NCBI GenBank assembly: GCA_964597545.1
Contig: CAZQXN010000005.1
Span: forward strand, 12,647 to 76,646
Length of the DNA stretch: 64,000 nucleotides
Source: an uncultured Planctomycetia bacterium
Lineage (GTDB): Bacteria > Omnitrophota > Gorgyraeia > 1-14-0-20-64-10
Reading direction: 5' to 3'
In this document: one piece after another, positions 1 through 64,000 of the stretch
Position numbering within the stretch: position 1 is the first letter of the stretch
How the letters are laid out: each line of letters starts with the position of its first letter
Made by a program: the position numbers and the translations under genes
The notes under the pieces: model-generated
Seen by the model: the letters and a program-made list of their open reading frames with translations, nothing else
The model's database searches: none
Told to the model about the DNA's origin: nothing

Positions 1-426
1 CTGAGAGCTTAAGCACACCTGGGGATAAAGCTCAAATTGCTCCAGCATCCAACCCAAGAGGCGGCTGTTTAAATCCGCCAACCGGGTTCCTGCCCTGAAA
101 AGGATCTCTCGAAAAGAGTCCATGGCAGTCTGAAAGCCCGGGGCCTTGCCATAAGCCTGCTCAAGCGTCTTACACATGCGCCTTGTCCACTCTGGAGTTG
201 ACTCCCGGGCGATGAGCACCTCGTTGATACGGGTCTCAAGTCCTGTGTGCTGAACTGGGACCGTGATCCAGGTTTCGCCGGTTTTAAGGCGCACGCGATT
301 CCTATTCTGAAAGTAATTCTTCCTGAACTGCACGTCATCTAAGAGGATGAGCTTATCGGCTATGCCCACCTTGTGGAAGAAGCCAAGCCACGGCGCAAAC
401 TCCGGTTGATGGATGGTGACACGCAT
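1..426 (-). CDS. WbqC-like family protein, N-terminal part (gene runs off the window start)
   Basis: Manual minus-strand translation from ATG at 426: MRVTIHQPEFAPWLGFFHKVGIADKLILLDDVQFRKNYFQNRNRVRLKTGETWITVPVQH... is open to position 1. It matches the WbqC family N-terminal signature (M-x-V-x-I-x-QP-x-F/Y-x-PW-x-GYF ... NRNRI-T). The track ORF 69..338 is a different frame. Confidence 0.7.
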   Translation of the reverse strand, partial: MRVTIHQPEFAPWLGFFHKVGIADKLILLDDVQFRKNYFQNRNRVRLKTGETWITVPVQHTGLETRINEVLIARESTPEWTRRMCKTLEQAYGKAPGFQTAMDSFREILFRAGTRLADLNSRLLGWMLEQFELYPQVCLSSQ

Positions 427-1092
427 CTATCTTTGCTCCCTCATAAGCATAAAGGCCTCTGCCGCGGCATGACCGCACTGCGCCCCACGCACCCTGGCCA
501 GCGCCTCCAACATCTCGGGACTTCTGGGATGCGGAAAGGGCCGGCTCTCCCGCTCATAAGCTTTCATGGCTGCGCACTTGGTCTTAAGCTCCTTGTCAAT
601 CTTCACGAAAAAATTGGGGGTAAAGGGTACTGCAGTACCCGGGAAAACCTGATGCGTTGCTGATGGGATTTCGTAAGCCAGAATGCGGCGCACAAAGGGA
701 ACCGCAGCTGGGCGCAGGGCGATGTTGGCGGCATGGGCAGTGATCCGGTGATCTTGATGCAGATCCCCTGCGTGCGGAATCAAGATCGATTCCGGCTGGA
801 TTTGGGCTGCCAACTTCTCAAGCAGATCCAAAAGCTCGGTAAAGCGCTCACCTAAGCGTTCATCCGGCAGGTCAAAGAAATGCAGCTGTTGGTACCCCAA
901 GCACTTCTGTGCGGCCCGGGCGCTTGCCTTTTCTGCCTCAATGGCGGCCGGGTCATAGGTGCGCTGATAGGCGCGATTGCACAGGACGGCGACGTGCACC
1001 TCCTCCCCCGCTGCCACATGCCGGGCAATGGCACCCCCGCAGCCCAATACCTCGTCATCCATGTGGGGCGCAACGACAAGAAGCTTAGCCAC
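427..1092 (-). CDS. LmbE/PIG-L family N-acetylglucosaminyl deacetylase
   Basis: 221 aa. HMDDEVLGCGG motif near the N-terminus and an HxxH block are typical of PIG-L/LmbE. GTG start at 1092. The stop overlaps the downstream WbqC-like start (ATGA-type). Confidence 0.8.
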   Translation of the reverse strand: MAKLLVVAPHMDDEVLGCGGAIARHVAAGEEVHVAVLCNRAYQRTYDPAAIEAEKASARAAQKCLGYQQLHFFDLPDERLGERFTELLDLLEKLAAQIQPESILIPHAGDLHQDHRITAHAANIALRPAAVPFVRRILAYEIPSATHQVFPGTAVPFTPNFFVKIDKELKTKCAAMKAYERESRPFPHPRSPEMLEALARVRGAQCGHAAAEAFMLMREQR

Positions 1093-1765
1093 TCAACTGC
1101 CCTCCTGAAGGTTGTAATGTGCGAAGTGTTCGGAATTCCTCCGGCGTGGCACTCAAGGCATGGTCCCGTATGACTTGCGACTCCTTGTTCAGGGTGAAAT
1201 GCTTCTCGATGTAACTTGCCCCGCGCGAGAGCGCGCAGAAACAAGCAGCCAGATCCCGGCAATGATCACTGTAGCCAAAAAAGCCAGACCGATCAAAGCG
1301 GTCCGGAAAATCAACAAGGTCGTAAGCTTCAGTGGGATATTTGGAGCGGCAGTAGATGTAGTACAGCTGCCCCTGAGGCGGGCCAAAGGGCCAGCCTGGT
1401 TTGTCCCACATGCCAAGGGAGACATAAGTTTCCTTCCCCTCAGCCAAGATGCGCTCACACAAGTCCGGCCGATCCACCACGGTGCGGGAAGCGATCTTGT
1501 ATCGGGATAGCTTCACCGCATGCGCCCAGGTGAGGGCCTCGTCACTGAAGATCGAAGCGAACAGCTCAATGCCGGCCTGGTCGCACCAGCGCTTAAGTGT
1601 CAGCACGCGCTCCTCATCCATGGCATTGATCTCACTTGGGCCCGAGCGCCAACCGAACTGAAACTTGGCCAGGTCAGCCCCGGCCTGCTTGGCCTGTTGG
1701 ATGAGCCGGCGGGCCAGCTCCCAATCTCCGTCGTGGTTTAAACCGATCTCAGCGACAAGCAGCAT
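1085..1765 (-). CDS. NeuB-family (N-acetylneuraminate synthase-like) TIM-barrel domain protein lacking the C-terminal SAF domain
   Basis: 226 aa. VAEIGLNHDGDWELARRLIQQAKQAGADLAKFQ, SDH and EKHFTL motifs of the NeuB/PseI/SpsE family are present. The ORF ends right after the barrel with no SAF/antifreeze-like domain. Confidence 0.65.
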   Translation of the reverse strand: MLLVAEIGLNHDGDWELARRLIQQAKQAGADLAKFQFGWRSGPSEINAMDEERVLTLKRWCDQAGIELFASIFSDEALTWAHAVKLSRYKIASRTVVDRPDLCERILAEGKETYVSLGMWDKPGWPFGPPQGQLYYIYCRSKYPTEAYDLVDFPDRFDRSGFFGYSDHCRDLAACFCALSRGASYIEKHFTLNKESQVIRDHALSATPEEFRTLRTLQPSGGQLSG

Positions 1766-2690
1766 CCAGGGGCTCCAGGCATTCTTTAAAGGACAACGTC
1801 ATCTCCACCATGCCGCGCCGCAGATGAAAATCCCCTGTGCTCTGCGTATTGAGGCCCGGAACGGCCGTCACCGCATGGCGGAATCCTGCGGATTTAAGCA
1901 GCTCAATGGTTTCATCGTCAAAATGGCGCGTTTCCCCCTCTGGGTAGGCAAACAACTCCACGGAAGTCCCAAGCTTTGACTCTAGGGCTGCCTTGGAGGC
2001 GCCAATCTGCCGCTCTTTTTCCCTGCGGGGCAGATGCGACAAGACCGGGTGATCCACGGTGTGTGCGCCGAATTGACAGAGGCCCGTTTCGCGCATCTGA
2101 TGGATCTGATTCCAGGTTAAGGTTTGATAATCCTCATAATCGTAGCGAGGCGAGACCTCGCAGCTGAGCTCCATCTCCTTGATGACGGATTCCGTCAGCC
2201 CTGGGGTGGTCTTCAAGAGCAGCTTGATGGTTTTTAAGGCCGCCTCTTTTTCCTCCAGACTGCGCAGAGAGAAAGTTCGATCCAGCGAAGGAAGGATCGC
2301 CTCCGGCAATTCGGTTTCGTTGATCAGGTACTCCAACTTGTCCACCCAAAAGATCCTGGGGGTGTCCACAAATCCGGAAGTCAGAAAGAATGTGGCTGGA
2401 ATTTTGTGCTCCACCAAAATGGGAAGGGCCACGGTGCAGTTGTTGGCAAAGCCGTCATCAAAGGTCACCGCGACCGCTCGAGGCGGAAGCACCCCGTTGG
2501 TTCGCACCTTGAGCAGCTCTGAGAGCCCCATTACGGTATATTCCTTTTCGAGCTGGGCCATTTGGCGCGCAAACACCTCTGCCGTCAAGTGCTTACGCGA
2601 GCAGTTGGCAATGCCGTGCTGCATGGGCTCACGCGTCACGCCATGATAGAGAAGAATGACAAAGGGGTTTTCAGTTGAGTGTTGCGACAT
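1749..2690 (-). CDS. polysaccharide deacetylase (NodB homology domain)
   Basis: 313 aa. TFDDGF...N and HTVDHP blocks characteristic of carbohydrate esterase family 4 / NodB. Confidence 0.75.
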   Translation of the reverse strand: MSQHSTENPFVILLYHGVTREPMQHGIANCSRKHLTAEVFARQMAQLEKEYTVMGLSELLKVRTNGVLPPRAVAVTFDDGFANNCTVALPILVEHKIPATFFLTSGFVDTPRIFWVDKLEYLINETELPEAILPSLDRTFSLRSLEEKEAALKTIKLLLKTTPGLTESVIKEMELSCEVSPRYDYEDYQTLTWNQIHQMRETGLCQFGAHTVDHPVLSHLPRREKERQIGASKAALESKLGTSVELFAYPEGETRHFDDETIELLKSAGFRHAVTAVPGLNTQSTGDFHLRRGMVEMTLSFKECLEPLDAACR

Positions 2691-3381
2691 GGTCTTGAAG
2701 CCTTTGATCGGCCAACGTGAGTTTGTCCTTTGGAATCATCGAATAGTACTGAGAGCGAGAAAGGTCCTGGGGCACTCCTGTCGACAGATGCCCCGTTTTA
2801 AGCTCCTCCAGCACCTCTTCCGCAAGTTCGGCCGCCAAGACCGTTGTATGAAAACGGATGTGGTGCGCGCGCATGTCGCGCGTAAGCCTCAATTTCTTCT
2901 GACGCAGGATCGGTCCGGTATCCAGACGTTGCGCCAGCCTGTGTAGGGTGGTGCCGATCTTCTCAAAATCACCCAGATAAAAAGCCCAGAGATTGGAATC
3001 CAGCCCCCTGTAGTTCGGAAGAATGCCGCGGTGAACGTTCATGCTTAAGCGGGGCAGCGAAAAGAGTTCCTCTGCCACTTTGCCGGTGCCAAAGGTCACT
3101 AAGAAATCCGGATTGAATGTCCGGATTTGCTTGAAGCAGCCCGCATCATTGACGCTGCGGACTTTGAACAGGTTGCTCTGCCCCGAAAAGTCTTTCGGCA
3201 GCGCCTCAAAAAAACGATCCTCATAACGATCGCGGAGTCGTTCGAAAGCCTCATCCTCCGCCTGGTGTGGGGGGTTCGGCGGATCCTGCTCCAAGACGAC
3301 CACCGTTGACGATCCTTGCGCCAGGCGGTTGGCGAAGTAGCGGTGATGCTTGGTGTCGGTGGTCAAGATCACTCCCTTCAT
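2671..3381 (-). CDS. formyltransferase-domain protein (Fmt/PurN-like), putative sugar N-formyltransferase
   Basis: 236 aa. NVHRGILPNYRGLDSNLWAF resembles the N(I/V)HPSLLPxYRG catalytic loop of the formyl_trans_N family. Confidence 0.55.
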   Translation of the reverse strand: MKGVILTTDTKHHRYFANRLAQGSSTVVVLEQDPPNPPHQAEDEAFERLRDRYEDRFFEALPKDFSGQSNLFKVRSVNDAGCFKQIRTFNPDFLVTFGTGKVAEELFSLPRLSMNVHRGILPNYRGLDSNLWAFYLGDFEKIGTTLHRLAQRLDTGPILRQKKLRLTRDMRAHHIRFHTTVLAAELAEEVLEELKTGHLSTGVPQDLSRSQYYSMIPKDKLTLADQRLQDHVATLN

Positions 3382-4790
3382 GGCGAACCCAATGGGGTTT
3401 TTACAGCAGGCAAGCGCTTAAGAAGGGCTTCTTCGGTTGGCTGCAAGTCCCCATGGCCTTTGATTCGCAAGCTTTCCTCCAGGGACATGACGATGTGGCC
3501 GGTCTTTTGGGTGGAGGCCATTTTTTGATCTTGAAGGACATCCCGCCAAAATACCTTGATGGCGCCGTTGTCTACATACAGCGCCTCACGCTCTAAGCGG
3601 ATCTTCTGGTGCATCCCGGGGTTTAAGGGCTCCAGTCCATGTGCGCGGTGGGCAAAATGGAGATCGTAATCTTCATAGACACTTAAAACTGTGTCTGCGT
3701 TGTAGAGCAGCAGGGTGTCCACGGCCTTTTGAATGTGTTCTGCCCGGCGCAGGGGGGTGTGGAGATTAAGTAAAATCAAGATGTCCGGGAAAAACTGATG
3801 CCCCTTTTCCAGAACCTCCACCGCGTGATGCAGGACTTGGGGGTACCATACCTGCGGGCCGGAAAGGTCCGCGGGGCGCAGCTCAGTTATGACCCCTTCC
3901 CTGCCTTGGCAATGCGCTACCACTTGGGGGTCATCGGCGCTGACCAAGATCTGCTCAAAAAGCTGAGCCTCTCGCGCGGCATCCAGCGTCCAATCGATTA
4001 ACGGTTTTCCGGCAAATTCCCTCAGAACGATGTTGGGCATCTCCGGGTAACTGTTCTTAGCCGGCACAACCGCTGTGATTCTGGGCTTCACCTTGCCCTG
4101 GCTTCGCTTGGCCAACTCTCGCTTGATTTGACTGCGCGCAGAAAGTATTCGGTTTTGATCGCGGGAAATCTCCTGAGAATGCTGCCGATAGTAAAACAGG
4201 GGTGTAGAGACATTGGCCACCGGATATCGGTGCATGACCTTAAGCCACAGCTCGTAACCATCCTGCACCTCTGTTGTTTCGCTGTAGCCGCCGATGCTTT
4301 TTAAGATCCGCCTTCGGACCATGGTGCAGGCGCCGTGGGCCGGCAGGTCCAGGAGCTTCGCCTCTTCCCCAATTCGCTTGCGCTGCTCGACTCCCAAGAC
4401 CTTGCCTGCTTCATCCACATACAGGTAGTTCGGATAAACCAGGGCCGCCTCGGGGTGGCGATCCAGATAGCTTGACAAGACCAGCAGTGCGTTTTCGTCC
4501 AAATAGTCATCGGCATCCAGGCGCATGAAGTATTCCCCCCGCGCCGCCTCCAGGGCGGTGTTGGCGCATGCCTGCAGGCCGCGCGATGCCGGATGCTTAA
4601 GAAGACGGATTTTCTGGGGGTACTTTGCAGCGAAGCGTGCCGCGATTGAAGCGGTCTCATCCTGCGACCCATCGTCCACCACCAGCAGTTCCCAGTCTGA
4701 AGCGGTTTGGGCCACTACGCTTGCAATGGCCTGCTCCAGGAACCTGCCGTACTGTTGGCAGGGGATGTAGATTGTGGCCTTAGGGCGCAT
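3378..4790 (-). CDS. bifunctional family-2 glycosyltransferase / acylneuraminate cytidylyltransferase-like protein
   Basis: N-terminal GT2 signature (ATIYIPCQQYGRFLEQAIASVVAQT...LLVVDDGSQDET...RLDADD). C-terminal CTP_transf_3-like block (ITAVVPAKNSYPEMPNIVLREFAGKPLIDWTLDAA...ILVSADD). Start re-placed at internal M (MRPKATIYIP, 4790), just after the upstream gene stop. Confidence 0.7.
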   Translation of the reverse strand: MRPKATIYIPCQQYGRFLEQAIASVVAQTASDWELLVVDDGSQDETASIAARFAAKYPQKIRLLKHPASRGLQACANTALEAARGEYFMRLDADDYLDENALLVLSSYLDRHPEAALVYPNYLYVDEAGKVLGVEQRKRIGEEAKLLDLPAHGACTMVRRRILKSIGGYSETTEVQDGYELWLKVMHRYPVANVSTPLFYYRQHSQEISRDQNRILSARSQIKRELAKRSQGKVKPRITAVVPAKNSYPEMPNIVLREFAGKPLIDWTLDAAREAQLFEQILVSADDPQVVAHCQGREGVITELRPADLSGPQVWYPQVLHHAVEVLEKGHQFFPDILILLNLHTPLRRAEHIQKAVDTLLLYNADTVLSVYEDYDLHFAHRAHGLEPLNPGMHQKIRLEREALYVDNGAIKVFWRDVLQDQKMASTQKTGHIVMSLEESLRIKGHGDLQPTEEALLKRLPAVKTPLGSP

Positions 4791-6165
4791 GAGATTCTCC
4801 TGGTTCTTGAAGGGCGCTGTAGAGCAGCTCTGCGTACCGCTTATAGCCGAGTTGATTAAAGTGGCCTGCGTCTCCATAGAGCCGCTCCTGACGTGCCAAG
4901 CGGCGCAGGTCCGGTGTCACATCGACATAAGCGAGATTGTGCGCGCGCGCAATCCCGGAAAGAACCTCCGAGAGAATGCGCTGGTGTTCGAAGCTTTCGG
5001 TCCATACTTGAGGATCATCGGTTCCGGTGATGCGCTCTGCCTGGTCTGCGTATACCGTGGCCGCCGAGGGAATGTAACTTAGGCAAACCTGAGCCGAGGT
5101 CTGACTGCGCAGATTCTCCAGAGTCTTCGCCACAATCGTCAGTCCCGCGGAAAGCTCATCGCCCGCCTGATCCTTTGCGAGCAGGTCCGGTGAGCAATGC
5201 TCCAGAGGGATGCGCACTTGGGAGGCGCCGATGGTCAGGTGGGCTTCGGGCATCGCCCCGGCTTGAGCCTGAAGGGTTCCCTGAAACAAAGAGGCAATCG
5301 CAGATCCTCTCACCCATCGATCGCTTCGGCGGTTAGGGCGTCCATAGTACTGCTCTAGGGGAGCTGCCCGATCCATGACGCCCTGCAGGCGCAGGGCATC
5401 GGAGAGGTCGTTGCCCTCATAGAAATTCACAATGACAAGATCCGGCCTCTTTTGGATGCCAAAACGCTCAAAGGCCAACAACCACTGTTGAGGTGCTCCG
5501 CCCAGGTCGCCTAAGCTGTATGCCGTTAAGCCGGCGAGTTTCGAAAAGTGCTCGGCGATCGTCACACGGCTCGTTCCGCGGGTGAAGGAATCCCCGAGAA
5601 AAAGAACATCCAGCGTGTTGTTTTTGCTGTAGAGTCCGGGGCGGTTCCTAAAGCCCGCCTCATCGACTACGACTGGAACCCAGCGATCTCCGGCATCCTC
5701 AGTGCGAAGGAGCCCCGAATGATTTGGGGTCAGCCTACGCAGATAGCCCTCTGTCACGTAGTTTCCGGTCAGCAGATCAAAGGGAAGCGCCGGCTGATTG
5801 GGTTTTCCAGATCGGGCTGCATTCAGCGCTGCAGCGCGGGCAATGATGCGGGGTGGCATCTCCTGAAGAAGCTGCTCAGGCACGAGGAAGGGGTTCTGCC
5901 AGAGTGCAAACTCCGCCAGAGCGATAGAGCCGGCACCCCCGACAAAGAGCGCCAAGGCGCGCTTGCTCCAAAGTTCGGATCGACTGATGAAGAGAAGGCC
6001 CCCCGCAAAAAGCGCCATCCCCGCAAGGAACGCAAAACGGGTTTTGGAATATATCCAGATGGCAGCATCCACGCTGGGTTCCAAGGCGAAGAGGGCGGTT
6101 GCGAGCAGCAGAATGATCCCCAGCCCCCGCGTTACTCCCTGCGCCACAAGGGTTGCTGATAACAT
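4780..6165 (-). CDS. membrane-anchored SGNH hydrolase, AlgX/AlgJ-like (putative glycan O-acyltransferase/esterase)
   Basis: N-terminal hydrophobic helices, then a GDS block (VLFLGDSFTRG), a GND block (NFYEGNDLSD) and a C-terminal DAGHFNQLGY resembling the DGHW(N) signature of AlgX/AlgJ. Start probably at the internal M at 6165. Confidence 0.55.
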   Translation of the reverse strand: MLSATLVAQGVTRGLGIILLLATALFALEPSVDAAIWIYSKTRFAFLAGMALFAGGLLFISRSELWSKRALALFVGGAGSIALAEFALWQNPFLVPEQLLQEMPPRIIARAAALNAARSGKPNQPALPFDLLTGNYVTEGYLRRLTPNHSGLLRTEDAGDRWVPVVVDEAGFRNRPGLYSKNNTLDVLFLGDSFTRGTSRVTIAEHFSKLAGLTAYSLGDLGGAPQQWLLAFERFGIQKRPDLVIVNFYEGNDLSDALRLQGVMDRAAPLEQYYGRPNRRSDRWVRGSAIASLFQGTLQAQAGAMPEAHLTIGASQVRIPLEHCSPDLLAKDQAGDELSAGLTIVAKTLENLRSQTSAQVCLSYIPSAATVYADQAERITGTDDPQVWTESFEHQRILSEVLSGIARAHNLAYVDVTPDLRRLARQERLYGDAGHFNQLGYKRYAELLYSALQEPGESHAP

Positions 6166-7937
6166 CAGGCCCACCGCCTCCAGTCTAATTCCACGCAAAC
6201 CTCTGCTGGGACAGAGCGCTGCATGATGTGCGCATTCTTTTGAAGGAGCTCCTCATGGTTTTGGAAGAAGCTCACCAGATCATCCATCCGATAGGTCAAC
6301 CCCTTGCCCTGCTTCTTCATGTCCACCAAAAAGGATCGGATCACTCCGTAGTCTTCCCGAGTATCCATGGTCAAGCGCCAGGAGCGGGCGTGACCGGGGT
6401 CGATCAGGGGGATGTGGCTGGAGCGAAATTGCTCCAGGTGAGCCGTAAGATAGCTTGTCAGGTATTCGCTTACTGAGAGGTCGCGCGCTGCTGCGTGGAT
6501 GTACCGCAGCAACCGGACGTCCAGCACTTCAAAATCCGCTCCCTTGGGCACTGCCTTTAAATCCGAATACTCGGCGCCGCTGGTCAGATGATGTTTGACG
6601 GCGTGATCCACGTACTCCGGATCAATCAGAATGTCGTCTCCTGTGATCCTCAAAATCGCATCTACAGGTTCCCGGCCCAGAGCACCGATCATCCGGCCCA
6701 AGACATCCTGGGTCGGGCCGCGATAACAGCGCACCCCAACTGCCTTCGCCGTTTGTGCCAACACAGCATCTTCGGCAGCCTCAGTTGTGCAGAGCACAAT
6801 CCGGTCTAGGCCTTTGGCCCGCTGAAGGCGCCGCAGCAGGTGCTCGATGGCCGGCATCCCGGCCACATCCAGCATGGCCTTGCCGGGCAGCCTCTCGGAA
6901 GCCATGCGAGCTGCGACCAGCGCCCAAACGGTCTCCTCAAGATCCAGGCGATTGACCGGATGCTCTTCGGGGATATCCCGCTTAAGCTTTTTACCCGCAA
7001 GGAGATTCAGCTCGAGAGGCTCGGCCGAGACGGCCTCTACACGCTTCATCACCAGATCTTCTGGGGTGAGGTTTTCTCCTGCCTGCATGGATCGGTTGGT
7101 CACCCAATGTTTTTTGACTGCCTTGCGGTAATTCTTCTCAGCCCCACTGAACGTTACAGGAGAAACGCCTATGGCCTGCTCAATGGAGCGAACCTGCCCG
7201 ACCCAGTGAGCAAACTCATCGGGATTAAGGGATGAGTAGTAGTCGATGCCCTTCTGGGAGCGGTTCAGTGTAATGTGTTTCTCGAGCACCGTTGCCCCCA
7301 TCCCGACGGCTGCCAGCGGAACGGAAAGCGCCAAGGGGTTTTCGGCATCCACATGGTCCTCACAGCCGATTTCACACCGATCCCCAAAAAGCTCAGCCAG
7401 ATAGCGGATGCGGTCAAGATTACAGTCCTCAACAGCTGTGGGATAACCCTGAAAACCGTGCAGCAGCACCGGGCGGTGTTTGCTCTGCGAACCGGTTAAT
7501 CGTTGAACCGCTTCGGCGATCTCGGGCAAGGTGCATCCGCCAAGCCCCAAGAAGATCTTCTGGGGAGTCTTTGCCAGAGTGTCCAAGAGATGGACATTTC
7601 CCAAATCAGAAGCATGCGCCTTTACCCCGTGCACAGAAAGCTCCTGTGCAAGGGTTTGGGACTGGAGGCCGAAAACGTCGCAATAGACCCTGCCGCGGCC
7701 GCCACGGATCAGCCGAGTCAAAAGCTCCCGCCACACCTCCTGAGTAAAGGCGCGCTGCTTGAAGTGTTCAAAGCGGGAGTGCGCTCGAACCAACATCTCC
7801 TCGGGCTGGTAGACCTGGAACTTCACGGCATCTGCGCCGGCCTCAAAGGCTGCATGTGCCAGTTCAAGCGCGAGGGCGGGATCCCCCTGGTGCGCGCCTG
7901 CAATCTCCGCAATGATTTCAACCGGGGGACGGCTCAC
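6165..7937 (-). CDS. fusion of NeuB-family nonulosonic acid synthase (TIM barrel + SAF) with an acylneuraminate cytidylyltransferase-like domain
   Basis: 590 aa. N-terminal IAEIAGAHQGDPALALELAHAAFEAGADAVKFQ and EKHITLN NeuB motifs, followed by a SAF-like segment. C-terminal LDVAGMPAIEHLLRRLQRAKGLDRIVLCTTEAAED...ITGDD resembles CTP_transf_3 / SpsF-like cytidylyltransferases. Confidence 0.75.
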   Translation of the reverse strand: MSRPPVEIIAEIAGAHQGDPALALELAHAAFEAGADAVKFQVYQPEEMLVRAHSRFEHFKQRAFTQEVWRELLTRLIRGGRGRVYCDVFGLQSQTLAQELSVHGVKAHASDLGNVHLLDTLAKTPQKIFLGLGGCTLPEIAEAVQRLTGSQSKHRPVLLHGFQGYPTAVEDCNLDRIRYLAELFGDRCEIGCEDHVDAENPLALSVPLAAVGMGATVLEKHITLNRSQKGIDYYSSLNPDEFAHWVGQVRSIEQAIGVSPVTFSGAEKNYRKAVKKHWVTNRSMQAGENLTPEDLVMKRVEAVSAEPLELNLLAGKKLKRDIPEEHPVNRLDLEETVWALVAARMASERLPGKAMLDVAGMPAIEHLLRRLQRAKGLDRIVLCTTEAAEDAVLAQTAKAVGVRCYRGPTQDVLGRMIGALGREPVDAILRITGDDILIDPEYVDHAVKHHLTSGAEYSDLKAVPKGADFEVLDVRLLRYIHAAARDLSVSEYLTSYLTAHLEQFRSSHIPLIDPGHARSWRLTMDTREDYGVIRSFLVDMKKQGKGLTYRMDDLVSFFQNHEELLQKNAHIMQRSVPAEVCVELDWRRWA

Positions 7938-9142
7938 AACGCTGCCTCTTCATGGGCCAGCAGGGTACGCAGCTTCTGTGCGATCAAGCGGCCTGCCAAG
8001 CGGTGGCCCTGGGCATTCCAGTGTCCCTCGCCCAGCCGCGGACCAAAGCCGTGCAGAAAAACACCTCTGGATTGGGCCTCGCGGTGCAGCAGCGGTGCCA
8101 ACGCCAACAGGGCAATGTCATGCTGATCGGAAAATTCCTGAAGGCGCCGCTCCGGATAAAACAAATCACTTACCCCCATCTGTTCTTGAAATTGACGGCG
8201 AAGGTTGGAATCCGGATGGACCTGAATACCGTTTGATAAGGTGACCAGTAAGAAACGAGCCCCGCGAGCATGGACTTCGTCACGCATTTCAAGCAGTAGG
8301 CGCTCGGTAACGGTCCAGGCTTTTTTCCAGGTCGCATCTGCTGGGGGACGATAGACCAAGCTGTCCAAACCCGGCTCCTCCCCTGCTGTGGGGGGGAGGT
8401 TGGCTTGGGCCAAACCGCCCCGGGCATTCTGGAGCGCGTTCTTTGCGCGGCTGACAAGCTGCAGGCAGCGCACATGCTCCAGGGCTTGGTAATACAGCTG
8501 AAACGGCCGGCTCTGCCGAGTGCGCCAGGCTACATTCTTTCGGAATGAGTCGTCCAGATGCAGGCGATTGCCTTCAAGCACAAAGAAGGGGATCTGCTGG
8601 TTCTCTTCCAATTCGCGCACGTTGTTGCTGATGTCGTTTCCGGTGCAGAAGGCAAGAAGAACCACATCCGGATCATAGGCCCAGACGCGCCGGCGCAGGG
8701 TGATCAGTTCCTGAGCGGTGCCATAGCCGGAAACGCCGAAATTCATGATCTCCACAGGGCGGTCTTGGAAACCAGGGGATGCCGCCAACCCCTCTTTTGC
8801 GACCCACCAAAAGGTGCGCTCCAAGGGCATCTCCAGGGCAGCGGTATAGGAGTCGCCCAAGACGGCAATGCGTAAAGCCGATGGCGCTTTGCTCAAGTTG
8901 TGCTCCTGGTCTCTAAGCCCCTGAGAGTTGATTTGAATGAAGACTGGCTCCTCAATCTGCTCGCCCTTAAGCCACCCTTGAGCGTTGGGCCGATAAGCAT
9001 AACCCCGCTGTTCGTCAAAAACTCGAAAGGTTGGGTATCCAAAGTCAATCCCCGCCAGCCGCAATCCCGCCTCCAGGAGCAGGAACGCTGCAGTCAAGCC
9101 TCCAAACCCTAAGAAAACCCTAAGTACGCCTGAACGCTTCAT
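7934..9142 (-). CDS. SGNH hydrolase, AlgJ/AlgX-like, N-terminal signal anchor
   Basis: 402 aa. IAVLGDSYT (block I), FGVSGYG, TGNDISNN (block III) and C-terminal GEGHWNAQGH (DGHWN-like). Overlaps the upstream gene by 4 nt. Confidence 0.55.
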   Translation of the reverse strand: MKRSGVLRVFLGFGGLTAAFLLLEAGLRLAGIDFGYPTFRVFDEQRGYAYRPNAQGWLKGEQIEEPVFIQINSQGLRDQEHNLSKAPSALRIAVLGDSYTAALEMPLERTFWWVAKEGLAASPGFQDRPVEIMNFGVSGYGTAQELITLRRRVWAYDPDVVLLAFCTGNDISNNVRELEENQQIPFFVLEGNRLHLDDSFRKNVAWRTRQSRPFQLYYQALEHVRCLQLVSRAKNALQNARGGLAQANLPPTAGEEPGLDSLVYRPPADATWKKAWTVTERLLLEMRDEVHARGARFLLVTLSNGIQVHPDSNLRRQFQEQMGVSDLFYPERRLQEFSDQHDIALLALAPLLHREAQSRGVFLHGFGPRLGEGHWNAQGHRLAGRLIAQKLRTLLAHEEAAL

Positions 9143-10218
9143 GAGCGAAACACCCTTTTAAGCCAAACGAAGAACCGGGGTGAGACACGCTTGATCGCAG
9201 CCTTAGCCCCGACCCAGAGAATGCCAAGCGGAGCCCTCCAGCTGAATGCTTCACCCCCGCGGCCGATATGAAAACCGTACCAAAGCTGCCAGCGAAGCGC
9301 CCAAGCCGACTCTCCCCTCCAACGCAGCAGATGCTCCGGCGGAAGGTAGTCGCTGCGGATCAGACTCAAGGCCTTTGACTTTGCCCGGGCAGGTTTTCGG
9401 CACAAAAAGCCTGGGCCAAAGGAATTGGGTGCCCAGCTGCGGTCCAGTGGGGCGATGATCTCAAACCCGCACGCTTCAAGACACTGCTGGAGCAGGCGCG
9501 GGGTAAACATCGAGATGTGCCCAAAACCCATATGGTAGATGTTGAGATCTCGGACATCCGGAACCTCAACGTAGAGATGCCCCCCGGGCTTCAAATGCAG
9601 ATAGAAATCGGTGAGCGCGCGGTAAGGGCGCGGCAGATGCTCCAACGTGTGGTAGGAATAGAGAAAATCAACGCTTTCCGCCTTCAGTGTTGCGCGAGTA
9701 TAAGGTTCCTGGAGCATGGTTAGGCCCAACTGCTCGCGCGCAAAGCGCGCCGGGGCTTGCGCAACCTCTACCCCGGTTGCCTCCCAGCCCAACCCCTGAA
9801 ATACCCGAAGGCTTCCACCGGCTCCAGCGCCCACATCCACCATCTGACGGCCGCGACCGACTTGAATGTCCGGAAGGAGGCGCGCGATGTCGTGAAGCAC
9901 GGATTGGGTCTCTGTCTCCTCTTGGGCCGAATAGCGCTCAAGGGCATCGGCGCTGTGCTCTGCCATGTCGTCAGCATAAGTGGAAAGCCAGATGCTGTAG
10001 TCCAAATCCAGAAAGGTCAGCCCACAGCGCTTGCAGAGGCGGTAGATGACCCAATGTTGAGGCGCGTGCAGCTGCTTTCGGGCGGATAAAAGGACTTGGG
10101 TATAAGCGCTGCCGCAGAGATTGCAGACGGTCTGCTGACCCATGCGTACTGAGGAGGCTTCTGCCTTGCCGGGAAACCCTTGAGCGGTTACTGCCTTCTC
10201 AAGAACAGGTGAACTCAT
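9139..10218 (-). CDS. class I SAM-dependent methyltransferase with N-terminal Cys4 zinc-ribbon
   Basis: 359 aa. CNLCGS...CKRCG ribbon, then the MVDVGAGAGGSL SAM-binding motif. Confidence 0.7.
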   Translation of the reverse strand: MSSPVLEKAVTAQGFPGKAEASSVRMGQQTVCNLCGSAYTQVLLSARKQLHAPQHWVIYRLCKRCGLTFLDLDYSIWLSTYADDMAEHSADALERYSAQEETETQSVLHDIARLLPDIQVGRGRQMVDVGAGAGGSLRVFQGLGWEATGVEVAQAPARFAREQLGLTMLQEPYTRATLKAESVDFLYSYHTLEHLPRPYRALTDFYLHLKPGGHLYVEVPDVRDLNIYHMGFGHISMFTPRLLQQCLEACGFEIIAPLDRSWAPNSFGPGFLCRKPARAKSKALSLIRSDYLPPEHLLRWRGESAWALRWQLWYGFHIGRGGEAFSWRAPLGILWVGAKAAIKRVSPRFFVWLKRVFRS

Positions 10219-12182
10219 ACAGGCACCAAAATGGGATCCTGCCTAAAAGGGCTGGATGGGGCGCAAGGCGCATCCTCACGGGCAGTTCCCTCAACATCGC
10301 GAACCGCCTGCATGATCTCTGCACGCAGGCGCTCGATCGACTTGCCATCAGAAAAGAAGCTAAAATCTTTGGCCAACCGCTCAAGCCCTGCTTTGGGCCA
10401 AGCATTCTTCAGGAGTCTCCCGACTGCCTGCGCGACATCGTCACCGGATTTGAGGACCCAGGCTCGATTGTATTGCCCCAGGAAGCTGTCGGCCGTGCCC
10501 ATGTGGTCAAAGGCAGCGCATGGAATACCGGCAACCGCTGCTTCTAAGAGTCCTGTGGTGTGGCTGCCCCCTATGACCAAGTCGCTGACCGACATCCAGG
10601 CATAGGTGTCCAGCCATTCGGCATCGGAAGTAATGCGGGCATCTTGAGCAAGAATCTCCTCCAGGCCGAAGGCCAACCACTGGCGCTTTAGCGTTTCTGA
10701 GCGAAAGCGGCAAACCACTTGGAAGTTCCCGGTAAGCGTCTTGAGGCGCCTCAGTCCCTCAAGTAGGGCCTGGGCTCTCGAGCGCAGCACAAACCACTCT
10801 TTGAGGTTCGGCAAAAGCAGCAAGATACGGGGGTGCACAGTGCCAAACTGCCTTTGGCAAGCCTTGAGCAATTCCTGCCTCGCCGGCTTCCGCTGTGCGC
10901 GCAAGATCAGATCCGTGCGATAGGCCCCGATGGGCAACTGGCGCATGCCAGCCCAGTGCGGGCCGAAAAGATCCGCAAAGCCCTTCCCCCAAACACAGAG
11001 CCTGTGGATGGTGGTGTAGCGCATGCCCGGAAGGATTTGAGGAGCGATGGGATTTCCATGGTGCATTCCAAGGGTCAGTCGGTTGAGCTGGCGTGCGACG
11101 ATGGAGCGGACGACATGGGCCGGAGAGTAATCCTGGTACTCCAACCACACCTTATAGCTCACTGTGCGGGCAAAGCGCAGCTCCTTAAGATAGGTTCTTA
11201 TCAGTGCAGCCGAGGCAGCAGCAAACCGCGGTTCCTCCACCCAGAAAAGAGGCCGCAGTGCCAGGCTCCAGGAGCGCAGGCACAGCCCCGCCAGCTCAAT
11301 CAACCCTGCGCGGCCTACAGGCAGCTGCTTTGGGTTGACGTATCGAATCCCCTGCTCCTGCATGCGCTGACGCTGAGCCAGAAGCGCTTGGGTGCTGAGG
11401 CGCCAGTCCCCCTGGCAGAAGAGAACACGCTCTGGGGTAAGTTCTCCGCCCAGCAGCAGACCATCGTCATGTCCTGCCCACTGGGGCTCATTCGGATCCC
11501 GAAAACCTGATGTGAGCGGCATGGCCACATCTGTTTTGATGGGAGTTGCAGTCCGACGTACGCCGCCGCAGAGAATGGCCTCAAGCACTGGGTGAATGGA
11601 GAAGGCAAAAAGGTGGAAGACGTTGATTAACCCCAGGGTATGCGCTGTTCTGCGCAGCAGATGCGCAGCCCTCAACCAGAGGCGCACGCCCACTGGGACC
11701 ATTGCCTGCACCAAAGCGTCCTGAGCCAACTTGTGCTCGTCGAAGCGCTCGGGCAAGAGAACAAGCCGGCCCTCCCGCTTGAGGGCAGCCGCCGTTCGAT
11801 AGAAAAGGGTTTGGGATAAGAGCTCGGGCAGGAGCCTGAGCTTGTAGTAACGCTCAAGGCAATCAGTCTCAATTAAAACACTCATGCGCTGAAAGCTTAC
11901 GGATCTTTGCGCCGAATGAAACAGGCGCTCCATGGGCTCGGCAGAGGCCTCGTTGTTTTTGTGCCAGAGGGGCAGGAAGATCTCTTGTGGAACCTCGGAA
12001 AGATCGGCTCCAGGATTCAACCAGCGGATAAGGCGCAGGGTAGCCTGCACAATCCAAGCGGGCGCCCCCCTGCCCCCATACAGATCGTGCGGCGGGAAAA
12101 ATAGGATGCGCTGGGCGCGCACAAGGGTTCCGCAGGCAAGAAGGGTTTTCCAGATGCTGTGGCGCCCAAACAGAACGGTCAT
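10215..12182 (-). CDS. large hypothetical protein with KpsC/KpsS-like (capsule polysaccharide biosynthesis, GT-B-type) C-terminal region; candidate CMP-ulosonic acid transferase
   Basis: 655 aa. C-terminal SDLVIGGSHTTGLLEAAVAGIPCAAFD resembles the conserved donor-binding stretch of the Capsule_synth / KpsC-KpsS family. Paralogous motifs occur in the 34818 and 41226 genes. Assignment is tentative. Confidence 0.4.
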   Translation of the reverse strand: MTVLFGRHSIWKTLLACGTLVRAQRILFFPPHDLYGGRGAPAWIVQATLRLIRWLNPGADLSEVPQEIFLPLWHKNNEASAEPMERLFHSAQRSVSFQRMSVLIETDCLERYYKLRLLPELLSQTLFYRTAAALKREGRLVLLPERFDEHKLAQDALVQAMVPVGVRLWLRAAHLLRRTAHTLGLINVFHLFAFSIHPVLEAILCGGVRRTATPIKTDVAMPLTSGFRDPNEPQWAGHDDGLLLGGELTPERVLFCQGDWRLSTQALLAQRQRMQEQGIRYVNPKQLPVGRAGLIELAGLCLRSWSLALRPLFWVEEPRFAAASAALIRTYLKELRFARTVSYKVWLEYQDYSPAHVVRSIVARQLNRLTLGMHHGNPIAPQILPGMRYTTIHRLCVWGKGFADLFGPHWAGMRQLPIGAYRTDLILRAQRKPARQELLKACQRQFGTVHPRILLLLPNLKEWFVLRSRAQALLEGLRRLKTLTGNFQVVCRFRSETLKRQWLAFGLEEILAQDARITSDAEWLDTYAWMSVSDLVIGGSHTTGLLEAAVAGIPCAAFDHMGTADSFLGQYNRAWVLKSGDDVAQAVGRLLKNAWPKAGLERLAKDFSFFSDGKSIERLRAEIMQAVRDVEGTAREDAPCAPSSPFRQDPILVPV

Positions 12183-14182
12183 GCTCCGGCCTCCAGCGGT
12201 TGAGGTGCTTGAGCCGCCTTCTCAGATTGAAGCTGCCACAGCCGGGCGTAGATTCCTCCGCGGACTAAAAGGGTTTCGTGGCTGCCCTGTTCGACTAAGC
12301 GGCCCCGATCTAAGACCAAGATTTGATCTGCCTGGGCAACGGTTGAAAGACGGTGGGCGATGATCAAGAGGGTTCTACGCCGCCGCTCGGCTTCGAGCGC
12401 CTCCTGGATGAGCCGCTCTGACTCAGAGTCTAGGGCAGAGGTTGCCTCGTCCAAGATCAGCAGCTGGGGTTGGCGCACCAAGGCGCGGGCCAGCGCAATC
12501 CTTTGGCGCTGCCCACCGGAGAGCCGATAGCCCCTGTCTCCGATCACGGTGCTGTAGCCATCGGCCAGCTCCTTGATAAAGCAGTCTGCATGTGCGGCTT
12601 GCGCCGCAGCCAAAATCTCTTCCTCGGTTGCGCCGGGTTTGCCAAAGGCGATGTTGTCCCGAATGCTTGCGTGGAAGAGAAAGGGTTGCTGGCTGACTAC
12701 ACCCAGATGTTGGCGCCATGCATGCGAAGAGAGGGCAGCCAGGGGTTGCCCATCAACAACGATCTGACCCGAGGTGGGTTCGTAGAGCCTTAGCAGCAAA
12801 TCAGCTACAGTTGATTTCCCAGCGCCGGAAGTGCCCACCAGCGCGGTCATGGATCCGCGCGGCATCTCAAAGGTTAGCCCTGACACCGCAGCTGGTTCAT
12901 CTGGATGATAGGTCAGGGTGACGCGATCGAAAGCAACCTTCCCCTTGAGGCCGGAAAAATCCCTTCCGGACTCTGCGGCTCGGGTGTCTTCCGGCTGTTG
13001 CAGAATTTGATTGAGGCGTCCGATGCTGGGCCCAAAGCGTGCCAGGGTAGTGCGAGCGCTGTAAATGGATCTCAGCCGCGGGGCCATCCGATGCAGCGCC
13101 AATAAGAAGGCCAACAACGAAGGCAAGGCGGCCTGGGTTCCGGAGCCTAAAACAAAGAATCCTCCCAGCAGCAGAGCGCCTGCTCCCAGCACGGTCAGGA
13201 TATCGGTCAGGGGCTCTACGGTGCTGCCCCAAATGCTGGCAAGGCAACGGCTGCGCATCCCCTCTTGCGCCAAGCGCCCCACGGTTTGCGTGGAGCGCTC
13301 TTGTGCGGAAAAGGTATGGAGCGACCGAATGGCCGAAAGGAATTCTGTGGCCCGCTCGCTTAGGGTGACAGTTTTCTCAGTGAAGCGGCGCGCATGCTGC
13401 CCTACCCGGGAGATGGCCTTGCGCAGAGCCCAGGTCATGGCCCCGGCCAATACTGCTGCCACTGCGGTCATGGGCCAGGAAATCCAAAGCATGAGGGCCA
13501 CATAGACAGCGACCAGCAGGACGCTTCGCAACAGGACGTTAAGCTCTGAAATGATTTCATGCAAGTAATTCGTGTGGCTAAGGTAGTCGGTCAGATCCCC
13601 AAGCTTGTATCGGCTGGCAGCAGGAAAGCTTAAATGCATGACACGCGAGAAGATGCGCTTATAGGCGTCGGCCTGAACGCGGGTGTGTAGGATGGCGGCT
13701 GAGACCTCACCCAAGAATTGCAGTAGGCTGCGCAGGACCTGAAAACCGACCGCCAGAAGCACAAGGCTTAAGAACAGCGGTGCTCTGCCCAACGCCAAGC
13801 TCTCCAACCACTGTCCGAATGCACCATAAGTTGCTGCCAGCGTTTGCTCGGGCGAAGCACCCAGCACTTGAAGGCCGACAGCCAAAAGCCCAATGCTGCT
13901 GCCTTCAAAGATGGCTGCAACCAGGTTGGCTGTAAAGGCGAGGGCAAGAAAACCCCAGGCAGGACGGATCAGATCCCAGATCAAAACAAAGGGGTTACGG
14001 TTTTTTTGGATAGCGCGCTGCCGCGCCTTCGGGGAGCTAATGTTCATCACATGAACATCCCATATCCTATCTGGCTTGTCAAGGGGTTTTGAGGGGTGAT
14101 GGGCCGGCAGGCAGACACTGTAACACGTTTGAATATAAGGAGTTACAACATCAAGCCCAAGCGAATTTACACTTGAGAACAA
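12179..14182 (-). CDS. ABC exporter, fused permease + ATPase (MsbA/PglK-like type I exporter)
   Basis: 667 aa. Six predicted TM helices, then Walker A (GTSGAGKST), signature LSGGQRQRIALARAL and Walker B ILDEATSALD. Confidence 0.9.
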   Translation of the reverse strand: MFSSVNSLGLDVVTPYIQTCYSVCLPAHHPSKPLDKPDRIWDVHVMNISSPKARQRAIQKNRNPFVLIWDLIRPAWGFLALAFTANLVAAIFEGSSIGLLAVGLQVLGASPEQTLAATYGAFGQWLESLALGRAPLFLSLVLLAVGFQVLRSLLQFLGEVSAAILHTRVQADAYKRIFSRVMHLSFPAASRYKLGDLTDYLSHTNYLHEIISELNVLLRSVLLVAVYVALMLWISWPMTAVAAVLAGAMTWALRKAISRVGQHARRFTEKTVTLSERATEFLSAIRSLHTFSAQERSTQTVGRLAQEGMRSRCLASIWGSTVEPLTDILTVLGAGALLLGGFFVLGSGTQAALPSLLAFLLALHRMAPRLRSIYSARTTLARFGPSIGRLNQILQQPEDTRAAESGRDFSGLKGKVAFDRVTLTYHPDEPAAVSGLTFEMPRGSMTALVGTSGAGKSTVADLLLRLYEPTSGQIVVDGQPLAALSSHAWRQHLGVVSQQPFLFHASIRDNIAFGKPGATEEEILAAAQAAHADCFIKELADGYSTVIGDRGYRLSGGQRQRIALARALVRQPQLLILDEATSALDSESERLIQEALEAERRRRTLLIIAHRLSTVAQADQILVLDRGRLVEQGSHETLLVRGGIYARLWQLQSEKAAQAPQPLEAGA

Positions 14183-16110
14183 GAATGGTTTATATGATAA
14201 ACCGAGCCTGGTTGAGGTTGTTCAAAGTGGGGATTCTCAAACTGCCGCAGCCAGATCTCAAGGGTCACCAGCAACCAGAGGAAGTGGCCTAAATCTTTCT
14301 GCCCGGACAGGTGATCGTTAAGCGCCCAACGTACGCTTGCCAGGTGAAGATACCGGCTCAGCATAGGCTTCGGTCCACCCAGTAGATCGCAAAGGGAATC
14401 TTTCCAGCTTCCACGAAACCAGGCGGCCAGAGGAACGCCAAAGCCCATCTTACCCCTTCCCCGAATAGGCCCAGGGAGCAGCTCGCTTAACGCGCGCCGC
14501 AAAATCCATTTGGTGGTGCCGCGCTTCAACTTCAGGTCATCCGGCAAACCAAAGGCCCATTCGGTCAGGGGCGTATCCAGGAACGGGGAGCGGACCTCAA
14601 GTCCGTGCGCCATGGTGCAGCGGTCCGCTTTGACGTTGAGGTCGTTCGGGAGATACTCCTCAAAATTGAGTCGAAGCAAGGCAGAGAGGGTCTCCTCCCG
14701 AGGAAGACCATTGAGTGCAGCATAGGCTGGGGGCAAAGAAGCCTTTGCGTGAGAGGGTGCAATAAAGAGATCTGATGGATTTTGATGCAACGCTACCCAC
14801 CGCAGATACCGCTCGCCCAGCGGCAAATCGGCGCTCTCTAAAAAGCGCCTCGCTCGCGCCCAAGGGGAGCGCTGGCTTCTTCCCGGGGGGGCTAATCGCA
14901 GCAGAGCCCGTCCTGCCTTGAGCGCGAGCGGAGGAAGTTCCTCGGCCAGCAATGCGGCTCGGAAGCGCTCGTAGCCGGCAAAGAGCTCATCACCTCCATC
15001 GCCGCAGAGGGCAACCGTCACTTGACTGCTGACCAACTCTGAGAGGAGGTAGGTCGGTAAACCAGAAGAATCTCCAAAGGGCTCGTCGTAATGGGCCACC
15101 AGCTTCTCAATTAGGTCGAACGGTGGAGGATGAACCGTAAAGGCGGTGTGATCTGTCTGGAACTGCTTGGCTGCAATTTCGGCAAAATTCGTTTCGTTGA
15201 AACGCCGGTCCCCTTCAAACCCAATGCTGAAAGTCTTGAGGCTCCCCTTGGGCAGCTGCCTGGCCATCAAGCCCACCACAATGGTGGAGTCAATCCCGCC
15301 GCTCAATAAAGCCCCCAGGGGAACATCTGAGACCATGCGCTTGGTGACTGCTTCAGTCAGGAGTTCCTTCGCTTGGGCGGTTGCCTGCCCCAGGGCAATC
15401 GGGTGCTTTTGCATCGGTGGAAGGGTCCAGTACCGACGAGAAGATACCTTGCCCTGCCCCAGATGAAACTGGAGCCAAGTCGCTGGGGGCACTTGACGGA
15501 TCCCTGCGTAACAGCTCTGGCCCGGCGGAGGAAATCCAAAGGTAACGAGTGAACTCAATGCCCCCTCGTGGATCTTCCGGGGCAGGTGCGCGTGAAGCAA
15601 GAGAGCTTTGATCTCTGAGCCAAAAACTACGCAGTTGGAATGGGCCCAATAGAAGAGGGGCTTCTTCCCGGCTCGATCGCGCACCAAGGTGAGGATCCGG
15701 GCGCGAGAGTCCCAAAGGCAAAAGGCAAACATCCCATCGAGGCGCTGGAGAGTTTTCTCAAGCCCCCACCGCTCCACCGCCTGCAGGATGACCTCTGTGT
15801 CGGATTGGCTGCGAAACTGGCACCCCTCGGAGGCCAGCTGCGATCGAAGTTGGCGGAAGTTGTAAATCTCACCGTTGTGGAGAAGCCAGCGGGTGCCGTC
15901 CGAGTTTGACATCGGTTGACGGGCGGCAGCGGTCAGATCGATCACCTTCAGCCGCGCGTGGACCAGTCCCACCCCGGCCTCGGGGGCAGCTACGCACAGC
16001 TCATCCGGACCGCGATGACGCAGAGACCAAGCCATCGCCTCCAATTCCTGCAGAGAGACAGGCTGACCGTCTGTATGAAGAATTCCGCTAAATCCACACA
16101 TGATTGTCAT
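14167..16110 (-). CDS. asparagine synthase (glutamine-hydrolysing)-family amidotransferase (PseA/WbpS-like)
   Basis: 647 aa. N-terminal MCGFSG catalytic Cys, SGGIDS PP-loop. ATG at 16110. Confidence 0.85.
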   Translation of the reverse strand: MTIMCGFSGILHTDGQPVSLQELEAMAWSLRHRGPDELCVAAPEAGVGLVHARLKVIDLTAAARQPMSNSDGTRWLLHNGEIYNFRQLRSQLASEGCQFRSQSDTEVILQAVERWGLEKTLQRLDGMFAFCLWDSRARILTLVRDRAGKKPLFYWAHSNCVVFGSEIKALLLHAHLPRKIHEGALSSLVTFGFPPPGQSCYAGIRQVPPATWLQFHLGQGKVSSRRYWTLPPMQKHPIALGQATAQAKELLTEAVTKRMVSDVPLGALLSGGIDSTIVVGLMARQLPKGSLKTFSIGFEGDRRFNETNFAEIAAKQFQTDHTAFTVHPPPFDLIEKLVAHYDEPFGDSSGLPTYLLSELVSSQVTVALCGDGGDELFAGYERFRAALLAEELPPLALKAGRALLRLAPPGRSQRSPWARARRFLESADLPLGERYLRWVALHQNPSDLFIAPSHAKASLPPAYAALNGLPREETLSALLRLNFEEYLPNDLNVKADRCTMAHGLEVRSPFLDTPLTEWAFGLPDDLKLKRGTTKWILRRALSELLPGPIRGRGKMGFGVPLAAWFRGSWKDSLCDLLGGPKPMLSRYLHLASVRWALNDHLSGQKDLGHFLWLLVTLEIWLRQFENPHFEQPQPGSVYHINHSCSQV

Positions 16111-16888
16111 TCCCGCGGAAGCGGGAATCCCTAATCATTTCGAAACCGCCGCCTGATCCTCGCCCCTCGATCGGCTCCTCGCTTTCGCGAGGATGGGCAA
16201 GCTTCGCGAGGATAACATTCCACACTCGACCCAACTCATGTTTTAAGCGTTTTATAGGCATCTGCTTTTCTGCGCGCAAAGGTTCGGGTATCTCAAATGG
16301 GGTAAGTTGCTGTTTTAAGGGGCCGGTAAGCTCCTCGACACTTAAAAGATTTCCGCCTGCATCCCGTAATCCAACACCCTGCACAGCATCCCAGACAGTC
16401 CACCTGCCGTTTACCCGCACCAATGAGAGGACCCGCTTGCCGACCCCTTCCTCATGTCGAAGCACTTTCCAAAAGGCGGGATGCCCCGCATAGGTCGCCA
16501 GCGTCGAGAAGAGATCGCTGATTTGATCATCCGCACCATAACCACGCTGGATGATGTTCAAGATGTGGTCATCGACCACTGGGCTGCCGGGCGGCACAGG
16601 ACGAACGCAGCTGCGTACCCAGCTCAAGAGGGCCTTCAGGCGCGCCTCATCCTCTGTGAGCCCTCGCGTGATCTGGGCTGCCAGCCCGCGGTATGCCCCA
16701 TCCCGATGCAAGAACTGATAGAGCTTAAGCCCCAACGGAATTCGGTGTGCTGTGACCACATAGTTCAACCCCTGATGGGTTGCAACGGGCAGCGCAAGAA
16801 TCCCGGTCAGGGCAAGCAAGAAGCCCCCTACGAGGAGGGGCCGGAGGGTGCGCGGTCGCTGTCCCGCCAAAGCCATCGCTTTATCCAC
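16088..16888 (-). CDS. hypothetical signal-anchored protein (C-terminal ~50 aa doubtful because it reads through the repeat element)
   Basis: 266 aa ORF with an N-terminal hydrophobic segment (LLVGGFLLALTGILALPV). No confident family. The tail GRGSGGGFEMIRDSRFRGNDNHVWI is low complexity. Confidence 0.35.
   Translation of the reverse strand: MDKAMALAGQRPRTLRPLLVGGFLLALTGILALPVATHQGLNYVVTAHRIPLGLKLYQFLHRDGAYRGLAAQITRGLTEDEARLKALLSWVRSCVRPVPPGSPVVDDHILNIIQRGYGADDQISDLFSTLATYAGHPAFWKVLRHEEGVGKRVLSLVRVNGRWTVWDAVQGVGLRDAGGNLLSVEELTGPLKQQLTPFEIPEPLRAEKQMPIKRLKHELGRVWNVILAKLAHPRESEEPIEGRGSGGGFEMIRDSRFRGNDNHVWI
16105..16215. repeat. structured element: 8-bp perfect hairpin (attcccgc-ggaa-gcgggaat) plus inverted repeat atcctcgc/gcgaggat and an 11-bp direct repeat ttcgcgaggat x2
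   Basis: Read directly from sequence at 16109-16128, 16156-16163, 16184-16194 and 16203-16213. It lies immediately upstream (minus-strand sense) of the AsnB-like start and inside the low-complexity C-terminal tail of the 16088..16888 ORF. Plus-strand translation gives ...IPAEAGI.../MSFPRKRES..., reminiscent of translated small palindromic repeat elements. Confidence 0.4.
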
Positions 16889-17234
16889 CTAACAACCAGG
16901 GCTCTTTCCCAAAAACCCTCCTTCTGGAGAGGGCAAAGCCACAGGGTTGCGCCCAAAAGGAAGAGAAGAAGACGCCCCCACATTCCCCAAAGGAGAATGG
17001 GCTCAGCCCTGCAGAAAAGCAGCAGCGCATTGATCACGCCCGCAATCACCACAACGAATCCTGCTGCTTGGAGCGGCTGAGCCTCAAAGGCCTCTGAGGT
17101 GTGCCGAAACCATTGGCAGCGGTGCAAGGCTTGAGCCATGCTGCGCAGCTTGGCAAGGATACGATCCCACAGCTTGAGGCAACCTGAGGCCAACCGGCTG
17201 GAGATGAGAAAGGTCTTCCAAGGATCAGGGTTCA
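16828..17234 (-). CDS. small hypothetical membrane protein (two predicted TM helices)
   Basis: ATG at 17234 (MNPDPWKTF...) lies 10 nt before the DUF4330 gene stop, suggesting translational coupling. Hydrophobic stretches FVVVIAGVINALLLF and LLLFLLGATLWL. The longer track ORF (to 17328) overlaps the upstream gene and is likely over-extended. Confidence 0.3.
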
Positions 17235-18259
17235 TCAGAACCCCCCACTGGTTCAACAAGGATGGGCCTGGAGAGCACGATAAGCTCAAGGGGTTTACCC
17301 TGCTGCGGCAAGAAAATCCGATTTCCAATAACGATATGTTCTGCCTCTAGGTTGTAGTAGGGTGGACCACCCGGCACAATCTCGATCTGGCCCATCAAAC
17401 GCATTCGAGCAAAAACCAGATGCACAGCCTCCGAAGCGTCCTCATGAAGCGAAACGATGGGCAGTGCGCGGGATGTCAAAACCTCCAGGATCTCAGCGCT
17501 CACTCGGTCGAAACTGTCCTGGTAAATCCAGCCGGTTCGCAGCTGCTCTATTTGGTTGGGGTCAGAAGCGCGGACGACACAGTAAACCTCCAACGGAACT
17601 GCCGGCATCAACGGCTGGTCAATCCGTATGGCATCCGGTACCAGCAGGGAGAGATCGCTTTGCGGATTGTGCAGGGAGACCGAGTAGGATCCCTTCTGGA
17701 GTGATTGAATCCGATAATAGCTGGTGACATGCTGTGAATCTGTATAGGTCTTGTAGAGGGGGGCCAGGTTTCCCAGGCGGATGTCACAGCCCATCTCCAG
17801 ATATTTCCCCTGGACGATCAATGCGCCTGTTCCCTGCGGTGTAACGCGCAAACCCACCTGGTGGAGCTCTGGTCGCCAGAGGACTTTCAGTGGGGTATTT
17901 TTATAGATCATGCGCCCTCGCCCATTCCGAATCGAGATGGACGCATAGCCCGGGTTTATCTCTACGGGCAGAGCGAAGTCAATCTGCGCCTCATTCAAGA
18001 AACGCGGCACCAGCGCATACTCCCCCACCAGTACAGTGGTGTCGCGGTCAAAACCGCTGCCGGTGAGCATAACTCGTGCGTCGGGGCCGGCTTCGGCCAT
18101 GGCAGGCTCAACACATAAGAGCTTAAGCTCTGCGCTCCCCCGGAGGGTTTGATATCCAAAATAGAGCAGCGGCAAAGCAGAGGCGAGCAGGATCCAAACC
18201 AGCAGATCCAGCAGATGCATTCGGCCGAACACGCGTCCCTGAGAATCTATAATTTTCAT
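17225..18259 (-). CDS. DUF4330-family protein (N-terminal membrane anchor, Ig/TIG-like repeats)
   Basis: 344 aa. N-terminus MKIIDSQGRVFGRMHLLDLLVWILL matches the conserved DUF4330 start. Paralog of the 19659 gene. Confidence 0.6.
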   Translation of the reverse strand: MKIIDSQGRVFGRMHLLDLLVWILLASALPLLYFGYQTLRGSAELKLLCVEPAMAEAGPDARVMLTGSGFDRDTTVLVGEYALVPRFLNEAQIDFALPVEINPGYASISIRNGRGRMIYKNTPLKVLWRPELHQVGLRVTPQGTGALIVQGKYLEMGCDIRLGNLAPLYKTYTDSQHVTSYYRIQSLQKGSYSVSLHNPQSDLSLLVPDAIRIDQPLMPAVPLEVYCVVRASDPNQIEQLRTGWIYQDSFDRVSAEILEVLTSRALPIVSLHEDASEAVHLVFARMRLMGQIEIVPGGPPYYNLEAEHIVIGNRIFLPQQGKPLELIVLSRPILVEPVGGSDEP

Positions 18260-19662
18260 GCCGAACCACCCAAGGCATGCTTACCAGACAGCGCTCGAGG
18301 CCCGACTACAAGTCCCCATCCACCCGCTGAAGCCAAGATCAGCAGAAACGGTAGGACCATGTCCCTCATTCTCAAGACGGTTCCGGCGTTGCCGTTGGTC
18401 AGCGCCCCCAGAAGAATCCATGCACCTAAGAAACAGATGAGATACAGAGAGCGCTTGGCATTCCAAAAAAGGGAGAAAAGGAATCCTGCCAGGATCAGCG
18501 GAAGGAGCAGATACCACATCGCCATAATCGGGTACCAGGCGAGCGAAAAGAGAGAATCCATCCGTTTGGGCAGGGGCTCAACCAAGTAATGATAGATGGC
18601 TCGGCCGGCAGCGCGGCCGACAAAGGGGAGTGTGATCTTATCGCGGGAGGGCGTGTAGAAGGAACCGGGGGTATAGTGTTCCTCAGGAAGGTATCGGTAA
18701 GAAATCCCGGGCGTGCTGCAGAAACCCAAGTGGATTTGAAACGCCCTAAGAAAGAAGGGGCGGACATCCGGCCGAAACCCCACAAAGCCTACCAAAAGCC
18801 CCACGACGATCAAGGCTCGCCAGCGGAACCTCCAGGGATAAACCAAGATCCAGCCCACGGCTGTGCCGCCCAACAGGCCTAAGGAGTAGATCCCCGTTCG
18901 AAGCGTGGCATGAGCCATCAGGCAGAGAAGGCACAGGCCTCCCAGGAGGAGCCGCTGTTTCAGGGGACGCGCCTGCACAATCTTAAACGACAGCAGCAGC
19001 ACCAGGGCTGTCAAGAATAACAGGCTGGACTCCTTGAGATTGCTGGCCGACCAAAGCAGCAAGGAGGGCCACAGCGTTACCGCCACAGAAGCCCACCGGG
19101 CTACCGTGCCGTTGAAGCTGGCCTTTGCCAAGAAGAAAACCAAAAGCGCAAGACCCGCGCCCAAGAGACAGTTAATCCATTTAACCGCAATGGGGCTGTA
19201 TCCGAAGAGCGCGTAAAAGGCACCGACCACATAGGCGTAGCCATTCCAACCGTATGTCTGTTGCGCGCGATAGACGACAACCGGCTCTCGGACGCCCCGC
19301 GCAAACTGGACGATGGCATATCCCCGCTGAGAGAGGTAGTCGCTGTCCCCCATCCGCATGTACCAGCGCGTCTTATCCGTTACGCCCAGATCCCATTCCT
19401 GTGCGGGCCCGTACCGATGCGGCCACTCCTTCTCCATGACAGCCGAGATTCCGTCCAAGCCCAGCGAGAGGGCAACCCTCAGTAAAAAGGCAAAAACAAA
19501 TAGCCTCATGACAAAGCGTTTATCCGGTTGCGCTGCCCTTCTGTGCAGGGCCCAGGCGATACCCGCTGCCAAGGCCAAAAGAAACGCTCCGCCGGGTGAG
19601 TGGGTCCATAGTGCGCCCAGAAGGACGCCGAGAATGCCCAGGGAGGGCAAAGCCCGTTTCAT
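18256..19662 (-). CDS. polytopic integral membrane protein (polymerase/ligase- or GT-C-like, family unassigned)
   Basis: More than 10 hydrophobic helices. Start re-placed at the ATG (MKRALPSLGILGVLLG) that overlaps the upstream DUF4330 stop (ATGA). Confidence 0.5.
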   Translation of the reverse strand: MKRALPSLGILGVLLGALWTHSPGGAFLLALAAGIAWALHRRAAQPDKRFVMRLFVFAFLLRVALSLGLDGISAVMEKEWPHRYGPAQEWDLGVTDKTRWYMRMGDSDYLSQRGYAIVQFARGVREPVVVYRAQQTYGWNGYAYVVGAFYALFGYSPIAVKWINCLLGAGLALLVFFLAKASFNGTVARWASVAVTLWPSLLLWSASNLKESSLLFLTALVLLLSFKIVQARPLKQRLLLGGLCLLCLMAHATLRTGIYSLGLLGGTAVGWILVYPWRFRWRALIVVGLLVGFVGFRPDVRPFFLRAFQIHLGFCSTPGISYRYLPEEHYTPGSFYTPSRDKITLPFVGRAAGRAIYHYLVEPLPKRMDSLFSLAWYPIMAMWYLLLPLILAGFLFSLFWNAKRSLYLICFLGAWILLGALTNGNAGTVLRMRDMVLPFLLILASAGGWGLVVGPRALSGKHALGGSA

Positions 19663-20957
19663 TCCTCTTGCCTCACAAGCTGGAGCAACGGAATGGGCCG
19701 AGAAGCCACCTCTCCCATAACGGATGAGCCAGGAATGCGCACATTGATTTGAGCCCCCTCGAATAATTTCTGACCGCGGCACTCAAGGTATTGCTCCTTC
19801 CAGGAGGTCACGATTTCGATGGGGAGCACTACCTTCACCAGCGCGGATCCACCCTCCCTGCCCTTCTCGGCGCTTAAGACCGTGATGGTTTTGGCTGCGT
19901 TTTCGTCGGCAGTCTGAACCTCAGGGTGATCCGGGTAAAGCCGCGCCAGATCCAAATCGCTCAAGCCGGAAAATCGCAGTACCACCACCGCTCTTGTTGA
20001 GATAGAGCTTTTCGGGGGCGCCAAAGCACCCTTTTCAAGCACTGCCTCTGCGCCATCGGGACGGGTTACCTTCAACGGCAGCCAACCTGGGGCTGAAGGT
20101 CGAAACGGGTGCGGCAGAGTGGCTTTGAGCACCGATGGGCTTAACCGCTGCACCTCTTGCAAAGAAACATCGCCCAGGGTAACCTCGCAACCCTTTCGGA
20201 AATCAGATCCCAGGATCAGCAGCTGCCGCACCTGAGCATCAATCCGATTGGGGCGCACCAATCGGACAGAGAGAGCGGTCTCTTTCTCGGTGGCCGCGGA
20301 GCTTAAGGTGTCGGTTCGGCTTTTGGTGGCAATTCCCTGCCAATGTGCGGTTTCTTCATTGGCATTGGTGACGGTTACGTAATACAAGTCCTGCGTAAGC
20401 CTCTCACCCACAATGGCCTCCAGCCGCGTGGTGCTTTGATGAACGAACCCCAGCACGGGAAATGAATCAATCGCTACCCTGCAATCGGGACCGAAATAAT
20501 CTCCCTTGATGACCAGGAGGGTTGTGTCCATTGTGGTGGGCAGCACCTCCACCTGAGAAATGGAAGGTGCCCAAACCACCTCGAAGGCCTCCTCCAAGAG
20601 CACAAAGCGGCCTCGGCCGTTTCGGATGCCGAGCCGGAAGATCCCCTCCGGGAATTCCTTGGGAATCCCGATGTCAATCCAAACCTTGTTGACAAAGGTG
20701 ACGTTCGCAAACGGAAGGTGGCCCAACTGAGCGGCGGTTTGCCGGTCAAAACCGGTTCCAAGGACCGTTAACTTGTCGGTTTCGCCAGTCACGACACGCC
20801 TGGGAGAAACCTTCTGGATGGCCAACTCCCGTTGCCCCTTTAGGCTTTGCAAACCAAAAACAAGCATCGGCCAAAGCAAGGTCAATAAGAGCAGGCCGGC
20901 CAGGTCTAGGACGTGAATCTTTCCCAGCAATCGCCCCTGAGGATCAACGAGCCGCAA
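19659..20957 (-). CDS. DUF4330-family protein, paralog
   Basis: 432 aa. N-terminus MRLVDPQGRLLGKIHVLDLAGLLLLTLLWPMLVF parallels the 17225 gene. Repeated beta-rich segments. Confidence 0.6.
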   Translation of the reverse strand: MRLVDPQGRLLGKIHVLDLAGLLLLTLLWPMLVFGLQSLKGQRELAIQKVSPRRVVTGETDKLTVLGTGFDRQTAAQLGHLPFANVTFVNKVWIDIGIPKEFPEGIFRLGIRNGRGRFVLLEEAFEVVWAPSISQVEVLPTTMDTTLLVIKGDYFGPDCRVAIDSFPVLGFVHQSTTRLEAIVGERLTQDLYYVTVTNANEETAHWQGIATKSRTDTLSSAATEKETALSVRLVRPNRIDAQVRQLLILGSDFRKGCEVTLGDVSLQEVQRLSPSVLKATLPHPFRPSAPGWLPLKVTRPDGAEAVLEKGALAPPKSSISTRAVVVLRFSGLSDLDLARLYPDHPEVQTADENAAKTITVLSAEKGREGGSALVKVVLPIEIVTSWKEQYLECRGQKLFEGAQINVRIPGSSVMGEVASRPIPLLQLVRQEE

Positions 20958-21912
20958 AGCGCCCCCTCTCGGAGTCTGCGCACCCCCTGTTCAGCCCAGC
21001 GAAGAAGTTCACGACGTTCTGGGCACAGCGCAGCTCCATGGCTGCCCGGGAAGCCTGAGTCAATGAGGAGATGTGGGGCGTGAGGATGGCCTGAGGCATC
21101 TGGGCGAGTGGACCTTGGTACGGTTCGACCTGAAAGACATCCAGAGCCGCCCCTGAGAGGTGGCCTGATTGAAGGGCTTCAGTCAGGGCGACCTCATTCA
21201 CAAGATGCCCCCGGGCGGTATTGACCAAGCGGGCCCCAGGTTTCATGAGGGCAATTTCTGCTTTGTCCAGCAGGGGTCCTGCGTCCGGTTTGCGAGCAGC
21301 ATGCAGAGACACCACATCTGAGCGGCGAAGCAGCTCTTCGAGGGGAACCATGGCGACTCCGCTCGGCACCCCCTGCGCATTGACCTGGGGGTCGGTGGCG
21401 AGGAGGGTGGGTCCGAACGGCCGCAGCAGCGCCGCCGTAGCTCGGCCAATCCGCCCCAGACCTACCAAGCCGATTGTCCACTCCGAAAGGAGGTGGCCTG
21501 TCTCTTTGCGCCAGCGGCCCTGCCGAAAATCATGCAGGTGGCAAGAGAGGTTCCGGGCCAAAGACAAAATCATTGTAACGGCAAGCTGAGCAACCGCTGA
21601 AACCACTTCATCCGGAGTGGTTAGAATCTCGATCTTGTGGTGTCGAGCCGCCTCCAAGTCAATGGAATCGGTCCCGGTGCCGCAGCGGCTGATGCAGCGC
21701 AGTTCCGGAAGGGCCTGAAGTATCTCTGAATCGTAAGGCTCCACTCCAGCCAAAACCGCTTGGGCACCCCGCAGCTCCCTGGCCACCTCCTCCCGGCGCA
21801 ATCGATGACCCAGGGTGTTGCGCCGGAGGCTCAACCCTGCGGTATTGAGGAGCTCAAGGGGACGGTTGTCAGTTTCGCAAAACTGTTGGAGTGCAATATA
21901 AACTGATGGCAC
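20944..21912 (-). CDS. D-isomer-specific 2-hydroxyacid dehydrogenase (PGDH/LDH-D family)
   Basis: Catalytic/NAD domain GLVGLGRIGRATA and RGHLVNEVALTEAL...LDVFQVEP. Start re-placed at the in-frame GTG at 21912 (MPSVYIALQQF...), 5 nt after the upstream gene stop, giving a ~322 aa protein. The 492 aa track ORF N-terminus is a low-complexity over-extension overlapping the 21921 gene. Confidence 0.75.
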   Translation of the reverse strand: MPSVYIALQQFCETDNRPLELLNTAGLSLRRNTLGHRLRREEVARELRGAQAVLAGVEPYDSEILQALPELRCISRCGTGTDSIDLEAARHHKIEILTTPDEVVSAVAQLAVTMILSLARNLSCHLHDFRQGRWRKETGHLLSEWTIGLVGLGRIGRATAALLRPFGPTLLATDPQVNAQGVPSGVAMVPLEELLRRSDVVSLHAARKPDAGPLLDKAEIALMKPGARLVNTARGHLVNEVALTEALQSGHLSGAALDVFQVEPYQGPLAQMPQAILTPHISSLTQASRAAMELRCAQNVVNFFAGLNRGCADSERGRFAAR

Positions 21913-21920
21913 CTGCGGCC

Positions 21921-23069
21921 TCAGGAAGGGTGTGTGGTTTGAACAGCGGCGCCGGGAGTCATGGGAAGCGTTTTTCCGGTGGCGGTACGCTCGCCGATGT
22001 ATTCGAAATAGGGATTGTTGGCAATCTTTTCCGTGAAGAACAGGGCCTTGCGGTGATACAGGTAGGGATTCGAGAAGATGGGGCAGACGCCAAAATGGAG
22101 GCGCCGTCGATCTTCCGCGCAAATGGGATAGTCCGCTATGGTCAGGTCGGTTTTGTAGGTCGGCCACGATTGAATCCGGTTGACCAGGAAAAGGATGCGG
22201 GCGTTCTGCACGGGGGCGGATTGCATGTAAAAATTGAACCAGTCCCGCGTCATCTCGCCAAATGAGGCGCAGTTGAATACCAGGTCCGCGGCATCCGGCT
22301 CCAGCATGCTGAATTTTGGGCAGGGCAGCAGCACAAAGTCGTACTGGCTCAGCCACTTGCGGTTTAGGGTGGTTTCCTGAAGCACTTCTCGGATTCCGGC
22401 AATGCGGGCCTTCGGCATCCACATCTTGAGGAAGTAGCGGGCCAGGAGGAGCTGTTCTGAAAAATCAGCCAGGATATGGTGCGTCCCTGGCCACTCCTGG
22501 CTGACGAGACCCGAGAAGATGCCGTAGCTTGAACCGATATCCAAAACAAGGTCCCCCGCTTTAAGCCCATCGCCGAGCGTATCCCGAAGAACGCTTTGGC
22601 ACCAAATGTGCTTGAGCCACCGGTAGGTCACCGCATGGCCCATGCGCCGGTAGACGAACGGCTGGCCCACCGGCGTGCAGGGATACTTTCGAAGGAGTGC
22701 TTCAGCGGTGGGGCTCGTCCGGATGACTTCCAGGCATTCGTCCAGCGTATGCCGAATTCCACGGCGCCCTCCCCCGATGAGGTTCCGGGGATCAAGTCGG
22801 TTGATGTAGAAGGTGGGGGCATCCGGGATGAAGATCCGAAGCCGGCGAAACTGCCGGAAAGCCTGCGGGTCAATGGAGCCGTCTTGACGAAAGAGACGGC
22901 CGGGCTCCTTGGAAACCAAGGCGCGCCACTTCGGGGGAAGCTTCTGCCTGGGCAGCCCCAGCAAACCTGCCTCTCGGGCCGCCTGGGCATCTGCCTGGAT
23001 CTCGGCCAACACTTCCTGTTCAATCCGGAGGGTGGAATCAGTCATTTTTGACACAGAGAAACCCAACAA
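21921..23069 (-). CDS. methyltransferase-fold protein downstream of CmoA; weak CmoB-like (carboxymethyltransferase) resemblance
   Basis: 382 aa. Rossmann-type stretch DLVLDIGSSYGIFSGLV...HILADFSEQLLLARYF loosely aligns with E. coli CmoB (RTILDVGCGSGYHMW...AVGIDPTQLFLCQFEA). Overlaps the CmoA-like gene by 32 nt. Family assignment uncertain. Confidence 0.45.
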   Translation of the reverse strand: MLGFSVSKMTDSTLRIEQEVLAEIQADAQAAREAGLLGLPRQKLPPKWRALVSKEPGRLFRQDGSIDPQAFRQFRRLRIFIPDAPTFYINRLDPRNLIGGGRRGIRHTLDECLEVIRTSPTAEALLRKYPCTPVGQPFVYRRMGHAVTYRWLKHIWCQSVLRDTLGDGLKAGDLVLDIGSSYGIFSGLVSQEWPGTHHILADFSEQLLLARYFLKMWMPKARIAGIREVLQETTLNRKWLSQYDFVLLPCPKFSMLEPDAADLVFNCASFGEMTRDWFNFYMQSAPVQNARILFLVNRIQSWPTYKTDLTIADYPICAEDRRRLHFGVCPIFSNPYLYHRKALFFTEKIANNPYFEYIGERTATGKTLPMTPGAAVQTTHPS

Positions 23070-23781
23070 AGTTGTACCACTGGAAAAAAGTCTCGGCGAT
23101 CTGGAAACCGGATCGCCTGAAAAGCTCTAGATCTTCATCGATTTGAAACGGTATCAAAACGTTTTCCAAGGCTTCACGCTTTCGCACGATCTCCTCGTTG
23201 CTGTAGCCGTTTCTCTTCTTGAAGGCGTAATAATTCTCGATGAACAGCCGGTTCATCTCGCCGCTGCGGGTCAGCACCTTCTCTGTCACAATGAATGCTC
23301 CGCCGCTGACCATCGATTGGTAGATGTGGCGGATGAGGCGGTCCCTGTACAGGGGGCGAACAAACTGAAGGGTCCAGCAGAGGGTAACAACGCTGGCATT
23401 TTCGAGGGAGAGATCGGGGTCGCTGATGTCCCGGCAGTGGATCTCGATCTGCTGTTCCAACTTCCTCTCTCTAACATGGGTCTTGGCCTGCTGAACCATC
23501 GGCTCCGAGCTGTCGTAACCCACCAACCGGGCCGATGGATCCTGAAGTATCTGGGCAGCGTTGATGAGCGTTGTTCCGGTGGAGCAACCCAGGTCGTAGG
23601 CCCGGGTGCCGGGGAGATAAAACTGCTTGGCCAACTCCTGAATCAGCATCTGCTGCTCCCGGTAAAAAGGGACGCTTCGGACCAACATGTCATCGAAGAC
23701 AGCGGCCACCTCACTGTTGAATTCGAAGTCGCTCCCTCGAGAAGCGGTACCCTGAAACACCTGATCTTTGCTCTTTTGCAT
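23038..23781 (-). CDS. cmoA: carboxy-S-adenosyl-L-methionine synthase homolog (CmoA family)
   Basis: Colinear similarity to E. coli CmoA over the full length: FNSEVAAVFDDMLVRSVPFY / PGTRAYDLGCSTG / ENASVVTLCWTLQF / SGGAFIVTEK / FKKRNGYSNEEIVRKREALENVL / FQWYNFVGF. ATG at 23781 is preceded by a GGAAAGGGG SD-like sequence. Confidence 0.8.
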   Translation of the reverse strand: MQKSKDQVFQGTASRGSDFEFNSEVAAVFDDMLVRSVPFYREQQMLIQELAKQFYLPGTRAYDLGCSTGTTLINAAQILQDPSARLVGYDSSEPMVQQAKTHVRERKLEQQIEIHCRDISDPDLSLENASVVTLCWTLQFVRPLYRDRLIRHIYQSMVSGGAFIVTEKVLTRSGEMNRLFIENYYAFKKRNGYSNEEIVRKREALENVLIPFQIDEDLELFRRSGFQIAETFFQWYNFVGFLCVKND

Positions 23782-23904
23782 GATTGCCTTGCCCCTTTCC
23801 TGCTGCCTCACTGAAAAGAAATCAAACTGCATTCCCTCAACTTCACCGCCGTTTTGAGAACCTTCTCAAAGGGCTCCTCGTTGGCTTGAGTGACATCATA
23901 GAGT

Positions 23905-24813
23905 TCATCTGGTTTTCCTTGCGGAGGGATTCGCAGGTTGTTTCAGAAGGGAGCCTTCTATTACCGACTCAGTATAAGCTCCGGGGTTTCCCTTGTCTAG
24001 GTCTTTAAAAACAGCCTGCTGCAGGGGATCCGCCTCCAAGCAGCGACGCACTTCCGGGATCTCGCGCTGCTCATTGATGCCGCTGTAGCCTCTGGTGAAC
24101 GAAACGCTCATGAGTAGCACTTCATGTTCTACAATTCGGTTCTGATCGATGGATTCGGCTCGTTCCAGGGGGGTACGTGCAAGAGCGCTGTAGCGCCCCA
24201 GGAAATCTTTCCGATAAGCCAAAATCCCAAGAATTCGTCGCAGGGGTCCCGACGCTTCTCCCGCAGGCAGCGGCAAATGAGAGAAGTCGCGCGCGCACAC
24301 CAAAATGCGGCCCGACACTGAAAGGGCGCATTTCACGATCGATCGGTCCGCAAGCTCCTCACCCCTCTCAATCCTGGCCACCGCATTCCACGCAGGGATC
24401 TCCGGCCGCTCCTGGATCGCCTGAACCAGGCGCTCCAAATCGGAGGGAAGCACCAGGATCTCATCTCCTTGAACATTGACGACATGGGTGCAGTCCAAAG
24501 CTTGGGCCGCCTCCGCAACTCGGTCTGTGGCAGCGGGATGCTTGGGCGAGGTCATGAGCACCTGGCCTCCATTTTTCTCAACGACAGCTGCGATTTGGCG
24601 ATCACAGGTGGCGACCACGACGGTAGAAAATCCGCGGCACATCAGGGTACGCCTCCGAACATGCTCAATCATCGGAAGCCCCAAAATCTCCAGGAGGGGT
24701 TTCCCGGGCAGCCGCGAAGAGCCCATTCGAGCAGGGATAACAGCTGCAATTCGAATCATTGAACGCATCATCACACCTACTGGGGTAACGTCCCGCAATC
24801 TATATTGAGGCAC
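23905..24813 (-). CDS. KdsB-like cytidylyltransferase (CMP-ulosonic acid synthetase family)
   Basis: IAAVIPARMGSSRLPGKPLLEILGLPMIEHV matches the KdsB/CMP-Kdo synthetase N-terminal motif. Real start probably an internal M (MIRIAAVIPAR). Confidence 0.75.
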   Translation of the reverse strand: MPQYRLRDVTPVGVMMRSMIRIAAVIPARMGSSRLPGKPLLEILGLPMIEHVRRRTLMCRGFSTVVVATCDRQIAAVVEKNGGQVLMTSPKHPAATDRVAEAAQALDCTHVVNVQGDEILVLPSDLERLVQAIQERPEIPAWNAVARIERGEELADRSIVKCALSVSGRILVCARDFSHLPLPAGEASGPLRRILGILAYRKDFLGRYSALARTPLERAESIDQNRIVEHEVLLMSVSFTRGYSGINEQREIPEVRRCLEADPLQQAVFKDLDKGNPGAYTESVIEGSLLKQPANPSARKTR

Positions 24814-25541
24814 TGGCCGGTGATGGCCGATGCACCCTGAGAAACCAAGAAGTAAACAACCTCAGCGACCTCCTCGACCTTGGGCAATCGGCCCAGAGCA
24901 GTCTGGGTGGAGGCAAAGTTGGACAGATACGCCTCAACGGTTTCGCCCGCCGCAGGAGAAACCGGCTCCCGGAGGGCGGCATGGATCTGCTCGGTTTCCA
25001 CGTAGACCGGACAGACGGCGTTGACACGAATTCCCTTGGGCCCAAGCTCCTTGGCCAGCGACTGGGTGATGCCGTTGACCGCAAACTTGGCGGCGCAGTA
25101 AGCGCTGTTGTTGGTTGAGCCGCGCTTGCCCGCCAGAGAGGAAACGTTGACAATGACTCCTCCTGTGGGCATCCCCTCGGCTGCAGCTGCGCACCCCCAC
25201 AGGGTACCCAAGAGAGAAGTCTCAATCACCTTCTGGACGAAGAGCTCATCAATGTCATGCAGCGATTTCCAACGAGACACCCCCGCGCAGTTGATGAAGA
25301 CGTCCAAAGAACCGAAACGCTCCCTGGCGGCGCGAACAAAGCGGTGCATCCCATCCCGCTGCCGGACATCGACCCGCTCATGAAAAATCCCCTTAGGCAG
25401 CGGGGGTTGCGGGGTTGCGCGCGAGCAAACCGCCACTTGATCGCCCCGGTTGCAGAAAAGTTCCGCAATCGCCCGGCCGATCCCCCGGCTGCCGCCGGTG
25501 ATCACCACACCCCTGCTCTTTTGAGCTTGGTTCTCCTCCAT
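24777..25541 (-). CDS. SDR-family oxidoreductase
   Basis: TGGSRGIGRA cofactor motif and YCAAK catalytic motif. Confidence 0.8.
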   Translation of the reverse strand: MEENQAQKSRGVVITGGSRGIGRAIAELFCNRGDQVAVCSRATPQPPLPKGIFHERVDVRQRDGMHRFVRAARERFGSLDVFINCAGVSRWKSLHDIDELFVQKVIETSLLGTLWGCAAAAEGMPTGGVIVNVSSLAGKRGSTNNSAYCAAKFAVNGITQSLAKELGPKGIRVNAVCPVYVETEQIHAALREPVSPAAGETVEAYLSNFASTQTALGRLPKVEEVAEVVYFLVSQGASAITGQCLNIDCGTLPQ

Positions 25542-25549
25542 TGTGTCCC

Positions 25550-26308
25550 CTAGATTGTCATGGCGGTAAACCCGCCATCCACTGTAACCACCGAACCCGT
25601 TACGAAGCTGGAAGAATCTGAGGCCAACCAGACAACAGCCCCCACCAACTCGCTGGGTTTGGCAAACCGGTTCATTGGGGTGTGCCCCAAAATCTTCTCT
25701 TTTCGTTCCGCATCAATGAAATGCTTCATGCTCCACTCGGTCGGAAGAAAACCGGGCTTGAGTGCGTTGACGCGAACGTTAAAGGGGGCCCATTCCCGCG
25801 CCAGATTCTGCGTCAGGTTCAACACCCCTGCCTTGGCAGCCGAATAGACGAATGCCCTGGACAAGGGAGGGTCGGCAGAGACCGACGTGAAGTTGATGAT
25901 GGAACCAGACTTCTGCTTGATCATGGTCTCTCCGAATACCTGACAGGCATAGAGCGTACCGCCCAGATTCACGCCGAGAATCCAGTCGATCTCCTCTTGA
26001 GTAATCTCGAAGAACGGCGTCGGCGCATTGGCTCCAGCGCCGTTGAGGAGCAGATCCACCCGTCCATGCTTGGCGAGGATCTCTTCTCGACAGCGGATGA
26101 GTCCCTCTTTTGAAGTCACATCGCACGACAGGACATCAACGGATGCGGGCACGCCGGCTTTGCGCGCCTGCTCCTCGGGCGCCGCATCCAAAACCGTCAC
26201 GGCCACCCCGGCTTCATCCAACGCTTTGGCCAGGGTGGAGCAGATGTATCCGGCGCCCCCCACGACAACGGCGCGCTTTCCCTTTAGATTGAACCGATCA
26301 TTTGACAT
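25550..26308 (-). CDS. SDR-family oxidoreductase
   Basis: VVGGAGYICS Gly-rich motif and YSAAK catalytic motif. Confidence 0.8.
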   Translation of the reverse strand: MSNDRFNLKGKRAVVVGGAGYICSTLAKALDEAGVAVTVLDAAPEEQARKAGVPASVDVLSCDVTSKEGLIRCREEILAKHGRVDLLLNGAGANAPTPFFEITQEEIDWILGVNLGGTLYACQVFGETMIKQKSGSIINFTSVSADPPLSRAFVYSAAKAGVLNLTQNLAREWAPFNVRVNALKPGFLPTEWSMKHFIDAERKEKILGHTPMNRFAKPSELVGAVVWLASDSSSFVTGSVVTVDGGFTAMTI

Positions 26309-26933
26309 GGGCTTGTACCAGTTCTTTAAAATGAGTTACGTCCTTTCCGACAGCACCAAAATGGACCCCTGCGGCTTGAGCTGCCCGGGAATCCTCTTGA
26401 GTGTCCCCAAAGAAAACGATTTCTTCCGGCCGCCAGTTTTTACTCTTCTGTAGCTCTTTTAACCACAAGGACTTCTCAACCGGAGCCCCCCGAATCTGAC
26501 GGAAGTATTCCATCCAACCCCTCTGCTTCAAAATCTCCAGGAGCACCTGGTGCGGCGTACTTGAGAGCAGCCCTGTCCAATGGGTTTCCTGCACGTGACG
26601 CAAAAAATCCAAAGCCCCCGGAATCTCGCGAGCCCGAATGATTTGGCCGGTCGTCTCAGCCTCAAAACAGCGGTGAAGCTTGGCGTCCACTTCGGGGGTA
26701 TAGGGCAGTTTCAGAATTGTCTCGTAGACCGTGCGAAACTTAACATCCCTGGGTGTATGGTGATGGTTGTTGCAGTAAGCCAGGATCTCCTCCTGTCTCT
26801 GCGGAAAATCATCAAATACCCGCTCAAACGCCCGTGCCTTGATGGGATTGGAATCGACCAGGGTGCCGTCGAAATCAAAAACCAATCCCCGCGCGCGGGC
26901 AAACCGGCACTGAACCTCCGAAGCCCCTGACAT
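26298..26933 (-). CDS. HAD-superfamily phosphatase (subfamily IA)
   Basis: Motif I LVFDFDGTLVDS and C-terminal FFGDTQED. Confidence 0.7.
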   Translation of the reverse strand: MSGASEVQCRFARARGLVFDFDGTLVDSNPIKARAFERVFDDFPQRQEEILAYCNNHHHTPRDVKFRTVYETILKLPYTPEVDAKLHRCFEAETTGQIIRAREIPGALDFLRHVQETHWTGLLSSTPHQVLLEILKQRGWMEYFRQIRGAPVEKSLWLKELQKSKNWRPEEIVFFGDTQEDSRAAQAAGVHFGAVGKDVTHFKELVQAHVK

Positions 26934-26936
26934 GAT

Positions 26937-27737
26937 TTAAACCTTTTCCTCCTGACGAACCCCTTGGATCAAACTGCGCATCCGCTCCCCCCACTTCCAA
27001 AGCAGGAACACATCTGAGGCCAAAACCACAAAGGTGTACCCGCCCTCAAGGGCGGCTTGAACATTTTGGGCATTGGGATCAACGATCTGTGTCCCGCAGG
27101 CCTTACCTGCCCTGCGGCAGGCCTGAGCAACTTGCGCACAAGCCTGGGTCACCTTGGGATGATTCAGCTGACCCGGCACCCCCACCGAGCCGGAGATGTC
27201 ATAGGGTCCCGCCATCAGACCGTCGACCTCCGGAAGATCCAACAGGGATTCCGCAGCCTCAACTCCGGCCAGGGATTCAATCTGCAAGATCAGGACTGAG
27301 CGCTCGTTCCAACGCTCTACATAGGCATCAAAATCAAAACCATAGGTATGCGCTCGAGCCACCCCGAAGGAGCGCTTCCCTGCAGGCGGATATTTGCACC
27401 AATCGATGAGCTGCTTGGCTTCGCTGACCGTGGAGACATTGGGGGCAATGATCCCGTCGGCCCCGCTGTCGAGTAGACGCCTGACCATCTCTCCATTGTG
27501 GGAGGCAATGCGGGGAAGACACGGCAAACCACCCGCCTGGGAGGCAGAGATGATGGCCTGTGCCTGCTCCATGGAGATGGTGCTGTGCTCCAAATCGATG
27601 CCGATCCAGTCGACCCCGGAGCGGACAAATGCCTCCGTAATGGATGCGTGCCCCAGGGAAGTCCAACCGCCAAAAAGGGGTTCACGGCTTCTGAACCGCT
27701 TGCCGATGCCTTGATCCTGCTCTATGCCGCTCTTCAT
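26937..27737 (-). CDS. HpcH/HpaI-family class II (2-keto-acid/pyruvate) aldolase
   Basis: 266 aa. GGW..LGHASITEAFVRSGVDWIGIDLEH.. pattern typical of the HpcH/HpaI/GarL/YfaU fold. Confidence 0.75.
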   Translation of the reverse strand: MKSGIEQDQGIGKRFRSREPLFGGWTSLGHASITEAFVRSGVDWIGIDLEHSTISMEQAQAIISASQAGGLPCLPRIASHNGEMVRRLLDSGADGIIAPNVSTVSEAKQLIDWCKYPPAGKRSFGVARAHTYGFDFDAYVERWNERSVLILQIESLAGVEAAESLLDLPEVDGLMAGPYDISGSVGVPGQLNHPKVTQACAQVAQACRRAGKACGTQIVDPNAQNVQAALEGGYTFVVLASDVFLLWKWGERMRSLIQGVRQEEKV

Positions 27738-28897
27738 CTTGCACCCTCCTCACGTAGAAATTGAAGGAGCTCTCCCGCAGACCGCTCCATGCTAAAACGG
27801 TGTGCGGCTTTGGGTCCGTTGGTCCGGAGGCGTTCGCGCAAACCAACATCCTCCACCATCCGCACAATCTGGCGGTGCAGAGAATCGGCGCAGCCGGGCT
27901 CGGCCAACAGGCAGTTCTCTCCGTCTGCCGCATATTCCTTCACCCCCTCTACAGCCGTCGTCACCAGTGCCGCACCCGATGCCATGGCCTGTAGAGGCGG
28001 AGCCGGGAATCCATCGTACCGGCTGGGATAAACAAAGATATCGCTCTCCCGAAGCGCATCGGCATACGCGGCGCCATGCAGGTAGCCAAGGTTTTGATCG
28101 AACACCTTGGCCTGCTCCGGGGTGACCCTTCCAACGGAGCGGAGGGTCAGCTGATCACGCACCTGCTTCAAACGACGAAGCGCCTCCACTCCGATCTCCC
28201 TGCCCTTTTGAACGTTGGGATCGCAGTAAAGGGTCACAACCAAGGTCAGGCGATCTGCCTGGTGGGTCGGCGGCCGAAAAAGTGCTAGGTCGACCCCTCC
28301 GGGAATCATCCTGCGAATTGGAATTCCCAGGCGCTCACAGGCCTCCTGCGCCTCAGCGCTTGTGGTAAGCCGAGGGGCGGTAAAGGTGCGCTCCATCTCA
28401 ACCCAATGCTCGAACCAAGCCGCCGCCGCGGGATTGGGGGAGCGCATGGCGCGCTCGAGGTTGACGTGAATCACTGAAACCATCTTGCGCGGGGAGTCGC
28501 CCATCGACTTGAGAAGATGCGGCATCAGGTAAGGAGGATGAACCACAGTAACGCTGTTCTCCTTCCAGCGCTTCGCAGAAGGGACCAGCCCATAACAGCG
28601 GGCTTTCACCCGAGCATCAACCGCATGGTACCGCAATCCGCTCCAGCGCCTCCGAAAGAGCATCTCAAATGGCAGCGCCAACACCAGCTTTGCCCCCCAG
28701 AACCATTTGCGCCATCCCCTGCGTTGGCTTAAAACAAAACGCTTAAAATCCCACCAGTCCACCGCCGGAAAAAGAACAGTCGTGGGCACCCCTTGTCGAA
28801 CAAAAATGTTGGCGGTGTCCGCAGCAATCCGGGTGACAGAGCCGCGGCGATTATGCGAGAGGAGCATCTGCACCGAGAACTGACCGTTTCCCTTCAC
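27734..28897 (-). CDS. GT4-family (GT-B) glycosyltransferase
   Basis: C-terminal DIFVYPSRYDGFPAPPLQAMASGAALVTT with the E-x7-E-like motif. Confidence 0.8.
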   Translation of the reverse strand: MKGNGQFSVQMLLSHNRRGSVTRIAADTANIFVRQGVPTTVLFPAVDWWDFKRFVLSQRRGWRKWFWGAKLVLALPFEMLFRRRWSGLRYHAVDARVKARCYGLVPSAKRWKENSVTVVHPPYLMPHLLKSMGDSPRKMVSVIHVNLERAMRSPNPAAAAWFEHWVEMERTFTAPRLTTSAEAQEACERLGIPIRRMIPGGVDLALFRPPTHQADRLTLVVTLYCDPNVQKGREIGVEALRRLKQVRDQLTLRSVGRVTPEQAKVFDQNLGYLHGAAYADALRESDIFVYPSRYDGFPAPPLQAMASGAALVTTAVEGVKEYAADGENCLLAEPGCADSLHRQIVRMVEDVGLRERLRTNGPKAAHRFSMERSAGELLQFLREEGAR

Positions 28898-28899
28898 CC

Positions 28900-29769
28900 C
28901 TACACCTTCCCCCTGAGGCGCCGCACAACGTTTGCAAGCCCTCCTCGCCAGCGAGAGGAAAAGACCATATCCCGCCGGTCTTCGATCCGAACCGAACCGG
29001 GCTGCTTCCCCCGCAGGGAGACTCCAACGGCAGTTTCAGCCGTTCCGGTTTCCGGAAGGTAACATTCCCGCGGCAGATAGCGATTTTCTCGGCCGCCCAA
29101 CACCATGTGGTTCCGGTAGATCTGGATCTGGGCCTTGGGCCGTTGGCCTCGAATGCGCTCAATCAACTCCTCAAGATTCAGCACAAGATACGGCATCCAA
29201 CCATCGTAGTGATACTGGCAGGAACGCTCTGGGTCCAGCTCTGTTTTTCCGCTGTCCCGAGTTCGCGTCCTTAGGATCAGGGTTTCCTCGGCCGAGCGCA
29301 GCAGCCCAACCAAGAAACCCCATGGGTCTACTTGATGATGCATGACATCCTTCGAATAGACGATTTTCCAACCCAGCCCCTTTCCCCACGCAGTGAGATT
29401 CTCCTGCAGGGTCTTGGCCGGGTCCCCCAGGCAAAACTGGGCCTGGGGATATTTGCTCCTTGCCCGATCCAAAGCAACCGGGGAGATGTCCACTCCAGCG
29501 TAGGTGAGGCTGGGGTAGCGGTACTTGAGGTAACGGTAAAACTCTCCCGTAGCACACCCCATCTCCAGGAGCTTACCCTCTGTGCCGCTGGGATACCACT
29601 CCCGAAGTAGGCTGACATCGTTGAATGACTCGTAATTTTTCAGCAGGTCCGAGACGCCCAAGGAGGAGCGGCGATCAAAGCTGCGAGCATGCTTCTGATG
29701 GCTCCAGTCGGAGAACCACTTGGAAGGAGCACCTGCCGCATGCGCTTGTGTTTCGACCTCACCGCTCAT
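28900..29769 (-). CDS. class I SAM-dependent methyltransferase
   Basis: LLEMGCATGEFYRYL SAM-binding motif I. Confidence 0.7.
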   Translation of the reverse strand: MSGEVETQAHAAGAPSKWFSDWSHQKHARSFDRRSSLGVSDLLKNYESFNDVSLLREWYPSGTEGKLLEMGCATGEFYRYLKYRYPSLTYAGVDISPVALDRARSKYPQAQFCLGDPAKTLQENLTAWGKGLGWKIVYSKDVMHHQVDPWGFLVGLLRSAEETLILRTRTRDSGKTELDPERSCQYHYDGWMPYLVLNLEELIERIRGQRPKAQIQIYRNHMVLGGRENRYLPRECYLPETGTAETAVGVSLRGKQPGSVRIEDRRDMVFSSRWRGGLANVVRRLRGKV

Positions 29770-30503
29770 CTGGATTCAAGGTTCGCAGGTTGCGTTCTCC
29801 GGTTCGAGGCGGTCAGCTTCTCGGCATCCCTGAGAAACATCCCAACGGTCTCTTTGCTGTAAGGATGAACCAACATCCCCTCCAAGAGTTTTGGAACCGC
29901 TGTCACGATGTCTGCCCCTGCCTCAAACCACTGGATGATGTTCAGCACCTCGCGGGTAGACCCCACGATGATTTTGGCGGAAGAACCAAATGCGTCCAGA
30001 AGCCCGCGCAGGCGGCGGATCTCAGCCGCGGAATCGTATCCCATGTTGTTCACCCGTCCCCCGAAGATCGAGACATAGGTCGCCCCCGCCATGGCCGCAA
30101 GCAGGCACTGCTGTGCCGACATCATGGCTGTGACATTGACTCGAATGTCCTCTTCGGCTTCAAGGCGGTGAACCAGCTCCAGATTTTCCGTTCCTCCCTC
30201 TGGGCCGTGGATCGGGATCTTGACGTTGATGTTCTTTGCCCACCCTGAAAAGGTCCGGGCCTCATTGAGCATCTGGTCCGATTCGTTGGTGGTCACCTCA
30301 ACGGAAACCGGCATAGGATCGATTCGGCGGGCAATCTCTCTGATGTGCCGCTCAATCCCTTCCCAACCCCCCTGCACACCATCCTTGACGAGGATCGTGG
30401 GGTTGGTGGTGACTCCGCGGATGATCCCGAGGTGATGGTACCTGTCGATTTCATCCAGCTTGCCTGTATCCAAAAAAATCCCAGTTAAATGTATGCCATT
30501 CAT
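29766..30503 (-). CDS. transaldolase-family protein (fructose-6-phosphate aldolase/TalC-like, short form)
   Basis: 245 aa. GVTTNPTIL motif and overall FSA-like length. Confidence 0.75.
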   Translation of the reverse strand: MNGIHLTGIFLDTGKLDEIDRYHHLGIIRGVTTNPTILVKDGVQGGWEGIERHIREIARRIDPMPVSVEVTTNESDQMLNEARTFSGWAKNINVKIPIHGPEGGTENLELVHRLEAEEDIRVNVTAMMSAQQCLLAAMAGATYVSIFGGRVNNMGYDSAAEIRRLRGLLDAFGSSAKIIVGSTREVLNIIQWFEAGADIVTAVPKLLEGMLVHPYSKETVGMFLRDAEKLTASNRRTQPANLESR

Positions 30504-31126
30504 TCTTTTTGAGCTCCTTCAAAGACTGCGGTCGATTCCCACTTGTTCCCCTGAACCATCAGCCGCGGATCACACACCAAACCATGCCAGACCACAGCCT
30601 GAAAGGCCTCTGTGTGCGGCGTTGTGTTGTTGGGGTTGACGGTAGGAACCACCAAGACATGGGTTCCCTCATGTTTGGCAGCGCCCCCATCCCTGCCGAC
30701 AATTCCCAGAATGTCCATCTCCCGGGTGCGTGCCTCGTCGATGGCAGCGACAAGATTGGTGCTGATGTTGCGTTGGCGAGAGCCCCCTCCAACCGAAAGG
30801 ACAAAAAGGGCATCCCGGCTGCCTGCGCGGCTGGTCTTGAGCCACTCGGAAAAGACCGTTTCCCACCCCTCATCGTTGGTTCGGGCAGTCAGCTCTGCCA
30901 CGTTGTCGGCCGGGGTATAGGCTTCAATTCCGGCGAGCTTGCGAAAATCGCAGACTGCATGAGAACAGTTCCCTGCCGAACCCCCAACACCAACCAGAAA
31001 GAGCCGCCCCCCTTCCTGGCGAAGGCGAACGAGCCGTTCTACGATGCGGTCGGCGGCCTCACGATCCAACTGCTGCGCCACCTGACCGACCTCTTCAAAA
31101 TATTGATCTAAGAATGCCTTGCTCAT
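30500..31126 (-). CDS. SIS-domain sugar-phosphate isomerase, GmhA-like (sedoheptulose-7-phosphate isomerase family)
   Basis: 208 aa. GRLFLVGVGGSAGNCSHAVCDF and LSVGGGSRQ...ILGIVGRDGG colinear with GmhA. Confidence 0.75.
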   Translation of the reverse strand: MSKAFLDQYFEEVGQVAQQLDREAADRIVERLVRLRQEGGRLFLVGVGGSAGNCSHAVCDFRKLAGIEAYTPADNVAELTARTNDEGWETVFSEWLKTSRAGSRDALFVLSVGGGSRQRNISTNLVAAIDEARTREMDILGIVGRDGGAAKHEGTHVLVVPTVNPNNTTPHTEAFQAVVWHGLVCDPRLMVQGNKWESTAVFEGAQKE

Positions 31127-31145
31127 CTTCTTTTATCTTTACCTC

Positions 31146-32840
31146 CTAACCTGATGGAACTTCATCCATAGACACGAGGGACCTCTGACGCTGCAAATCG
31201 TTGTCCACCCGTCTGGCATCTTCCAAGGAGTGAATCTCAGACCAACCCTGCCCAATCTCCATCCCCGCCACCGGGAAGCCGTCCTCCAGCAGATACTGAA
31301 GAAGATCGGTCAAGTCGGCCTGGACAACAGACTCGGCCTCATAGAAGGGTTTCCCGGCAAAGTCATGCTGGACGCGGTCCCAAGCCGCCACCAGCGCCCG
31401 AGTCCCCCCTGAGCGCAAAAAGGCCAAACCGATGAACTCATGTGAAGCCCGGCTGGAATCGATCTTCTGACCGATAGCGGAAATCGGTCTAAAGGGATTC
31501 CAGCGGAGATTGCGCGAAGGGGCGGTAAGCTGCGGCTGAGCCACCACCAAATCCAACGCCTTGGCTCGAGGGGGCAAGTCGCCGAAGGCTCGATCTATCA
31601 CCAAGGTAATGGGGTGCGGGCTCGCTAAGAGCTGCTCTAAGATCTTCTGATCAAAGAGGATGTCGGAGTAGGCGATCAACGCTTCACCCTTGAGGTTATC
31701 TCGAGCCACCAGGATCGATTGGGCGCATCGCCCCGCAGGATAGTCAGGGTTGTGCAAGAGCTGGCAACCGGGCGCCTTGATCTTATCGTGCTGGTATCCA
31801 CCCACCACCGCTATCCGCTCCACACCGCAGGAACGAATGAGATCGGTCTGGCGCTCCAAAACGGTTTTACCTCCCAGCTCCAACATGCAGAGGGGCTTAT
31901 CCTGGAGCAGTTCCTTTAAATCCGATTGAAAACGATGGTCGCGGGCAGCAGGAATCACCGCCTGGATCTTCCTGTGTTTCGAGAATCGTTTCTCCTCCTC
32001 TTTGAGGGCGGGCAACCCTTGAATCTCAAAAACCTCCCGGAGGGTGGAGATCTGATCCTCGATCACAGCGGTAGAGCCGGTCTGGTCGATGCGCTGCAAA
32101 ACTTCCTCCATGGCGCGGATCGAAGCCCTCAGGCCATGGTTGGCATAGATCACCATCCGGAAGCCGTGATCCGCCAGCTCCTGTGCGGTCACCCCGCCAT
32201 AGGTGGTCGGAATGGCCACCAACGGCACCTTCCCCTTGAATGCCCGCGCAAAGGAAAAGATTTCATCCGCAGTGGGAGCTTTTGAATGGATGACGATGCC
32301 GTCTGCCCCGGCCGCCTCGTAGGCGTGGGCGCGTCGAAGCGCCTCAGCCATCCCCTGCCCCGCAATGAGCGCCTCCACCCGGGCAAAAACCATGAAGCCA
32401 GGATCACTCTGGGCGTTCTTTGCCGCCTCGATCTTACCGGCAAACTCCTCAACGGGGGAGAGCTCCTGTCGGGCAGCAATCAGGGAATTTGTTTTAGGAA
32501 AACGCTTATCCTCAATCACCACTGCAGCCAGCCCCGCTGCCTCGAAGCGCTTGACCATGTGCATGACCTGGGTGGCATTCCCGTAGCCGGTGTCGCAATC
32601 GCAGACAACCGGCAGGCAGGAGGCCTCATTGATGTTTCTGGCCGCCTCCAAGTTCTCGGTCATGGTGAGAATATTGGCGTCCGGCAGGGCATGCGCCGTT
32701 GAAATCTCAAGACCGCTTGCCCAGATTCCATCAAAGGAGTGACGCCCAATGAGCTTCGCCCCTAAGCCGTTGTGGGCTCCCACAATTCTTAAGATCTGTT
32801 TCTCTTCAAAGAGGGCCCTCAAGTGCGCTGCTTTGCTCAT
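31146..32840 (-). CDS. bifunctional phosphoenolpyruvate phosphomutase / nucleotidyltransferase (LicC/PntC-like cytidylyltransferase) fusion
   Basis: N-terminal PEP mutase/isocitrate lyase fold with the PepM-diagnostic EDKRFPKTNS (EDKX5NS) and CDCDTGYG. C-terminal AVIPAARDHRF...KPLCMLELGGKTVLERQ NTP_transferase domain. Confidence 0.8.
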   Translation of the reverse strand: MSKAAHLRALFEEKQILRIVGAHNGLGAKLIGRHSFDGIWASGLEISTAHALPDANILTMTENLEAARNINEASCLPVVCDCDTGYGNATQVMHMVKRFEAAGLAAVVIEDKRFPKTNSLIAARQELSPVEEFAGKIEAAKNAQSDPGFMVFARVEALIAGQGMAEALRRAHAYEAAGADGIVIHSKAPTADEIFSFARAFKGKVPLVAIPTTYGGVTAQELADHGFRMVIYANHGLRASIRAMEEVLQRIDQTGSTAVIEDQISTLREVFEIQGLPALKEEEKRFSKHRKIQAVIPAARDHRFQSDLKELLQDKPLCMLELGGKTVLERQTDLIRSCGVERIAVVGGYQHDKIKAPGCQLLHNPDYPAGRCAQSILVARDNLKGEALIAYSDILFDQKILEQLLASPHPITLVIDRAFGDLPPRAKALDLVVAQPQLTAPSRNLRWNPFRPISAIGQKIDSSRASHEFIGLAFLRSGGTRALVAAWDRVQHDFAGKPFYEAESVVQADLTDLLQYLLEDGFPVAGMEIGQGWSEIHSLEDARRVDNDLQRQRSLVSMDEVPSG

Positions 32841-33802
32841 GGGATTTTCCTCGCGACGAATCGTGCAAACGAGCTTAACCCCCGCCTTTGAAGGAACCCT
32901 TGGAACTCCTGGCGCGTGGCATCATCGGCTTCAATCAACTGCCGGTCAAAACCGGACAGCGCCAGGGCAGGATCCTGCAAGCGGTGGGCACGGACGATCT
33001 CCAAATCCAATACCCCGGGAGTGGAAACCTCCAGTAGGTCAAACCCGGCCCCTTCCAATAAAACCTCCAATCCCTTACGGGTAAAGCAGTTGGTTCGATC
33101 TGGGGGACAGAGATAAAGGTTCTTTGCCCCCAACACCGCCATGTCATACCCGGAAAAAACCAAGGCCGTTACAAAGAGCAATCCCTTCTCGCTTAAATGC
33201 GAGCGAACCCTGCTCAGCAGAGAGGTCGGATCATCAACGCGGTCGAGAGATTCCGGCAGAATTGCCGCTTCAAAAGATCCTGCTTCGGGGCCCCACCCAT
33301 GGGCCAAGGCCATCTCGTCGGCCAAAGAAACAGCGCTCAAGGATGAACTGGCCTGAAGCAAGGTGTTCAGCTCGCTGGGTGGACTGTTGACCTCCAGAAG
33401 GCGCGCACTTAAGGTCCCCTGCAGACGAAGCGCCTCCTCGATCCATTCAAGCTTCGGGTGGTGAACATGGTCAACTCTGGAATCGGCCAGCGCCTGATGA
33501 AAACCGTCGGGCGAATGACGCAAACGGCTCGCCTCAGCCAGCACCCCTGCCCAAACTTTCGGCTCGGGGATTTCCACGAGAAAGACCGAACCGCTCATGG
33601 GACAGCGAGCATAATCCAAGCCGCCAATACGGCCATAGGGCAAGAGCCGCTCGCCGGATACCGGAGAGACTTGGCGTCGGCGGGCGCCGGAACGCAGAGC
33701 CTGTCCGGCAATCTCCAGGCAGCGTTGCCGGTACTGCTGCAGTCGCTCCAAGGGTTTGACCGCACCCAGAGGGAACCGGACCTCGGTCTGGATCGTTCTC
33801 AC
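32837..33802 (-). CDS. hypothetical protein, probable class I methyltransferase fold
   Basis: 321 aa. Weak MT-like C-terminal half (LLFVTALVFSGYDMAVLG). No confident motif. Confidence 0.35.
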   Translation of the reverse strand: MRTIQTEVRFPLGAVKPLERLQQYRQRCLEIAGQALRSGARRRQVSPVSGERLLPYGRIGGLDYARCPMSGSVFLVEIPEPKVWAGVLAEASRLRHSPDGFHQALADSRVDHVHHPKLEWIEEALRLQGTLSARLLEVNSPPSELNTLLQASSSLSAVSLADEMALAHGWGPEAGSFEAAILPESLDRVDDPTSLLSRVRSHLSEKGLLFVTALVFSGYDMAVLGAKNLYLCPPDRTNCFTRKGLEVLLEGAGFDLLEVSTPGVLDLEIVRAHRLQDPALALSGFDRQLIEADDATRQEFQGFLQRRGLSSFARFVARKIP

Positions 33803-34821
33803 CTCGCCCCTCCTTTCAGGGAAGGCTCCCGAGAAAAACTGTAGGCGTCCCGGATGATCTCCATAACTGCCAGCGCCTCTTCAAGCGTTCCATGGGTCGC
33901 CGCACGGTTCTCCTGTGCTGCAGCAATGAACTCATCCACCTCTGCCTTCCAGGAATCATCCCGGTCAAAGGTGATCAACTCCTCTCGGGGATTTCCCAAT
34001 GCCATGGCTTCATCCTCGAACTGACGGCGGCCAATGACCAACTGCTCCCTACCGTAACTCCCAGATTTTGAGAGCAGCCCCTGGGCTACCAGATAACCAT
34101 TCTGGCACCCCATCTGAAGTTCAAAGGTGTGCTTCCAGAGTGTTGCCGAAGAGTGCAAAAAGGCGGGGATACCACCTGCAGAGCGCATCAGCACAAAGGC
34201 ATTGTCCTCCACCCCGCACTTCCAGAAAGAGTCGTTCAAAACCGCCTCTACCACCTTGAGCGGCCCCAGAAAGAGCTGGAAAAGATCCAGCATGTGGATC
34301 CCCTGATCCAGCAAAATCCCCCCTCCAGAAACCACAGCTCTGTTTCGCCAACTCTGCCGGTACTCAACTCCGCCCGACTTGCCGTAACTGCCCTTGACGT
34401 AAAGGATCTCACCCAAACCCCCTTCCCCGACCAGCGCCTGGGCAGCCTGGATAGAGGGGTGCAAGCGGTGGTTGAAGCCAAAGACAAGGGTGCACCGGGA
34501 AACCGAAGATGCAGCCTCTTGGATCTTCTGGAGGTCCTCCCAGTTCCTTCCGGGTGGTTTCTCGCAGAAAACACGGCCGCACCGCCTAAGGGCTTGAGCC
34601 GTCAATTCGGCTGTAACGTCGTTGGGGGTGCATACAAAGACGGCGTCGACCGACTCCCAGGGAATCGGTTCCCCCTGGGCAATGAGCGCACCGGCCAACC
34701 CCGCTTCCGCCGGATCCACCCCAGGATCCACCACCCAGATTCGATCCACCTCGGGATGCGCCTTGAGGATCCGGTAGCGGATCTGGCCCATGTAACCAAA
34801 ACCAAAGATCAAGCAATTCAT
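33799..34821 (-). CDS. Gfo/Idh/MocA-family NAD(P)-dependent oxidoreductase
   Basis: N-terminal Rossmann LIFGFGYMGQ and CEKP motif. Confidence 0.8.
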   Translation of the reverse strand: MNCLIFGFGYMGQIRYRILKAHPEVDRIWVVDPGVDPAEAGLAGALIAQGEPIPWESVDAVFVCTPNDVTAELTAQALRRCGRVFCEKPPGRNWEDLQKIQEAASSVSRCTLVFGFNHRLHPSIQAAQALVGEGGLGEILYVKGSYGKSGGVEYRQSWRNRAVVSGGGILLDQGIHMLDLFQLFLGPLKVVEAVLNDSFWKCGVEDNAFVLMRSAGGIPAFLHSSATLWKHTFELQMGCQNGYLVAQGLLSKSGSYGREQLVIGRRQFEDEAMALGNPREELITFDRDDSWKAEVDEFIAAAQENRAATHGTLEEALAVMEIIRDAYSFSREPSLKGGAR

Positions 34822-36422
34822 CCTACGGCGCCTAAGAATTGTCGCATCGAGTGTTCATTCACTGGAATGGCGTATCTCTCCACATACCCTTTAGCCGCGT
34901 TCCATTCCTGCGCAGCTTCCGAAGTGTTTGCCTTGGCATATTGCCTTAAAAGCGTCTGCAGCGTCCCTACAGATTCGGCCCGTTCCCGCCAACCCTCCAG
35001 TTCAAAGAGGGGGTCTACCTCATCCCAACCCTCCGGCTGAAAGTAGATCACCTTAAGCCCGTTGAGGAGGGCAAACAGGACCGAAGAGGTGCCTCGGTAC
35101 AGGACGACTGAGGCGCGTGAGAAATCCTCCTCGATACTTCTGCTGTCGGAAAGTTCCGCGTTAGGTGCCAGCTCCGCTCCTACCTGAAGCAGGGGACGCA
35201 CCCGGTCAAAGGGAAGGACCGGATGAGACCGAAGGATGAAATGGTGGTCTGTGAGCACTTGAGCCGCCCCCAAGGCAGCGTCAAAGAGAAGCTGCGTCTC
35301 ATCCAGATGCCCCTCCGGAAGAACCAGAACAGTTTTTCTCCGGGAAACCGGTGGGCATGCGGCTGCAGGACAACCGGGTAATTTCCGGAATGTGCCAAAT
35401 GGGAGCCGTGCCGAATGCGGGTGGCTGGCGGCCAGCATCTCGCAAGTTCGGTGACCCACGCACAACACCACCTCCGGCCTCCTGCTGGGCGCGTCCATTA
35501 TTTCGGGGGCGAGCAGAGACCTCTGGTGCGGCAGCAGAATGGTGTGTTGATAACCCACCCTGCGGCATCCCGGATGGACCAATTGAATCCCCCTAAAGAG
35601 GAACCCCTCCCATGCATGACCTTCATAGAGACTTGCAAAGAAGCGGGGGTGCCAAATCCGGGCCGCCTCCCGGCCGATCTCCTCAAACAACGCTACAGGG
35701 ACACTCTGGGGCAAGAGGCAATCTTGGGCGGCCCGGAGGAGTATCTCGCGGCTCAACCTATCTTTTTCACGTTCCCCCCGGCGGCGCAAGCGGCGTGAGG
35801 TCTTCAGTGCCCCCCAGGCAAAGCGGATCGGAGCTCCCAGGGGAATGAGGCACAACTCCGGAAGCTCCGGGGTTGGGGCCTTGGCGCGAACCGCTGGACC
35901 CTGCCAGCTCTTCCCGCTGGGATTCCCAAATAGGAACAGAACCCTTGACCCCTGTTCGCCTAAGCGCTCGCCGAAATCCCCAAAATAGAAATCCCTCGTG
36001 CTTGCGGTGCGATCAGGGTGAAAGCGCCACGATTTGACAATTCCGTCAAAGGGCTGGGCAATCAGCCGGTTGAGCACACGCCGGAAACGGAGCCTCATCT
36101 GCACAAGCCGCAGGGTGAAATATCCCGCATAGAGGAGGCTCAGCAGAGCCCGAAGGAGCCAAGAGAAGTTGCCTCCACCCTTGCGCTCCCAGCCAGATGC
36201 ATCCTGGAGAAGCGCTTTCTGGACCGGATGAATCGGGTGTTTGAGATGCATCCAAGGGATGGCCTCAAGCGCCGGATCCGGCACCTGCCTGCGGAGGCGC
36301 TCCATGGCTTCGTGAAGGCATAGGAACTTCACCGGTGCCGGTTTGCAAGCCGAATCCCGCCGCAGGTTATCCGAGACGTCGACGGGTTTCGGTCCCGAAC
36401 GAACCGGTTCAAGCGTTTTCAT
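34818..36422 (-). CDS. hypothetical protein with KpsC/KpsS-like GT-B C-terminal motif (paralog group with the 10215 and 41226 genes)
   Basis: 534 aa. C-terminal VVLYRGTSSVLFALLNGLKVIYF resembles the donor-binding stretch seen in the other two large proteins. Confidence 0.35.
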   Translation of the reverse strand: MKTLEPVRSGPKPVDVSDNLRRDSACKPAPVKFLCLHEAMERLRRQVPDPALEAIPWMHLKHPIHPVQKALLQDASGWERKGGGNFSWLLRALLSLLYAGYFTLRLVQMRLRFRRVLNRLIAQPFDGIVKSWRFHPDRTASTRDFYFGDFGERLGEQGSRVLFLFGNPSGKSWQGPAVRAKAPTPELPELCLIPLGAPIRFAWGALKTSRRLRRRGEREKDRLSREILLRAAQDCLLPQSVPVALFEEIGREAARIWHPRFFASLYEGHAWEGFLFRGIQLVHPGCRRVGYQHTILLPHQRSLLAPEIMDAPSRRPEVVLCVGHRTCEMLAASHPHSARLPFGTFRKLPGCPAAACPPVSRRKTVLVLPEGHLDETQLLFDAALGAAQVLTDHHFILRSHPVLPFDRVRPLLQVGAELAPNAELSDSRSIEEDFSRASVVLYRGTSSVLFALLNGLKVIYFQPEGWDEVDPLFELEGWRERAESVGTLQTLLRQYAKANTSEAAQEWNAAKGYVERYAIPVNEHSMRQFLGAVG

Positions 36423-37359
36423 ACCGAACCCCCATCCGTTTGTCCCTCAGATGCGCCTGCCACGACTTTGGCAACAGGTCCCGCGCCAAGGAACCCGCTT
36501 GATCCCGAAACCAGGCTTGAGGGGAAAGGGCCAAAGCATGCTTCCAATCCCTCCAGGCCTCCGTCTTTCGCCCTGCCCGTCGCAAACAGCGCGCCCGGAA
36601 GAGATGATAATAGGAGAGGCTTCTGCGTAAAACAGCTGCCTCTGGAGCTGGAAAGTTGTCTTCGGCAAGGGCCGACTCAAAGACCTCAATGTACTCTTCG
36701 ACAGCCCTCAGGGAAAAGGAGTCCTGCGCCTCATGCCGGCGCAGCCCCACCAGGGGTTTCTGGAGATTCATCGCCCGAGTGCGCCGTAGCAGCTTCAAGA
36801 AGAGGGCCCGGTCCGAGGCAAAACGGTACGATTCGTTGTACCCACCGACACCTAGAACTGTCTCTCGATGGACCAAGATGCTCCCATGAATGATGCCGGA
36901 ACCCAACAGCTCCGCCCGCCAAATCGCCTCGTGCACTTGGGGCCGAAGGATGACCGACTCCTGGCGCGCGGGATCATCACGAAATTCCCAAATACCCGTA
37001 CCCACGCACCGCAAATCGGAATTTTCATCAACGGCACGCATCTGCTCTTCCAGACGTGTGGGCGCCGAGTAATCGTCGGCATCCATCCGGGCAATCCATG
37101 GAGTCACCGCATGGCGGAACCCCACGTTGAGCGCTGCCGTTTGACCGATGTTGCGCTCCAGGGGGAGAAGCTCCACCCGGGGATCGTTGATGCCGGCAAT
37201 GATGTCACGGGTGGAGTCGGTGGAGGCGTCATCTACAATCAAGAAACAGAAATCCCGATAGCTTTGATTCAAGATGCTCTCCATGGCGACCCTCAAAAAG
37301 GGGGCTCCATTGCGAACCGCCATCAACACCGTGAGCCCATCTCCGCTGGCCAAGCTCAT
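36409..37359 (-). CDS. GT2-family glycosyltransferase
   Basis: LTVLMAVRNGAPFLRVAMESILNQSY...LIVDDASTD...RMDADD. Confidence 0.8.
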   Translation of the reverse strand: MSLASGDGLTVLMAVRNGAPFLRVAMESILNQSYRDFCFLIVDDASTDSTRDIIAGINDPRVELLPLERNIGQTAALNVGFRHAVTPWIARMDADDYSAPTRLEEQMRAVDENSDLRCVGTGIWEFRDDPARQESVILRPQVHEAIWRAELLGSGIIHGSILVHRETVLGVGGYNESYRFASDRALFLKLLRRTRAMNLQKPLVGLRRHEAQDSFSLRAVEEYIEVFESALAEDNFPAPEAAVLRRSLSYYHLFRARCLRRAGRKTEAWRDWKHALALSPQAWFRDQAGSLARDLLPKSWQAHLRDKRMGVRYENA

Positions 37360-38327
37360 CCGCTCACCCCCATCGGCTGCGCGCAGCGTTCCTGAAGCGT
37401 CCGGGACCGGTCCCCCAGAAAACGTTTCAGCCCTAAATGCAAAGAGGGAATCTTATATCCGACGGCTTGCTCGAATCGGCTGGAATCCATGGAAAGCTCT
37501 TTGGCCCGCGGCGCCGGGTGCCCTCCCTCTTCCAATCTGCTGCGTTTGGCATGCGCCATGGAGAAACCAGCCAGTTTCGCCAGCTGGACACCGAAATCAT
37601 ACTTAGAGAGCAGATCCTTGCCTCCCAGATGGAACAGCCCCTGATGGTGTCCGTCCACGAGCCTCTGCACCCCCTCCACCAGATTCATCACGTAGATCGG
37701 CGCAAAGAACACATCCGCATACAACCGGATGGGCAGACCTTGCTCCAGAGAGCGATACAGCCACTCGGCAAAGGTCTTCTTTCTGCCGGAAGACCAACCA
37801 TAAAAGTTGCTTCGCACAATCAGATGGTTTTTGACGCACTGCTCCACCGCCTGCTCCCCTTTGCGCTTGGAGAGACCATACACGGTACGGGGCACCGGAA
37901 TAGATTCCTCGGTCGCCCAAGGCGTGTCACCGTGCAGCACCGCATCGGTTGAGATGTAGACAAACCGGGCATGGGGATTCAGTCGCTTGGCCAAAGTTTC
38001 CGTGGCATCGGCATTGACCGCATAGGCCATGCGATCGTTCTTTTCGCAGGCATCCACATCGGTTATGGCTGCACAGTGAATGAGGAGCTCCGGCGCAAAA
38101 TCACCCATCACGCGATCCAAGAATTTGGAGTCTGTGAGATCTCCGCAACTGCTTCGAATCGGCAGCTTGCCCCAGGAGGGGTTGCGATCTATCCCCATCA
38201 CTTCATGCGTGTTGCCAAAGGCCGATGCCAGGTGAGCACCCAGCAGACCACCAACCCCAGTGATTAAAACGCGCATCGGATCACCATGTTGGGTACAGAT
38301 CCCGGGGAGGCTGTTTCCTTCCCCCAC
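37356..38327 (-). CDS. NAD-dependent epimerase/reductase, RmlD-like (dTDP-4-dehydrorhamnose reductase family)
   Basis: MRVLITGVGGLLGAHL Rossmann motif and RmlD substrate-binding-like body. Confidence 0.7.
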   Translation of the reverse strand: MGEGNSLPGICTQHGDPMRVLITGVGGLLGAHLASAFGNTHEVMGIDRNPSWGKLPIRSSCGDLTDSKFLDRVMGDFAPELLIHCAAITDVDACEKNDRMAYAVNADATETLAKRLNPHARFVYISTDAVLHGDTPWATEESIPVPRTVYGLSKRKGEQAVEQCVKNHLIVRSNFYGWSSGRKKTFAEWLYRSLEQGLPIRLYADVFFAPIYVMNLVEGVQRLVDGHHQGLFHLGGKDLLSKYDFGVQLAKLAGFSMAHAKRSRLEEGGHPAPRAKELSMDSSRFEQAVGYKIPSLHLGLKRFLGDRSRTLQERCAQPMGVSG

Positions 38328-38405
38328 CAGACCCCCTCCGGCCTCGACGCCTCAACAACAACAGCGGCGAGGAGAGGATCTTCAAGCACCAGTAAAAGAA
38401 ACGCA

Positions 38406-39443
38406 TCAGAGCGAAAACTCCTTTCGAATCAGCTCAGCCGCCAAGGCAAATCCCGCGTCGGTCAGGTGGATGCGGTCAACAAACAACCACTGGGGCTGTT
38501 TGAAGGGATCCGAACCGTTCAAATCCAGGAAAGGAACCTCAAATTGATCGCAGAGCCGCTTTGCATCCGCCTGGAATTGATCTTTCCTTTGAGCCAAAAA
38601 AGAGAACAGTGTTTTGTTATACTCTGTACCGATCTGATTGAGGCAGCCAAACAGCTCCTCCTCCTCGGGCACCAACGCCTTGTTGAGCCAAGGGATGGCC
38701 GGCTGCAGAACAAAATAAAGTTTAAACCCAAGACTCTTCTGCAGCAGTGCCCATATGCGCAGGTCCCGCTCCATGCAAGCAAGCCCATCATCATAACGTT
38801 CCTCTGAGCTTCGGCTGGGGGAATCCGACTTACCGGGGACGAACTTCTGCGCGACCTCCTGGGCAAACTGCTGAAACGATCCTCGAACCCCTGTCATCTT
38901 GCCGCGCTTCAAACCCTGCTCAAAGATGGACTGGTAGTAGAAGGCGTTATAGACGGGCGAGGCACTCCCAGCCAGATGGGAGAGGACCAGGTGGTTGATG
39001 CCGGTAAACAACACCACCTGCGCCACATCCTTTGGCAAGTGAAGCAGAAAGATAATGACTTCCTGAGTCGAATTGAACGCTCGCCCTGAAAAATTAAACC
39101 ATGCCGTTGAACCTTTACGGTTCAACTGGCTCGCCAGGGTTGCTCCATCCGAGGAGGCCCCTATGCCAAAAGCAGAACTTGAACCCACCAGGGCTCCCCG
39201 CGGATGATCTCCTTCGTTATATGTCTTCAGGGTAAGGGGCTGGTCCTGCCAAAGGGTGCCGCGGAACCCGTGCTCATCTGTGGTGAATGAAGGGGTCTTC
39301 TGGTTCGGCTGGTGGAAGAACATGACATAGGGCAGCCACCGCTTCTCATCGAGTGCATCGTAATCTCGCATCTGAGGGACCAGGGCATAGCGACGTCCCC
39401 TTGGGGTCGCAAGAGAGGCTTCTGTCCCCATCGCAAGGCTCAT
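38406..39443 (-). CDS. SGNH/GDSL-like hydrolase (putative glycan O-acyl esterase/transferase)
   Basis: 345 aa. GSSSAFGIG (block I-like) and C-terminal DRIHLTDAG (block V DxxH). Confidence 0.45.
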   Translation of the reverse strand: MSLAMGTEASLATPRGRRYALVPQMRDYDALDEKRWLPYVMFFHQPNQKTPSFTTDEHGFRGTLWQDQPLTLKTYNEGDHPRGALVGSSSAFGIGASSDGATLASQLNRKGSTAWFNFSGRAFNSTQEVIIFLLHLPKDVAQVVLFTGINHLVLSHLAGSASPVYNAFYYQSIFEQGLKRGKMTGVRGSFQQFAQEVAQKFVPGKSDSPSRSSEERYDDGLACMERDLRIWALLQKSLGFKLYFVLQPAIPWLNKALVPEEEELFGCLNQIGTEYNKTLFSFLAQRKDQFQADAKRLCDQFEVPFLDLNGSDPFKQPQWLFVDRIHLTDAGFALAAELIRKEFSL

Positions 39444-41233
39444 CCTACCCTCCCCTGTCCCGCTGCGGCCAGCTGCGCGTAACGCCCCTGGCGCTCCATG
39501 AGGTCTGCGTGGGAACCGGCTTCTACAATCCGTCCTTGATCCAGAACCAATATCAGGTCCGCGCGCTGGACCGTAGAGAGCCGGTGGGCAATGATCAAAA
39601 CGGTTCTTTCGCGAGAAAGCCGCTCAATGGCATCCTGAATCAACCGTTCAGACTCAGAGTCCAAGGAACTCGTCGCCTCGTCAAAGATTAGAATCTCCGG
39701 CTCTTCGAGGATTGCCCGGGCAATGGCGATCCGCTGCTGCTGCCCCCCTGAAAGCTTCATCCCCCGCTCCCCCACCACCGTCTCATACCCTTTCGGGAGC
39801 TGCCGGATGAAGGGATCGGCGTTGGCGGTCACGGCAGCCTTGCGGATTTGCTCCGAGCTAATCCCTCCGCGCCCAAACCGTATGTTCTCAGCCACCGTCT
39901 CATGAAAAACAAACCCATCCTGACTGACAAAGCCGATGCGCCTCCTCCAGCTTGCCAGATCCAATTGTGTCAACGCTACACCATCCACCAGAATGCGTCC
40001 GGCACTGGGCTGCAGCAGTCCCAGCACCAAGTGGGCCAGCGTGCTTTTGCCGCTTCCGGAAGGCCCCACCACGGCGGTCACCCTGCCCTGCGCAAGACCA
40101 AAGGAAAGCTCATGAAATAGCTGCGGGCGGCCCGAATAGCCAAAGCTCATTTTGTCGAAAAGAATCTCTCCTCGAAGAGATTTTGCCGGTTGGTCCCCTC
40201 CCTTTGCAGCCAAGTCCGGTTGCGCCAGAGCCTGCTCCACCAGCTGCGCATCCCCCAGCAGCCCCACCACCTCCATTCGCAGCTGTCCCATCAGCGTGAG
40301 AGAAGGCAGCAATTTCAACAACCCCAGCGTCAACATTCCCACCAGCGGTAGGGACTCCACCAAAAGCTCTGGTTGGAGAAACCGAAAGAGCAGCAGGAAC
40401 CCGAACACGAAAAAGACCACTGAAAACTCCAGGAGAACCTTCGGAACGGAGAGCCAGAAGGCATCCTTGGTGTATAAGTTGCGGAAAATCCGGCTCTGCT
40501 CAACGAAGCGCTTGAGCCACAGCGACTGTGTCCCGAAAGCCAGAATCTGTCGAATGCCGCTGAAAAACTCGCTGGCGACAGAGGTTTGGGCGGCGCCGGC
40601 TGCCACCCGCCCCTTTCCCGTGTGATAAGAGATTCTCTGGGAGAGTAGGTGGGTCAAACCGTGATACCCCCAGGTGACAACACCCAAGCCCACCGTGACC
40701 CAGGGCATGGTAAGAAACAACAAGCCCACAATAGCGGTAACCTTTAGCCCCTCCGCGACCAACTGCGCAATCTTCTGCGCCAAAACACCGGCCCGGTTGG
40801 CAGCATTGGAAACGCTGTAGATGAGCTCCCCCTGCTTCTTCTCCAGGAAGAAGAGAAATGACGAGGCGGCGTATGAGCGCATGAGGCGTGTTTTAAGATC
40901 ATGCTGCACCGTGCCGCTGGCATACCCCACCAACGCATCTCGACTCAGCATAGCCAGACACTTGAGGAAGGTGACCGACAAGAGCAGGGCAATGGCGGCA
41001 ACGATCGGATCTGCCAACGGGATCATCTTGACCAAACGAGTCAACAGTGCCAGGAACCCCTGCTGGGTAGCGCTCCCACCGCCCTGATCGAGCAGCGCCT
41101 GAAACACCGGAAAGAAAACAGCGATGCCAAAGCTCTCCAGGACCGAAGCGACCAGGGCCACCCCCAGGATGGCTAAGAGAAGCTTGCGATAGGGACCAAA
41201 AAGTACCCGGAATAACTTAAAAAATTTAAACAT
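39440..41233 (-). CDS. ABC exporter, fused permease + ATPase (MsbA/PglK-like), second copy
   Basis: Walker A GPSGSGKST, signature LSGGQQQRIAIARAIL, Walker B LIFDEATSSLD. Start re-placed at internal ATG (MFKFFKLF, 41233) a few nt after the upstream gene stop. Confidence 0.85.
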   Translation of the reverse strand: MFKFFKLFRVLFGPYRKLLLAILGVALVASVLESFGIAVFFPVFQALLDQGGGSATQQGFLALLTRLVKMIPLADPIVAAIALLLSVTFLKCLAMLSRDALVGYASGTVQHDLKTRLMRSYAASSFLFFLEKKQGELIYSVSNAANRAGVLAQKIAQLVAEGLKVTAIVGLLFLTMPWVTVGLGVVTWGYHGLTHLLSQRISYHTGKGRVAAGAAQTSVASEFFSGIRQILAFGTQSLWLKRFVEQSRIFRNLYTKDAFWLSVPKVLLEFSVVFFVFGFLLLFRFLQPELLVESLPLVGMLTLGLLKLLPSLTLMGQLRMEVVGLLGDAQLVEQALAQPDLAAKGGDQPAKSLRGEILFDKMSFGYSGRPQLFHELSFGLAQGRVTAVVGPSGSGKSTLAHLVLGLLQPSAGRILVDGVALTQLDLASWRRRIGFVSQDGFVFHETVAENIRFGRGGISSEQIRKAAVTANADPFIRQLPKGYETVVGERGMKLSGGQQQRIAIARAILEEPEILIFDEATSSLDSESERLIQDAIERLSRERTVLIIAHRLSTVQRADLILVLDQGRIVEAGSHADLMERQGRYAQLAAAGQGRVG

Positions 41234-43349
41234 GGATGGTATCCTTCTCCAGCACCTCAGCAGAGTGGGCTGGCTCGGAAGGGATATTTGCGAATTCACC
41301 ATCCGGCGACACCGGTAAAATGCCATCGACCGCGGCAATCTGTTCGGTTCCCCATTTCTGGGTGTACCGACGAGCAGCCTCCCGCAGAGCCTCTTCCCGG
41401 CTCTGCCCGCCAACCAAGGCATCACGAAGCCATGTGAGATAACGCTGAATGCGCTCGGAGGTCCCACCATCGCGCAAAACCACCAAATCATTCAGGATCG
41501 CTTCCCACCTGCCTATCCGGTTCGCGTCTTGCGGGTGGGTTCTGCAGCGCTCAACGGCCTGCCAGAGGCTTTCCCAATCATCGAAGAGAACCTCTCCTTT
41601 CGGCAAGCGGTTGAGGAGCTCCACGGAAAAACCCTGCGTTAGCAAGAGTGTCGGTTTCCCTACCAGGCTGCTTTCCAACGCAGCGGTTCCTCCGATCATC
41701 AGCCCCACGGTGAGATCCGCCGCAGCAGATGCAACCATGGGCAGAGGACGAGTATCTCGGGAATCACTTCCAAGCAAAATACATCGGCCGCTGTCCATCC
41801 ATTGTTTTAAATCGTTCCACACCGGGCCAAGCCGCCCAGGCAGTGTGTTCGGAAACTGCGGCTTCAAAAGCAATCCCAGCTTCGGATCGTCCCGAAGGCG
41901 CTCGCACAAAAATTGGTAATCGGCCCGCAGCTGACGACGACCTCCGAGGGTCTTGAGGTTAACACCGAAAGCTTCGTCCAGAAAACAGACCCAGAAACTC
42001 GCCCGGGGAAGGCAGAGCTTTCGCCGCAGGCGCAGCCCGGTTCGGCGAGCTGCCTTAAGCGCATCATCCATCAGATAACCGGCCGTTACAAACTGAGGGA
42101 TCCGGGAACCGGAAGCCCGCTCTGACTCTGCCCGGTTGGGGGCAAAGGCGAAGTGCACGTCTACGGCGGTTCTACGTAGTATTCTCGGCTCGCATTCAAT
42201 AGAGCGCTGAATGCTGACCGAAATCCCTCCCACCGCCTCCTGGGCGCAGTGGAGCGCTTCGCTTTCTGGAAAATGGTCTGCGGTAGAAACGTGCATTCGA
42301 ACTCCGGTCGCCTCAAAGAAGCGGCGCCACCGGTCGAAGTGCCGGTAGAAATCATAGGATGCCCCTTCCAGATAACGTTCAACAGCCGCTTGATGCCTTG
42401 CGTGGCCGAACAAACCAGCCCACAGGCCCTTGAAGGAAGGTTCAAAGAATCCGCCTGAATACATCAGATGTCTCAGTTCGCTCTTTCCGACAACCTCAAT
42501 CCCTGCTGCCGCTAATTGGCGCCGCCGGTCTGAATCTGGTTGGTCTTGGGGGTGCATACAATAAGCCATTACGGTGCCCTCAGGCCAAACCGAACGCCGG
42601 TACCAGAAAAAGTCTGTGCTGAAACGCTTCTTTCTTGATGTCCCGCGCAGGTACACCTCAACGGCCACTCGAACCGCATGCGGACGCTGAGAAAAACGCC
42701 GAAGGAGCCTCTTGGCGCGAAAAACTGACCAGAACCGATACCCGAAAATGACCAAGGCCTGGAACGCTTTTTTCCAGAAGCGGTTTTTTGCTGGAATCGG
42801 TTCCAGGTGTATGCCCCATCGCTGCGCATACCGAGACTGCAGCTCAAAGAGATCATCCTGAGGGACAACCAGAGTGCCCTGTCCGGTCTCGCTGGGATTT
42901 CTCTGGAGAGCCCAGGCAACAACCAAAATCGATCGGAGGCGCTCGGTCAGCTCCAGGTAAGCCTGCTTTGAGGCAAAGGCGTGCAGATAAAACAGGTGCG
43001 AACGGCTCCGCACCAAACGGGCCAACGCCTTCCAGTAGCGAGGATCCGACTCCCAGTATCGGAGTTGAGGCTCCGGACCACCTACGTAGAACTCTTCCAG
43101 CGATGAGGTGACGCCTGGCAGGCGGACATCATCGAAGAAATCGTACTCCAGCTCACGGATGGTTCCCCTCCAGCCCAGAGGGCGCAGGCATTTCACCAAG
43201 AAGCGGGCTGTGGGGCTTACTTCGTAGATCACCCACAACAGCTGGGTGTGCCCCAGGGGGGCGCGGCGCAAAATCCTGCACAGCACCCAACGCAGGAACA
43301 GAGCGCCTCCCAAGCGCTCCACAAAGACAAACGCTGCTGTCCCGCTCAC
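41226..43349 (-). CDS. large hypothetical protein with KpsC/KpsS-like GT-B C-terminal motif (paralog group)
   Basis: 707 aa. ADLTVGLMIGGTAALESSLVGKPTLLL parallels the motif in the 10215 gene. No other recognised domain. Confidence 0.35.
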   Translation of the reverse strand: MSGTAAFVFVERLGGALFLRWVLCRILRRAPLGHTQLLWVIYEVSPTARFLVKCLRPLGWRGTIRELEYDFFDDVRLPGVTSSLEEFYVGGPEPQLRYWESDPRYWKALARLVRSRSHLFYLHAFASKQAYLELTERLRSILVVAWALQRNPSETGQGTLVVPQDDLFELQSRYAQRWGIHLEPIPAKNRFWKKAFQALVIFGYRFWSVFRAKRLLRRFSQRPHAVRVAVEVYLRGTSRKKRFSTDFFWYRRSVWPEGTVMAYCMHPQDQPDSDRRRQLAAAGIEVVGKSELRHLMYSGGFFEPSFKGLWAGLFGHARHQAAVERYLEGASYDFYRHFDRWRRFFEATGVRMHVSTADHFPESEALHCAQEAVGGISVSIQRSIECEPRILRRTAVDVHFAFAPNRAESERASGSRIPQFVTAGYLMDDALKAARRTGLRLRRKLCLPRASFWVCFLDEAFGVNLKTLGGRRQLRADYQFLCERLRDDPKLGLLLKPQFPNTLPGRLGPVWNDLKQWMDSGRCILLGSDSRDTRPLPMVASAAADLTVGLMIGGTAALESSLVGKPTLLLTQGFSVELLNRLPKGEVLFDDWESLWQAVERCRTHPQDANRIGRWEAILNDLVVLRDGGTSERIQRYLTWLRDALVGGQSREEALREAARRYTQKWGTEQIAAVDGILPVSPDGEFANIPSEPAHSAEVLEKDTIHV

Positions 43350-43438
43350 CCGTTGACCTCCTGCCTGATCACTCTAAGTTCTTCCGGGTGAAATAAGCGG
43401 GGGCATCATCTCCGACCCAACGGGATCCAACCTGAAAC

Positions 43439-44560
43439 TTAGACATGAGTACTCACAACCCTTTCATAGCCGTCCAAAAGGCGCTTGAAGTTCTTGCTGA
43501 AATTGGCGCGCTCGCTCACCAACCTTCGATTCGCCTGCCCCATCTGATGACAGCGCTCCGGCTCATCCAATGCCTCAAGGAGGACAGCGGATAGCTCCTC
43601 AACATCCCCTGAGGGATAGCGCCATCCGTTAACACCCGGCTCAACCCATTCCTGATTTCCGTATGCATCCGGTACAGCGACGGCCAAACCGCTCGCCATC
43701 GCCTCCAAGAGGCTGACGGAGGTCCCGTCGCATCGAGTGGTGCTGACGTAGAGATCCGATCCCTGAAAATAAACCGGAACCTCCCTCTCGGGAACCCTGC
43801 CCGGCAAATGGACCCACTCTGAGATGGCCTGCTTTTGAATGAACGCTTCGATCTGGCCGCGGAGAGAGCCGTCTCCGAGCATCAGAAAGCGAACATCCTT
43901 CCTTGTTTCTAGAACGCGCCGCGCCGCCTCCAGGAAGAGCTCGGTGCCGCGGCCAGGCTCCATAGAACGGGCGCTGACAACAATCCTGCAACCGCTCCAG
44001 AAAGGTTTCTTGGGGTTTCTTGTCTCCGGAAAACGATCCAGCTCCACGCCAAAGGGAAGCAGGATAATCTGCTCCGAGCGGACCGCAGTCAAGGAAAGGA
44101 TCCGCTTGCGTACTGTTTCGCAATCTGCGACGACCCGCTGGGCCCTGGAAAGGGTCCACGAGACGATCCAGCGAATCCAGCGAGCCCGTTCCGCAACCAA
44201 CAGCACATCCGAACCCCAAGACATCAGGACCAGCGGTCGAGCCCCCGCCAGAGCGGCATAGAATCCTCCCGTCTGGATGGGGCCGGCATGGACAATGTCC
44301 GGCCGAAGCTTCCGAAGGTACCGGCGCAGGCGAAGAACGGCCACAGCGGCGCTTAAAACGGTCGTCCGGCCCGGCCGGCGCTTGAGCGGCGGCAGTCGCT
44401 TCACCCCTTCCGGTAGGGAGCGGCTCTCCAGTGGATGCGGGTCCCAAGCGCAGGAAAGAAACCAAACCTCGTAAGAGGCCCTGCTCAATCGATCCAGAAA
44501 CCGCCTGTCGTGCGTGCTGTACCCTTGAGAAATGTAAAGAATCCGCCTCTTGGTGCGCAT
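43439..44560 (-). CDS. GT4-family glycosyltransferase
   Basis: DLYVSTTRCDGTSVSLLEAMASGLAVAV...GVNGW. Confidence 0.8.
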   Translation of the reverse strand: MRTKRRILYISQGYSTHDRRFLDRLSRASYEVWFLSCAWDPHPLESRSLPEGVKRLPPLKRRPGRTTVLSAAVAVLRLRRYLRKLRPDIVHAGPIQTGGFYAALAGARPLVLMSWGSDVLLVAERARWIRWIVSWTLSRAQRVVADCETVRKRILSLTAVRSEQIILLPFGVELDRFPETRNPKKPFWSGCRIVVSARSMEPGRGTELFLEAARRVLETRKDVRFLMLGDGSLRGQIEAFIQKQAISEWVHLPGRVPEREVPVYFQGSDLYVSTTRCDGTSVSLLEAMASGLAVAVPDAYGNQEWVEPGVNGWRYPSGDVEELSAVLLEALDEPERCHQMGQANRRLVSERANFSKNFKRLLDGYERVVSTHV

Positions 44561-46080
44561 CAGAAACCCACCCTCTTGCCGCTACGAAAACCGTTTGGAT
44601 AGACGGCCTCGTAATCCAGAAGAAAGGTTCCCCGGCGAGGGACAACCTGCTCTTCCAATCGATACGTATCGGGGTTGTAGACTTGAAAAACCCACGCGGC
44701 GCCCCGCCGAGTAATGGGAGAACGAACCACATGCGTCGGCCTCTTCTCCCCTGCAACCAGATGGACCAAATAGGGAAAACCTCGGCCCAGAAGAGCTTCC
44801 ACGCCCCAATAGGTGTCCAGTTGATCGTTGGAGTTTTGAACCCAAGTGTATGGAATCTGTCTGGAGAAACTCGCCTGATCGATCAACACCCGTTCAGAAC
44901 GAAGGAGTGCCTCTTTGGATGCGGTGAGGGTATCGCAAATGGCCCGATTGATCCGGCAAGCCACCACTTGGTTCCAGGCCGTTCCCTGAGAGACCACAAG
45001 CCCCAGGAATAACGCAGCACTCACAGCAAGCACGCGAAATCTCCCAAGCAGAGGAATCGCTGCAGCAATCAAGAGGACAAAACCAATGGATGACATCCCG
45101 GTATGCCGCCCTAGAATGCCCCATGTCAGAAAGACCGGAGCAACCAAAAGGATGAAGATGGCGGCAGCCAGCCCAAGGGTTGGGGCTGGAACCTTTGGGA
45201 AAGAGGTTCGCTTCAACCAGCGCCAGAGGCCCGCGGCAAAGAGAGCGTTGGCTGCCACCAGCAAGAAGATCCACGGCGCCTCGATGGTTGGAAAGCGGTA
45301 CAGCCCATAGAGAATCCACTTGGCCATCTGCCGGCCGAGGTAAAGCTGGGGAAGCATACTAAAAATGTTGGGTAGAACTCTCACCAGTTGGACATCGGGG
45401 GCTTTTGAATCTGACGCAACCCACCCAAAAACATCAAACCGAAGCAGGAGGTAAGCGGCAACAGGTATGAGAAAAAGAAGGCACGCCTTGGCGCTGCGGC
45501 GCTCTTTCAACCAGGCATAGAGGAGCAAAACCAGCGGCAGGAAGAACCCAAGCTCATACATGAAAAGGGCTGTTGTATAGCAGAGAAATGAGCCAGCCAG
45601 ATGGCCCCACCGTTTCCTCTGAGTGTAGAGAATAAAGAGGATAAGACTTGCCACATAAAGGGTAAAGACCACATTCAGGTAGGTATAGGTGAGGGTATGG
45701 TAGAGTGCCAGTTTATTGGGCAAAAGAAGATAAAACAGTGCGCACAAAAAGGCCCACCCCCGCCGTTCCAGCAGGAGATTCAGCAACAGATAAACCGCCC
45801 AGAGCAACGCTGTGCTGGAGAGAAAGACCAGGCTGACCGCAAACAACGGCTTCTCGGCTGCGAGAACATCCAGGGCATAATGAAAGATCAGGAGGGGGCG
45901 GTCAGGGGTGGACAAAATCTCCTGCCACAAGAAGAGCATGGTGTTCTCTTGGTTGAGGATGGCGAGCCATCGAGCCACATCATCCAAAGAGAGAAAGACC
46001 CGTTCAAATGGAATAAAATGAGCCAATCCATTGACCGCCAGAAGAACCATCAGGGGGAGCAGGTGTCGCTTCATGCTCAT
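44560..46080 (-). CDS. polytopic integral membrane protein (candidate glycan polymerase / GT-C-type transferase)
   Basis: 506 aa with roughly 12 hydrophobic helices. No soluble domain. Confidence 0.5.
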   Translation of the reverse strand: MSMKRHLLPLMVLLAVNGLAHFIPFERVFLSLDDVARWLAILNQENTMLFLWQEILSTPDRPLLIFHYALDVLAAEKPLFAVSLVFLSSTALLWAVYLLLNLLLERRGWAFLCALFYLLLPNKLALYHTLTYTYLNVVFTLYVASLILFILYTQRKRWGHLAGSFLCYTTALFMYELGFFLPLVLLLYAWLKERRSAKACLLFLIPVAAYLLLRFDVFGWVASDSKAPDVQLVRVLPNIFSMLPQLYLGRQMAKWILYGLYRFPTIEAPWIFLLVAANALFAAGLWRWLKRTSFPKVPAPTLGLAAAIFILLVAPVFLTWGILGRHTGMSSIGFVLLIAAAIPLLGRFRVLAVSAALFLGLVVSQGTAWNQVVACRINRAICDTLTASKEALLRSERVLIDQASFSRQIPYTWVQNSNDQLDTYWGVEALLGRGFPYLVHLVAGEKRPTHVVRSPITRRGAAWVFQVYNPDTYRLEEQVVPRRGTFLLDYEAVYPNGFRSGKRVGF

Positions 46081-48122
46081 GCCGTCCTAAAGACAGGTTG
46101 CACCGGCTGGCCTTTCAACCGGCTGGAAACCTCTTGTTTTTCATGCGCCTGGGCAACAATCCGCATGACCGTAGCGTAGACCCTGAGCAGCTCGTCCGCC
46201 TCGGCATCTCCATGGGCAGCGCTGGTCAGATGATACCCGGAAAAGAGGACACCCCGCTTTGCGCACTCCTGCTGAAAAAGACTCTTTAGCGCCAGGGATT
46301 CAGCCTCATCCCGGCCGTGAAACTGAACCACCGTTCGGGGAGCAAATCCCGCGCATTGGGTCAGTTCCCCCAAGCCGCATTCGCGCGCCAGAACGTTGTA
46401 GCCGGCCTGAATTCGTTTCCCCGCGGCCCAAAGTTGCGGCACGACATTGCAGCGAACCATTTTTTCCAAGGTCGCCTTGGCCGCCGCTAAAGAAAGGGTC
46501 TCTCCGCCGAAGGTAAAGGAGAAGAAAACCTCTTCAAAGTGCCGCATCAACGCTCTGCGCCCTACCAGGGCCGAAAGGGGCAAGCCGTTGGCCATCGCCT
46601 TGCCGAAACAAGCCAGATCTGGGATGACGCCGAAATGTTTCTGGGCACCGCCTAAGTCAAACCGAAAACCGGTCAACACCTCATCAAAGATGAGCAGGGC
46701 CCCTTCCCTCTGGGTCAAGGCGCGAACGGCCTCGAGGAACCGGCCCTCGGGAGGCTCCACCCCCACAGGTTCCAGGATGACGGCGGCAACCGCTCCGGGA
46801 TGCTCCGCAAAGATCCGTTTGAGGGAATCCAGCTGGTTGTATTCAAACGGAAAGGTCAGCTTCCTAACCGCCTCGGGAACTCCTCGCCTGCGGGTCGTGG
46901 TGCCAATGGTCCAATCCTGCCACCCGTGATAGCCTGAAGTCGCGATCAACGCCCGCCCGGTCACCGCGCGGGCCAGCCGGACCGCCCCGGTGGTCACATC
47001 GGAGCCATTCTTGCCGAAGCGCACCATCTCGGCGCAGGGAATGAGCGCCGTGAGCATTTCGGAAAGTTCCACCTCCAGAGGATGGGGAAGCGAGAAGACG
47101 GCTCCGGCTTTGAGCTGCTCACAAACAGCGGCGTTGACATCCCGATCGTTGTACCCCAAGATCATCGGGCCCAACGCCATCGCAACATCAAGATACCGGT
47201 TGCCATCGACATCCCAAACCCGAGCCCCTTCCCCTCGCACCAGAAAGCTGGGGGCCACTCCCGGGACAAACTGCGTGGGCCCCTTGCTGAAGGTCTGGGA
47301 GCTGCCCGGCACCACCCGGGCCGCCCGCGCAGCCCACGCTGAAGAGGCAGCCAGCTTGCGCGGAATCTCGGGGAGGGGATCATCCTTCAAGAAAGATTTG
47401 TAATAACCCTCCTCTGAAATCGAGGTTGGGTTGATGGCGGTCAGCTCCGGTGTGGTTCGGACCAATTGCAGAACATCCTCCAGGCAAAAAAGTTGATCGG
47501 CCCCTTTCAGTTTCCGGTAAACCGCCCGGACAAATTCGAGATCCGCCGGGTGATCCACCGACCACTTCAGTCCCGAAAGATCTTCCGGGGCCTCCACGGT
47601 AGCAATCTTAAATTTTCCGAAGTGCTTCATGTAGGGGGTCACATGCTCACGCTCAGAGGCGCCCCGGGCCTGGCGGTGTGCGCGCTCCAACGCTTCAAAA
47701 GAAAAAACCTCTACATCCATACCGTCCGGAAAGCGCTTGCCCATGTTGTTGCTGGCATAATCAAAATCCCCGGAACGAAACCGTTCCACAACCTGGTCCA
47801 GCAGCTTGGGGTCCATCAAGGGGCAGTCCGGGGTGACCCGAACAATGGTGGTCACTCCAAAAGCAACTGCGGCTTGATAGAACCGCTCCAGCACATCAGC
47901 CTCAGAACCGCGGCTTATCTTCAACCCCCGTTCCTCGGCAAACTGCACGAATACATCATCCTGTTTCTGGTCGGTGGTGGCGATGACCACCTCCTCAACG
48001 TAGCGGCTGGCGCGTACACGCTCAATCAACCACTCCAGCATCGGTTTTCCTGCTACCTCGGCCAAAGCCTTGCCGGGAAGCCGGGAAGAGCCCATTCGGG
48101 TCTGGATGATGGCTGCCAGCAT
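46077..48122 (-). CDS. fusion of acylneuraminate cytidylyltransferase-like (SpsF/NeuA-like) domain with class III (GSA-aminomutase-like) PLP aminotransferase
   Basis: N-terminal AAIIQTRMGSSRLPGKALAEVAGKPMLEWLIERV...CPLMD. C-terminal VWDVDGNRYLDV...GKNGSDVTTGAVRLAR...LLIFDEVLTGFRF...FGKAMANGLP (class III aminotransferase). Confidence 0.75.
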   Translation of the reverse strand: MLAAIIQTRMGSSRLPGKALAEVAGKPMLEWLIERVRASRYVEEVVIATTDQKQDDVFVQFAEERGLKISRGSEADVLERFYQAAVAFGVTTIVRVTPDCPLMDPKLLDQVVERFRSGDFDYASNNMGKRFPDGMDVEVFSFEALERAHRQARGASEREHVTPYMKHFGKFKIATVEAPEDLSGLKWSVDHPADLEFVRAVYRKLKGADQLFCLEDVLQLVRTTPELTAINPTSISEEGYYKSFLKDDPLPEIPRKLAASSAWAARAARVVPGSSQTFSKGPTQFVPGVAPSFLVRGEGARVWDVDGNRYLDVAMALGPMILGYNDRDVNAAVCEQLKAGAVFSLPHPLEVELSEMLTALIPCAEMVRFGKNGSDVTTGAVRLARAVTGRALIATSGYHGWQDWTIGTTTRRRGVPEAVRKLTFPFEYNQLDSLKRIFAEHPGAVAAVILEPVGVEPPEGRFLEAVRALTQREGALLIFDEVLTGFRFDLGGAQKHFGVIPDLACFGKAMANGLPLSALVGRRALMRHFEEVFFSFTFGGETLSLAAAKATLEKMVRCNVVPQLWAAGKRIQAGYNVLARECGLGELTQCAGFAPRTVVQFHGRDEAESLALKSLFQQECAKRGVLFSGYHLTSAAHGDAEADELLRVYATVMRIVAQAHEKQEVSSRLKGQPVQPVFRTA

Positions 48123-49135
48123 CAGGCGCCTCCCAAGGAAACAACCGATCCGGTCCGGATGGAGTGATCAATTCCCTCTGCGACCCGAAGCACCTCGACC
48201 CCGTGGGCAACATCCACTTGAGGGGGCCATCCGTTACGCGCCGAATCCAGGAATGACTTGAGCTCCTCAAGATAGGTGTCCAGAGGCTCTCCCGTGACCT
48301 CCACCGGAAGATAGCGATCCTTCCCCTTCTCGCACACCGTCAAAGCCCCCAGACTGTCATCGACTCGACCTTGGGAGCAATCCCATCGCAGTGCGGCATC
48401 CTCCCCCATCAGCCAAAACCCGCGCCGGTAAGTCGGCTGCAGGCAATCCAGGCTTAAGGTTGCAATCCCTTGGGCGCATGTGTGCAGCAAAACCTTGATG
48501 GTGTCGAACCCGGAAATCTCAAGCGCACTGAGTTTCCCTCCCATGGCCATGACCCGCTCTATCGGACCCATGAAGAAAAGAGCCAAATCAATCTCATGTG
48601 AGCCGTCAAAGATAAGCCCTCCGCCAGCACCCGCCGAAGCCATGTAGCTTTGGCGGTAACTCTTCTGCTTCCACCACTTCGCCAGGTACAGACCGAATTC
48701 AAAGTGAGCCGTCAAGATCTTCCCGAGGACACCGGATTGCACCATCGTTTTCGCGGTTCTGACCGCGGGATGAAAACGAAGATTGTATCCCACCTGAACC
48801 AGTCGCCCGTCGGCCTGTGCGCGCCGAAGAAGCGTTTCGGTCCCATCCACTCCTACCGAGAGGGGCTTTTCCACAAACACATGAGCGCCCGCCTCCAGCG
48901 CCTTCTGGGCCATCTCCACATGTGTCGCCGCGGGGGTGCAGACCAAGACCACATCCGGTCGGCGACCCAGCGCCTCCTCGGGGTTGGGGCAGACCGCAAT
49001 TCCGCAGGCTGCTTGGGTTTTCTCCCGAGCAGAGGGATCGGGATCAACCGCTTCAATGCCCGTGATACCCAGGCGGCGCAGATGATCAATGTGCCTGAGC
49101 CCAATGGAACCGCATCCCAATACCAGCGCCTTCAC
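48122..49135 (-). CDS. Gfo/Idh/MocA-family oxidoreductase
   Basis: MKALVLGCGSIGLRH Rossmann and VEKP motif. Confidence 0.8.
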   Translation of the reverse strand: MKALVLGCGSIGLRHIDHLRRLGITGIEAVDPDPSAREKTQAACGIAVCPNPEEALGRRPDVVLVCTPAATHVEMAQKALEAGAHVFVEKPLSVGVDGTETLLRRAQADGRLVQVGYNLRFHPAVRTAKTMVQSGVLGKILTAHFEFGLYLAKWWKQKSYRQSYMASAGAGGGLIFDGSHEIDLALFFMGPIERVMAMGGKLSALEISGFDTIKVLLHTCAQGIATLSLDCLQPTYRRGFWLMGEDAALRWDCSQGRVDDSLGALTVCEKGKDRYLPVEVTGEPLDTYLEELKSFLDSARNGWPPQVDVAHGVEVLRVAEGIDHSIRTGSVVSLGGA

Positions 49136-49147
49136 GCTCCTTGCCTC

Positions 49148-50218
49148 CTACACATTGACCTGGGTCGCCGTGCGAAGAGCCGGCTGCTTACTTAACAAAA
49201 GGAGTTCCCGCGCCACCCGCAAAGCCCCTTGTCCATCGACCAGGCAAGGACCCGCCTCGGACATGGCAAGCCGAACTTGCCTGTCCAAAAGGATCGGCAA
49301 AAAGGCCTTCCGAAGCTCTGGCAGTGCGTCCGGTTGACGCACGCCGCCGGCTCTCCGGACCGATCCGGCCTGAACCAGATGCTCCAGCTGCCCCTGTTGG
49401 TTGAAAGCGATCTCAAACGCCACGGCGGGACATCCCACGCGAGCCAACTCGTAAAGGGTCTGGCCCGCTCCTGTGACGGCAAGATCCGCCTCCAGAAAAA
49501 GATCCCGGACTTGGTCAGGTGCCTCGATGCAGCGAACCTTGCGGGTCAGCGCGGCTGCGGTGCGGCGAACCTCCTCTGGGTTCCGGAAAAAGGGACCCAA
49601 GACAGCACTCACGCTGAACTGACCCGGTACGCTCTCGAGTAGCCTTAACACCTTTGGCGTCAAGCAGTAAGGATCGGCGCCTCCGAAGATGACGAGCACG
49701 TTTTGGACCTCCGGCCGCACCGGATGGGCAGGAACCTCCCAAAATTCAGAGCGGAGAATAGCGTATTCGGGCCCCTGCAGGAAACGGGTTCCGGGCAAGG
49801 GAGAGCGATACTCCAGCGTGCGCGCATGCGCATCCCCATTGACCACCAGATGGCACGGAAACGGGTGGGGATTGATGTCTTCAATGGCGCAAACCGCAAA
49901 ACCTGCCAGCGTTAGGAATGAAAGGTACTGATCCCCTTCCTCGTCGGAATCAACGATGATCACCCGGCAGTTCCGCTCCTTGGCCATGGCACAGGTTTGT
50001 CTTTGGTCCGCCGGACTCCAGGAGGATGGCGCTCCCAGGGGAAAACCGTCAAACCCAAAGTCCCGCACACGCTTGAGCGCTTCCGGCGCCCCGGAAACCA
50101 GGAAGAAGCTCTTCACTGAAAAGCGCTTGAGTGCTTGCGCCAGAGAGAGACACCGCTGAAGATGTCCCAGGCCCACCCGGTGATCGGCATCTACTCGAAA
50201 GAGGACGTCCATGGTCAT
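49148..50218 (-). CDS. pseG: PseG-like UDP-sugar hydrolase (pseudaminic acid pathway; SpsG/MurG-like fold)
   Basis: VLFRVDADHRVGLGHLQRCLSLAQAL aligns with the Campylobacter PseG N-terminus [26 protein letters not shown]. Confidence 0.65.
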   Translation of the reverse strand: MTMDVLFRVDADHRVGLGHLQRCLSLAQALKRFSVKSFFLVSGAPEALKRVRDFGFDGFPLGAPSSWSPADQRQTCAMAKERNCRVIIVDSDEEGDQYLSFLTLAGFAVCAIEDINPHPFPCHLVVNGDAHARTLEYRSPLPGTRFLQGPEYAILRSEFWEVPAHPVRPEVQNVLVIFGGADPYCLTPKVLRLLESVPGQFSVSAVLGPFFRNPEEVRRTAAALTRKVRCIEAPDQVRDLFLEADLAVTGAGQTLYELARVGCPAVAFEIAFNQQGQLEHLVQAGSVRRAGGVRQPDALPELRKAFLPILLDRQVRLAMSEAGPCLVDGQGALRVARELLLLSKQPALRTATQVNV

Positions 50219-50775
50219 CCCTCGAGCTTTCCGATCGCCTTGAGGAGTGCTGTGGCATACAGGGGATAGAGGGTGTTGTAAACTTCACCAACAGACCGCT
50301 CCCCTGAGAGGGGAATAAACTCCTCCGCCAGGACTTCGCCCTCATCGACCCGCTCTATCATCCGGTGAACGCCGACGCTGGCGCGGGGGCTGCCGTCTCT
50401 CAACATGCGCTCGATCGGCCCGGCTCCTTTGTACTTCCACAGGCAGGGATGCGCGTTAATGCCACCCAGCCGGCAGAGGCGAAGCAGGCGCTCTGGCACA
50501 ATTTCTCGTCCGTGTACAGAGACCACCAGGTCTGCTTCCCGGAAACAGGATTCCGCCCCATCTTGACGGATGGAAGAAAGAATTGGCAGCTTCAGCTCCT
50601 GCGCCAGGCGCTTGAGCGAATCGTCATAGGCCACCACGCCGATGACCCTCAAACCTACGCCCAAGACGGTCAGCAGGCCCATACAGCCTGCCTGCCTGCT
50701 GCCCAGAAAGAGAACCCGAAGGGGAGGATTCACCCTGTGAGACCTCCCCGCTCGAGAAAAGTACGCCTCGCCCAA
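50215..50775 (-). CDS. formyltransferase-domain protein (Fmt N-terminal-like), short
   Basis: INAHPCLWKYKGAGPIERML and GVHRMIERVDEGEVL resemble the catalytic loops of formyl transferases. Confidence 0.5.
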   Translation of the reverse strand: MGEAYFSRAGRSHRVNPPLRVLFLGSRQAGCMGLLTVLGVGLRVIGVVAYDDSLKRLAQELKLPILSSIRQDGAESCFREADLVVSVHGREIVPERLLRLCRLGGINAHPCLWKYKGAGPIERMLRDGSPRASVGVHRMIERVDEGEVLAEEFIPLSGERSVGEVYNTLYPLYATALLKAIGKLEG

Positions 50776-50788
50776 GGTCTAACGGGAC

Positions 50789-51838
50789 TCATCTCAGATC
50801 CCCCAAGCTGACAGACTCCTTGGGGCGTAGATCCCGCAGCGCCTTTTTTCCGATCATCGACGGCAGAGCGCCGGGTGGCGCTCCAGGCAGATGTTTTCCG
50901 TTGCGAAGAACAATCAGGTGGCTTGCCTGCAAGACCTCTCCGGCCCGGACAGCCTGGGAGGTAAAGACCGAGCGGCGCCCAAAATCATGGAGCTCCTTCT
51001 CTGCCGGATGCATCTGTTTGGCCCCGCTTCCCAGCGCCGTCTCGGCGAGATGAACCAACCGAACCATCTCCCGCAACTCATCCGGCTCGACGGCGAAACG
51101 GTGATCTGGTCCAGGCAGCGCATTGCTGAAGGTGAAATGTTTTTCAATCAGGTCTGCTCCCAAGGCTGCCGCGGTCACCGGAGCCAACCACGGGTGGCGG
51201 GAATGGTCTGAAAGGCCGGCGGGAACCTGGAAGGTTGAGCGGAGTGTCTCAAGAGCGCGGATGTTCAACGTCTCCAGAGGAGCCGGGTAAGCGGCGGTGC
51301 ATTGCATCAAGAGGAGTTGTGGGTTGCCGGTCTTCCGGAAGATCTCTACCAGCTCTGAGACCTCATCAAGCTGCGCCGTACCGGTTGAGATGATGACCGG
51401 TTTGCCCTTTCCTGCCACATGTTGGACCAGGGGGAAATGGGTCATTTCATAAGAGGCAATCTTATGCGCGGAAACATACGGATCGCACCGGTCTGCCGAT
51501 TCTTCGTCAAAAACAGAGACCAGGAAAAGGATCTCCAATTCCTTGCACCGGTCCGACAACCGAGGCAACCATTCGTACGGCATTTCCATCTGGCGAATGA
51601 TGTCGTAAATGGATCGGGAATCCTTGAGATAGTCGCTCTTCCCCGCGGATTTCGGATACAGCTTCTCGGCCCGAAACAGCTGGAACTTGACGGCATCCGC
51701 GCCAGCCTGGGAAGCCAACTCCACCAGGCGGAGGGCCTGCTCCAAGCTCCCGTTGTGGTTGGAACCGGCTTCGGCAATGACAAAACAAGCCGCACCCATT
51801 CCAACCTGCCGCTTCCCAATCTGAATCGTCTGCATCAT
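50789..51838 (-). CDS. NeuB-family nonulosonic acid synthase (PseI/LegI/NeuB-type), full length with SAF domain
   Basis: FVIAEAGSNHNGSLEQALRLVELASQAGADAVKFQ, LSDHS, EKHFT, C-terminal SAF-like region. Confidence 0.85.
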   Translation of the reverse strand: MMQTIQIGKRQVGMGAACFVIAEAGSNHNGSLEQALRLVELASQAGADAVKFQLFRAEKLYPKSAGKSDYLKDSRSIYDIIRQMEMPYEWLPRLSDRCKELEILFLVSVFDEESADRCDPYVSAHKIASYEMTHFPLVQHVAGKGKPVIISTGTAQLDEVSELVEIFRKTGNPQLLLMQCTAAYPAPLETLNIRALETLRSTFQVPAGLSDHSRHPWLAPVTAAALGADLIEKHFTFSNALPGPDHRFAVEPDELREMVRLVHLAETALGSGAKQMHPAEKELHDFGRRSVFTSQAVRAGEVLQASHLIVLRNGKHLPGAPPGALPSMIGKKALRDLRPKESVSLGDLR

Positions 51839-51859
51839 CGCCGTCGCTCCGCTCCCTGC

Positions 51860-53575
51860 TTAAAGATCCGCATGCGTGGCACCCTGAACAGCCGGCGCGC
51901 TCATCGGCTGCGCCTCACCGGTATGTGGGTGGCGAACCGTATTCTGGGCGCCCAGTGTCTGAATGGCTCGCCAAGAAAGCTCAATCACCTGTTCATCCGG
52001 CATATCGCTGAAATTGGTTCGAACCTCTTCCCCCTGCTCACCCAGGCGGAGGAGATACTGCTCGATGAGTGTTTCATCGGCCGGCCCGGGGCGGCCGGTC
52101 ACCGCCTTGGCGATCAGCCCGCGCTCAAGCGCCAGGTCCCAAAATGCCGTAGCCGGATAGGCGGTCGTGAAAAAGAAAACCTCAGGGGCCAACCCCACCC
52201 GCTTGCAGAAGTCGACCGTCTCCTGGACCGTCCGGGGGGACTCGCTCGGAGAACCGACCATGAACGAGCAGTCGGCATAACCCATGACGCGTTGGGTTTC
52301 CCGGATCGCCAGCTCCATCTTTTCCAGGGTCTGACCTGACTTATCGATCGCCTTGAGCACCGCGGGGCTGGCCGATTCGACGCCGTAACCGGCCTGGCGC
52401 ATGCCCACCTCATGGGCCTGCTCCAGCATGTGCGCACGTCCCTCTTTCTTCGCCCGAGTGACATCATCAGCGATGATATTGGTTCGGCAGGTTCCGCCCC
52501 AGAGCACCTCAAACCCGGATTCCTTCTTGCGCCGACGCAGTTCCTCGCAGAACTTCAGCGCCCAGCGGTAGTCGGTCATCATCAGATCATCCAGGAAATG
52601 AATGTAGGTCAAACCGTAACGCGCCTTGAGAAACACCATCTCATCGACCACATCGCCAGGCGAGCGCAACCGGTACTGCTTGCCCAGGTAGGCCGCATAA
52701 CAGTAGTCGCAGGCCGTAACCGCGTAGGGGCATCCTCGGGAGGCGATCATCGACGCCGAAGCAGCATCCTCTTGGATCGGTGTGCCTCTGACCCATTTGG
52801 TTGCCCAATTCAGGTGTCCAACGGGATTGCGCTTATACACCTCATCCAGGGGCCAGAGAGAGCGCAGCGGCCAAGGCAGCGCATCCAAACCCGCCACATT
52901 GCTCTTGACGGAAGGGCGCAAGCCATTGTCGATGTATTCCCATTCCCCTGAACTGTTCTTGCGCCGGAACACCACGCCCCGGATCCCATCGTAGGAAACG
53001 CCGGTTTCTATCCGGTGCAGCAACTCCGAGAAGGTCACCTCCCCTTCCTCCTGGATGACGGCGTCAACCCCCATCCGCTTGAGCATGAAGAGCGGCATGG
53101 AAGAGGCGATCCCGCCTCCCAAGACAACGGGAATCTCCGGATGGATCTTCTTGCACAGTCGGGCAATCTGGCGAATCCGGCCGTATTGGGTCACGATGCC
53201 GCCCAAACCAATGAGGTCCGGCGTCTGACGCATCAGGGCCGCGACCACTCGCTCTTCAGTCCAGGCCGACAACGCCTCGCCGGAGAGCTCCATCGGCCCT
53301 TTTCGAGCGGCGTTGAGATCCAGGACGTTCACCCGATGGCCGTCCATCCTGGCGACCGAAGCGATGTAGCCGTGGCCAATCGGCATGATGTTGGGATAGG
53401 ACCATTCCCGGATCGGAGCATTGATGAGCAGGATGTCTAATCCGTTTGCGCGGAGCGGAAATTGTTTGAGGGATTTCTCGTCTGTCAACCGCGGCCAGTC
53501 AGGTCGCAGCACTTCTCCATCTCGGAATCGCTGGTAGAAACGCTCTGGAACTGCCTGGGCAGAGTATCCGGCCAT
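51860..53575 (-). CDS. cobalamin-binding-domain radical SAM enzyme (class B-like) with non-canonical Cys spacing
   Basis: N-terminal B12-binding-like domain (DILLINAP...HRVNVLDLN). Cluster motif read as C-PYAVTA-C-DY-C (CX6CX2C) rather than CX3CX2C. Confidence 0.65.
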   Translation of the reverse strand: MAGYSAQAVPERFYQRFRDGEVLRPDWPRLTDEKSLKQFPLRANGLDILLINAPIREWSYPNIMPIGHGYIASVARMDGHRVNVLDLNAARKGPMELSGEALSAWTEERVVAALMRQTPDLIGLGGIVTQYGRIRQIARLCKKIHPEIPVVLGGGIASSMPLFMLKRMGVDAVIQEEGEVTFSELLHRIETGVSYDGIRGVVFRRKNSSGEWEYIDNGLRPSVKSNVAGLDALPWPLRSLWPLDEVYKRNPVGHLNWATKWVRGTPIQEDAASASMIASRGCPYAVTACDYCYAAYLGKQYRLRSPGDVVDEMVFLKARYGLTYIHFLDDLMMTDYRWALKFCEELRRRKKESGFEVLWGGTCRTNIIADDVTRAKKEGRAHMLEQAHEVGMRQAGYGVESASPAVLKAIDKSGQTLEKMELAIRETQRVMGYADCSFMVGSPSESPRTVQETVDFCKRVGLAPEVFFFTTAYPATAFWDLALERGLIAKAVTGRPGPADETLIEQYLLRLGEQGEEVRTNFSDMPDEQVIELSWRAIQTLGAQNTVRHPHTGEAQPMSAPAVQGATHADL

Positions 53576-53577
53576 CT

Positions 53578-54786
53578 TTACGCCTCCCTCCCGGAGCGAG
53601 ATGGAACATCAGAGGGCAGAACAGCGGGAGGCGGCCGGTGAAACCGCTCCAGCGCCGACCGAACCGAATGGATCACAAAGTCAACCTCGGCATCGGTCAT
53701 CTTCGGGAAAAGCGGCAGGGTAACAGCCCGGTCAAAATAACGCTCTGAGATAGGGTGGTCGCCCCGCGCGCAACCAAAACGCTGCTGGTAGAAGGGCTGC
53801 AGATGAACCGGCCGGTAATGGACATTCACCCCCACTCCCCTGGCCTGAAGCTCAGAAAAAATTTCCTTTCGGGAGGCCCGCAGCTGCTCCAGCGGCAGCC
53901 TGACAGCATAGAGATGCCAGGCATGCCGGCCGTTTCCGGCGGCCTGCAGCTCAAGCCCCAACCCTTGGAAGGCTTGCGTGTAGGCGGCAGCGATCTGGGC
54001 CCGGCGGTCGAGGAAGCGGTCCAGCTTCCCCATCTGCGCCAGCCCCAGCGCGCACTGAAAATCGGTGATGCGGTAGTTGTACCCCAGCCGTTGCATCTGG
54101 GCACCCCCCGGTTCTGGCGGGTTGAGCTTTACCAACCCATGGTGCCGGAAGCTGCGCAAATGCTCCACGAACTCCGGCCGATTGGTCAGCACCATCCCCC
54201 CTTCTCCGGTGGTAATGTGCTTGACCGGATGAAAGCTGAAGACCGTCATCTCCGAATGCGAGCAGCTGCCGACCCGCTCACGCCGGCCTTCACGAGTCAC
54301 CCATTCCGCGCCCAAGGCATGACAGGCATCCTCAACAACCCTCAGTCCCTTCCGGCGCGCGATGTCCCCAATGGCCTCCATGTCGCAGGGCAGTCCCGCA
54401 AAGTGCACCGGCAAAAGAAGGCGAGTCCGGGAAGTAATCCGTTGGGGCAGCCGCTTGGGGTCTAGGTTCAGGGTCTCGGGGTCCACATCGGAAAAAACCG
54501 GTTTGCCGCCAAGGTACACGACAACGTTGGCGGTCGCCACAAAGGTGAGCGGCGTCGTGACCGCCTCTTCCTGCGGCCCAAGACCCGCCACAAAACAGGC
54601 AGCATGAAGGGCAGCGGTCCCGCTGGAAAAAGCGACCCCGAAGCGGGCGCCGCAGCGCTCGGCCACGGCCCGCTCCAGCGCTTCGATGCGGGGCCCTTGC
54701 GTAATCCACTCTGAACGCAGCGCCTCAATCACTGCGTCAAGGTCTTCCTCGTCGAGCCAGTGGCGGCCGTAGGGGATCGGTTTCAC
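53578..54786 (-). CDS. DegT/DnrJ/EryC1/StrS-family PLP sugar aminotransferase (PseC/LegC-like)
   Basis: Family-typical body. Start re-placed at GTG 54786 (VKPIPYGRHWLDEED...), which overlaps the PseB-like stop (GTGA). Confidence 0.85.
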   Translation of the reverse strand: MKPIPYGRHWLDEEDLDAVIEALRSEWITQGPRIEALERAVAERCGARFGVAFSSGTAALHAACFVAGLGPQEEAVTTPLTFVATANVVVYLGGKPVFSDVDPETLNLDPKRLPQRITSRTRLLLPVHFAGLPCDMEAIGDIARRKGLRVVEDACHALGAEWVTREGRRERVGSCSHSEMTVFSFHPVKHITTGEGGMVLTNRPEFVEHLRSFRHHGLVKLNPPEPGGAQMQRLGYNYRITDFQCALGLAQMGKLDRFLDRRAQIAAAYTQAFQGLGLELQAAGNGRHAWHLYAVRLPLEQLRASRKEIFSELQARGVGVNVHYRPVHLQPFYQQRFGCARGDHPISERYFDRAVTLPLFPKMTDAEVDFVIHSVRSALERFHRPPPAVLPSDVPSRSGREA

Positions 54787-55808
54787 CAGCCCTCCCGGTT
54801 GTCCACCAGGGCCAGGTCCACCCCTTGGATCAGCTGTTGAATCTCGTCCTTGGAAAGCCACTGCGTGTTGGCGTTGCTGGCATAGGTGAAATCCGGCGGT
54901 GTCGGTTTTCCCTCAATCCAGTTAATTTCCCGCTGGTGGGGACCAAAATCCGGCAGGATGACGTAAAAATCATCCAGCTCGATGGTTCGGCGCGCATCAT
55001 CAGAAGAAACCAGTACCTCATGCAGTTTTTCTCCCGGGCGAATGCCGACGATTTGGTGGCGGCAGTCAGGCGCAAGCGCCTCTGCCAAATCCACAATGTT
55101 CATGCTGGGGACCTTCGGCACAAAAATCTCGCCGCCGTGCATGCGCTCCAACGCGCTGAGCACCAAATCGACCGACTGATCCAGCGTGATCCAAAAACGG
55201 GTCATTCTCTGATCGGTAATCGGAATGGAGCCAGTCTTGCGCAGCTTGAGAAACAGCGGAATCACGGAACCGCGGGAACCGACCACATTGCCGTATCGAA
55301 CCACGCTGAACTTGGTTTTGTGGGGCCCGGAGTAGACATTGCCGGCAATGAACAGCTTGTCGGAGCAGAGTTTGCTCGCACCGTAGAGATTGATCGGGTT
55401 GGCAGCCTTATCGGTGGAAAGGGCCACCACGTTCTTTACCCCCTGGTCGATGGCGGCATCGATCACGTTGGCCGCCCCTAAGACATTGGTCTTGATCACT
55501 TCCAAGGGGTTGTACTCGGCCGTGGGAATCTGCTTAAGGGCAGCCGCATGCACCACCACGTCCACTCCATTAAAAGCGCGTTGCAGCCTGTCCTTATCCC
55601 GAACATCGCCGATGAAAAAACGCAGTCTCGGGTCGCAGAACTGCCTGGCCATCTCAGACTGTTTCCACTCGTCCCGGCTGAAAATGATCAGCTTCTTGGG
55701 CTGATGATCACGCAAAAGAACTTGAGCAAATTTTTTTCCAAAGGAACCGGTCCCGCCGGTCACCAAAACCACTTTGTCGTTAAATATCATTTCGACTCCT
55801 GTCTTCAT
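54783..55808 (-). CDS. pseB: UDP-N-acetylglucosamine 4,6-dehydratase (inverting), PseB/FlaA1-like
   Basis: MIFNDKVVLVTGGTGSFGKKFAQVLL...LIIFSRDEWKQSEMARQF...RFFIGDVRDKDRL is colinear with Campylobacter/Helicobacter PseB. Start placed at the M whose ATG overlaps the upstream stop. Confidence 0.85.
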   Translation of the reverse strand: MKTGVEMIFNDKVVLVTGGTGSFGKKFAQVLLRDHQPKKLIIFSRDEWKQSEMARQFCDPRLRFFIGDVRDKDRLQRAFNGVDVVVHAAALKQIPTAEYNPLEVIKTNVLGAANVIDAAIDQGVKNVVALSTDKAANPINLYGASKLCSDKLFIAGNVYSGPHKTKFSVVRYGNVVGSRGSVIPLFLKLRKTGSIPITDQRMTRFWITLDQSVDLVLSALERMHGGEIFVPKVPSMNIVDLAEALAPDCRHQIVGIRPGEKLHEVLVSSDDARRTIELDDFYVILPDFGPHQREINWIEGKPTPPDFTYASNANTQWLSKDEIQQLIQGVDLALVDNREGW

Positions 55809-58156
55809 ATTGAATGGGGAAGCCTTCGCTCCCACGCGCATTGCACATTCCGGCCCGAAACAAGCCGTACCAAGAACCGCCCAAACCCATAGTCATCCTT
55901 GCGCCACGGGATGGGATCTTCAAAATAAGCTGGATTGCGCAGTCGACTGAGATGCTTGCCTATCCCGTCAAGGGATGCCAGCTGGGGTATGCGATCAAGT
56001 TGGCGGATAATCATCTCCGGATCAGACTCCAGGAAGCGAATCTGTGAGAGCCAGATGCGACCCATCTGGGCGTTTCCCCGCCGGTGCTCAAGATACGAAA
56101 GGGCAAAGAGACAGGCGATCGTCTCCCAAATCTCCTGCTCCATAACCTGTTGGATGCGCTTCTGCTTGTGCGTGGCGCGCCCACCCCAGCGCACATACCG
56201 ATCACCCATCTGGCGCACCCAAGGACGCAACGGCTGGCCCCCGGTCACCCAACGCAGGTCTGAAAGTGGCAGCGAAGGCAGCAGGTGCCTCAGCAGGAAG
56301 GGTCGGGTTTGAAGGGCCTGCAGCAGGAGGCGCTGCGCTTCTTCGCCCTTGTTCTGCTCTAAGCGTTTCAGACCCAGCATCAACCTCGTCCCAAAGGGAT
56401 CTACCCACCTCCCCCGCTCATCAAAAACCAAATGGCCCTGTATGCGGTAGCCAACTTCGGCCGATTGAAAGGCTGCGAGATTGACCTGAACACCCTCCAG
56501 TGAGGTTTCTCTCAGGGCAGCGGCCAGGAGGTTCCGGAAGTTCTGGCGCTTACGTGAATCCGCGTGGGAATGTCCCGGCGCCAGCTGTTGATGCGGCATG
56601 GCCACCACCCCCTGAATCGCTATCTCCCGGGGTTCAAGGGCATCCAGACGGTCAGAGGCTGAGACATCCCTGCGAATCAGGTCTGCCGTGCGCAAATCAT
56701 CGTAAAGCAGGTAGGTGTTGACAAGACGACCTCGAAAGAGCTCTGCCCGGACCGCAAGCAGGTTGGGAACCGCCAGAAGAACAAAGAGAGCGACAACAAA
56801 AGCGTGACGCGTTGTCTCTGCCCAGCCCAGGCGCCTGGAGATTCCGCCCAACAAAGCGGCAAGACCTAACGACAAGAGAACAGCGAGGATAGGTGTCACA
56901 TAGATCATGTAGCGCGACGGCACAGCCGGAGGGAAGCTCACATAGTGATTGAGCAGGTGCACGAGGACAACGCCATACCAAACCCCCCAAACCACCAGCG
57001 CACCCCTTTTCTTGATGGTCTCTCTGAAGAAGTTCCAGATCAGCAGCACAGTGAGTCCGCCTGCCCAAAGGCTCATTTGAGCCGGAATATAGTGCTGGGC
57101 CTGACTCGAGTCCATGAGCCGCGCTGTCTGCAGCGGATTCAAGAATGTCGCCAAGCTTGTGACCAGAGGCGAAAGGGCGTTGTACGGCAGCAGAAGCTGC
57201 CGCGTATCCCTAAGCGCAAGCCATCCCCATACCAACCCCAGTGAGATCGCAAGCACAATCCACCCCAAGCGCGAATGACGCAAGAAACCAGCTCCGCCCT
57301 TGAGCAGCAGGCGAAAGGCGCCGAGTGCTACGCCTCCCAGCGCCAAGAGCACTCCCCATTTGACACCCGCAGGGATAGCCCACTGTACGATGGCATCATT
57401 GATGATGACATCCCCGGCAAAGGCCAATGCGAAGGTAGGATAAACCAGTGCCGCGACAAAAAGGGGCAACCACCGATTGAAACGGTTGAGGCGCTCCTTG
57501 GGATCACGTGAAACAACCAAAAGGTGCGCCGCAATCAGCAAGGGAGCAATCACAGCGGAGCGCTGCAGAGAAGCCACCACAACCCACGCCAAGGTCCACC
57601 CGTAAAGCCATCGTGCGCCGCTCAGGCTCGATGTCGGGCGAGCTTCAATCTGGAGATAACCAGACAAAACAACCAGGATGGTAAAACAGGCGAAGAGGTG
57701 CTGGAAGGCTGCCGGCCAGAGTACCGCATAGAAATGGGAAAAGGCCGTAAGGAACACAACGGCTGCCCCGAAGGCCACCTCACGAGTCAACTCCATCAGC
57801 CGGCAGACCCGATACAGCAGCGCCGCGGTTGCAGCGTAAACGACGACAGAGACCCCCATCAGGGACTGGATTGGATTGTTTGCGAAAACCGTCACGAGAA
57901 AGAGGTAGCTCTTTAAGACCGGCTGACCAAACTCAATCGGCCAGGGGCCCAGCAGAAAGCGTGCGAGCTCAAGAAAGGATTTGCCCTCCGTCTGTTGGGC
58001 AAGGGTGGGAAGCATCCACCACAGATCATTTTCCGGCAAGGCCATAACCCAGGGCTGGCGGATTATCGCCAGAAAGGCAGCCGCCAGCGCTACGAAACAA
58101 CCGCCGTAAAACCATCTTCCCCCGACCCCTTTCTCGCCAGGAAGCTGCTTTCCCAT
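55805..58156 (-). CDS. large polytopic membrane protein with C-terminal helical-repeat (TPR-like) domain; candidate GT-C-type transferase
   Basis: 783 aa. More than 10 N-terminal TM helices. The C-terminal third is soluble with repeat-like helices. Confidence 0.45.
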   Translation of the reverse strand: MGKQLPGEKGVGGRWFYGGCFVALAAAFLAIIRQPWVMALPENDLWWMLPTLAQQTEGKSFLELARFLLGPWPIEFGQPVLKSYLFLVTVFANNPIQSLMGVSVVVYAATAALLYRVCRLMELTREVAFGAAVVFLTAFSHFYAVLWPAAFQHLFACFTILVVLSGYLQIEARPTSSLSGARWLYGWTLAWVVVASLQRSAVIAPLLIAAHLLVVSRDPKERLNRFNRWLPLFVAALVYPTFALAFAGDVIINDAIVQWAIPAGVKWGVLLALGGVALGAFRLLLKGGAGFLRHSRLGWIVLAISLGLVWGWLALRDTRQLLLPYNALSPLVTSLATFLNPLQTARLMDSSQAQHYIPAQMSLWAGGLTVLLIWNFFRETIKKRGALVVWGVWYGVVLVHLLNHYVSFPPAVPSRYMIYVTPILAVLLSLGLAALLGGISRRLGWAETTRHAFVVALFVLLAVPNLLAVRAELFRGRLVNTYLLYDDLRTADLIRRDVSASDRLDALEPREIAIQGVVAMPHQQLAPGHSHADSRKRQNFRNLLAAALRETSLEGVQVNLAAFQSAEVGYRIQGHLVFDERGRWVDPFGTRLMLGLKRLEQNKGEEAQRLLLQALQTRPFLLRHLLPSLPLSDLRWVTGGQPLRPWVRQMGDRYVRWGGRATHKQKRIQQVMEQEIWETIACLFALSYLEHRRGNAQMGRIWLSQIRFLESDPEMIIRQLDRIPQLASLDGIGKHLSRLRNPAYFEDPIPWRKDDYGFGRFLVRLVSGRNVQCAWERRLPHSI

Positions 58157-58160
58157 GGGC

Positions 58161-59777
58161 TTAAGCCATCACTTTCTTCTGGGAGGCCAGCGACCACCCT
58201 GACGGAATGTAGAGGCTGCGCTGCTTGACCGGGACCCTGCGCTGCAGGTGGGGATTGAGCCGGTTGACAAACCACTCCAAAGGAAAAAGGGGCAAGAGCG
58301 AGATAACCAAGTTGGTCGCGAGGGCAAAGGAGAGCCGAAACAGGTGGAGCCACTCGCCGAGGAACAGATACCAATGGGAACGCAGTTTAAACCACCCCGG
58401 CCCATGCTTTCGGGTGATGACCCCCCAGAGGACCCGGGGCCTAAAGTTGGAAAGGAGATTGTATCGGATAACATCCCGCGTCAATTCCCACTCCGAGGTC
58501 GTCTCCGGAACATAGGGCAGCGGCCTGCGCCGGGACAACGGCAGCGCCATTTCAGAAAGAGAGGAGGTGAAATTTTCCCAATGGCCCTGCTTGCACATTC
58601 TCCGGGAACCTTGGACATCACGGTAGAAGGGGGTACCCGGATAAGGGATTAGGTTGTTGTACTTGATGAAGGTGGGCGAGAGGGAATTCGCAAAGCGGAC
58701 AGTCTCAACCCGATCGGCATGCGTCTCGGTCGGAAAACCAAAGATCATAAAGATGGCCACATCCATCCCATGCTTGCGCGCCACCGCCACCGCATCGCGG
58801 TGCTGCTGGAGCGTCTCCCCCTTATGAACGATGTTGGCCAGGCGCTCCACACCCGTCTCCACACCAAAACCAACCGAATCAAAACCGGCCTCCTTGAGCA
58901 GCGGAACCATCTCCGGGTAGAAATTATCCGCCCGGGTCTGCAGGGAAAAAGAACACTTTTCTTTAAGCCCAGAGGCCTTGAGCGCTGCGCAAATCTCATG
59001 AACGCGAGACTTCTTAAAGCATAGGTTGTCGTCCAAAAAGAAGAGGGACTTGACGCCGAAGCGATTGACCAGGGTGTCCAGCTCACTCATGATGGTTTGG
59101 ATCGACTTGTAGCGGTAGGTAGAGCCGGTCATCATCCGCTGGCTGCAGTAGCTGCACTTGTAGGGACAGCCGCGGGAGGTGACGATAAAGCCCCAGTCAT
59201 AGGTGGTGCGGTGCTTGGCCTTCTCGAGCATATTGACAAACATGTCATAGGGAAAGGGGGGCAAACTGTCTAAGTCTTTGATGAGCGGCTCTTCTGGGGT
59301 ATGAACGATTCTGTCTTCATGTCGGAAGGAAAGCCCTCGGATCGAAGAAAAATCGGTTTCCCCTTGCCGAATGGCGTCGTAAAGCCTCAAGAGAGACCGC
59401 TCCCCTTCCCCGCGCACCACAAAATCGATTGTCGGAAAGGAAAGCATCTCATCCGGCAAAGCGGTGGCGTGGAATCCGCCGACGATCACAGTGGAGTCAG
59501 GGTATTTGGCCTTCAAGAGTGCGGCCAGCTCAAAGGTCCGGGCGGCCTGCGCAGTCAAAACCGTGATGCCAAACACATAGGGCTTAGGCAAACCCTCAAG
59601 CGCATCATCAAGGTTTTGCCAATTGAGCTTGACCACTTCCTCATCGATGATGCGCACCGCATGGCCATGGGCTTTGAGTTGTGCGGCAAGGCAGCCGATC
59701 GACATTGGCAGCGATAACGGCGCAAAACGGCTGATGGAACCACCATAGCCGGCATTGCAGGGATTAATGATGAGCAT
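58161..59777 (-). CDS. cobalamin-dependent (class B) radical SAM enzyme, probable methyltransferase
   Basis: N-terminal B12-binding domain. Canonical SRGCPYKCSYC (CX3CX2C). Confidence 0.8.
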   Translation of the reverse strand: MLIINPCNAGYGGSISRFAPLSLPMSIGCLAAQLKAHGHAVRIIDEEVVKLNWQNLDDALEGLPKPYVFGITVLTAQAARTFELAALLKAKYPDSTVIVGGFHATALPDEMLSFPTIDFVVRGEGERSLLRLYDAIRQGETDFSSIRGLSFRHEDRIVHTPEEPLIKDLDSLPPFPYDMFVNMLEKAKHRTTYDWGFIVTSRGCPYKCSYCSQRMMTGSTYRYKSIQTIMSELDTLVNRFGVKSLFFLDDNLCFKKSRVHEICAALKASGLKEKCSFSLQTRADNFYPEMVPLLKEAGFDSVGFGVETGVERLANIVHKGETLQQHRDAVAVARKHGMDVAIFMIFGFPTETHADRVETVRFANSLSPTFIKYNNLIPYPGTPFYRDVQGSRRMCKQGHWENFTSSLSEMALPLSRRRPLPYVPETTSEWELTRDVIRYNLLSNFRPRVLWGVITRKHGPGWFKLRSHWYLFLGEWLHLFRLSFALATNLVISLLPLFPLEWFVNRLNPHLQRRVPVKQRSLYIPSGWSLASQKKVMA

Positions 59778-59786
59778 GAAATGATC

Positions 59787-60599
59787 TCACTTTCGGGGGG
59801 CACCCCGACGCAGAAACACTTCCCGCAGCAGCTGCAGCAGGTATACTGCGCCCCACTGAAAGATCTTGAGCTTCCTATCCCCGCCGATGCGGGCCGGTTC
59901 ATCCGCTGGAATCTCTCCCCAACGAACACCCCACTTAAGGGATCGAAAGGACATCAAGGGAATCCAATCCACCCGCGTCCGAAAGAGCCTCTCTAGACCC
60001 TCAAACTCCTCGGGTCTGTCCAAGCCCAGCTGCATCGGCAGCTCCTTTCGGTGAGCGCGAAGCATGACCATCGGATCGGTCATGCGGGCAGAACCCCTGG
60101 GGCGTAAAAACCAATTGCTTAAGGTGCGATACATCCAGTTGCCAAAGCGGGTCAGGCTGTCGTCATCATCTGAGATGGCATCCCCCAAATAGCGGGAGGC
60201 AATCACCAGTTCCAGATTCTCCCCCTCTATCTTGTCGAGAAGCTGAGGGATCACCTCGGGGATGGAGTTGCCGTCCGGGGTGAAATAGACCACAACCTCA
60301 CCGCGGATCAACGGCCAAACCTCCTGATAGGCCGACCGGAACCCCGCCCGCTTCTGAACATACACCTGGTATCCCTGCTCACGAGCCCACTCCACGGTGC
60401 CGTCGGTTGAGCCGCCATCAACCACCAAGATTTGGTCCACCCAGCTGCGGCTGACTCTCGGCATGATGTGTCGCATCCCATCAATCTCGTTGAGGGTCAT
60501 GACCACCAGTGTCGCCCTCAGGGTTCTCTGCTTGGGCTTGCCTTGAGCGGCAGCGACAGCTTGGGGTTGCTTTGGCGCAGCGAGGGTTTCTTTGCTCAT
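59787..60599 (-). CDS. GT2-family glycosyltransferase (polyprenyl-phosphate sugar synthase / DPM1-like)
   Basis: VVMTLNEIDGMRHIMPRV...ILVVDGGSTDGT. Confidence 0.75.
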   Translation of the reverse strand: MSKETLAAPKQPQAVAAAQGKPKQRTLRATLVVMTLNEIDGMRHIMPRVSRSWVDQILVVDGGSTDGTVEWAREQGYQVYVQKRAGFRSAYQEVWPLIRGEVVVYFTPDGNSIPEVIPQLLDKIEGENLELVIASRYLGDAISDDDDSLTRFGNWMYRTLSNWFLRPRGSARMTDPMVMLRAHRKELPMQLGLDRPEEFEGLERLFRTRVDWIPLMSFRSLKWGVRWGEIPADEPARIGGDRKLKIFQWGAVYLLQLLREVFLRRGAPRK

Positions 60600-61651
60600 G
60601 GGGTCGCAGTGCTGGTTGAAAAGACGCGTTCAGCCTCAGCCACAGAAAGAGGCGTGGGGGGCTGGGTTTCGGCGTCAAAGAAGATGATGCGTGAACCTGA
60701 GCTTTCAAACTCAAGGGGCACGTGCAACAAGTTCCCTAAGGCTGCGCGAACTGCGGGTTTGTTTTCAGGGCGAACAAAGAGCAGCAGGAATCCCCCGCCA
60801 CCGGCGCCCAAGAGCTTGCCTCCCAAGGCCCCCGCAACACAGGCGCGCTCATAAATCTGGTCGATCATGGCATTGGAGATGCGCGAGGTAATGCTGCGCT
60901 TGAGTTTCCAGCCCTCATCCAGCAGGCGGCCGAAGTCATCCAGGGATCCTTCCCCCTGAAGGATTCTGATCGCCTCACCCACCATCTGGTGCAGCGATCG
61001 GAGGGTCTCGGCTTTACTGTGGGTGGCCTGAATCTGCTCGGCTGCAATCTCAGAGGCAGTGCGAGACAGCCCCGTATAGATAAGCATCAGGTGATCCTGG
61101 AGCGCGGCCAGGCGCTCCCGGCCCAAAAGAATGGGCGAAACCTGAATGGCCCCATCCTTTGAAAAATCGACCCGGTTAAATCCGCCAAAAGCCGCCATCA
61201 CCTGGTCCTGAGAACCAACGCTTTCCTTGAGCCGTTCCTGTTCAACATGGATGGCCTCGGTGGCCAGCTTCATCTTGCTGGGCATCACCCCCTGAAGCCC
61301 GTAAAGGGCATGGAGCAAACCTACAGTGAAGGAGGAGCTGGAGCCCAAACCGGTTCTCGCCGGCAAGTCTCCATCGTGGTGAAGTTCAATCCCGGAGGGG
61401 ACATTCAGGTGGCGCAGCACCTCGCGAACCGAAGGGTGCTTAATCTCCTCGATCTTGCGTACCAGCTCAATCTGGGACCAAACAATCCGGTAGGCATGGT
61501 TAAAGAAGGGCGGCAGCCATCGGCAGGTGATATAGCAGTAGCGCCGGATGGTGGTTGCCAGGGTTGAGCCCCCATGTTCACGAAACCAAGTTGGATAATC
61601 GGTTCCTCCGCCAAAAAAGGAGATTCGAAAGGGCGTTCGGGAGATGATCAT
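60596..61651 (-). CDS. GHMP-family sugar kinase (HddA-like heptose-7-phosphate kinase type)
   Basis: MIISRTPFRISFFGGGTD N-terminus and PARTGLGSSSSF ATP-binding motif. Confidence 0.8.
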   Translation of the reverse strand: MIISRTPFRISFFGGGTDYPTWFREHGGSTLATTIRRYCYITCRWLPPFFNHAYRIVWSQIELVRKIEEIKHPSVREVLRHLNVPSGIELHHDGDLPARTGLGSSSSFTVGLLHALYGLQGVMPSKMKLATEAIHVEQERLKESVGSQDQVMAAFGGFNRVDFSKDGAIQVSPILLGRERLAALQDHLMLIYTGLSRTASEIAAEQIQATHSKAETLRSLHQMVGEAIRILQGEGSLDDFGRLLDEGWKLKRSITSRISNAMIDQIYERACVAGALGGKLLGAGGGGFLLLFVRPENKPAVRAALGNLLHVPLEFESSGSRIIFFDAETQPPTPLSVAEAERVFSTSTATP

Positions 61652-63237
61652 GGGGTCTGACCCCTGCTGTTGAGGGGTCTGACCCCTACTTCGACTCCGG
61701 TGTGTTCACCGATTTTTTCCTTTAGGATTTCTCGTTTTAAGCGATGAGCCGCCATCTGGCGAATGTGCGCCACAGTCTCAGCTCCAAAGGTCTGGCGCAC
61801 CCGCTCCAAATATCGCGGGGAGTTGTAGTATGCCTGAAAAGCTCGATCCCGGAATTCCAGGACTTCGGCTGCGGTCAGATGCTTGGTGGGCAAAGGCAAA
61901 CAATCGGCCGAATGCTGTGAATAGCCGCTCCACTTCTCGGGCAACACCCAGCCCTCTTGCACCGCGGTTTGGTAGAGGTCAGACCCCGGATAGGCCATCG
62001 CAGAATAAAAGTTGGCAAATTCGCAGTTGAGATCCAATGCAAGGTCCAGGGTCTCCTGCATGGTCCTCAGATCATCCTCAGGCAGGCCAAAGATGTAGTT
62101 GCCGATCACATGAATTCCGGCTGCCCAGGTTTTCCCTAAGGTCTCTTTGATGTCTCCCTGATCAAATCCCTTTTGAACATCGTCGCGAACCTCGGTGTTG
62201 GCCGCTTCGATTCCATAGGCCAACCAATTGATCCCTGCGGCCTTGAGCTTAGGGAACATGTCATCTCGAACGGTATCCACGCGCGCATAGGCCCAGATGT
62301 TCAGGTCCAAACCTCGTTCAATGATTCCGTCGCAAATCTCGGATACATGCTTCGGGTTGAGCACAAAGAGCTCATCGGCAAATTTGACGTTCCGCACCCC
62401 GTATTGACTAACCAGGGTATCCAGCTCAGCCAGAACCGCCTGAGGGCTCCACAATCGGTAGGTGTTCACCCCCGCCTTGAAACCGGCGGCCTTCTCCCCT
62501 TCCTTGAAGGGAGCTTGAATGCAGCAAAAGCTGCAGCGAAAAGGGCAGCCCAGGGTGGTATAGATCGCCGCATACGGTTGACGCTCAAGTCCATCCAGGC
62601 AGTGCCAGTTGTGGGCCCTATAGCGTTCCATCGGCAGCAAATCCCAGGCAACGCCGGGCATCTCCCGATCCAAATCCATGACCAATGGGGCCGGGGGATT
62701 TGTCCGGATCACGCCCCTCTGCCAAAAGAGCAAACCGGCAACATCGGTTAAACCCGAGCGACTGCCGGTCCGAAGCGCCTCAACCAGCTGCGCCAGGGTG
62801 ATGGGTCCTTCTCCGCTGCAAACAAAATCGGCAGCCTCTTCCCGAAGGGTTTGCTCAGGCAAAGCGGCAACATGGCCCCCCACCAAGATCACCCTTTGCT
62901 CAGGTGAGGTTTGCTTGACGGCGCGGCAAACCGCCCCGGCAGCAGGCATGTTCTGCGTAGAGGCAGAGGGCTGATGCCCGTAGACCGCAACCGCAACCAG
63001 GAGGGGATTGAGTGCTCGAAGGCGTTCGGCGGCTTGATCGGCCGTCAACCCCTCCGCTGCAGCATCCAGAACCGCCACCCGGAACCCCTTAAGCCTCAAG
63101 TACGTTGCCATCAGTCCCGCCCAAACCGGCGGCTCAATGGCTGAAAGCTTGGATCCCAAAGCCTGGTAGGCCTGGGCCTGGTTGGCCGGATTGACCAGCA
63201 CCACGTCAATGGGCTTAGGCAAAGTTGGCATAGGCAT
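61648..63237 (-). CDS. cobalamin-dependent (class B) radical SAM enzyme
   Basis: B12-binding domain (VVLVNPANQ...FRVAVLDAAAEG), then canonical LGCPFRCSFC. Confidence 0.8.
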   Translation of the reverse strand: MPMPTLPKPIDVVLVNPANQAQAYQALGSKLSAIEPPVWAGLMATYLRLKGFRVAVLDAAAEGLTADQAAERLRALNPLLVAVAVYGHQPSASTQNMPAAGAVCRAVKQTSPEQRVILVGGHVAALPEQTLREEAADFVCSGEGPITLAQLVEALRTGSRSGLTDVAGLLFWQRGVIRTNPPAPLVMDLDREMPGVAWDLLPMERYRAHNWHCLDGLERQPYAAIYTTLGCPFRCSFCCIQAPFKEGEKAAGFKAGVNTYRLWSPQAVLAELDTLVSQYGVRNVKFADELFVLNPKHVSEICDGIIERGLDLNIWAYARVDTVRDDMFPKLKAAGINWLAYGIEAANTEVRDDVQKGFDQGDIKETLGKTWAAGIHVIGNYIFGLPEDDLRTMQETLDLALDLNCEFANFYSAMAYPGSDLYQTAVQEGWVLPEKWSGYSQHSADCLPLPTKHLTAAEVLEFRDRAFQAYYNSPRYLERVRQTFGAETVAHIRQMAAHRLKREILKEKIGEHTGVEVGVRPLNSRGQTP

Positions 63238-64000
63238 CCCTTCGAATGACGTGGTAACCCTTAATCAACTCCGTAATGCCTGCGCGCAAGCTCACCTGCG
63301 GTTTAAATCCTGTTTTTTCAACCCGTTCGTTGCTGACAATGTAATCCCGCTGATCCGGATCAGCCCCCACCTCAGCCTCGGTAAAGTAAAAATCAGGCAG
63401 CTGCTCTCGAATCACCTCGCACAGCTCTCGCTTGGAGAGGTTGGCATCGGATAATCCTACGTTGTAGGGCTGGCCCTTCATGCTGTCAAAGCGATCGATG
63501 GCATGCACGAAAACGCGGGCCACATCCCGAACGTGAATGTAATTTCTCTTGAAGTGACTCTGAAAAAGAACGATGAAGCGGTCGGTGGCCGCCCGATAAA
63601 CAAAGTCATTGACCAACAGATCCAGCCGCATCCTGGGAGATATTCCAAAGGCGGTTGCCAGCCGAAAGGTCACGCTGTTGCCGGCATCGAGAATCACCTT
63701 TTCGGCCTCGACCTTGAGCCGGCCGTAGGTCGAAATGGGTCGCAGCGGCGTCTCCTCCGTGCAATGGGTTCCCTTCTCCCCGACTCCATAACCGCTGTTG
63801 GTGGTCGGAAAGAGGATCCGATGCCCAGGGGAACGCAGGCGAACAAGGCTCTTGATCGCGTCGAGGTTGACCGCTTTCGCCTCCATGGGATCCCGCTCGC
63901 AGATCGGCGCTCCAGTGAGACAGGCCAACGGGATGATCACATCGACCTGCTTGAGCGCTTCCGAAACCAAGCGTTCATCCCGGACGTCCCCCCGCCATAC
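63215..64000 (-). CDS. NAD-dependent epimerase/dehydratase (SDR-extended), C-terminal part; gene continues beyond the window end
   Basis: In-frame upstream translation to the window edge reads YGGGDVRDER-L-VSEALKQVDVIIPLA (the GDVRD...D-V-I-HLAA region of extended SDRs). The Rossmann N-terminus is therefore outside the window. Confidence 0.7.
   Translation of the reverse strand, partial: VWRGDVRDERLVSEALKQVDVIIPLACLTGAPICERDPMEAKAVNLDAIKSLVRLRSPGHRILFPTTNSGYGVGEKGTHCTEETPLRPISTYGRLKVEAEKVILDAGNSVTFRLATAFGISPRMRLDLLVNDFVYRAATDRFIVLFQSHFKRNYIHVRDVARVFVHAIDRFDSMKGQPYNVGLSDANLSKRELCEVIREQLPDFYFTEAEVGADPDQRDYIVSNERVEKTGFKPQVSLRAGITELIKGYHVIRRDAYANFA

Follow-up and report, generated by a model that had tools for sequence, protein, structure and literature searches.

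In complete genomes of the Omnitrophota, almost all genes of each replichore reportedly lie on one strand (10.1101/2023.11.21.568195). Giant genes of at least 21 kb have been reported in this phylum to be transcribed on single mRNAs, and an abundance of surface-glycan genes has been described for its hypervariable loci. A precedent for the size of the locus described here is found in the O-chain clusters of the Pelagibacterales, which range from 10 to 90 kb and from 8 to 101 genes (PMC11898729). The DNA that we analysed, a stretch of 64 kb called the window below, is probably an internal slice of a larger, strain-variable surface-glycan region, built as a chain of modules and owing its layout to the strand bias of its lineage together with operon packing.

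The whole window is tiled by long minus-strand open reading frames, and both of its ends fall within minus-strand genes. It contains 55 genes, 53 complete and two truncated by the window ends (Table 1), no credible gene being found on the plus strand. Twenty-two of the gene models are identical to proteins already recorded for an 85,349-bp NCBI contig, which come from independent gene calls, and codon-usage log-odds prefer the called minus frame in every orphan gene. The four longest plus-strand ORFs of the window gave no Pfam match. The sole plus ORF preferred by a crude greedy caller (22596-23051) was rejected, as it is missing from the recorded NCBI proteins; ORF 43641-44756 was discarded as a shadow ORF overlapping g39, and the longest-ORF start of g18 (22422) was not retained, since the domain would then begin at residue 207. 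No tRNA was found in the 64 kb, no Rfam family matched, and a Pfam search of all window genes returned no transposase or integrase domain. The initial annotation had placed every credible gene (about 55) on the minus strand and had seen no insertion sequence, tRNA or opposite-strand gene. Both statements hold. Composition is uniform (GC 0.55-0.60, GC3 0.59-0.72), with a step in GC3 skew at 24 kb (+0.065 versus 0, p = 0.002). The coding strand is rich in G and T, as expected of a leading strand.

Table 1. Genes, intergenic gaps and candidate signals of the window, in minus-strand order
Feature	Assignment	Position	Strand	Remarks
g55	SDR epimerase/dehydratase	63215..64000	-	Pfam Epimerase, profile positions 58-240 only; 5' end outside window; 87% aa identity to 311-aa gene of sister contig
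g54	B12-binding radical SAM enzyme	61648..63237	-	Pfam B12-binding + Radical_SAM; NCBIfam all below equivalog cut-offs
g53	GHMP kinase, weakly HddA-like	60596..61651	-	Pfam GHMP_kinases_N/C; NCBIfam HddA 138 bits, below cut-off; exact NCBI protein
g52	GT2 glycosyltransferase, weakly like AglJ / polyprenyl-phosphate hexose transferase	59787..60599	-	
g51	B12-binding radical SAM enzyme	58161..59777	-	
g50	783-aa membrane glycosyltransferase, GT-C fold	55805..58156	-	11 predicted TM helices; no Pfam match
g49	PseB, UDP-GlcNAc 4,6-dehydratase (inverting)	54783..55790	-	TIGR03589 517 bits, cut-off 408
g48	PseC aminotransferase	53578..54786	-	TIGR03588 445 bits, cut-off 424; no counterpart at this position of sister contig
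g47	B12-binding radical SAM enzyme	51860..53575	-	
g46	NeuB/PseI-family nonulosonate synthase	50789..51838	-	Pfam NeuB + SAF; NCBIfam NeuB 315 bits, PseI 278 bits, both under cut-off; exact NCBI protein
g45	formyltransferase-like protein	50215..50775	-	start 50775 or 50733
g44	PseG, UDP-sugar hydrolase	49148..50218	-	TIGR03590 160 bits, cut-off 154
g43	GFO/IDH/MocA oxidoreductase	48122..49135	-	
g42	cytidylyltransferase (CTP_transf_3) + class-III aminotransferase fusion	46077..48122	-	such fusions also in relatives
g41	504-aa membrane protein, 10 TM helices (predicted)	44560..46074	-	no Pfam match; exact NCBI protein, start 46074
g39	GT4 glycosyltransferase	43439..44560	-	exact NCBI protein
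gap	intergenic, 89 nt	43350-43438		no significant fold
g38	707-aa soluble protein	41226..43349	-	codon usage supports frame; exact NCBI protein; no relative in Pfam or PDB
g37	ABC exporter, fused TMD-NBD, HepA/MsbA/PglK-like	39440..41233	-	
g36	protein weakly like SGNH/GDSL hydrolases	38406..39443	-	
gap	intergenic, 78 nt	38328-38405		
g35	RmlD-like sugar reductase	37356..38327	-	
g34	GT2 glycosyltransferase	36409..37359	-	
g33	534-aa protein	34818..36422	-	
g32	GFO/IDH/MocA oxidoreductase	33799..34821	-	
g31	SAM methyltransferase	32837..33802	-	
g30	PEP mutase + nucleotidyltransferase fusion	31146..32840	-	Pfam PEP_mutase + NTP_transf_3; TIGR02320 314 bits, cut-off 320; EDKx5NS (Ppm) motif at residue 110; exact NCBI protein
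g29	SIS-domain isomerase, weakly GmhA-like	30500..31126	-	
g28	fructose-6-phosphate aldolase / transaldolase family	29766..30503	-	
g27	SAM methyltransferase	28900..29769	-	
g26	GT1-family (Glycos_transf_1) glycosyltransferase	27734..28897	-	
g25	HpcH/HpaI-type aldolase	26937..27737	-	
g24	HAD phosphatase	26298..26933	-	
g23	short-chain dehydrogenase	25550..26308	-	
g22	short-chain dehydrogenase	24777..25541	-	
g21	KdsB-like CMP-ulosonate cytidylyltransferase	23905..24774	-	NF003952 200 bits, cut-off 193
site	promoter-like, TAGACA-17-TATACT (10/12)	23999-23971		just upstream of 123-nt gap
gap	intergenic, 123 nt	23782-23904		upstream edge of window-specific g20-g19 cassette
g20	SAM methyltransferase	23038..23781	-	two-gene cassette with g19, missing from sister contig and L004
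g19	374-aa protein	21921..23045	-	same cassette as g20
g18	D-2-hydroxyacid dehydrogenase	20944..21912	-	
g17	membrane-anchored protein, DUF4330 + TIG domains	19659..20957	-	
g16	PMT_2-type GT-C membrane glycosyltransferase	18256..19662	-	8 TM helices; exact NCBI protein
g15	membrane-anchored protein, DUF4330 + TIG domains	17225..18259	-	
g14	135-aa protein, 2 TM helices	16828..17235	-	135-aa gene also called at corresponding sister-contig position
g13	transglutaminase-like protein	16088..16819	-	3' tail carries ~96-nt insertion
insertion	hairpin-rich, in frame, in g13 (alignment)	16103..16215	-	fold z = -2.6; unique in window; low codon score; missing from sister contig
g12	AsnB, asparagine-synthase-type amidotransferase	14167..16101	-	TIGR01536 460 bits, cut-off 267; Met-Cys start at 16101
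gap	intergenic, 119 nt	14048-14166		candidate internal promoter/operator
g11	ABC exporter, HepA/MsbA/PglK-like	12179..14047	-	
g10	655-aa protein	10215..12182	-	92.5% aa identity to sister contig
g9	SAM methyltransferase	9139..10218	-	
g8	SGNH/GDSL-like protein	7934..9142	-	
g7	NeuB-family synthase + SAF domain + cytidylyltransferase fusion	6165..7937	-	
g6	SGNH/GDSL-like protein, 4 N-terminal TM helices	4780..6165	-	start 6165 or 6174
g5	GT2 glycosyltransferase + cytidylyltransferase fusion	3378..4790	-	sister-contig homologue 470 aa, same length as model
g4	formyltransferase	2671..3381	-	
g3	polysaccharide deacetylase	1749..2690	-	
g2	short NeuB-like protein, barrel only, without SAF domain	1085..1765	-	
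g1	PIG-L-family deacetylase	427..1092	-	
g0	WbqC-family protein	1..426	-	3' end outside window; sister contig has 238-aa WbqC, then PseG-like gene

Pfam and NCBIfam assignments bear out the glycan-biosynthesis content claimed initially, with PseB, PseC, PseG, KdsB and AsnB scoring above curated cut-offs. As far as family assignment goes, the first three represent the pseudaminic-acid pathway. In total, the window encodes three NeuB paralogues, five cytidylyltransferase domains, three enzymes of the B12-radical-SAM type and two ABC exporters resembling MsbA/PglK. Five modules can be proposed. M1 (64.0-46.1 kb) would combine a tailored pseudaminic-acid pathway, in which g45 occupies the slot held in relatives by a PseH-type acetyltransferase, with the B12-radical-SAM enzymes and a GT-C transferase. 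This last protein, g50, lacks a WWDxG motif and has an invariant E42/D44 pair within the motif ALPENDLWWM; the top PDB folds for its AF2 model (pLDDT 84.5) are AglB, STT3, PglB, DPY19 and ArnT, at TM-scores of 0.3-0.39. M2 (46.1-38.4 kb) would comprise the 10-TM protein, a GT4 enzyme, the g38 protein, an ABC exporter and an SGNH-like protein, and M3 (38.3-23.9 kb) the PEP-mutase/nucleotidyltransferase with genes for a putative Kdo-like ulosonate or heptose. To M4 (23.8-14.2 kb) would belong the inserted methyltransferase cassette, the 2-hydroxyacid dehydrogenase, AsnB and a PMT_2-type GT-C with TIG-domain membrane proteins on both sides. The PMT_2 annotation of g16 is that of the homologous gene product of the sister contig (see below; 61% identity), the window protein itself having no Pfam match at E<=0.001. 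M5 (14.0-0 kb) would hold the second ABC exporter, the NeuB-cytidylyltransferase and GT2-cytidylyltransferase fusions, and de-N-acetylase/formyltransferase tailoring.

How these products might cooperate, and on which acceptor, is a matter of conjecture guided by their families. Unusual nucleotide-activated sugars (CMP-nonulosonates, a CMP-Kdo-like sugar and a nucleotidyl-phosphonate) would be made in the cytoplasm and built by the GT2/GT4 enzymes onto a polyprenyl-phosphate carrier. The MsbA/PglK-like ABC proteins would flip or export the product, and the GT-C enzymes would transfer it outside the membrane onto a glycan or onto surface proteins; g15 and g17, with their TIG domains, are candidate acceptors. 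The window yielded neither an initiating phosphoglycosyltransferase nor Wzx/Wzy, nor a classical oligosaccharyltransferase motif.

The closest relatives of the window are Omnitrophota/PVC metagenome-assembled genomes (MAGs), half of the best matches carrying a Planctomycetia label; those of g30, at 55-62% identity, are Omnitrophota or 'Planctomycetia' MAGs. The chromosome appears Omnitrophota-like (PVC group), an assignment resting on transfer-prone glycan genes, as the window holds no phylogenetic marker gene. One Omnitrophota relative, L004, whose GC content of 0.58 is like that of the window, has 13 window genes in common (34-78% identity, 12 of the 13 at 54% or more), all co-directional. 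In a further relative, L013, 17 of 17 genes lie on one strand, including AddA/UvrD, LeuRS, ComEC, DnaK and DnaJ. Since these are unrelated housekeeping functions, co-directionality alone does not imply co-transcription. A run of 55 genes on one strand has a probability of ~1e-14 if neighbour-strand retention is 0.55, and of 0.06-0.58 if it is 0.95-0.99; such a run is therefore exceptional only in a genome without strong strand bias. Given the bias reported for the Omnitrophota and the co-directional housekeeping genes of L013, the array is probably not the unusual one that it was first taken for. Its one-strand layout would have two reasons: the lineage, to judge from relatives, places almost all replichore genes on the leading strand, and glycan loci are probably assembled from compact operons anyway.

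A sister contig, covered at record positions 25,675-47,057 and 72,172-97,188, gives a closer view of the region. All of its genes in both stretches, called independently, lie on one strand, and the two stretches of co-directional sugar genes span about 71-81 kb; a single opposite-strand gene (DAO) lies upstream, with further sugar genes beyond it. The outer blocks are nearly identical in amino acid sequence (g1-g5, 96-98%; g9-g11, 91-92.5%; g51-g53, 90-97%), whereas identity falls to 66% for g12, 61% for g16, 41% for g15 and 39% for g17. Two cassettes, g44-g46 with g48 and g19-g20, are missing from the sister contig. The nine central genes that were looked up (24-45 kb) are singletons at 90% identity among ~15 billion proteins. 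M1 is found as a unit in other metagenomes, and M3 is rearranged in L004. Near-identical outer blocks, a divergent centre and presence or absence of cassettes are, at the level of sequence comparison, the pattern of a modular hypervariable glycan island.

The packing is operon-like, as had been proposed. Of 54 junctions, 34 are overlaps (4 nt, ATGA or GTGA, at 19; 1 nt at three; 8-23 nt at twelve), 16 are gaps of 0-21 nt and four are gaps of 78-123 nt; the prevalence of overlaps and small gaps, and the stop-start overlaps seen initially at several junctions, are thus real. Non-coding DNA amounts to ~536 nt (0.8% of the window), and a Shine-Dalgarno-like motif precedes 27 of the 54 starts, versus 8.9 +/- 2.7 for randomly chosen positions. 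Initially, just two of the longer stretches without coding sequence had been recognized. One, the 123-nt gap, stands. The other, at 16.1-16.2 kb, is in frame within the g13 ORF (16088-16819), with the AsnB start at 16101, and there are actually four intergenic gaps, two of them at module boundaries. The 119-nt gap, which adjoins the end of a high-identity block common to the window and the sister contig, has two conserved islands, TGTAAC-N16-GTTACA and TTGACA-N17-GATGTT, the latter directly before an ATG without a Shine-Dalgarno motif, and both are retained while their surroundings diverge. The initial annotation looked to internal terminators or promoters as signs of independent units; terminator-like sites are at chance level, but these islands are candidates for a promoter/operator. 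Promoter-like sites, too, are no commoner than in shuffled sequence. With terminator-like sites at chance level and a terminator-like fold missing from all four gaps, transcription units can be counted by inference only. Most likely, expression of the region would be divided among about five long polycistronic units, bounded by the four gaps; translation is plausibly coupled at the overlapping junctions within them. Strict stoichiometric coupling, also claimed, is not a consequence of overlapping stop and start codons.

A few long transcripts across the region are possible. A true super-operon, as originally suggested, would go further, with one or two promoters, giant mRNAs and coupling throughout 64 kb (possibly at least 71 kb on the sister contig). 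The tight packing of 50 of the 54 junctions favours it, as do terminator-like sites that do not exceed chance and do not occur in the four gaps, and the reported giant-gene mRNAs suggest that the phylum is able to make transcripts of such length. We nevertheless consider it improbable: the region is modular, its blocks are independent and differently ordered in relatives, two cassettes are missing from the sister contig, and four gaps of 78-123 nt interrupt the array, one keeping its TTGACA and inverted-repeat islands by an ATG without Shine-Dalgarno and another, the 123-nt gap, bordering a recently inserted cassette with a 10/12 promoter-like site just upstream; the co-directional housekeeping genes of L013, moreover, make strand uninformative on co-transcription.

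Slightly less credible still is the arrival of the glycan genes as one block, on a horizontally acquired island or an integrated mobile element. The looked-up central genes, none of which has a relative at 90% identity or more, the mosaic identity to the sister contig with its cassette differences, the GC3-skew step and the reported glycan richness of Omnitrophota hypervariable loci would all suit such an event; yet GC and GC3 are uniform, and neither integrase nor transposase genes, tRNAs or a direct-repeat boundary turned up in the 64 kb. The outer blocks are also glycan genes, conserved at 90-98%, which fits piecemeal replacement by homologous recombination and not the insertion of one element. 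Phages, plasmids and Borg-like elements typically bear long one-strand gene arrays, and the window resembles them in its single-strand layout and high coding density only. All its annotated genes belong to sugar/glycan metabolism, with no structural, replication or partition genes in the window, and the sister contig and housekeeping-flanked relatives are chromosomal in character, so that an extrachromosomal origin seems very unlikely indeed.

The preferred reading, an internal slice of a strain-variable, modular surface-glycan region, has parallels in known systems: in O-antigen islands, in capsule islands and in 'glycotype' islands likewise, the centre has diverged or been replaced between close relatives while the outer blocks have stayed near-identical.

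On the minus strand lie 55 of the 55 genes called, contiguous and tiling the window from end to end; 53 are complete in an ORF map with refined starts, and since the window ends on both sides inside minus-strand genes, the array must be longer than 64 kb. Twenty-two gene models are letter-for-letter identical to proteins recorded from one 85,349-bp NCBI contig, and such identity settled five of the starts. Neither a 43-mer searched in JGI metagenome contigs nor look-ups of g30, g53 and g50 in a positional index of proteins gave an exact match. Two further ORFs were rejected as shadow ORFs: one on the plus strand, the choice of a crude greedy caller, which is missing among the recorded NCBI proteins, and one on the minus strand. 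The four longest plus-strand ORFs had no match in Pfam. The frames of the orphan genes were judged by codon-usage log-odds, because GC content by codon position fails to separate sense from antisense frames here; the called minus frame was the best in all of them (0.13-0.26 bits per codon, against at most 0.04 for the other frames). No tRNA and no Rfam family was found within the 64 kb, nor a transposase or integrase domain in any of the 55 genes by domain search. The initial annotation, which placed all of about 55 credible genes on the minus strand without insertion sequences, tRNAs or opposite-strand genes, is thus upheld on these points, as is its statement that most junctions are overlaps or short gaps: the 54 junctions comprise 34 overlaps (19 of 4 nt, 3 of 1 nt and 12 of 8-23 nt), 16 gaps of 0-21 nt and four longer gaps of 78, 89, 119 and 123 nt. 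A Shine-Dalgarno-like motif precedes 27 of 54 starts, versus 8.9 +/- 2.7 at random positions. Of the two longer non-coding stretches that had been taken for the only ones, the 123-nt gap is real; the other, at 16.1-16.2 kb, is inside the ORF of g13, and the remaining three gaps had been missed. Between the body of g13 and the start of the AsnB gene (g12, beginning Met-Cys) there is a hairpin-rich insertion of about 96 nt (hairpins CCTCGC-GAAA-GCGAGG and TTCCCGC-TTCC-GCGGGAA), which is in frame and lengthens g13 by about 40 residues. It has poor codon usage, is present in a single copy in the window and is missing from the sister contig, a 127-kb JGI contig of a close relative; possible identities are a small mobile repeat and a regulatory hairpin.

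Coordinates of the features discussed (in the window unless a locus of a relative is named)
Feature	Position	Strand	Remark
M1	64.0-46.1 kb	minus	module
M2	46.1-38.4 kb	minus	module
M3	38.3-23.9 kb	minus	module
M4	23.8-14.2 kb	minus	module
M5	14.0-0 kb	minus	module
89-nt gap	43350-43438
78-nt gap	38328-38405
123-nt gap	23782-23904		behind it, the g20-g19 cassette
119-nt gap	14048-14166		between AsnB and ABC exporter genes
120-nt gap, L084	5869-5988		counterpart in the sister contig
g50	55805-58156	minus	GT-C-like membrane protein
g42	46077-48122	minus	cytidylyltransferase-aminotransferase fusion
g30	31146-32840	minus	PEP mutase (Ppm) fusion
g18	20944-21912	minus	D-2-hydroxyacid dehydrogenase
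Insertion	16103-16215	minus	hairpin-rich
g12 start	16101	minus	AsnB
g41, g20, g19, g16, g11 starts	46074, 23781, 23045, 19662, 14047	minus	settled by NCBI protein identity
Shadow ORF	22596-23051	plus	rejected
Shadow ORF	43641-44756	minus	rejected
Opposite-strand block, L005	13932-21635		opens with a large serine recombinase gene
Dehydratase with intein-like insert	L081 1-1566 / L086 10001-11893		on the sister contig, upstream of the window's high end by about 8 kb

The array had also been called unusual, and this is not supported in view of the probable lineage. The window contains no phylogenetic marker gene, so that its assignment to Omnitrophota is indirect; for g30, the closest genomic relatives come from Candidatus Omnitrophota and 'uncultured Planctomycetia' MAGs (55-62% identity). 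One Omnitrophota MAG (L004), with the same GC content as the window, shares 13 of its genes at 34-78% identity (12 of the 13 at 54% or more), all co-directional. In complete Omnitrophota genomes, unlike in most bacteria, nearly every gene of each replichore is on one strand (West-Roberts et al., bioRxiv 10.1101/2023.11.21.568195). The window resembles this arrangement in its unbroken one-strand run and its G/T-rich coding strand (GC skew +0.044, AT skew -0.085, the skew being weak in 0-24 kb), which matches leading-strand composition, as expected. A third likeness, a one-strand run across unrelated genes, is seen in relatives rather than in the window's own genome: in locus L013, a Ppm fusion lies amid genes for AddA/UvrD, LeuRS, ComEC, DnaK and DnaJ, with 17 of 17 genes co-directional. 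In the locus of another relative, L005, the one-strand run stops only at an opposite-strand block, probably an integrated element. A literature search for V. archaeovorus together with 'leading strand' returned no match. A run of 55 genes has a probability of about 1e-14 if neighbours share a strand with p = 0.55, and of 0.06-0.58 if p = 0.95-0.99. A one-strand run is therefore to be expected in a strongly biased genome and is weak evidence on co-transcription.

According to Pfam and NCBIfam, the gene content is almost purely glycan biosynthesis, and on this ground a phage, plasmid or Borg was rejected. PseB (g49), PseC (g48), PseG (g44), a KdsB-subfamily cytidylyltransferase (g21) and AsnB (g12) score above curated NCBIfam cut-offs. 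Matches at the family level include three NeuB-type synthases (g46, g7, g2), five CTP_transf_3 domains (g42, g21, g7 and g5, plus PseF-like parts), three B12-binding radical-SAM enzymes, two formyltransferases, five methyltransferases, GT2 and GT1/GT4 glycosyltransferases, SGNH-like proteins and two fused TMD-NBD ABC exporters of the HepA/MsbA/PglK type. Transmembrane prediction identified three orphan proteins as polytopic membrane proteins, and a PDB sequence search with g38, g10 and g33 found no relatives.

The clustering of PseB, PseC, PseG, a NeuB/PseI-family synthase and a cytidylyltransferase recalls the flagellin glycosylation islands of the Campylobacter/Helicobacter type. The synthase, g46, stays below both relevant cut-offs (278 bits versus 340 for PseI, 315 bits versus 400 for NeuB), and the cytidylyltransferase part of g42 has a CTP_transf_3 domain only. 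The window departs from these islands in several respects, however. It has no PseH acetyltransferase, there being no GNAT gene in the window, and the formyltransferase-like g45 occupies the slot where relatives have an acetyltransferase; its cytidylyltransferase forms one protein with a class-III aminotransferase; genes for B12-radical-SAM enzymes and a GT-C transferase lie among the others; and no Maf or flagellar genes are seen in it. The aminotransferase part of g42 resembles glutamate-1-semialdehyde aminomutase, the other part being a CMP-sugar synthetase domain. The same fusion occurs in three loci of relatives (L081, L088, L090); it adjoins the gene of a NeuB-type synthase and is a candidate for a role in nonulosonate tailoring.

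The 783-residue g50 has 11 transmembrane helices, and in its family E42 and D44 (E..D) are invariant in the first external loop. Its AlphaFold (AF2) model, a confident one (pLDDT 84.5), is that of a GT-C-fold protein, for which Foldseek gave AglB, STT3, PglB, DPY19 and ArnT as best PDB matches. Related proteins (P0002-P0017) are conserved GT-C-fold membrane proteins of about 770 aa, without a Pfam model and with the signature 'ALPENDLWWM'; in every fetched locus, the gene lies between a GT2 or radical-SAM gene and PseB. A second candidate, g16, itself matched no Pfam model; the homologous protein on the sister contig carries a PMT_2 annotation, and the neighbours of g16 on both sides encode membrane-anchored DUF4330/TIG proteins. 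A PMT_2-type GT-C beside TIG-domain membrane proteins, a g50 fold nearest AglB, STT3 and PglB, and ABC exporters whose matches to the PglK/MsbA families stay below curated cut-offs are all reminiscent of Pgl and archaeal Agl-type protein glycosylation. The window differs from such systems in that the TM-scores of g50 are only 0.3-0.39 and the WWDxG motif is not present in it. The acceptor of this putative glycosylation system may equally be a polysaccharide or a lipid.

The g30 protein, a PEP mutase with the EDKx5NS motif followed by a C-terminal nucleotidyltransferase and encoded amid glycan genes, is akin to the Ppm-nucleotidyltransferase fusions described for cell-surface phosphonates (Rice et al. 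2019, PMC6697681). The difference is that neither a phosphonopyruvate decarboxylase nor an AEP transaminase was found in the window, where no TPP-enzyme domain occurs in any of the 55 genes. A D-2-hydroxyacid dehydrogenase (g18) and a KdsB-like cytidylyltransferase accompany the Ppm fusion in the window and in two relatives (L004 and L010); in L004, the dehydrogenase is encoded two genes downstream of Ppm. Their presence beside Ppm, without a decarboxylase, hints at a putative Ppd-independent branch, perhaps via phosphonolactate by analogy with VlpB (PMC8942020).

The sister contig is 83-92% identical to the window at the nucleotide level in shared blocks, and its independent gene calls are on one strand throughout record positions 25.7-47.1 kb and 72.2-97.2 kb. 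It has one opposite-strand gene (DAO), directly upstream of an intein-containing sugar dehydratase and preceded by further sugar genes. This dehydratase is a 630-aa sugar 4,6-dehydratase/epimerase split by a LAGLIDADG-type intein-like insert, an architecture that is widespread in bacteria and archaea (at least 8000 matches, many with PF14528). A partial gene at the downstream side of the sister contig is PseG/GT28-like by homologue search; a metagenome scan with it as query gave one irrelevant locus. Judged from these two versions, window and sister contig, the region is strain-variable. Amino acid identity is high in the outer blocks (g1-g5, 96-98%; g9-g11, 91-92.5%; g51-g53, 90-97%) and falls to 39-78% in the centre (g12, 66%; g16, 61%; g15, 41%; g17, 39%). 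The PseC, PseI, formyltransferase and PseG genes (g48 and g46-g44) are missing at the corresponding position of the sister contig, the g20-g19 cassette is missing from both the sister contig and L004, and nine central genes, when looked up among about 15 billion proteins, proved to be singletons at 90% identity. As a whole, M1 is found again in metagenomes from groundwater and in others, with an acetyltransferase replacing g45, and M3 has a rearranged order in L004. On the coding strand, GC3 skew is +0.065 in 23.9-64 kb versus about 0 in 0-23.8 kb (p = 0.002); the step sits at the 123-nt gap, and skew is most negative, and GC3 highest, in the inserted g20-g19 cassette. The gene set was not inherited as one unit, modules being rearranged, replaced or missing in L004, L010, the sister contig, L088 and L090. 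The glycan super-operon first described is supported only in part: the almost pure glycan content stands; the single unit is not supported, given these rearrangements and the four longer gaps.

How the array is transcribed can be approached from its regulatory candidates. Consensus promoter and terminator scans of the window gave counts equal to the shuffled expectation, and the four longer gaps show no terminator fold and insignificant folding, so that a reading in terms of a few long transcripts stands unrefuted by these scans. The gap between the AsnB and ABC exporter genes is equal in length in the window and the sister contig, and two islands in it are conserved amid diverged sequence. 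Both precede the ABC exporter gene: an inverted repeat, TGTAAC-N16-GTTACA, around CCTTATATT, and a block of 45 nt, identical at 42 of 45 positions, that contains TTGACA-N17-GATGTT. This last element comes directly before an ATG without a Shine-Dalgarno motif, its TTGACA at a distance of about 40 nt. Together, the islands may be an operator and a promoter for a short-leader mRNA. In the 20-40 kb segment, the promoter-like site that scores highest on the minus strand (10 matches out of 12) is found directly upstream of the 123-nt gap. Together, islands and site hint at internal regulation and favour expression as about five polycistronic units, M1 to M5. Within the units, translation is probably coupled; the strict stoichiometric coupling once proposed is not implied by the data.

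We consider it likely that the window belongs to a large, modular, strain-variable surface-glycan region whose one-strand layout results from lineage-wide strand bias and ordinary operon packing. A far bolder reading, which we regard as improbable, takes the array for one or two giant mRNAs (64 kb; in the sister contig possibly at least 71 kb and about 60 genes) encoding an undescribed envelope-glycosylation system of ultra-small Omnitrophota, in which three GT-C enzymes attach several nonulosonic acids and a Ppd-independent phosphonate to TIG-domain surface proteins; if true, it would place the array among the longest bacterial operons. For the modular region, family knowledge suggests the following mechanism. 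Several nucleotide-activated unusual sugars would be made in the cytoplasm: a CMP-pseudaminic-acid derivative, possibly both N-formylated and, through the radical-SAM enzymes, C-methylated; two more NeuB-dependent ulosonates; a KdsB-activated sugar, helped by SIS, FSA, HpcH-aldolase and HAD enzymes; and a nucleotidyl-phosphonate, in whose synthesis no decarboxylase would take part and which might arise by way of phosphonolactate formed by g18 (PMC8942020). GT2/GT4 enzymes would then assemble the sugars on a lipid carrier, the ABC proteins would export the product, and, outside the membrane, GT-C enzymes would pass it on to a glycan or a protein.

A striking single-strand array can thus be due to the lineage and need not point to a super-operon, and scans for co-directional runs should allow for that. 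Omnitrophota are ultra-small, possibly host-dependent bacteria, in which surface sugars are likely to control attachment and phage or host recognition. Nothing among these results is categorically new; what the window adds is a record of a very large surface-glycan region, modular and variable between strains, in a phylum of which little is known, and it offers enzymology three candidates, the GT-C family without a Pfam model, the cytidylyltransferase-aminotransferase fusion and the Ppm fusion without a decarboxylase.

Among known systems, the replacement flexible genomic islands, or glycotypes, for O-chain and capsule in Alteromonas and Pelagibacterales (PMC4898812, PMC11898729) share with the window a stretch of glycan genes tens of kb long, outer blocks that are nearly identical between close relatives around a centre that is divergent or replaced, and the lack of mobility genes. 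In Pelagibacterales, O-chain clusters are 10-90 kb long and contain 8-101 genes (PMC11898729), and polysaccharide genes are reported to be abundant in Omnitrophota hypervariable loci. The window differs in that its conserved outer blocks are themselves glycan genes, so that the true island edges lie beyond it, and in its unusual wealth of ulosonic-acid modules (five cytidylyltransferase domains beside three paralogues of NeuB), its Ppm fusion, its three B12-radical-SAM enzymes and its several GT-C enzymes. As far as sequence comparison goes, mosaic identity and independently moving modules are the anatomy of a hypervariable glycan island, and the size of the window is ordinary for that class.

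Follow-up and report, generated by a model that had tools for sequence, protein, structure and literature searches.

A widespread family of GT2 glycosyltransferases fused to a remodelled CMP-ulosonate-synthetase-like domain in NeuB gene clusters

Beyond a handful of pathogens, little is known of the transferases for nonulosonic and other ulosonic acids, and in environmental bacteria most NeuB clusters have none assigned. Natural fusions are known in the nonulosonate pathway, one being NeuA with an esterase domain. Among glycosyltransferases, K4CP, the chondroitin polymerase of E. coli K4, and PmHS2, the heparosan synthase of P. multocida, each carry two Rossmann-like nucleotide-sugar domains in one chain, whereas SpsA and EpsE of B. 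subtilis, TuaG, WcaA and the Leptospira protein 6p61 are single-domain GT2 proteins. For the CMP-Neu5Ac synthetase of N. meningitidis (NmCSS), mutagenesis has shown that D209A is inactive, that kcat of D211A is 15,000-fold lower, that Q104 mutants suffer a 200- to 47,000-fold loss and that K21 and R12 are important for catalysis, while R165 forms a salt bridge to the sugar carboxylate (PMC2901514). Here we describe a gene whose product joins a GT2 domain to a domain with the fold of such synthetases. It lies in a 64-kb stretch of bacterial DNA, hereafter the window, and its features are collected in the table below.

The ORF at the fusion locus (3378..4877, minus strand) encodes 499 aa. The start at position 4790, which corresponds to M30 of this ORF and yields a 470-aa product, agrees with independent gene calls, including that for locus L084, and the homologues, at 460–480 aa, are in line with it. 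Since AGGAG is found upstream of both ATGs, translation from the alternative ATG at 4877 is also possible. The fusion is a genuine single polypeptide and not an artefact of assembly or of a frameshift, because the single-chain architecture is kept in all of the 120 best homologues (54–65% identity) and in 80 genome loci (40–61% identity). An AF2 model of the protein was obtained with a pLDDT of 90.4 and a pTM of 0.87.

Features of the fusion gene, its product and its neighbours in the window (aa numbering as indicated)
Feature	Position	Strand	Basis
Short NeuB-family protein, 226 aa, without SAF domain	1085..1765	-	Profile search, comparison with other loci
Formyltransferase-like gene directly downstream, its start overlapping the stop of the fusion gene	2671..3381	-	ORF list, profiles
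GT2/synthetase-like fusion gene, 470-aa product	3378..4790	-	ORF list, profile search, independent gene calls
CMP-ulosonate-synthetase-fold domain (CTP_transf_3-like), remodelled, 470-aa residues 234-459	3414..4091	-	Profiles, PDB phmmer, Foldseek, residue census
SLRIK, counterpart of the S-x-D-I-D Mg2+ site	3459..3473	-	Alignment to 6ifd, census
His461 (499-aa), fusion-specific, near-invariant, 10 residues N-terminal to the old metal site	3495..3497	-	79/80 loci; A/P or variable in canonical enzymes
Arg427 (499-aa), equivalent of the NmCSS R165 carboxylate salt bridge, kept	3597..3599	-	R in 73/86 members, 69/80 loci
His410 (499-aa), fusion-specific, near-invariant	3648..3650	-	78/80 loci; variable in canonical enzymes
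Arg334 (499-aa), equivalent of the NmCSS R71 cytosine contact, kept	3876..3878	-	R in 86/86 members, 78/80 loci
PAKNSYPEMPNIV, degenerate counterpart of the CTP-binding loop PARGGSKxxPxKN	4026..4064	-	Ungapped HMMER alignments to 9ftb and 1eyr, family census
Linker, mainly one long helix (470-aa residues 212-230), between GT2 and C-terminal domain	4092..4157	-	DSSP on AF2 model
GT2 (GT-A) glycosyltransferase domain with VVDDGS, RLDADDYLD and QDGYELWLK	4158..4784	-	Pfam PF00535, PDB sequence matches, Foldseek
DADD, DXD metal/NDP-sugar motif of the GT2 domain	4506..4517	-	Conservation in homologues and loci
NeuB + SAF + CTP_transf_3 fusion, 590 aa, intact ARMASERLPGK loop	6165..7937	-	Pfam/NCBIfam profiles, loop inspection
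Stand-alone canonical CTP_transf_3, IPARMGSSRLPGK, 130.8 bits, full-length match	23905..24813	-	Profile search, loop inspection

A first-pass annotation had read GT2 and CTP_transf_3-like domains in one polypeptide, and both profile searches and AF2/Foldseek analysis bore this out. Residues 35-195 (499-aa numbering) matched Glycos_transf_2 (PF00535) at 99.9 bits (cutoff 23.3, E 1.9e-28), covering profile positions 1-167 of 168. In PDB sequence searches the GT2 half matched the A2 domain of K4CP (3e-22) and 6p61 (2e-17), and Foldseek placed the modelled N-terminal domain in the GT-A fold, with a TM score of 0.93 (rmsd 2.0-2.2) to 6p61 and 0.71-0.73 to SpsA. The motifs DDGS, RLDADD and QDG(Y/H)ELW are kept in 86 homologues and in 72-79 of the 80 loci; D92 and D95 (470-aa numbering) are invariant and D94 is at least 90% conserved in the 86 sequences, and the pattern RLDxDD recurs in 79 of the 80 loci. 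The GT2 half is apparently a working transferase, and the invariance of its DXD motif argues for an NDP-sugar, not a CMP-sugar, as donor.

The C-terminal half had been expected to have a nucleotidyltransferase fold, and this held. CTP_transf_3 (PF02348) matched residues 280-394 (499-aa numbering) at 37.6 bits (cutoff 22.6, E 2.6e-9), a match that spans profile positions 13-119 of 217 only. NCBIfam PseF (TIGR03584) aligned with residues 269-468 (same numbering), at 61.2 bits against an equivalog cutoff of 205.7, and phmmer searches of the PDB with the C-terminal half returned CMP-NeuAc synthetases at 1e-11. Foldseek matched the modelled C-terminal domain to solved CMP-sialic, CMP-Kdn and CMP-pseudaminic acid synthetases over 225-233 aligned columns (E 1e-16 to 1e-18), with TM scores of 0.84-0.86 for 6ifd, 0.82-0.85 for 9t4z and 0.80-0.81 for both 1eyr and 9ftb/9ftc. 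As modelled, the domain folds like a CMP-ulosonate synthetase, and the dimerisation sub-domain is there too, with strands at residues 367-415 (470-aa numbering).

We mapped the active-site residues by sequence alignment, using NmCSS numbering, and counted them in 86 family members and, in a second census, in 80 loci of genomes that span many phyla. The loop PAKNSYPEMPNIV is not canonical, having Y for S15, P for K16, I for K21 and V for N22. The K21 position is I, V or L in 85 of the 86 members and K in none of the 80 loci, the S15 position is Y in 78 members, and S or N occupies the Q104 position in 83. At the Mg2+ site of the window protein, D209 is replaced by R (mostly Q across the family) and D211 by K. 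Asp was never found at the D209 position (86 members, 0/80 loci); the D211 position is K or R in 82 of the 86 members and retains Asp in 13 of the 80 loci, and some distant fusion members still hold part of the D-x-D site. Loss in the fused domain is suggested to have begun with the P-loop, the Asp pair following later. Among 60 aligned stand-alone relatives that the same query had retrieved, K21 and S15 were each present in 55, D211 in 40 and D209 in 37. Besides the two arginines listed in the table, the Y179 position, a sugar contact, is kept as Y or F in 85 of the 86 members. K142 of NmCSS was considered as a further lost residue and dropped, its position not being conserved among canonical relatives in the alignment. 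The absence of canonical residues falls short of proving inactivity, because R12 is replaced by Lys in some enzymes that are apparently canonical.

Separate synthetase genes were found alongside the fusion gene. The window holds three separate CTP_transf_3 copies, and such a gene is present in 69 of the 80 loci and in 41 of the 42 with at least 5 kb on either side. A strict P-loop pattern was found in 46 of the 80 loci; nine pattern-negative genes were checked by eye, and all had intact loops, among them variants such as ARMSASRLPGK, LARGGSKGVPRKN and PAKADSKRLPNKN. The NeuB-CTP_transf_3 fusion at 6165-7937 is likely to be the true synthase/synthetase of the sub-cluster. A NeuB gene occurs in 70 of the 80 loci (41 of the 42 well-flanked ones) and directly flanks the fusion gene in 43, while in 29 loci the fusion gene is directly flanked by neither NeuB nor CTP_transf_3. 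In Pfam-annotated neighbourhoods, too, the fusion was seen with both CTP_transf_3 and NeuB; in locus L081 it stands between them, CTP_transf_3 coming first. The 226-aa NeuB protein of the window belongs to a class of about 230 aa; in 15 other loci a gene of this class lies next to the fusion gene on its downstream side, and the order of fusion gene and formyltransferase-like gene is repeated in L084 and L085. Among the recurrent neighbours of the fusion there was no recognised sialyl- or Kdo-transferase family, and a PDB sequence search with a 655-aa neighbour, considered as an alternative transferase candidate, gave no match.

Although activation-transfer fusions had been called uncommon in the first-pass annotation, this does not apply to the present family: at least 238 species-level genomes, belonging to more than 15 phyla, carry the GT2 plus CTP_transf_3-like architecture, which spans more than 100 protein clusters. 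A member of the 90% cluster of the window protein lies on a near-identical, syntenic JGI contig. A homologue from a cultured organism, WP_103041587.1, is encoded on plasmid p6 of Azospirillum argentinense MTCC4035. Mean pairwise identity across the family is 64% for the GT2 domain and 54% for the C-terminal domain, in which 57 of 226 columns are at least 90% conserved; judged by this conservation, the C-terminal domain appears to be still under selection and not decaying. Searches of the literature on the fusion, the Pfam pair and pseudoenzyme synthetases, together with the Leptospira NulO paper, yielded no description, and the family appears to be widespread yet uncharacterised. JGI annotation already labels fusion proteins as CMP-NeuAc synthetase; pipelines and arguments that go by domain content will give them this wrong label and so overcount the activation capacity of genomes.

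The analysis shows how the fusion is built and folded, which residues it keeps or replaces, how far it is conserved and which genes it is linked to; from here on we infer the loss of synthetase activity, the identity of the ligand and the coupling role. The reading that we favour, with middling confidence, is that of a DXD-dependent GT2 in the NeuB pathway joined to a remodelled domain that binds CMP-ulosonate and is no synthetase, activation taking place elsewhere. The protein would be a soluble, inverting, metal- and DXD-dependent GT2 glycosyltransferase in a NeuB-type ulosonic (nonulosonic) acid glycan pathway. The C-terminal domain would descend from a CMP-ulosonate synthetase whose CTP-dependent activation is gone: the triphosphate-binding loop and both Mg2+ aspartates have been lost, the R71-equivalent cytosine contact, the R165-equivalent carboxylate Arg and the Y179-NGA sugar pocket are retained, and the old metal site is now occupied by Lys/Arg, Gln and Tyr together with the two new histidines. 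The NeuB product would be activated by the separate canonical cytidylyltransferases encoded nearby, one of which is fused to NeuB in the window. Because the activation residues are lost, the C-terminal domain probably binds an activated acidic sugar and does not make it; the contacts retained in the sequence alignment point to CMP-ulosonate as the most likely ligand, and this cytidine-linked sugar would be bound metal-free. In this way the GT2 step would be tied to the ulosonate branch, with the domain presenting either an acceptor that bears ulosonate or the CMP-sugar, which is labile; the tie could instead arise by dimerisation through the retained sub-domain. It counts against this favoured reading that a GT2 domain whose invariant DXD favours an NDP-sugar donor stands beside a predicted CMP-sugar-binding domain; the 13 loci with Asp at the D211 position and the 29 in which the fusion gene has neither NeuB nor CTP_transf_3 as a direct neighbour also speak against it.

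It is also conceivable, though unlikely, that the C-terminal domain is itself a metal-independent CMP-ulosonate glycosyltransferase, which would give the chain two active sites. Histidine would act as general base or acid, and Lys and Tyr would steady the CMP phosphate, by analogy with known sialyltransferases; the protein would add an NDP-sugar residue and then a NeuB-derived ulosonate, like chondroitin and heparosan synthases. Consistent with this, no glycosyltransferase other than the fusion shows consistent linkage to NeuB and a canonical synthetase, the CMP and carboxylate contacts are kept, and the old active site has been refilled with conserved residues (H373, H410, H461, K/R473 and Y277) without drift. 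Moreover, the top whole-chain structural matches are two-GT-A-domain polymerases, PmHS2 and K4CP, but these are matches at an rmsd of about 20 Å, in which the likeness is confined to individual domains. The histidines could equally be structural or ligand-binding, real transferases could be among the unannotated neighbours, and no protein with a CTP_transf_3 fold is known to carry out glycosyl transfer. In a milder variant, the domain may be a dedicated CMP-sugar hand-over domain that channels the labile donor. Were a second transferase site present, it would be a new, His-based and metal-independent kind of CMP-ulosonate-dependent glycosyltransferase, and the fusion would supply the nonulosonate/ulosonate transferase that the NeuB clusters of many environmental phyla are missing.

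Rather improbable in our judgement is a C-terminal domain that binds no ligand and persists only to dimerise or scaffold the GT2 domain, or to dock the neighbouring canonical synthetase by way of the dimerisation sub-domain. In vertebrate CMP-sialic acid synthetases an inactive C-terminal domain does serve oligomerisation, and in the fusion the dimerisation sub-domain is retained in the model, the catalytic residues are gone and a separate synthetase is almost always encoded alongside. However, a cytosine-binding Arg present in 86 of 86 members, together with the kept carboxylate Arg and Y-x-x-NGA pocket, is hard to explain without a ligand, and the conserved substitutions sit exactly at former active-site positions. 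The coupling of activation and transfer in one enzyme, as first suggested for this gene, with the C-terminal domain making CMP-ulosonate that the same chain transfers, is very doubtful: the fold and Pfam membership hold, the gene is tightly linked with NeuB and part of the D-x-D site is left in some distant members, but the K21, Q104, D209 and D211 equivalents are all replaced, D211 by a cation, the matching NmCSS mutants are essentially dead (PMC2901514), the PseF profile scores 61 where its cutoff is 205.7, 41 of the 42 well-flanked loci have a separate synthetase gene, with three in the window, and the invariant GT2 DXD favours an NDP-sugar over a CMP-sugar donor.

Under the favoured reading of a GT2 coupled to a CMP-ulosonate-binding domain, the C-terminal domain would be a clean case in which catalysis has been lost while a predicted ligand pocket is kept under selection. 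Since more than 15 phyla have a GT2 with a conserved, remodelled synthetase domain adjoining NeuB and a true synthetase, the fusion is a concrete candidate for handing ulosonic acids to surface glycans or building them in.

Compared with known systems, the C-terminal domain is closest to the CMP-nonulosonate and CMP-Kdn synthetases (NeuA and PseF; 6ifd, 1eyr, 9ftb/9ftc, 9t4z and 1qwj), with which it shares the fold (TM 0.80-0.86), the cytosine-binding Arg, the SPLR strand, the carboxylate-binding Arg, the Y-x-x-NGA pocket and the dimerisation sub-domain. Unlike them, it lacks the GGSK...KN triphosphate loop, the Q104 equivalent and both Mg2+ Asp residues, has newly conserved Y, H, H and K/R, sits behind a GT2 domain and scores far under the PseF equivalog cutoff. 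The N-terminal domain has the full signature and fold of the single-domain GT2 proteins SpsA, EpsE, TuaG, WcaA and 6p61, none of which carries a C-terminal synthetase-like domain. K4CP, whose A2 domain is the best sequence match of the GT2 half, and PmHS2 are the leading whole-chain Foldseek matches and resemble the fusion in having two nucleotide-sugar domains per chain, but their second domain is a true GT-A domain with its own DXD, whereas that of the fusion is cytidylyltransferase-derived and has none, and the domains are placed differently (whole-chain rmsd about 17-20 Å). The NeuB-CTP_transf_3 and CTP_transf_3-NeuB fusions of the window and related loci likewise join pathway steps, in the same gene clusters, but they keep the cytidylyltransferase catalytic loop and the GT2 fusion does not.

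The fusion gene occupies an open reading frame at 3378–4877 of the reverse strand that would give 499 aa, with AGGAG standing 5′ of both candidate ATG codons (4877 and 4790). The start at 4790 (Met30, 470 aa) is the better choice, because independent gene calls (P0001 and the near-identical JGI contig L084) use it, because homologues are 460–480 aa long, and because the conserved region opens with the PK(A/V)T strand. Pfam recognized Glycos_transf_2 (99.9 bits, E = 1.9e-28) and, on the same polypeptide, CTP_transf_3 (37.6 bits versus a cutoff of 22.6), while the NCBIfam PseF model aligned over residues 269–468, scoring 61 against an equivalog cutoff of 205.7. Searches of PDB sequences matched the N-terminal half to the A2 domain of the chondroitin polymerase K4CP, 6p61 and SpsA, and the C-terminal half to CMP-NeuAc synthetases. 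An AF2 model built with 86 homologues as input was confident (pLDDT 90.4, pTM 0.87), and Foldseek placed its N-terminal domain with GT2 enzymes (6p61, TM 0.93) and its C-terminal domain with CMP-Neu5Ac, CMP-Kdn and CMP-Pse synthetases (TM 0.80–0.86, E ~1e-16 to 1e-18). The two-domain architecture proposed by the first-pass annotation is therefore confirmed, including the nucleotidyltransferase fold of the C-terminal half.

The C-terminal domain was aligned by HMMER to 9ftb, 1eyr and 6ifd, ungapped through the signature motifs. The canonical CTP-binding loop PARGGSKRIPRKN is replaced by PAKNSYPEMPNIV, the LLQPTSPLR strand by LLNLHTPLR, and the Mg2+ site S-x-D-I-D by S-L-R-I-K.

Active-site positions (N. 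meningitidis CMP-Neu5Ac synthetase numbering) and their counterparts in the fusion
Position	Fusion protein	Family majority
R12	K	K
S15	Y	Y
K16	P	variable
K21	I	I/V
N22	V	V
Q104	N	S
T106	H	H
D209	R	Q
D211	K	K/R

In the N. meningitidis enzyme, D209A is inactive, D211A lowers kcat 15,000-fold, kcat/Km falls 200- to 47,000-fold in Q104 variants, and both K21 and R12 matter for catalysis (PMC2901514). Among 86 fusion-family members, the K21 position is I, V or L in 85, the D209 position is Asp in none, and the D211 position is K or R in 82; likewise, none of the 80 best genome loci has K at the first or D at the second. Stand-alone relatives of ~230 aa found with the same query retain PARGGSKGxPRKN, LQPTSPLR and SxDID. 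Since distant fusion proteins lack the loop and some still have one or both Asp residues, the alignments suggest that the loop was lost before the Asp pair. The fusion falls below the equivalog cutoff and lacks the CTP loop and metal ligands of CMP-nonulosonate synthetases, and should therefore carry no NeuA, PseF or LegF label.

Other residues are kept. The cytosine-contacting Arg (R71 equivalent) is present in all 86 members and the carboxylate-binding Arg (R165 equivalent) in 73; the Y179 position is Y or F in 85, with the NGA turn also conserved. In pairwise comparisons members are on average 54% identical in this domain versus 64% in the GT2 half, and conservation reaches 90% or more at 57 of its 226 columns; judging from these values, the domain is under strong constraint, with strong purifying selection on both domains. 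H410 and H461 (499-aa numbering, as for the following residues) hardly vary in the fusions (78/80 and 79/80 loci), whereas canonical enzymes differ at both positions, and Y277, H373, Q471 and K/R473 are conserved replacements where active-site residues once stood, the signature of a pocket that would have changed its job rather than decayed. In the GT2 half, VVDDGS, RLDADDYLD and QDG(Y/H)ELWLK are conserved across the 86 members and present in 61–79 of the 80 loci, and this half looks active. An invariant DXD in GT-A enzymes goes with a metal-bound nucleotide-diphosphate donor, which by analogy implies such a donor here. Every GT2 sequence and fold feature sought was found, and the protein is predicted to function in the GT2 manner.

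Our preferred reading, to which we give an even chance, is that a GT2 transferase is joined to a remodeled, non-synthetase domain that binds a cytidine-linked ulosonate and couples the protein to the ulosonate branch. The GT2 domain would move a sugar from an NDP-sugar during assembly of an ulosonate-containing glycan, while the C-terminal domain would bind its ligand without metal, a Lys/Arg sitting in the old Mg2+ site. Coupling could occur through donor or acceptor presentation, sensing, or dimerization via the retained dimerization sub-domain. It is unlikely that the remodeled pocket, with its conserved histidines, itself transfers ulosonate from CMP-ulosonate by His-based chemistry, so that the protein would carry out two steps; were the domain catalytic, the interest of the fusion would be much higher. 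That it is a scaffold without ligand would fit the lost catalytic residues, but seems quite improbable in view of the retained cytosine and carboxylate contacts.

In 70 of the 80 loci, and in 41 of the 42 well-flanked ones (5 kb or more on both sides), the retrieved flanks include a gene of the NeuB family. In 43 of the 80 it directly adjoins the fusion gene on the same strand, 34 times downstream, in size classes of ~230 and ~330 aa. A separate CTP_transf_3 gene, in some cases joined to NeuB either before or after it, occurs in 69 loci (41/42 well-flanked); the strict P-loop pattern was found in such genes at 46 of the 80 loci, and the P-loop was intact in all nine pattern-negative genes inspected by eye. 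In Pfam-annotated neighborhoods, CTP_transf_3 gene, fusion and NeuB stand together in three distant lineages, and in many cases a 2-hydroxyacid dehydrogenase and an ABC exporter come next. The window also holds separate synthetases, and the pathway therefore does not depend on the fused domain for activation. With these present and the catalytic set (the CTP loop and the Q104, D209 and D211 equivalents) gone, a true synthetase-transferase performing activation and transfer in one enzyme, as first annotated, is very improbable.

The truly coupled steps of these clusters are the NeuB/CTP_transf_3 synthase-synthetase fusions. Besides the one in the window, such fusions lie at L046:4922–6559 and L055:8213–9961; genomes other than the window's have the reverse order (CTP_transf_3-NeuB-SAF, 546–583 aa), immediately next to the GT2 fusion. 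At 15 other loci a NeuB of the short class (~230 aa) is the gene immediately 3′ of the fusion, and the Azospirillum plasmid locus has one as well; among short solved structures, 6ncs (290 aa) is the closest.

Features of the gene cluster in the window
Feature	Size (aa)	Position	Strand	Remark
Short NeuB-family protein	226	1085-1765	-	SDH, EKHFT motifs kept; SAF domain absent
GDSL/SGNH-like proteins (weak)	472; 402	4780-6198; 7934-9142	-	below Pfam cutoffs
NeuB-SAF-CTP_transf_3 fusion	590	6165-7937	-	ARMASERLPGK loop intact
Large protein	655	10215-12182	-	no Pfam/NCBIfam match
MsbA/PglK-type ABC exporters	667; 683	12179-14182; 39440-41491	-	two in one cluster
Large proteins		18256-19782; 34818-36422; 41226-43349; 44560-46080; 55805-58156		no Pfam/NCBIfam match
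Stand-alone CTP_transf_3 enzyme		23905-24813	-	
PEP mutase-NTP_transf_3 nucleotidyltransferase fusion	564	31146-32840	-	
CTP_transf_3-class-III aminotransferase fusion	681	46077-48122	-	CTP_transf_3 115 bits
NeuB, canonical nonulosonate set		50789-51838		
B12-binding radical SAM enzymes		51860-53575; 58161-59777	-	within nonulosonate sub-cluster
DegT, canonical nonulosonate set		53578-54861		
PseB/LegB-like dehydratase, canonical nonulosonate set		54783-55841		

All substantial ORFs with a domain match in the 64-kb window lie on the reverse strand; these genes number over 50, almost all of them related to glycans, and they include three for NeuB and a total of four CTP_transf_3 domains. The syntenic contig L084 shows that the cluster goes on to the left of the window, where WbqC, DegT, another NeuB and epimerases are encoded. 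Beside the PEP mutase fusion, 26298–31126 carries SIS, transaldolase-like, HpcH/HpaI aldolase, HAD phosphatase and two SDR genes, and the genes of 26298–32840 appear to form a branch of the same cluster for a phosphonate or an uncommon sugar acid. The aminotransferase fusion adjoins the canonical nonulosonate set, and the radical SAM enzymes may perform C-methylation or other radical tailoring of the sugar. The GDSL/SGNH-like pair flanks the NeuB-CTP_transf_3 fusion on both sides; homologues of the 472-aa protein were detected in only 4 of the 80 loci and of the 402-aa protein in none of them. In the related locus L081, an MBOAT gene stands beside unannotated genes, and a role for the pair in O-acylation is no more than a guess. 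The large unmatched proteins are candidates for unrecognized transferases or polymerases; the 655-aa protein had no PDB sequence match and has homologues in 5 of the 80 loci. Close to the fusion gene and NeuB, 21 of the 80 loci have LarA-like (lactate racemase family) genes and 17–19 have D-2-hydroxyacid dehydrogenase genes; examples from these two groups lie at L055:7065–8372 and, in the window, at 20944–22422. Their presence may reflect chemistry at the 2-keto/2-hydroxy acid function or at hydroxyacyl N-substituents. The window's dehydrogenase ORF (492 aa) overlaps the long ORF at 21921–23069, also on the reverse strand, by ~500 nt; because its Pfam domains begin only at residue 207, translation probably starts at a codon downstream of the listed GTG. 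In other genomes an exporter homologous to the MsbA/PglK-type pair comes after NeuB and the dehydrogenase (16–18 of the 80 loci).

Such fusions were initially thought uncommon, but when one genome per species was scanned, 238 proved to encode a relative, and the best 80 of these each cover the whole protein. Those 80 span Planctomycetota, Verrucomicrobiota, Omnitrophota, Chloroflexota, Alpha- and Gammaproteobacteria, Myxococcota, Nitrospirota, Nitrospinota, Desulfobacterota, Elusimicrobiota, Acidobacteriota, Gemmatimonadota, Bacillota and Actinomycetota. The best 120 matches in a search of 5.8 billion proteins all have the same architecture (54–65% identity). A cultured organism, Azospirillum argentinense MTCC4035, encodes a 466-aa homologue (37% identity) on plasmid p6, annotated solely as 'glycosyltransferase family 2 protein'; many members bear the JGI name 'CMP-N-acetylneuraminic acid synthetase', and the literature searched contained no description of this GT2/CTP_transf_3 fusion. 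The fusion is a widespread, uncharacterized variant of a known enzyme kind: its C-terminal domain shares fold and Pfam membership with CTP_transf_3 enzymes, and its likeness to K4CP and PmHS2 lies only in the possession of two nucleotide-sugar-type domains.

What the first reader, a model, noticed from the sequence alone, without database searches (positions are those of the whole stretch)
10215..12182. Three paralogous large proteins with KpsC/KpsS-like motif, two next to ABC exporters
Genes 10215-12182, 34818-36422 and 41226-43349 (534-707 aa) share a C-terminal stretch (…SDLVIGGSHTTGLLEAAVAGIP… / …ADLTVGLMIGGTAALESSLVGKP… / …VVLYRGTSSVLFALLNGLKV…) resembling the donor-binding region of KpsC/KpsS beta-Kdo transferases, which use CMP-activated ulosonic acids. 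Five cytidylyltransferase domains and three NeuB homologs sit in the same operon, so these are strong candidates for uncharacterised CMP-nonulosonic/ulosonic acid transferases. Two of them abut the MsbA/PglK-like ABC exporters at 12179 and 39440.
Basis: inference. Interest (0 to 1): 0.6.

Follow-up and report, generated by a model that had tools for sequence, protein, structure and literature searches.

The report
Three orphan GT-B sugar-acid transferase candidates

Summary
The three ORFs exist exactly as stated: A 10215-12182, B 34818-36422, C 41226-43349, all on the minus strand. None has a Pfam or NCBIfam assignment.

**Relationship.** A and C are true remote homologues over their full length (hhalign 97.6%, E 3e-12). 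B is only marginally linked to them (E 4e-4).

**Fold.** AlphaFold models of B (pLDDT 90) and A (pLDDT 78) are GT-B glycosyltransferase folds. C was not modelled.

**Known families.** KpsC/KpsS kinship is not supported. PF05159 gives no hit, and profiles tested directly against E. coli KpsC and KpsS are insignificant. The nearest family signals are sub-threshold matches by relatives to TIGR04396, TIGR04326 and the BFO_1060 family, which holds the Tannerella Pse/Leg transferases.

**B-family motifs.** B carries an invariant E-G and an invariant R-x-H-P, 133 residues apart. This is the motif pair of bacterial sialyltransferases, and the same residue strings recur at similar spacing in E. coli KpsC.

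**Context.** Each protein sits with one CMP-sugar pathway:
- C follows Pse/Leg-type genes, and one relative is a PseG+C fusion.
- B travels across phyla with an HpcH aldolase/SDR/KdsB-like cassette, and occurs fused to GT2 or HAD-IIIA.
- A follows an ABC exporter and precedes a NeuB-cytidylyltransferase fusion.

**Verdict.** These are probable new families of CMP-ulosonic-acid transferases.

The parts
10215..12182 (-). Protein A (655 aa). It has an extra N-terminal alpha/beta region (aa 1-215) followed by a GT-B two-Rossmann core (about aa 216-640). Family-conserved residues are D351, H375 (invariant), R492, R494, S542 and E547.
   Evidence: ORF and translation. No Pfam or NCBIfam assignment. 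The family has 264 representatives in an exhaustive HMMER search. AF2 model pLDDT 77.8. Foldseek hits are GT-B enzymes: a Rickettsia GT, UDP-GlcNAc 2-epimerases, TarL and TagF. Conserved residues.
34818..36422 (-). Protein B (534 aa). It has a helical N-terminal extension (aa 29-121) followed by a GT-B core. Invariant residues include E267-G268, R398-x-H400-P401 and Y442-R-G-(T/S)-S.
   Evidence: 109 homologues, none carrying a Pfam domain in the B part. AF2 pLDDT 90.3, pTM 0.89. Foldseek best hit is GT-B 6j31 at E 1e-10. Invariant columns. RxHP found in 53 of 54 sequences at the expected spacing.
41226..43349 (-). Protein C (707 aa, GTG start). It is a full-length remote homologue of A. Conserved residues are D358, Q381-R382, K496-P497, G553/T555 and E559.
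   Evidence: 19 homologues. hhalign of the A family against the C family gives 97.6%, E 3e-12 over 593 columns. Weak matches to TIGR04396 (E 0.002) and BFO_1060 (E 0.014). No structure was predicted for C.
12179..14047 (-). ABC1, an ABCB/MsbA-type half-transporter. Its stop overlaps the start of A. The longest ORF reaches 14182, but ATG 14047 is the more likely start.
   Evidence: Pfam ABC_membrane plus ABC_tran. PDB matches to ABCB1, MsbA and Sav1866. Junction sequence. The order AsnSyn-ABC-A is conserved in L001, L009 and L011.
39440..41233 (-). ABC2, a second ABCB-type half-transporter. Its start overlaps the stop of C by 8 nt. The 683-aa ORF starting at 41491 is probably too long.
   Evidence: Start-codon analysis found GGAG upstream of ATG 41233. 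L005 has the same 8-nt overlap of C and ABC. The NBD is 51% identical to that of ABC1.
46077..55841 (-). Pse-type nonulosonic acid pathway transcribed ahead of C, the presumed source of C's donor. Members: PseB-like dehydratase 54783-55841, DegT aminotransferase 53578-54861, B12-rSAM 51860-53575, NeuB 50789-51838, formyltransferase-like 50215-50775, PseG 49148-50218, GFO oxidoreductase 48122-49135, and a CTP_transf_3 plus aminotransferase fusion 46077-48122.
   Evidence: Pfam. PseG passes TIGR03590 (159.8 bits against a cutoff of 153.55). P0005 is a PseG+C fusion. PseG or DegT lies directly upstream of C in many loci.
36409..37359 (-). GT2 glycosyltransferase whose stop overlaps the start of B. 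In other genomes it is fused to B.
   Evidence: Pfam. GT2+B fusions: P0025, P0066 and the 829-aa gene in L005.
23905..34821 (-). Conserved gene set that travels with B. Members: GFO oxidoreductase 33799-34821, methyltransferase 32837-33802, PEP mutase plus NTP transferase 31146-32840, SIS/GmhA-like 30500-31126, FSA/transaldolase 29766-30503, HpcH-type pyruvate aldolase 26937-27737, HAD 26298-26933, two SDRs 24777-26308, and a KdsB-like cytidylyltransferase 23905-24813. It is the presumed source of B's donor.
   Evidence: Pfam. The cytidylyltransferase passes the KdsB subfamily model NF003952 (200 bits against a cutoff of 193). Co-occurrence counts in 40 B loci. HpcH-SDR-SDR-CTP3-B are adjacent in Chlorobium and Devosia.
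6165..10218 (-). Genes transcribed just after A: methyltransferase 9139-10218, GDSL-like protein 7934-9142, and a NeuB+SAF+CTP_transf_3 fusion 6165-7937. The fusion is the presumed source of A's donor.
   Evidence: Pfam. The same order is found in L001. A-family loci L009-L012 carry DegT, CTP3, NeuB and GT2+CTP3 downstream.

Best explanation
A, B and C are soluble, net-basic GT-B-fold glycosyltransferases. They probably act at the cytoplasmic face of the membrane. They belong to three families that no Pfam model covers. A and C are demonstrably homologous to each other. B is at most a distant member of the same clade as NCBIfam TIGR04396, TIGR04326 and BFO_1060.

Each most likely transfers one CMP-activated 2-ulosonic acid, made by the genes beside it, onto a growing and probably lipid-linked glycan:
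- C transfers the Pse/Leg-type nonulosonic acid of the PseB-PseC-NeuB-PseG-cytidylyltransferase module.
- B transfers the product of the SIS/FSA/HpcH-aldolase/SDR/KdsB-like cassette, working together with the adjacent GT2.
- A transfers the product of the NeuB-cytidylyltransferase fusion downstream of it.

In B, E267 of the invariant E-G would act as the catalytic base or acceptor-positioning residue. H400 of R-x-H-P would bind the CMP phosphate, as in GT38/52/80 sialyltransferases. A and C carry Asp at the position of the Glu, and Arg or Lys at the position of the His. The two translationally coupled ABCB-type exporters would then move the glycolipid products across the inner membrane.

What is shown: the fold, the A-C homology, the motifs, the linkage and the fusions. 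What is inferred: the donor identity, the acceptor and the role of the exporters.
For: **Fold**
- The B model has pLDDT 90.3. Its Foldseek hits are exclusively GT-B glycosyltransferases, down to E 1e-10.
- The A model has pLDDT 77.8 and hits GT-B enzymes including TagF and TarL, which use cytidine-nucleotide donors.

**Homology**
- The A family against the C family gives hhalign 97.6%, E 3e-12.
- 11 of 78 A-family members hit TIGR04396 (best 2e-10), and 7 of 78 hit BFO_1060 (best 4.5e-7).
- 29 of 60 B-family members hit TIGR04326 (best 1e-8), 15 hit TIGR04396 and 4 hit BFO_1060.
- BFO_1060 is the ortholog of Tanf_01245 and TFUB4_00887. Knock-outs of those genes lose the terminal Pse or Leg derivative (PMC5420450).

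**Motifs**
- E267-G268 and R398/H400/P401 are among only 19 invariant columns in 60 B-family sequences.
- The E-to-H spacing is 133 residues. It is 123 in E. coli NeuS and 127-128 in the two KpsC modules.
- The roles of these motifs in sialyltransferases were established by mutagenesis and the PmST1 structure (PMC2169525).

**Context**
- HpcH-SDR-SDR-CTP_transf_3 lies directly upstream of B homologues in Chlorobium and Devosia, with a 4-nt overlap in Devosia.
- Among 40 metagenome loci carrying a B homologue: MT 29, SIS 28, GFO 27, HpcH 23, TAL 21, C 16.
- The window's copy of that cytidylyltransferase passes a KdsB subfamily model.

**Fusions**
- PseG+C (P0005), B12-rSAM+A-family (P0164), GT2+B (P0025, P0066, L005), HAD-IIIA+B (P0082, P0090, P0091).

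**Gap-filling**
- At least four CMP-sugar synthetases are present, yet none of the 54 ORFs matches a known sialyl, Kdo, Maf or Capsule_synth transferase family.

**Location**
- None of the three has a TM helix, and each has 16-22 more K+R than D+E.
Against: - No donor or acceptor has been tested, so everything about substrate rests on association.
- A, B and C themselves do not reach any family cutoff. C scores 17 bits against 125 for TIGR04396, and 14.5 against 200 for BFO_1060. A and B score nothing.
- Neither model has a sialyltransferase, KpsC or WbbB structure in its top 50 Foldseek hits.
- A and C lack the HP histidine. Their nearest structural and sequence neighbours (epimerases, TagF/TarL) do other chemistry.
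- The A model was built on a merged A+C alignment and has low-confidence loops exactly around H375 (aa 375-392).
- Most synteny evidence comes from one lineage (Omnitrophota/PVC MAGs), so the loci are not independent observations.
- The metagenome loci were retrieved with the LYEG..WE and LYRG[ST]S patterns, so conservation of those two motifs there is circular.
- ABC adjacency is not universal. Only 4 of 16 C-bearing metagenome loci show an ABC gene nearby.
Confidence: 0.5

Rival explanations
1. One reading: the three proteins are KpsC/KpsS-type (GT107/GT99-like) retaining beta-Kdo or ulosonic-acid transferases. They would have the modified GT-B fold of that group and an Asp nucleophile.
For: - B has an E-G...H-P pair at KpsC-like spacing.
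- A statistically insignificant hhalign alignment of the B family to the C-terminal module of KpsC still places three motifs in register: VLVLPEG with VILVPGQ, FI.R.HP with IVYKPHP, and LYRGSS...L.GLK with HTMTSLSGFEALLHGKH.
- B is linked to a KdsB-like cytidylyltransferase.
- The KpsS1 Pse transferase (GT118) shows that this clade can use nonulosonic acids (PMC12887879).
Against: - PF05159 gives no hit for A, B or C at E<=1. It hits 0 of 60 B relatives and 1 of 78 A relatives, the latter at E 0.015.
- Profiles against E. coli KpsC and KpsS give hhalign probability <=4.8% and HMM E>=0.1 in an 8-sequence database.
- No KpsC, WbbB or KrkA chain appears in the top 50 Foldseek hits of either model.
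- NeuC and NeuE match the cited region as well or better.
Confidence: 0.07
2. A and C (and perhaps B) are TagF/TarL-like phosphotransferases. They would move an alcohol-phosphate or phosphonate head group, for example from a CDP-polyol or from the CMP-phosphonate made by the PEP-mutase/nucleotidyltransferase fusion, onto the glycan, rather than a sugar.
For: - Foldseek hits of A include TarL (8va1) and TagF (3l7k, 3l7m) at E 3e-6 to 5e-6.
- 3 of 78 A-family members weakly hit PF04464 Glyphos_transf, and one hits TarF.
- The only invariant residue of the A family is a His in the N-domain (H375). From recalled knowledge, TagF uses a catalytic His.
- A PEP mutase plus NTP_transf_3 fusion is in the cluster.
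- The Tannerella enzymes were originally annotated with a TagB domain (PMC5420450).
Against: - The PF04464 signal is weaker than the TIGR04396/BFO_1060 signal: 3 of 78 against 11 of 78, and best E 0.002 against 2e-10.
- The PEP mutase gene is 19 kb from A and is not a regular neighbour of A or C homologues. Their regular neighbours are DegT, PseG, NeuB and CTP_transf_3.
- The PseG+C fusion ties C to a nonulosonic acid pathway.
Confidence: 0.12
3. They are ordinary NDP-hexose GT-B glycosyltransferases of divergent sequence. They would build the backbone of the glycan, and the ulosonic acids would be added by other proteins, for example the GT2+cytidylyltransferase fusion or the polytopic membrane proteins.
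For: - The best Foldseek hits of B are GT1, GT4 and GT20 enzymes that use UDP, TDP or ADP sugars.
- A gives weak Glycos_transf_1 hits.
- An RmlD-like gene, GT2 genes and GT4 genes are interleaved with the three proteins.
Against: - The invariant R-x-H-P and E-G pair of B is a hallmark described for CMP-sialic acid enzymes.
- Tight and phylogenetically broad coupling of B to a cytidylyltransferase gene.
- Fusions to PseG and to HAD-IIIA.
- The cluster already has four conventional GT2/GT4 enzymes but otherwise no candidate for four CMP-sugars.
Confidence: 0.15
4. They are not transferases. They would be GT-B-fold biosynthetic enzymes of the nonulosonic acid pathways, either NeuC/LegG-like hydrolysing 2-epimerases or PseG-like nucleotide-sugar hydrolases.
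For: - Top Foldseek hits of A include several UDP-GlcNAc 2-epimerases, with target-normalised TM up to 0.61.
- 5 of 78 A-family members weakly hit Epimerase_2, and 2 hit NeuC.
- The best single comparison against the K1 cluster proteins is the A family against NeuC (probability 26%, E 7e-4).
- No NeuC/LegG homologue was recognised next to the NeuB-cytidylyltransferase fusion near A.
Against: - The similarity is confined to the nucleotide-binding C-domain.
- The proteins are about 250 residues longer than epimerases.
- A genuine PseG is already present, and in one relative it is fused to C rather than replaced by it.
- L093 has a genuine Epimerase_2 gene in addition to its C and B homologues.
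- Translational coupling to membrane exporters fits a late assembly step better than a precursor step.
Confidence: 0.08

Closest known systems
BFO_1060 family glycosyltransferases (NCBIfam NF046086; Tannerella forsythia Tanf_01245 Pse-derivative and TFUB4_00887 Leg-derivative transferases), with the related NCBIfam 'surface carbohydrate biosynthesis protein' families TIGR04396 and TIGR04326
   Same: - They are GT-B/TagB-like proteins encoded next to nonulosonic acid biosynthesis genes.
- C itself, and relatives of A and B, give sub-threshold hits to these models over the C-terminal domain.
- The Tannerella enzymes also carry D/E-D/E-G and HP motifs (PMC5420450).
- C homologues sit behind either Pse-type or Leg-type pathways, mirroring the strain-specific Pse and Leg enzymes of Tannerella.
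   Different: - A, B and C fall far below every curated cutoff.
- They are 170-340 residues longer than BFO_1060 (365-position model), with extra N-terminal regions.
- A and C replace the HP histidine with Arg or Lys.
- B is linked to a KdsB-like/HpcH cassette rather than to NeuB genes (NeuB in 2 of 40 loci).
Bacterial GT-B sialyltransferases and polysialyltransferases (CAZy GT38, GT52, GT80; e.g. NeuS, NmB-polyST, PmST1)
   Same: - GT-B fold.
- B has an invariant acidic-Gly motif in the N-domain and an invariant basic-x-His-Pro motif in the C-domain. Local sequence context is similar (B ILRSHP, NeuS FIKPHP), as is the spacing (133 against 123 residues).
   Different: - No Pfam hit to any sialyltransferase family was obtained.
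- hhalign of the family profiles against NeuS gives <=0.7%.
- The first acidic residue of D/E-D/E-G is Tyr in B.
- No sialyltransferase appears in the top 50 structural hits.
KpsC/KpsS (GT107), WbbB (GT99), KpsS1 (GT118), KrkA (GT140): retaining Kdo/Pse transferases with a modified GT-B fold
   Same: - They use CMP-activated ulosonic acids.
- KpsC modules carry EDG...HP pairs 127-128 residues apart, like B.
- B is linked to a KdsB-like gene, as kpsC and kpsS are to kpsU.
   Different: - There is no significant sequence, profile or (within the top 50) structural similarity.
- No evidence was obtained here for an Asp nucleophile or a retaining mechanism.
TagF/TarL CDP-polyol phosphotransferases (PF04464)
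   Same: - They are among the best structural matches of A.
- They use cytidine-nucleotide donors.
- A few A-family members give weak PF04464 hits.
   Different: - They transfer polyol phosphates rather than sugars.
- Gene context here is nonulosonic acid synthesis, not CDP-glycerol or CDP-ribitol synthesis.
UDP-GlcNAc 2-epimerases / NeuC (PF02350)
   Same: - Top structural hits of A.
- Weak C-domain profile matches.
   Different: - These are epimerases or hydrolases of about 380 aa.
- The similarity is restricted to the nucleotide-binding domain.
- Genuine PseG and Epimerase_2 genes coexist with A, B or C homologues.

Membership tests
GT-B fold glycosyltransferase superfamily | Two Rossmann-like alpha/beta domains with an inter-domain cleft, and structural similarity to solved GT-B enzymes | tested here: met
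   B: pLDDT 90.3, with 264 PDB hits at E<=1e-3 whose 50 listed best are all GT-B enzymes. A: pLDDT 77.8, with 135 such hits. C was not modelled; it is inferred from its homology to A.
KpsC/KpsS (Pfam PF05159 Capsule_synth; CAZy GT107) | Sequence match to the PF05159 profile | tested here: not met
   No hit for A, B or C at E<=1. 0 of 60 B relatives and 1 of 78 A relatives (E 0.015) hit it.
KpsC/KpsS (Pfam PF05159 Capsule_synth; CAZy GT107) | Detectable homology to the E. coli KpsC and KpsS proteins themselves | tested here: not met
   Family HMMs and hhalign against UTI89 KpsC and KpsS give probability <=4.8% and E>=0.008. NeuC and NeuE score better.
KpsC/KpsS (Pfam PF05159 Capsule_synth; CAZy GT107) | Modified GT-B fold closest to the KpsC or WbbB structures | tested here: inconclusive
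KpsC/KpsS (Pfam PF05159 Capsule_synth; CAZy GT107) | CMP-Kdo donor and retaining double-displacement chemistry with an Asp nucleophile | not testable with these tools
   This needs enzymology or a ligand-bound structure.
Bacterial sialyltransferases GT38/GT52/GT80 | D/E-D/E-G motif in the N-domain, where the acidic residue next to Gly is essential | tested here: inconclusive
   B has an invariant E267-G268, preceded by Y266 rather than D/E. A has D351-Y352 and C has D358-H359 at the aligned position, with no Gly.
Bacterial sialyltransferases GT38/GT52/GT80 | HP motif in the C-domain, about 125 residues (GT38/52) after the acidic motif | tested here: inconclusive
   Met in B: invariant H400-P401, 133 residues after E267, present in 53 of 54 further homologues. 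Not met in A (R494-S495) or in C (K496-P497-Q498; the family consensus is K-P-K).
Bacterial sialyltransferases GT38/GT52/GT80 | Sequence or profile similarity to family members | tested here: not met
   No sialyltransferase Pfam family appears among the hits. hhalign against E. coli NeuS gives <=0.7%.
BFO_1060 family (NF046086), TIGR04396 and TIGR04326 surface carbohydrate biosynthesis proteins | Score at or above the curated NCBIfam cutoff | tested here: not met
   C scores 17.3 bits against a cutoff of 125 (TIGR04396) and 14.5 against 200 (NF046086). A and B give no hit at E<=1.
BFO_1060 family (NF046086), TIGR04396 and TIGR04326 surface carbohydrate biosynthesis proteins | Remote homology through intermediate sequences | tested here: met
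   A family: 11 of 78 hit TIGR04396 (best 2e-10) and 7 of 78 hit NF046086 (best 4.5e-7). B family: 29 of 60 hit TIGR04326 (1e-8), 15 of 60 hit TIGR04396 and 4 of 60 hit NF046086. All are E-values; none was checked against the curated cutoffs.
BFO_1060 family (NF046086), TIGR04396 and TIGR04326 surface carbohydrate biosynthesis proteins | Encoded beside nonulosonic or ulosonic acid synthesis and CMP-activation genes | tested here: met
   Seen in the window and in L001, L004-L012 and L093, and in the 40-locus survey.
TagF-like CDP-polyol phosphotransferases (PF04464) | Profile match to PF04464 and structural similarity to TagF or TarL | tested here: inconclusive
   Structural similarity is present for A (E about 4e-6). 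The profile match is limited to 3 of 78 relatives at E>=0.002, and A itself does not match.
Maf (DUF115, PF01973) flagellin nonulosonic acid transferases | Match to PF01973 | tested here: not met
   No PF01973 hit for A, B, C or any other of the 54 ORFs.

The most novel reading that the evidence does not exclude
B defines a widespread, unclassified glycosyltransferase family found in Omnitrophota, Chlorobium, Devosia and many metagenomes. It carries the sialyltransferase/Kdo-transferase E-G...H-P signature. It would be the dedicated transferase for a still undescribed 3-deoxy-2-ulosonic acid. That acid would be made not by a NeuB or KdsA synthase but by an HpcH-type pyruvate aldolase together with SIS, FSA, two SDRs, a methyltransferase and a KdsB-like cytidylyltransferase. 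A and C would be two further new families of nonulosonic (Pse/Leg-type) acid transferases in which Arg or Lys replaces the HP histidine. Together the three would supply several of the 'missing' ulosonic acid transferases.
Probability: 0.3. Interest if true: 0.75.

Novelty: new variant of a known kind. Interest (0 to 1): 0.55.

Why it matters
Many bacteria make pseudaminic, legionaminic and related sugar acids, but very few of the enzymes that attach them are known (stated in PMC5420450). The known attaching enzymes are Maf proteins, a handful of CAZy sialyltransferase families, KpsS1 and the genetically defined Tannerella enzymes.

Three sequence families with no Pfam model are reported here. 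They have confident GT-B models, conserved candidate catalytic residues, and consistent linkage or fusion to PseG, KdsB-like, HAD-IIIA and GT2 genes. That makes them concrete, clonable candidates.

The B family also flags a conserved HpcH-aldolase/KdsB-like cassette. It may encode an undescribed route to a CMP-activated ulosonic acid in several phyla.

If confirmed, these families would improve annotation of surface-glycan loci in uncultured lineages such as Omnitrophota. They would also add tools for chemoenzymatic synthesis of rare sugar-acid glycans.

Tried and rejected
- **Pairwise BLASTP of the three proteins.** Only a weak A-C C-terminal match appeared. This was too insensitive, so family profiles replaced it.
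- **Shallow hhalign (4-sequence A alignment).** A-C reached only 24%. The homology became clear only after the exhaustive HMMER search gave 78 A-family sequences.
- **PDB sequence searches with single proteins and with profiles.** Nothing useful was found.
- **Exact look-ups of A, B and the identical copy of C in the assembly index.** These failed, so the source contig could not be read. Cluster look-up gave no names.
- **Locus fishing with the full A5 and A3 alignments.** This failed for lack of a conserved stretch. The subsets A6 and A7 worked.
- **Further paralogs in the window.** HMMs of the three families hit no other ORF. The other Pfam-less ORFs are polytopic membrane proteins, or PseG.
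- **Transmembrane anchoring of A, B and C.** No TM segment was found by hydropathy.
- **PFTS-motif proteins (PF27878) as counterparts of A/C in other phyla.** Only a weak C-terminal match to A (probability 25%) and none to C. The question is left open.
- **HMM-to-sequence cross-hits between B and A/C.** None was found.
- **Literature on TIGR04326, TIGR04396, PFTS or an HpcH plus cytidylyltransferase pathway.** Nothing relevant was found in the searchable library.

Full report
**1. What is in the sequence**

The window holds about 54 ORFs, all on the minus strand, at GC near 0.58. Of 53 junctions, 39 overlap, 10 are gaps of 0-30 nt, and four are gaps of 72-119 nt. The three ORFs of the finding are real and lie at the stated coordinates:
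- A = 10215-12182, 655 aa.
- B = 34818-36422, 534 aa.
- C = 41226-43349, 707 aa, with a GTG start.

Pfam annotation of the rest of the window confirms the stated context:
- NeuB domains at 1085-1765 (a short form), 6165-7937 (fused to SAF and CTP_transf_3) and 50789-51838.
- CTP_transf_3 domains at 3378-4877 (fused to GT2), 6165-7937, 23905-24813 and 46077-48122 (fused to a class-III aminotransferase).
- An NTP_transf_3 domain fused to PEP mutase at 31146-32840.

The two neighbouring transporters are ABCB/MsbA/Sav1866-type half-transporters.
- The stop of ABC1 overlaps the start of A (ATGA).
- The long ORF of ABC2 overlaps C by 266 nt. However, an ATG at 41233 with GGAG upstream gives an 8-nt overlap with the stop of C. 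An Omnitrophica MAG shows the same 8-nt overlap.

**2. Are the three related, and to what?**

Individually, none has a significant Pfam, NCBIfam or PDB-sequence match.
- A gives two GT1-type hits at E about 0.08.
- C gives TIGR04396 at E 0.002 and BFO_1060 at E 0.014, both far below the cutoffs.

Pairwise BLASTP links only the C-termini of A and C (E 0.002) and does not link B to either.

Homologue searches showed that each protein represents its own family.
- A had 3 close homologues. An exhaustive HMMER search then found 264 cluster representatives, 138 of them at E<=1e-10.
- C had 19 homologues.
- B had 109 homologues down to 22% identity, including Omnitrophica MAGs, a Deltaproteobacteria MAG, Devosia and Chlorobium.
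- None of these carries a Pfam domain in the homologous part.

With deep alignments, the A family aligns to the C family over 593 columns at probability 97.6%, E 3e-12. A and C are therefore genuine remote homologues over their whole length, including an extra N-terminal region.

The A family against the B family reaches only 34%, E 4e-4 over 384 columns. HMM-to-sequence searches give no B cross-hits. No further member of any of the three families is encoded in the window.

**3. Fold**

The AlphaFold2 model of B, built on 60 sequences, is confident (pLDDT 90.3, pTM 0.89). The model of A, built on a merged A+C alignment, is fair (pLDDT 77.8, pTM 0.78). It has low-confidence loops at aa 226-241 and 375-392.

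Both models show the strand order of a GT-B enzyme, with seven strands followed by five or six. The strands correspond one-to-one between A (aa 219-558) and B (aa 127-482).

Foldseek against the PDB returns only GT-B enzymes.
- For B: a kitacinnamycin GT (E 1e-10), OtsA, CalG1, BshA, TarM, SdgB and a capsule multienzyme.
- For A: a Rickettsia GT, UDP-GlcNAc 2-epimerases, TarL, TagF and OtsA (E 5e-7 to 6e-5).

A, B and C have no hydropathy-detectable TM helix and are net basic. This fits peripheral association with the cytoplasmic face of the membrane.

**4. The KpsC/KpsS hypothesis tested directly**

- PF05159 is absent from A, B and C. It is also absent from 60 of 60 B relatives and from 77 of 78 A relatives.
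- I fetched the K1 capsule locus of E. coli UTI89 and compared the three family profiles with KpsC, KpsS, NeuS, NeuE and NeuC.
- KpsC and KpsS reach at most 4.8% hhalign probability.
- The best values are A family against NeuC (26%, E 7e-4) and B family against NeuE (12.5%).

It is not a KpsC/KpsS signature.

The hypothesis is not empty at motif level, though.
- B has an invariant E267-G268 after the fourth strand of the N-domain, and an invariant R398-x-H400-P401 after the second strand of the C-domain.
- Further homologues keep RxHP in 53 of 54 cases.
- The two motifs are 133 residues apart.
- E. coli NeuS has EEG and KPHP 123 residues apart. The two KpsC modules have EDG and HP 127-128 residues apart.
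- The D/E-D/E-G and HP motifs are experimentally required in GT38 polysialyltransferase. In PmST1 they contact the acceptor and the CMP phosphate respectively (PMC2169525).
- An insignificant local alignment of B to the second module of KpsC still puts three donor-domain motifs in register.

A and C keep an Asp at the acidic position (D351, D358). They have Arg or Lys where B has the His (R494; K496-P-K/Q).

**5. Nearest family-level signal**

When family members are scanned one by one:
- 11 of 78 A relatives hit TIGR04396 (best 2e-10), and 7 of 78 hit the BFO_1060 family (best 4.5e-7).
- 29 of 60 B relatives hit TIGR04326 (best 1e-8), 15 hit TIGR04396, and 4 hit BFO_1060.

BFO_1060 is the strain 92A2 ortholog of Tannerella forsythia Tanf_01245 and TFUB4_00887. 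Deleting those genes removes the terminal pseudaminic or legionaminic acid derivative from the O-glycan (PMC5420450).

I found no paper on TIGR04326, TIGR04396 or the PFTS family in the searchable library. A, B and C are thus outliers of a poorly studied GT-B clade. Its only studied members are nonulosonic acid transferases known from genetics.

**6. Genomic association**

*C family.*
- In two Omnitrophota-type genomes the order is the same as in the window: DegT, B12-rSAM, cytidylyltransferase, NeuB ... C, ABC, (GDSL), RmlD-like, GT2, B, GFO, methyltransferase, SIS, transaldolase.
- ORF 49148-50218 passes the PseG equivalog model.
- One relative, P0005, is a PseG+C fusion. PseG lies directly upstream of C in L021, L043 and L051.
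- In L093 a C homologue follows a Leg-type gene set instead: Epimerase_2, a PglD-like acetyltransferase and an NTP-transferase with CBS.

*B family.*
- In Chlorobium phaeovibrioides and Devosia the gene lies directly after an HpcH aldolase, SDR, SDR, CTP_transf_3 cassette.
- In 40 metagenome loci of at least 8 kb its companions are: methyltransferase 29, SIS 28, GFO 27, HpcH 23, transaldolase/FSA 21, RmlD-like 19, C 16, GT2 14, CTP_transf_3 12. NeuB appears in only 2.
- The window has the same cassette at 23905-31126. Its cytidylyltransferase passes a KdsB subfamily model.
- B occurs fused to GT2 (P0025, P0066, L005) and to an N-terminal HAD-IIIA domain (P0082, P0090, P0091). From recalled knowledge, KdsC belongs to the HAD-IIIA class.

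*A family.*
- AsnSyn-ABC-A is conserved in L001, L009 and L011. A is followed by GFO, DegT, cytidylyltransferase, NeuB and GT2+cytidylyltransferase genes.
- One relative, P0164, is fused to a B12-radical-SAM domain.
- A, B and C homologues also co-occur on one 131-kb contig of another MAG.

*Gap-filling.* None of the 54 ORFs matches a known sialyl, Kdo, Maf or Capsule_synth transferase family. The three proteins are the obvious candidates for the missing steps.

**7. Interpretation**

The best-supported reading (confidence about 0.5 for the donor class, much higher for 'GT-B glycosyltransferase') is that the three proteins are CMP-ulosonic-acid transferases, each serving one neighbouring pathway:
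- C serves the Pse/Leg-type acid.
- B serves the product of the HpcH/KdsB-like cassette, acting together with the GT2.
- A serves the product of the NeuB-cytidylyltransferase fusion.

The coupled ABCB-type exporters probably move the lipid-linked product outward. This part is inferred. ABC adjacency is seen in only some lineages (4 of 16 C-bearing metagenome loci).

Rival readings were weighed and judged less likely but not excluded, especially for A. Its nearest neighbours are epimerases and TagF/TarL. The rivals are:
- genuine KpsC/KpsS relatives;
- TagF-like phosphotransferases;
- ordinary NDP-sugar glycosyltransferases;
- NeuC/PseG-like pathway enzymes.

**8. Caveats**

- There is no biochemical evidence.
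- C was not modelled.
- The A model rests on a merged alignment.
- Structural ranking is limited to 50 Foldseek rows.
- Much of the synteny comes from related MAGs.
- The metagenome loci were retrieved with two B-family motifs, so those two motifs are not independently confirmed there. The RxHP motif and the neighbouring genes are independent of the retrieval patterns.
- The source organism is not identified. The closest relatives are Omnitrophota or PVC-group MAGs.

**9. Novelty and score**

These are Pfam-unclassified sequence families of a known fold. They have a plausible but unproven activity of a known kind, so I file them as a new variant of a known kind.

The most interesting element is the cross-phylum B family with its aldolase/KdsB-like cassette, for which I found no literature in the searchable library. 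Interest is 0.55.

Noticed in passing
window 23905-31126 (-); also L006, L007, L073, L083, L086: A conserved cassette holds a GmhA-like SIS isomerase, an FSA/transaldolase, an HpcH/HpaI-type pyruvate aldolase, a HAD phosphatase, two KduD/mannonate-oxidoreductase-like SDRs and a KdsB-like cytidylyltransferase. It looks like an undescribed aldolase-based route to a CMP-activated 3-deoxy-2-ulosonic acid. It recurs in Chlorobium, Devosia and many metagenome contigs, next to B homologues. No paper was found on it.
   Followed up: partly
window 49148-50218 (-): This Pfam-less 356-aa ORF is a PseG (TIGR03590, 159.8 bits against a cutoff of 153.55). With the PseB-like, DegT, NeuB and cytidylyltransferase genes it forms a pseudaminic-acid-type pathway. 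A formyltransferase-like gene (50215-50775) sits where an acetyltransferase is usual.
   Followed up: partly
window 31146-32840 (-): A PEP mutase fused to an NTP_transf_3 nucleotidyltransferase suggests a nucleotide-activated phosphonate decoration of the same glycan. No dedicated phosphonate transferase was identified.
   Followed up: no
window 51860-53575, 58161-59777, 61648-63237 (-): Three B12-binding radical SAM enzymes lie in one sugar cluster, probably as C-methylases or other tailoring enzymes. One A-family relative (P0164) is fused to such a domain.
   Followed up: no
window 44560-46080, 18256-19782, 55805-58156 (-): Three polytopic membrane proteins (506, 508 and 783 aa; 8-12 hydrophobic segments) have no Pfam hit here. 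The positional counterpart of 18256-19782 in the syntenic locus L001 carries PMT_2, a GT-C-type family. They are candidates for periplasmic glycan transferases, ligases or polymerases acting after the ABC exporters.
   Followed up: partly
window 17225-18259 and 19659-20957 (-): Two proteins with an N-terminal DUF4330-like segment and IPT/TIG domains sit in the middle of the cluster. They are possibly secreted or surface proteins that serve as glycosylation targets.
   Followed up: no
window 3378-4877 (-); L009, L011, L012: A GT2 glycosyltransferase is fused to a CTP_transf_3 cytidylyltransferase. It is conserved at 56-58% identity in other loci, higher than its neighbours, and lies directly after the A homologue in L012. 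It is an alternative candidate for a CMP-sugar-using transferase.
   Followed up: no
window 1085-1765 (-); L001, L012: A short NeuB-like protein (226 aa) lacks the first ~50 profile positions and the SAF domain. It is conserved (66% identity in L012), so it is not a pseudogene. Its function is unclear.
   Followed up: no
window 39440-41491 and 12179-14182 (-): The longest ORFs of both ABC exporters are probably over-extended at the 5' end. Likely starts are ATG 41233 (GGAG upstream, 8-nt overlap with C) and ATG 14047. The two exporters share 51% identity in the ATPase domain, but their membrane domains do not align by BLASTP, suggesting different substrates.
   Followed up: yes
window 20944-22422 / 21921-23069 (-): The listed 492-aa ORF of the 2-hydroxyacid dehydrogenase overlaps the next ORF by 500 nt. 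Its Pfam match begins at residue 207, and the L001 ortholog is 301 aa. Its true start is therefore much later.
   Followed up: partly
L006 1922-3562, L007 318-1871, L008 11635-13359: Outside Omnitrophota, B homologues co-occur with 'PFTS motif' polysaccharide biosynthesis proteins (PF27878/TIGR04417, 517-574 aa). These show only a weak C-terminal profile match to the A family (probability 25%). They may play the role that C plays in Omnitrophota.
   Followed up: partly
window 4780-6198, 7934-9142, 38406-39443 (-): Three GDSL/SGNH-like proteins are interleaved with the transferases and exporters. They are possibly O-acyl transferases or esterases acting on the glycan. One follows ABC2 in several genomes.
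   Followed up: no
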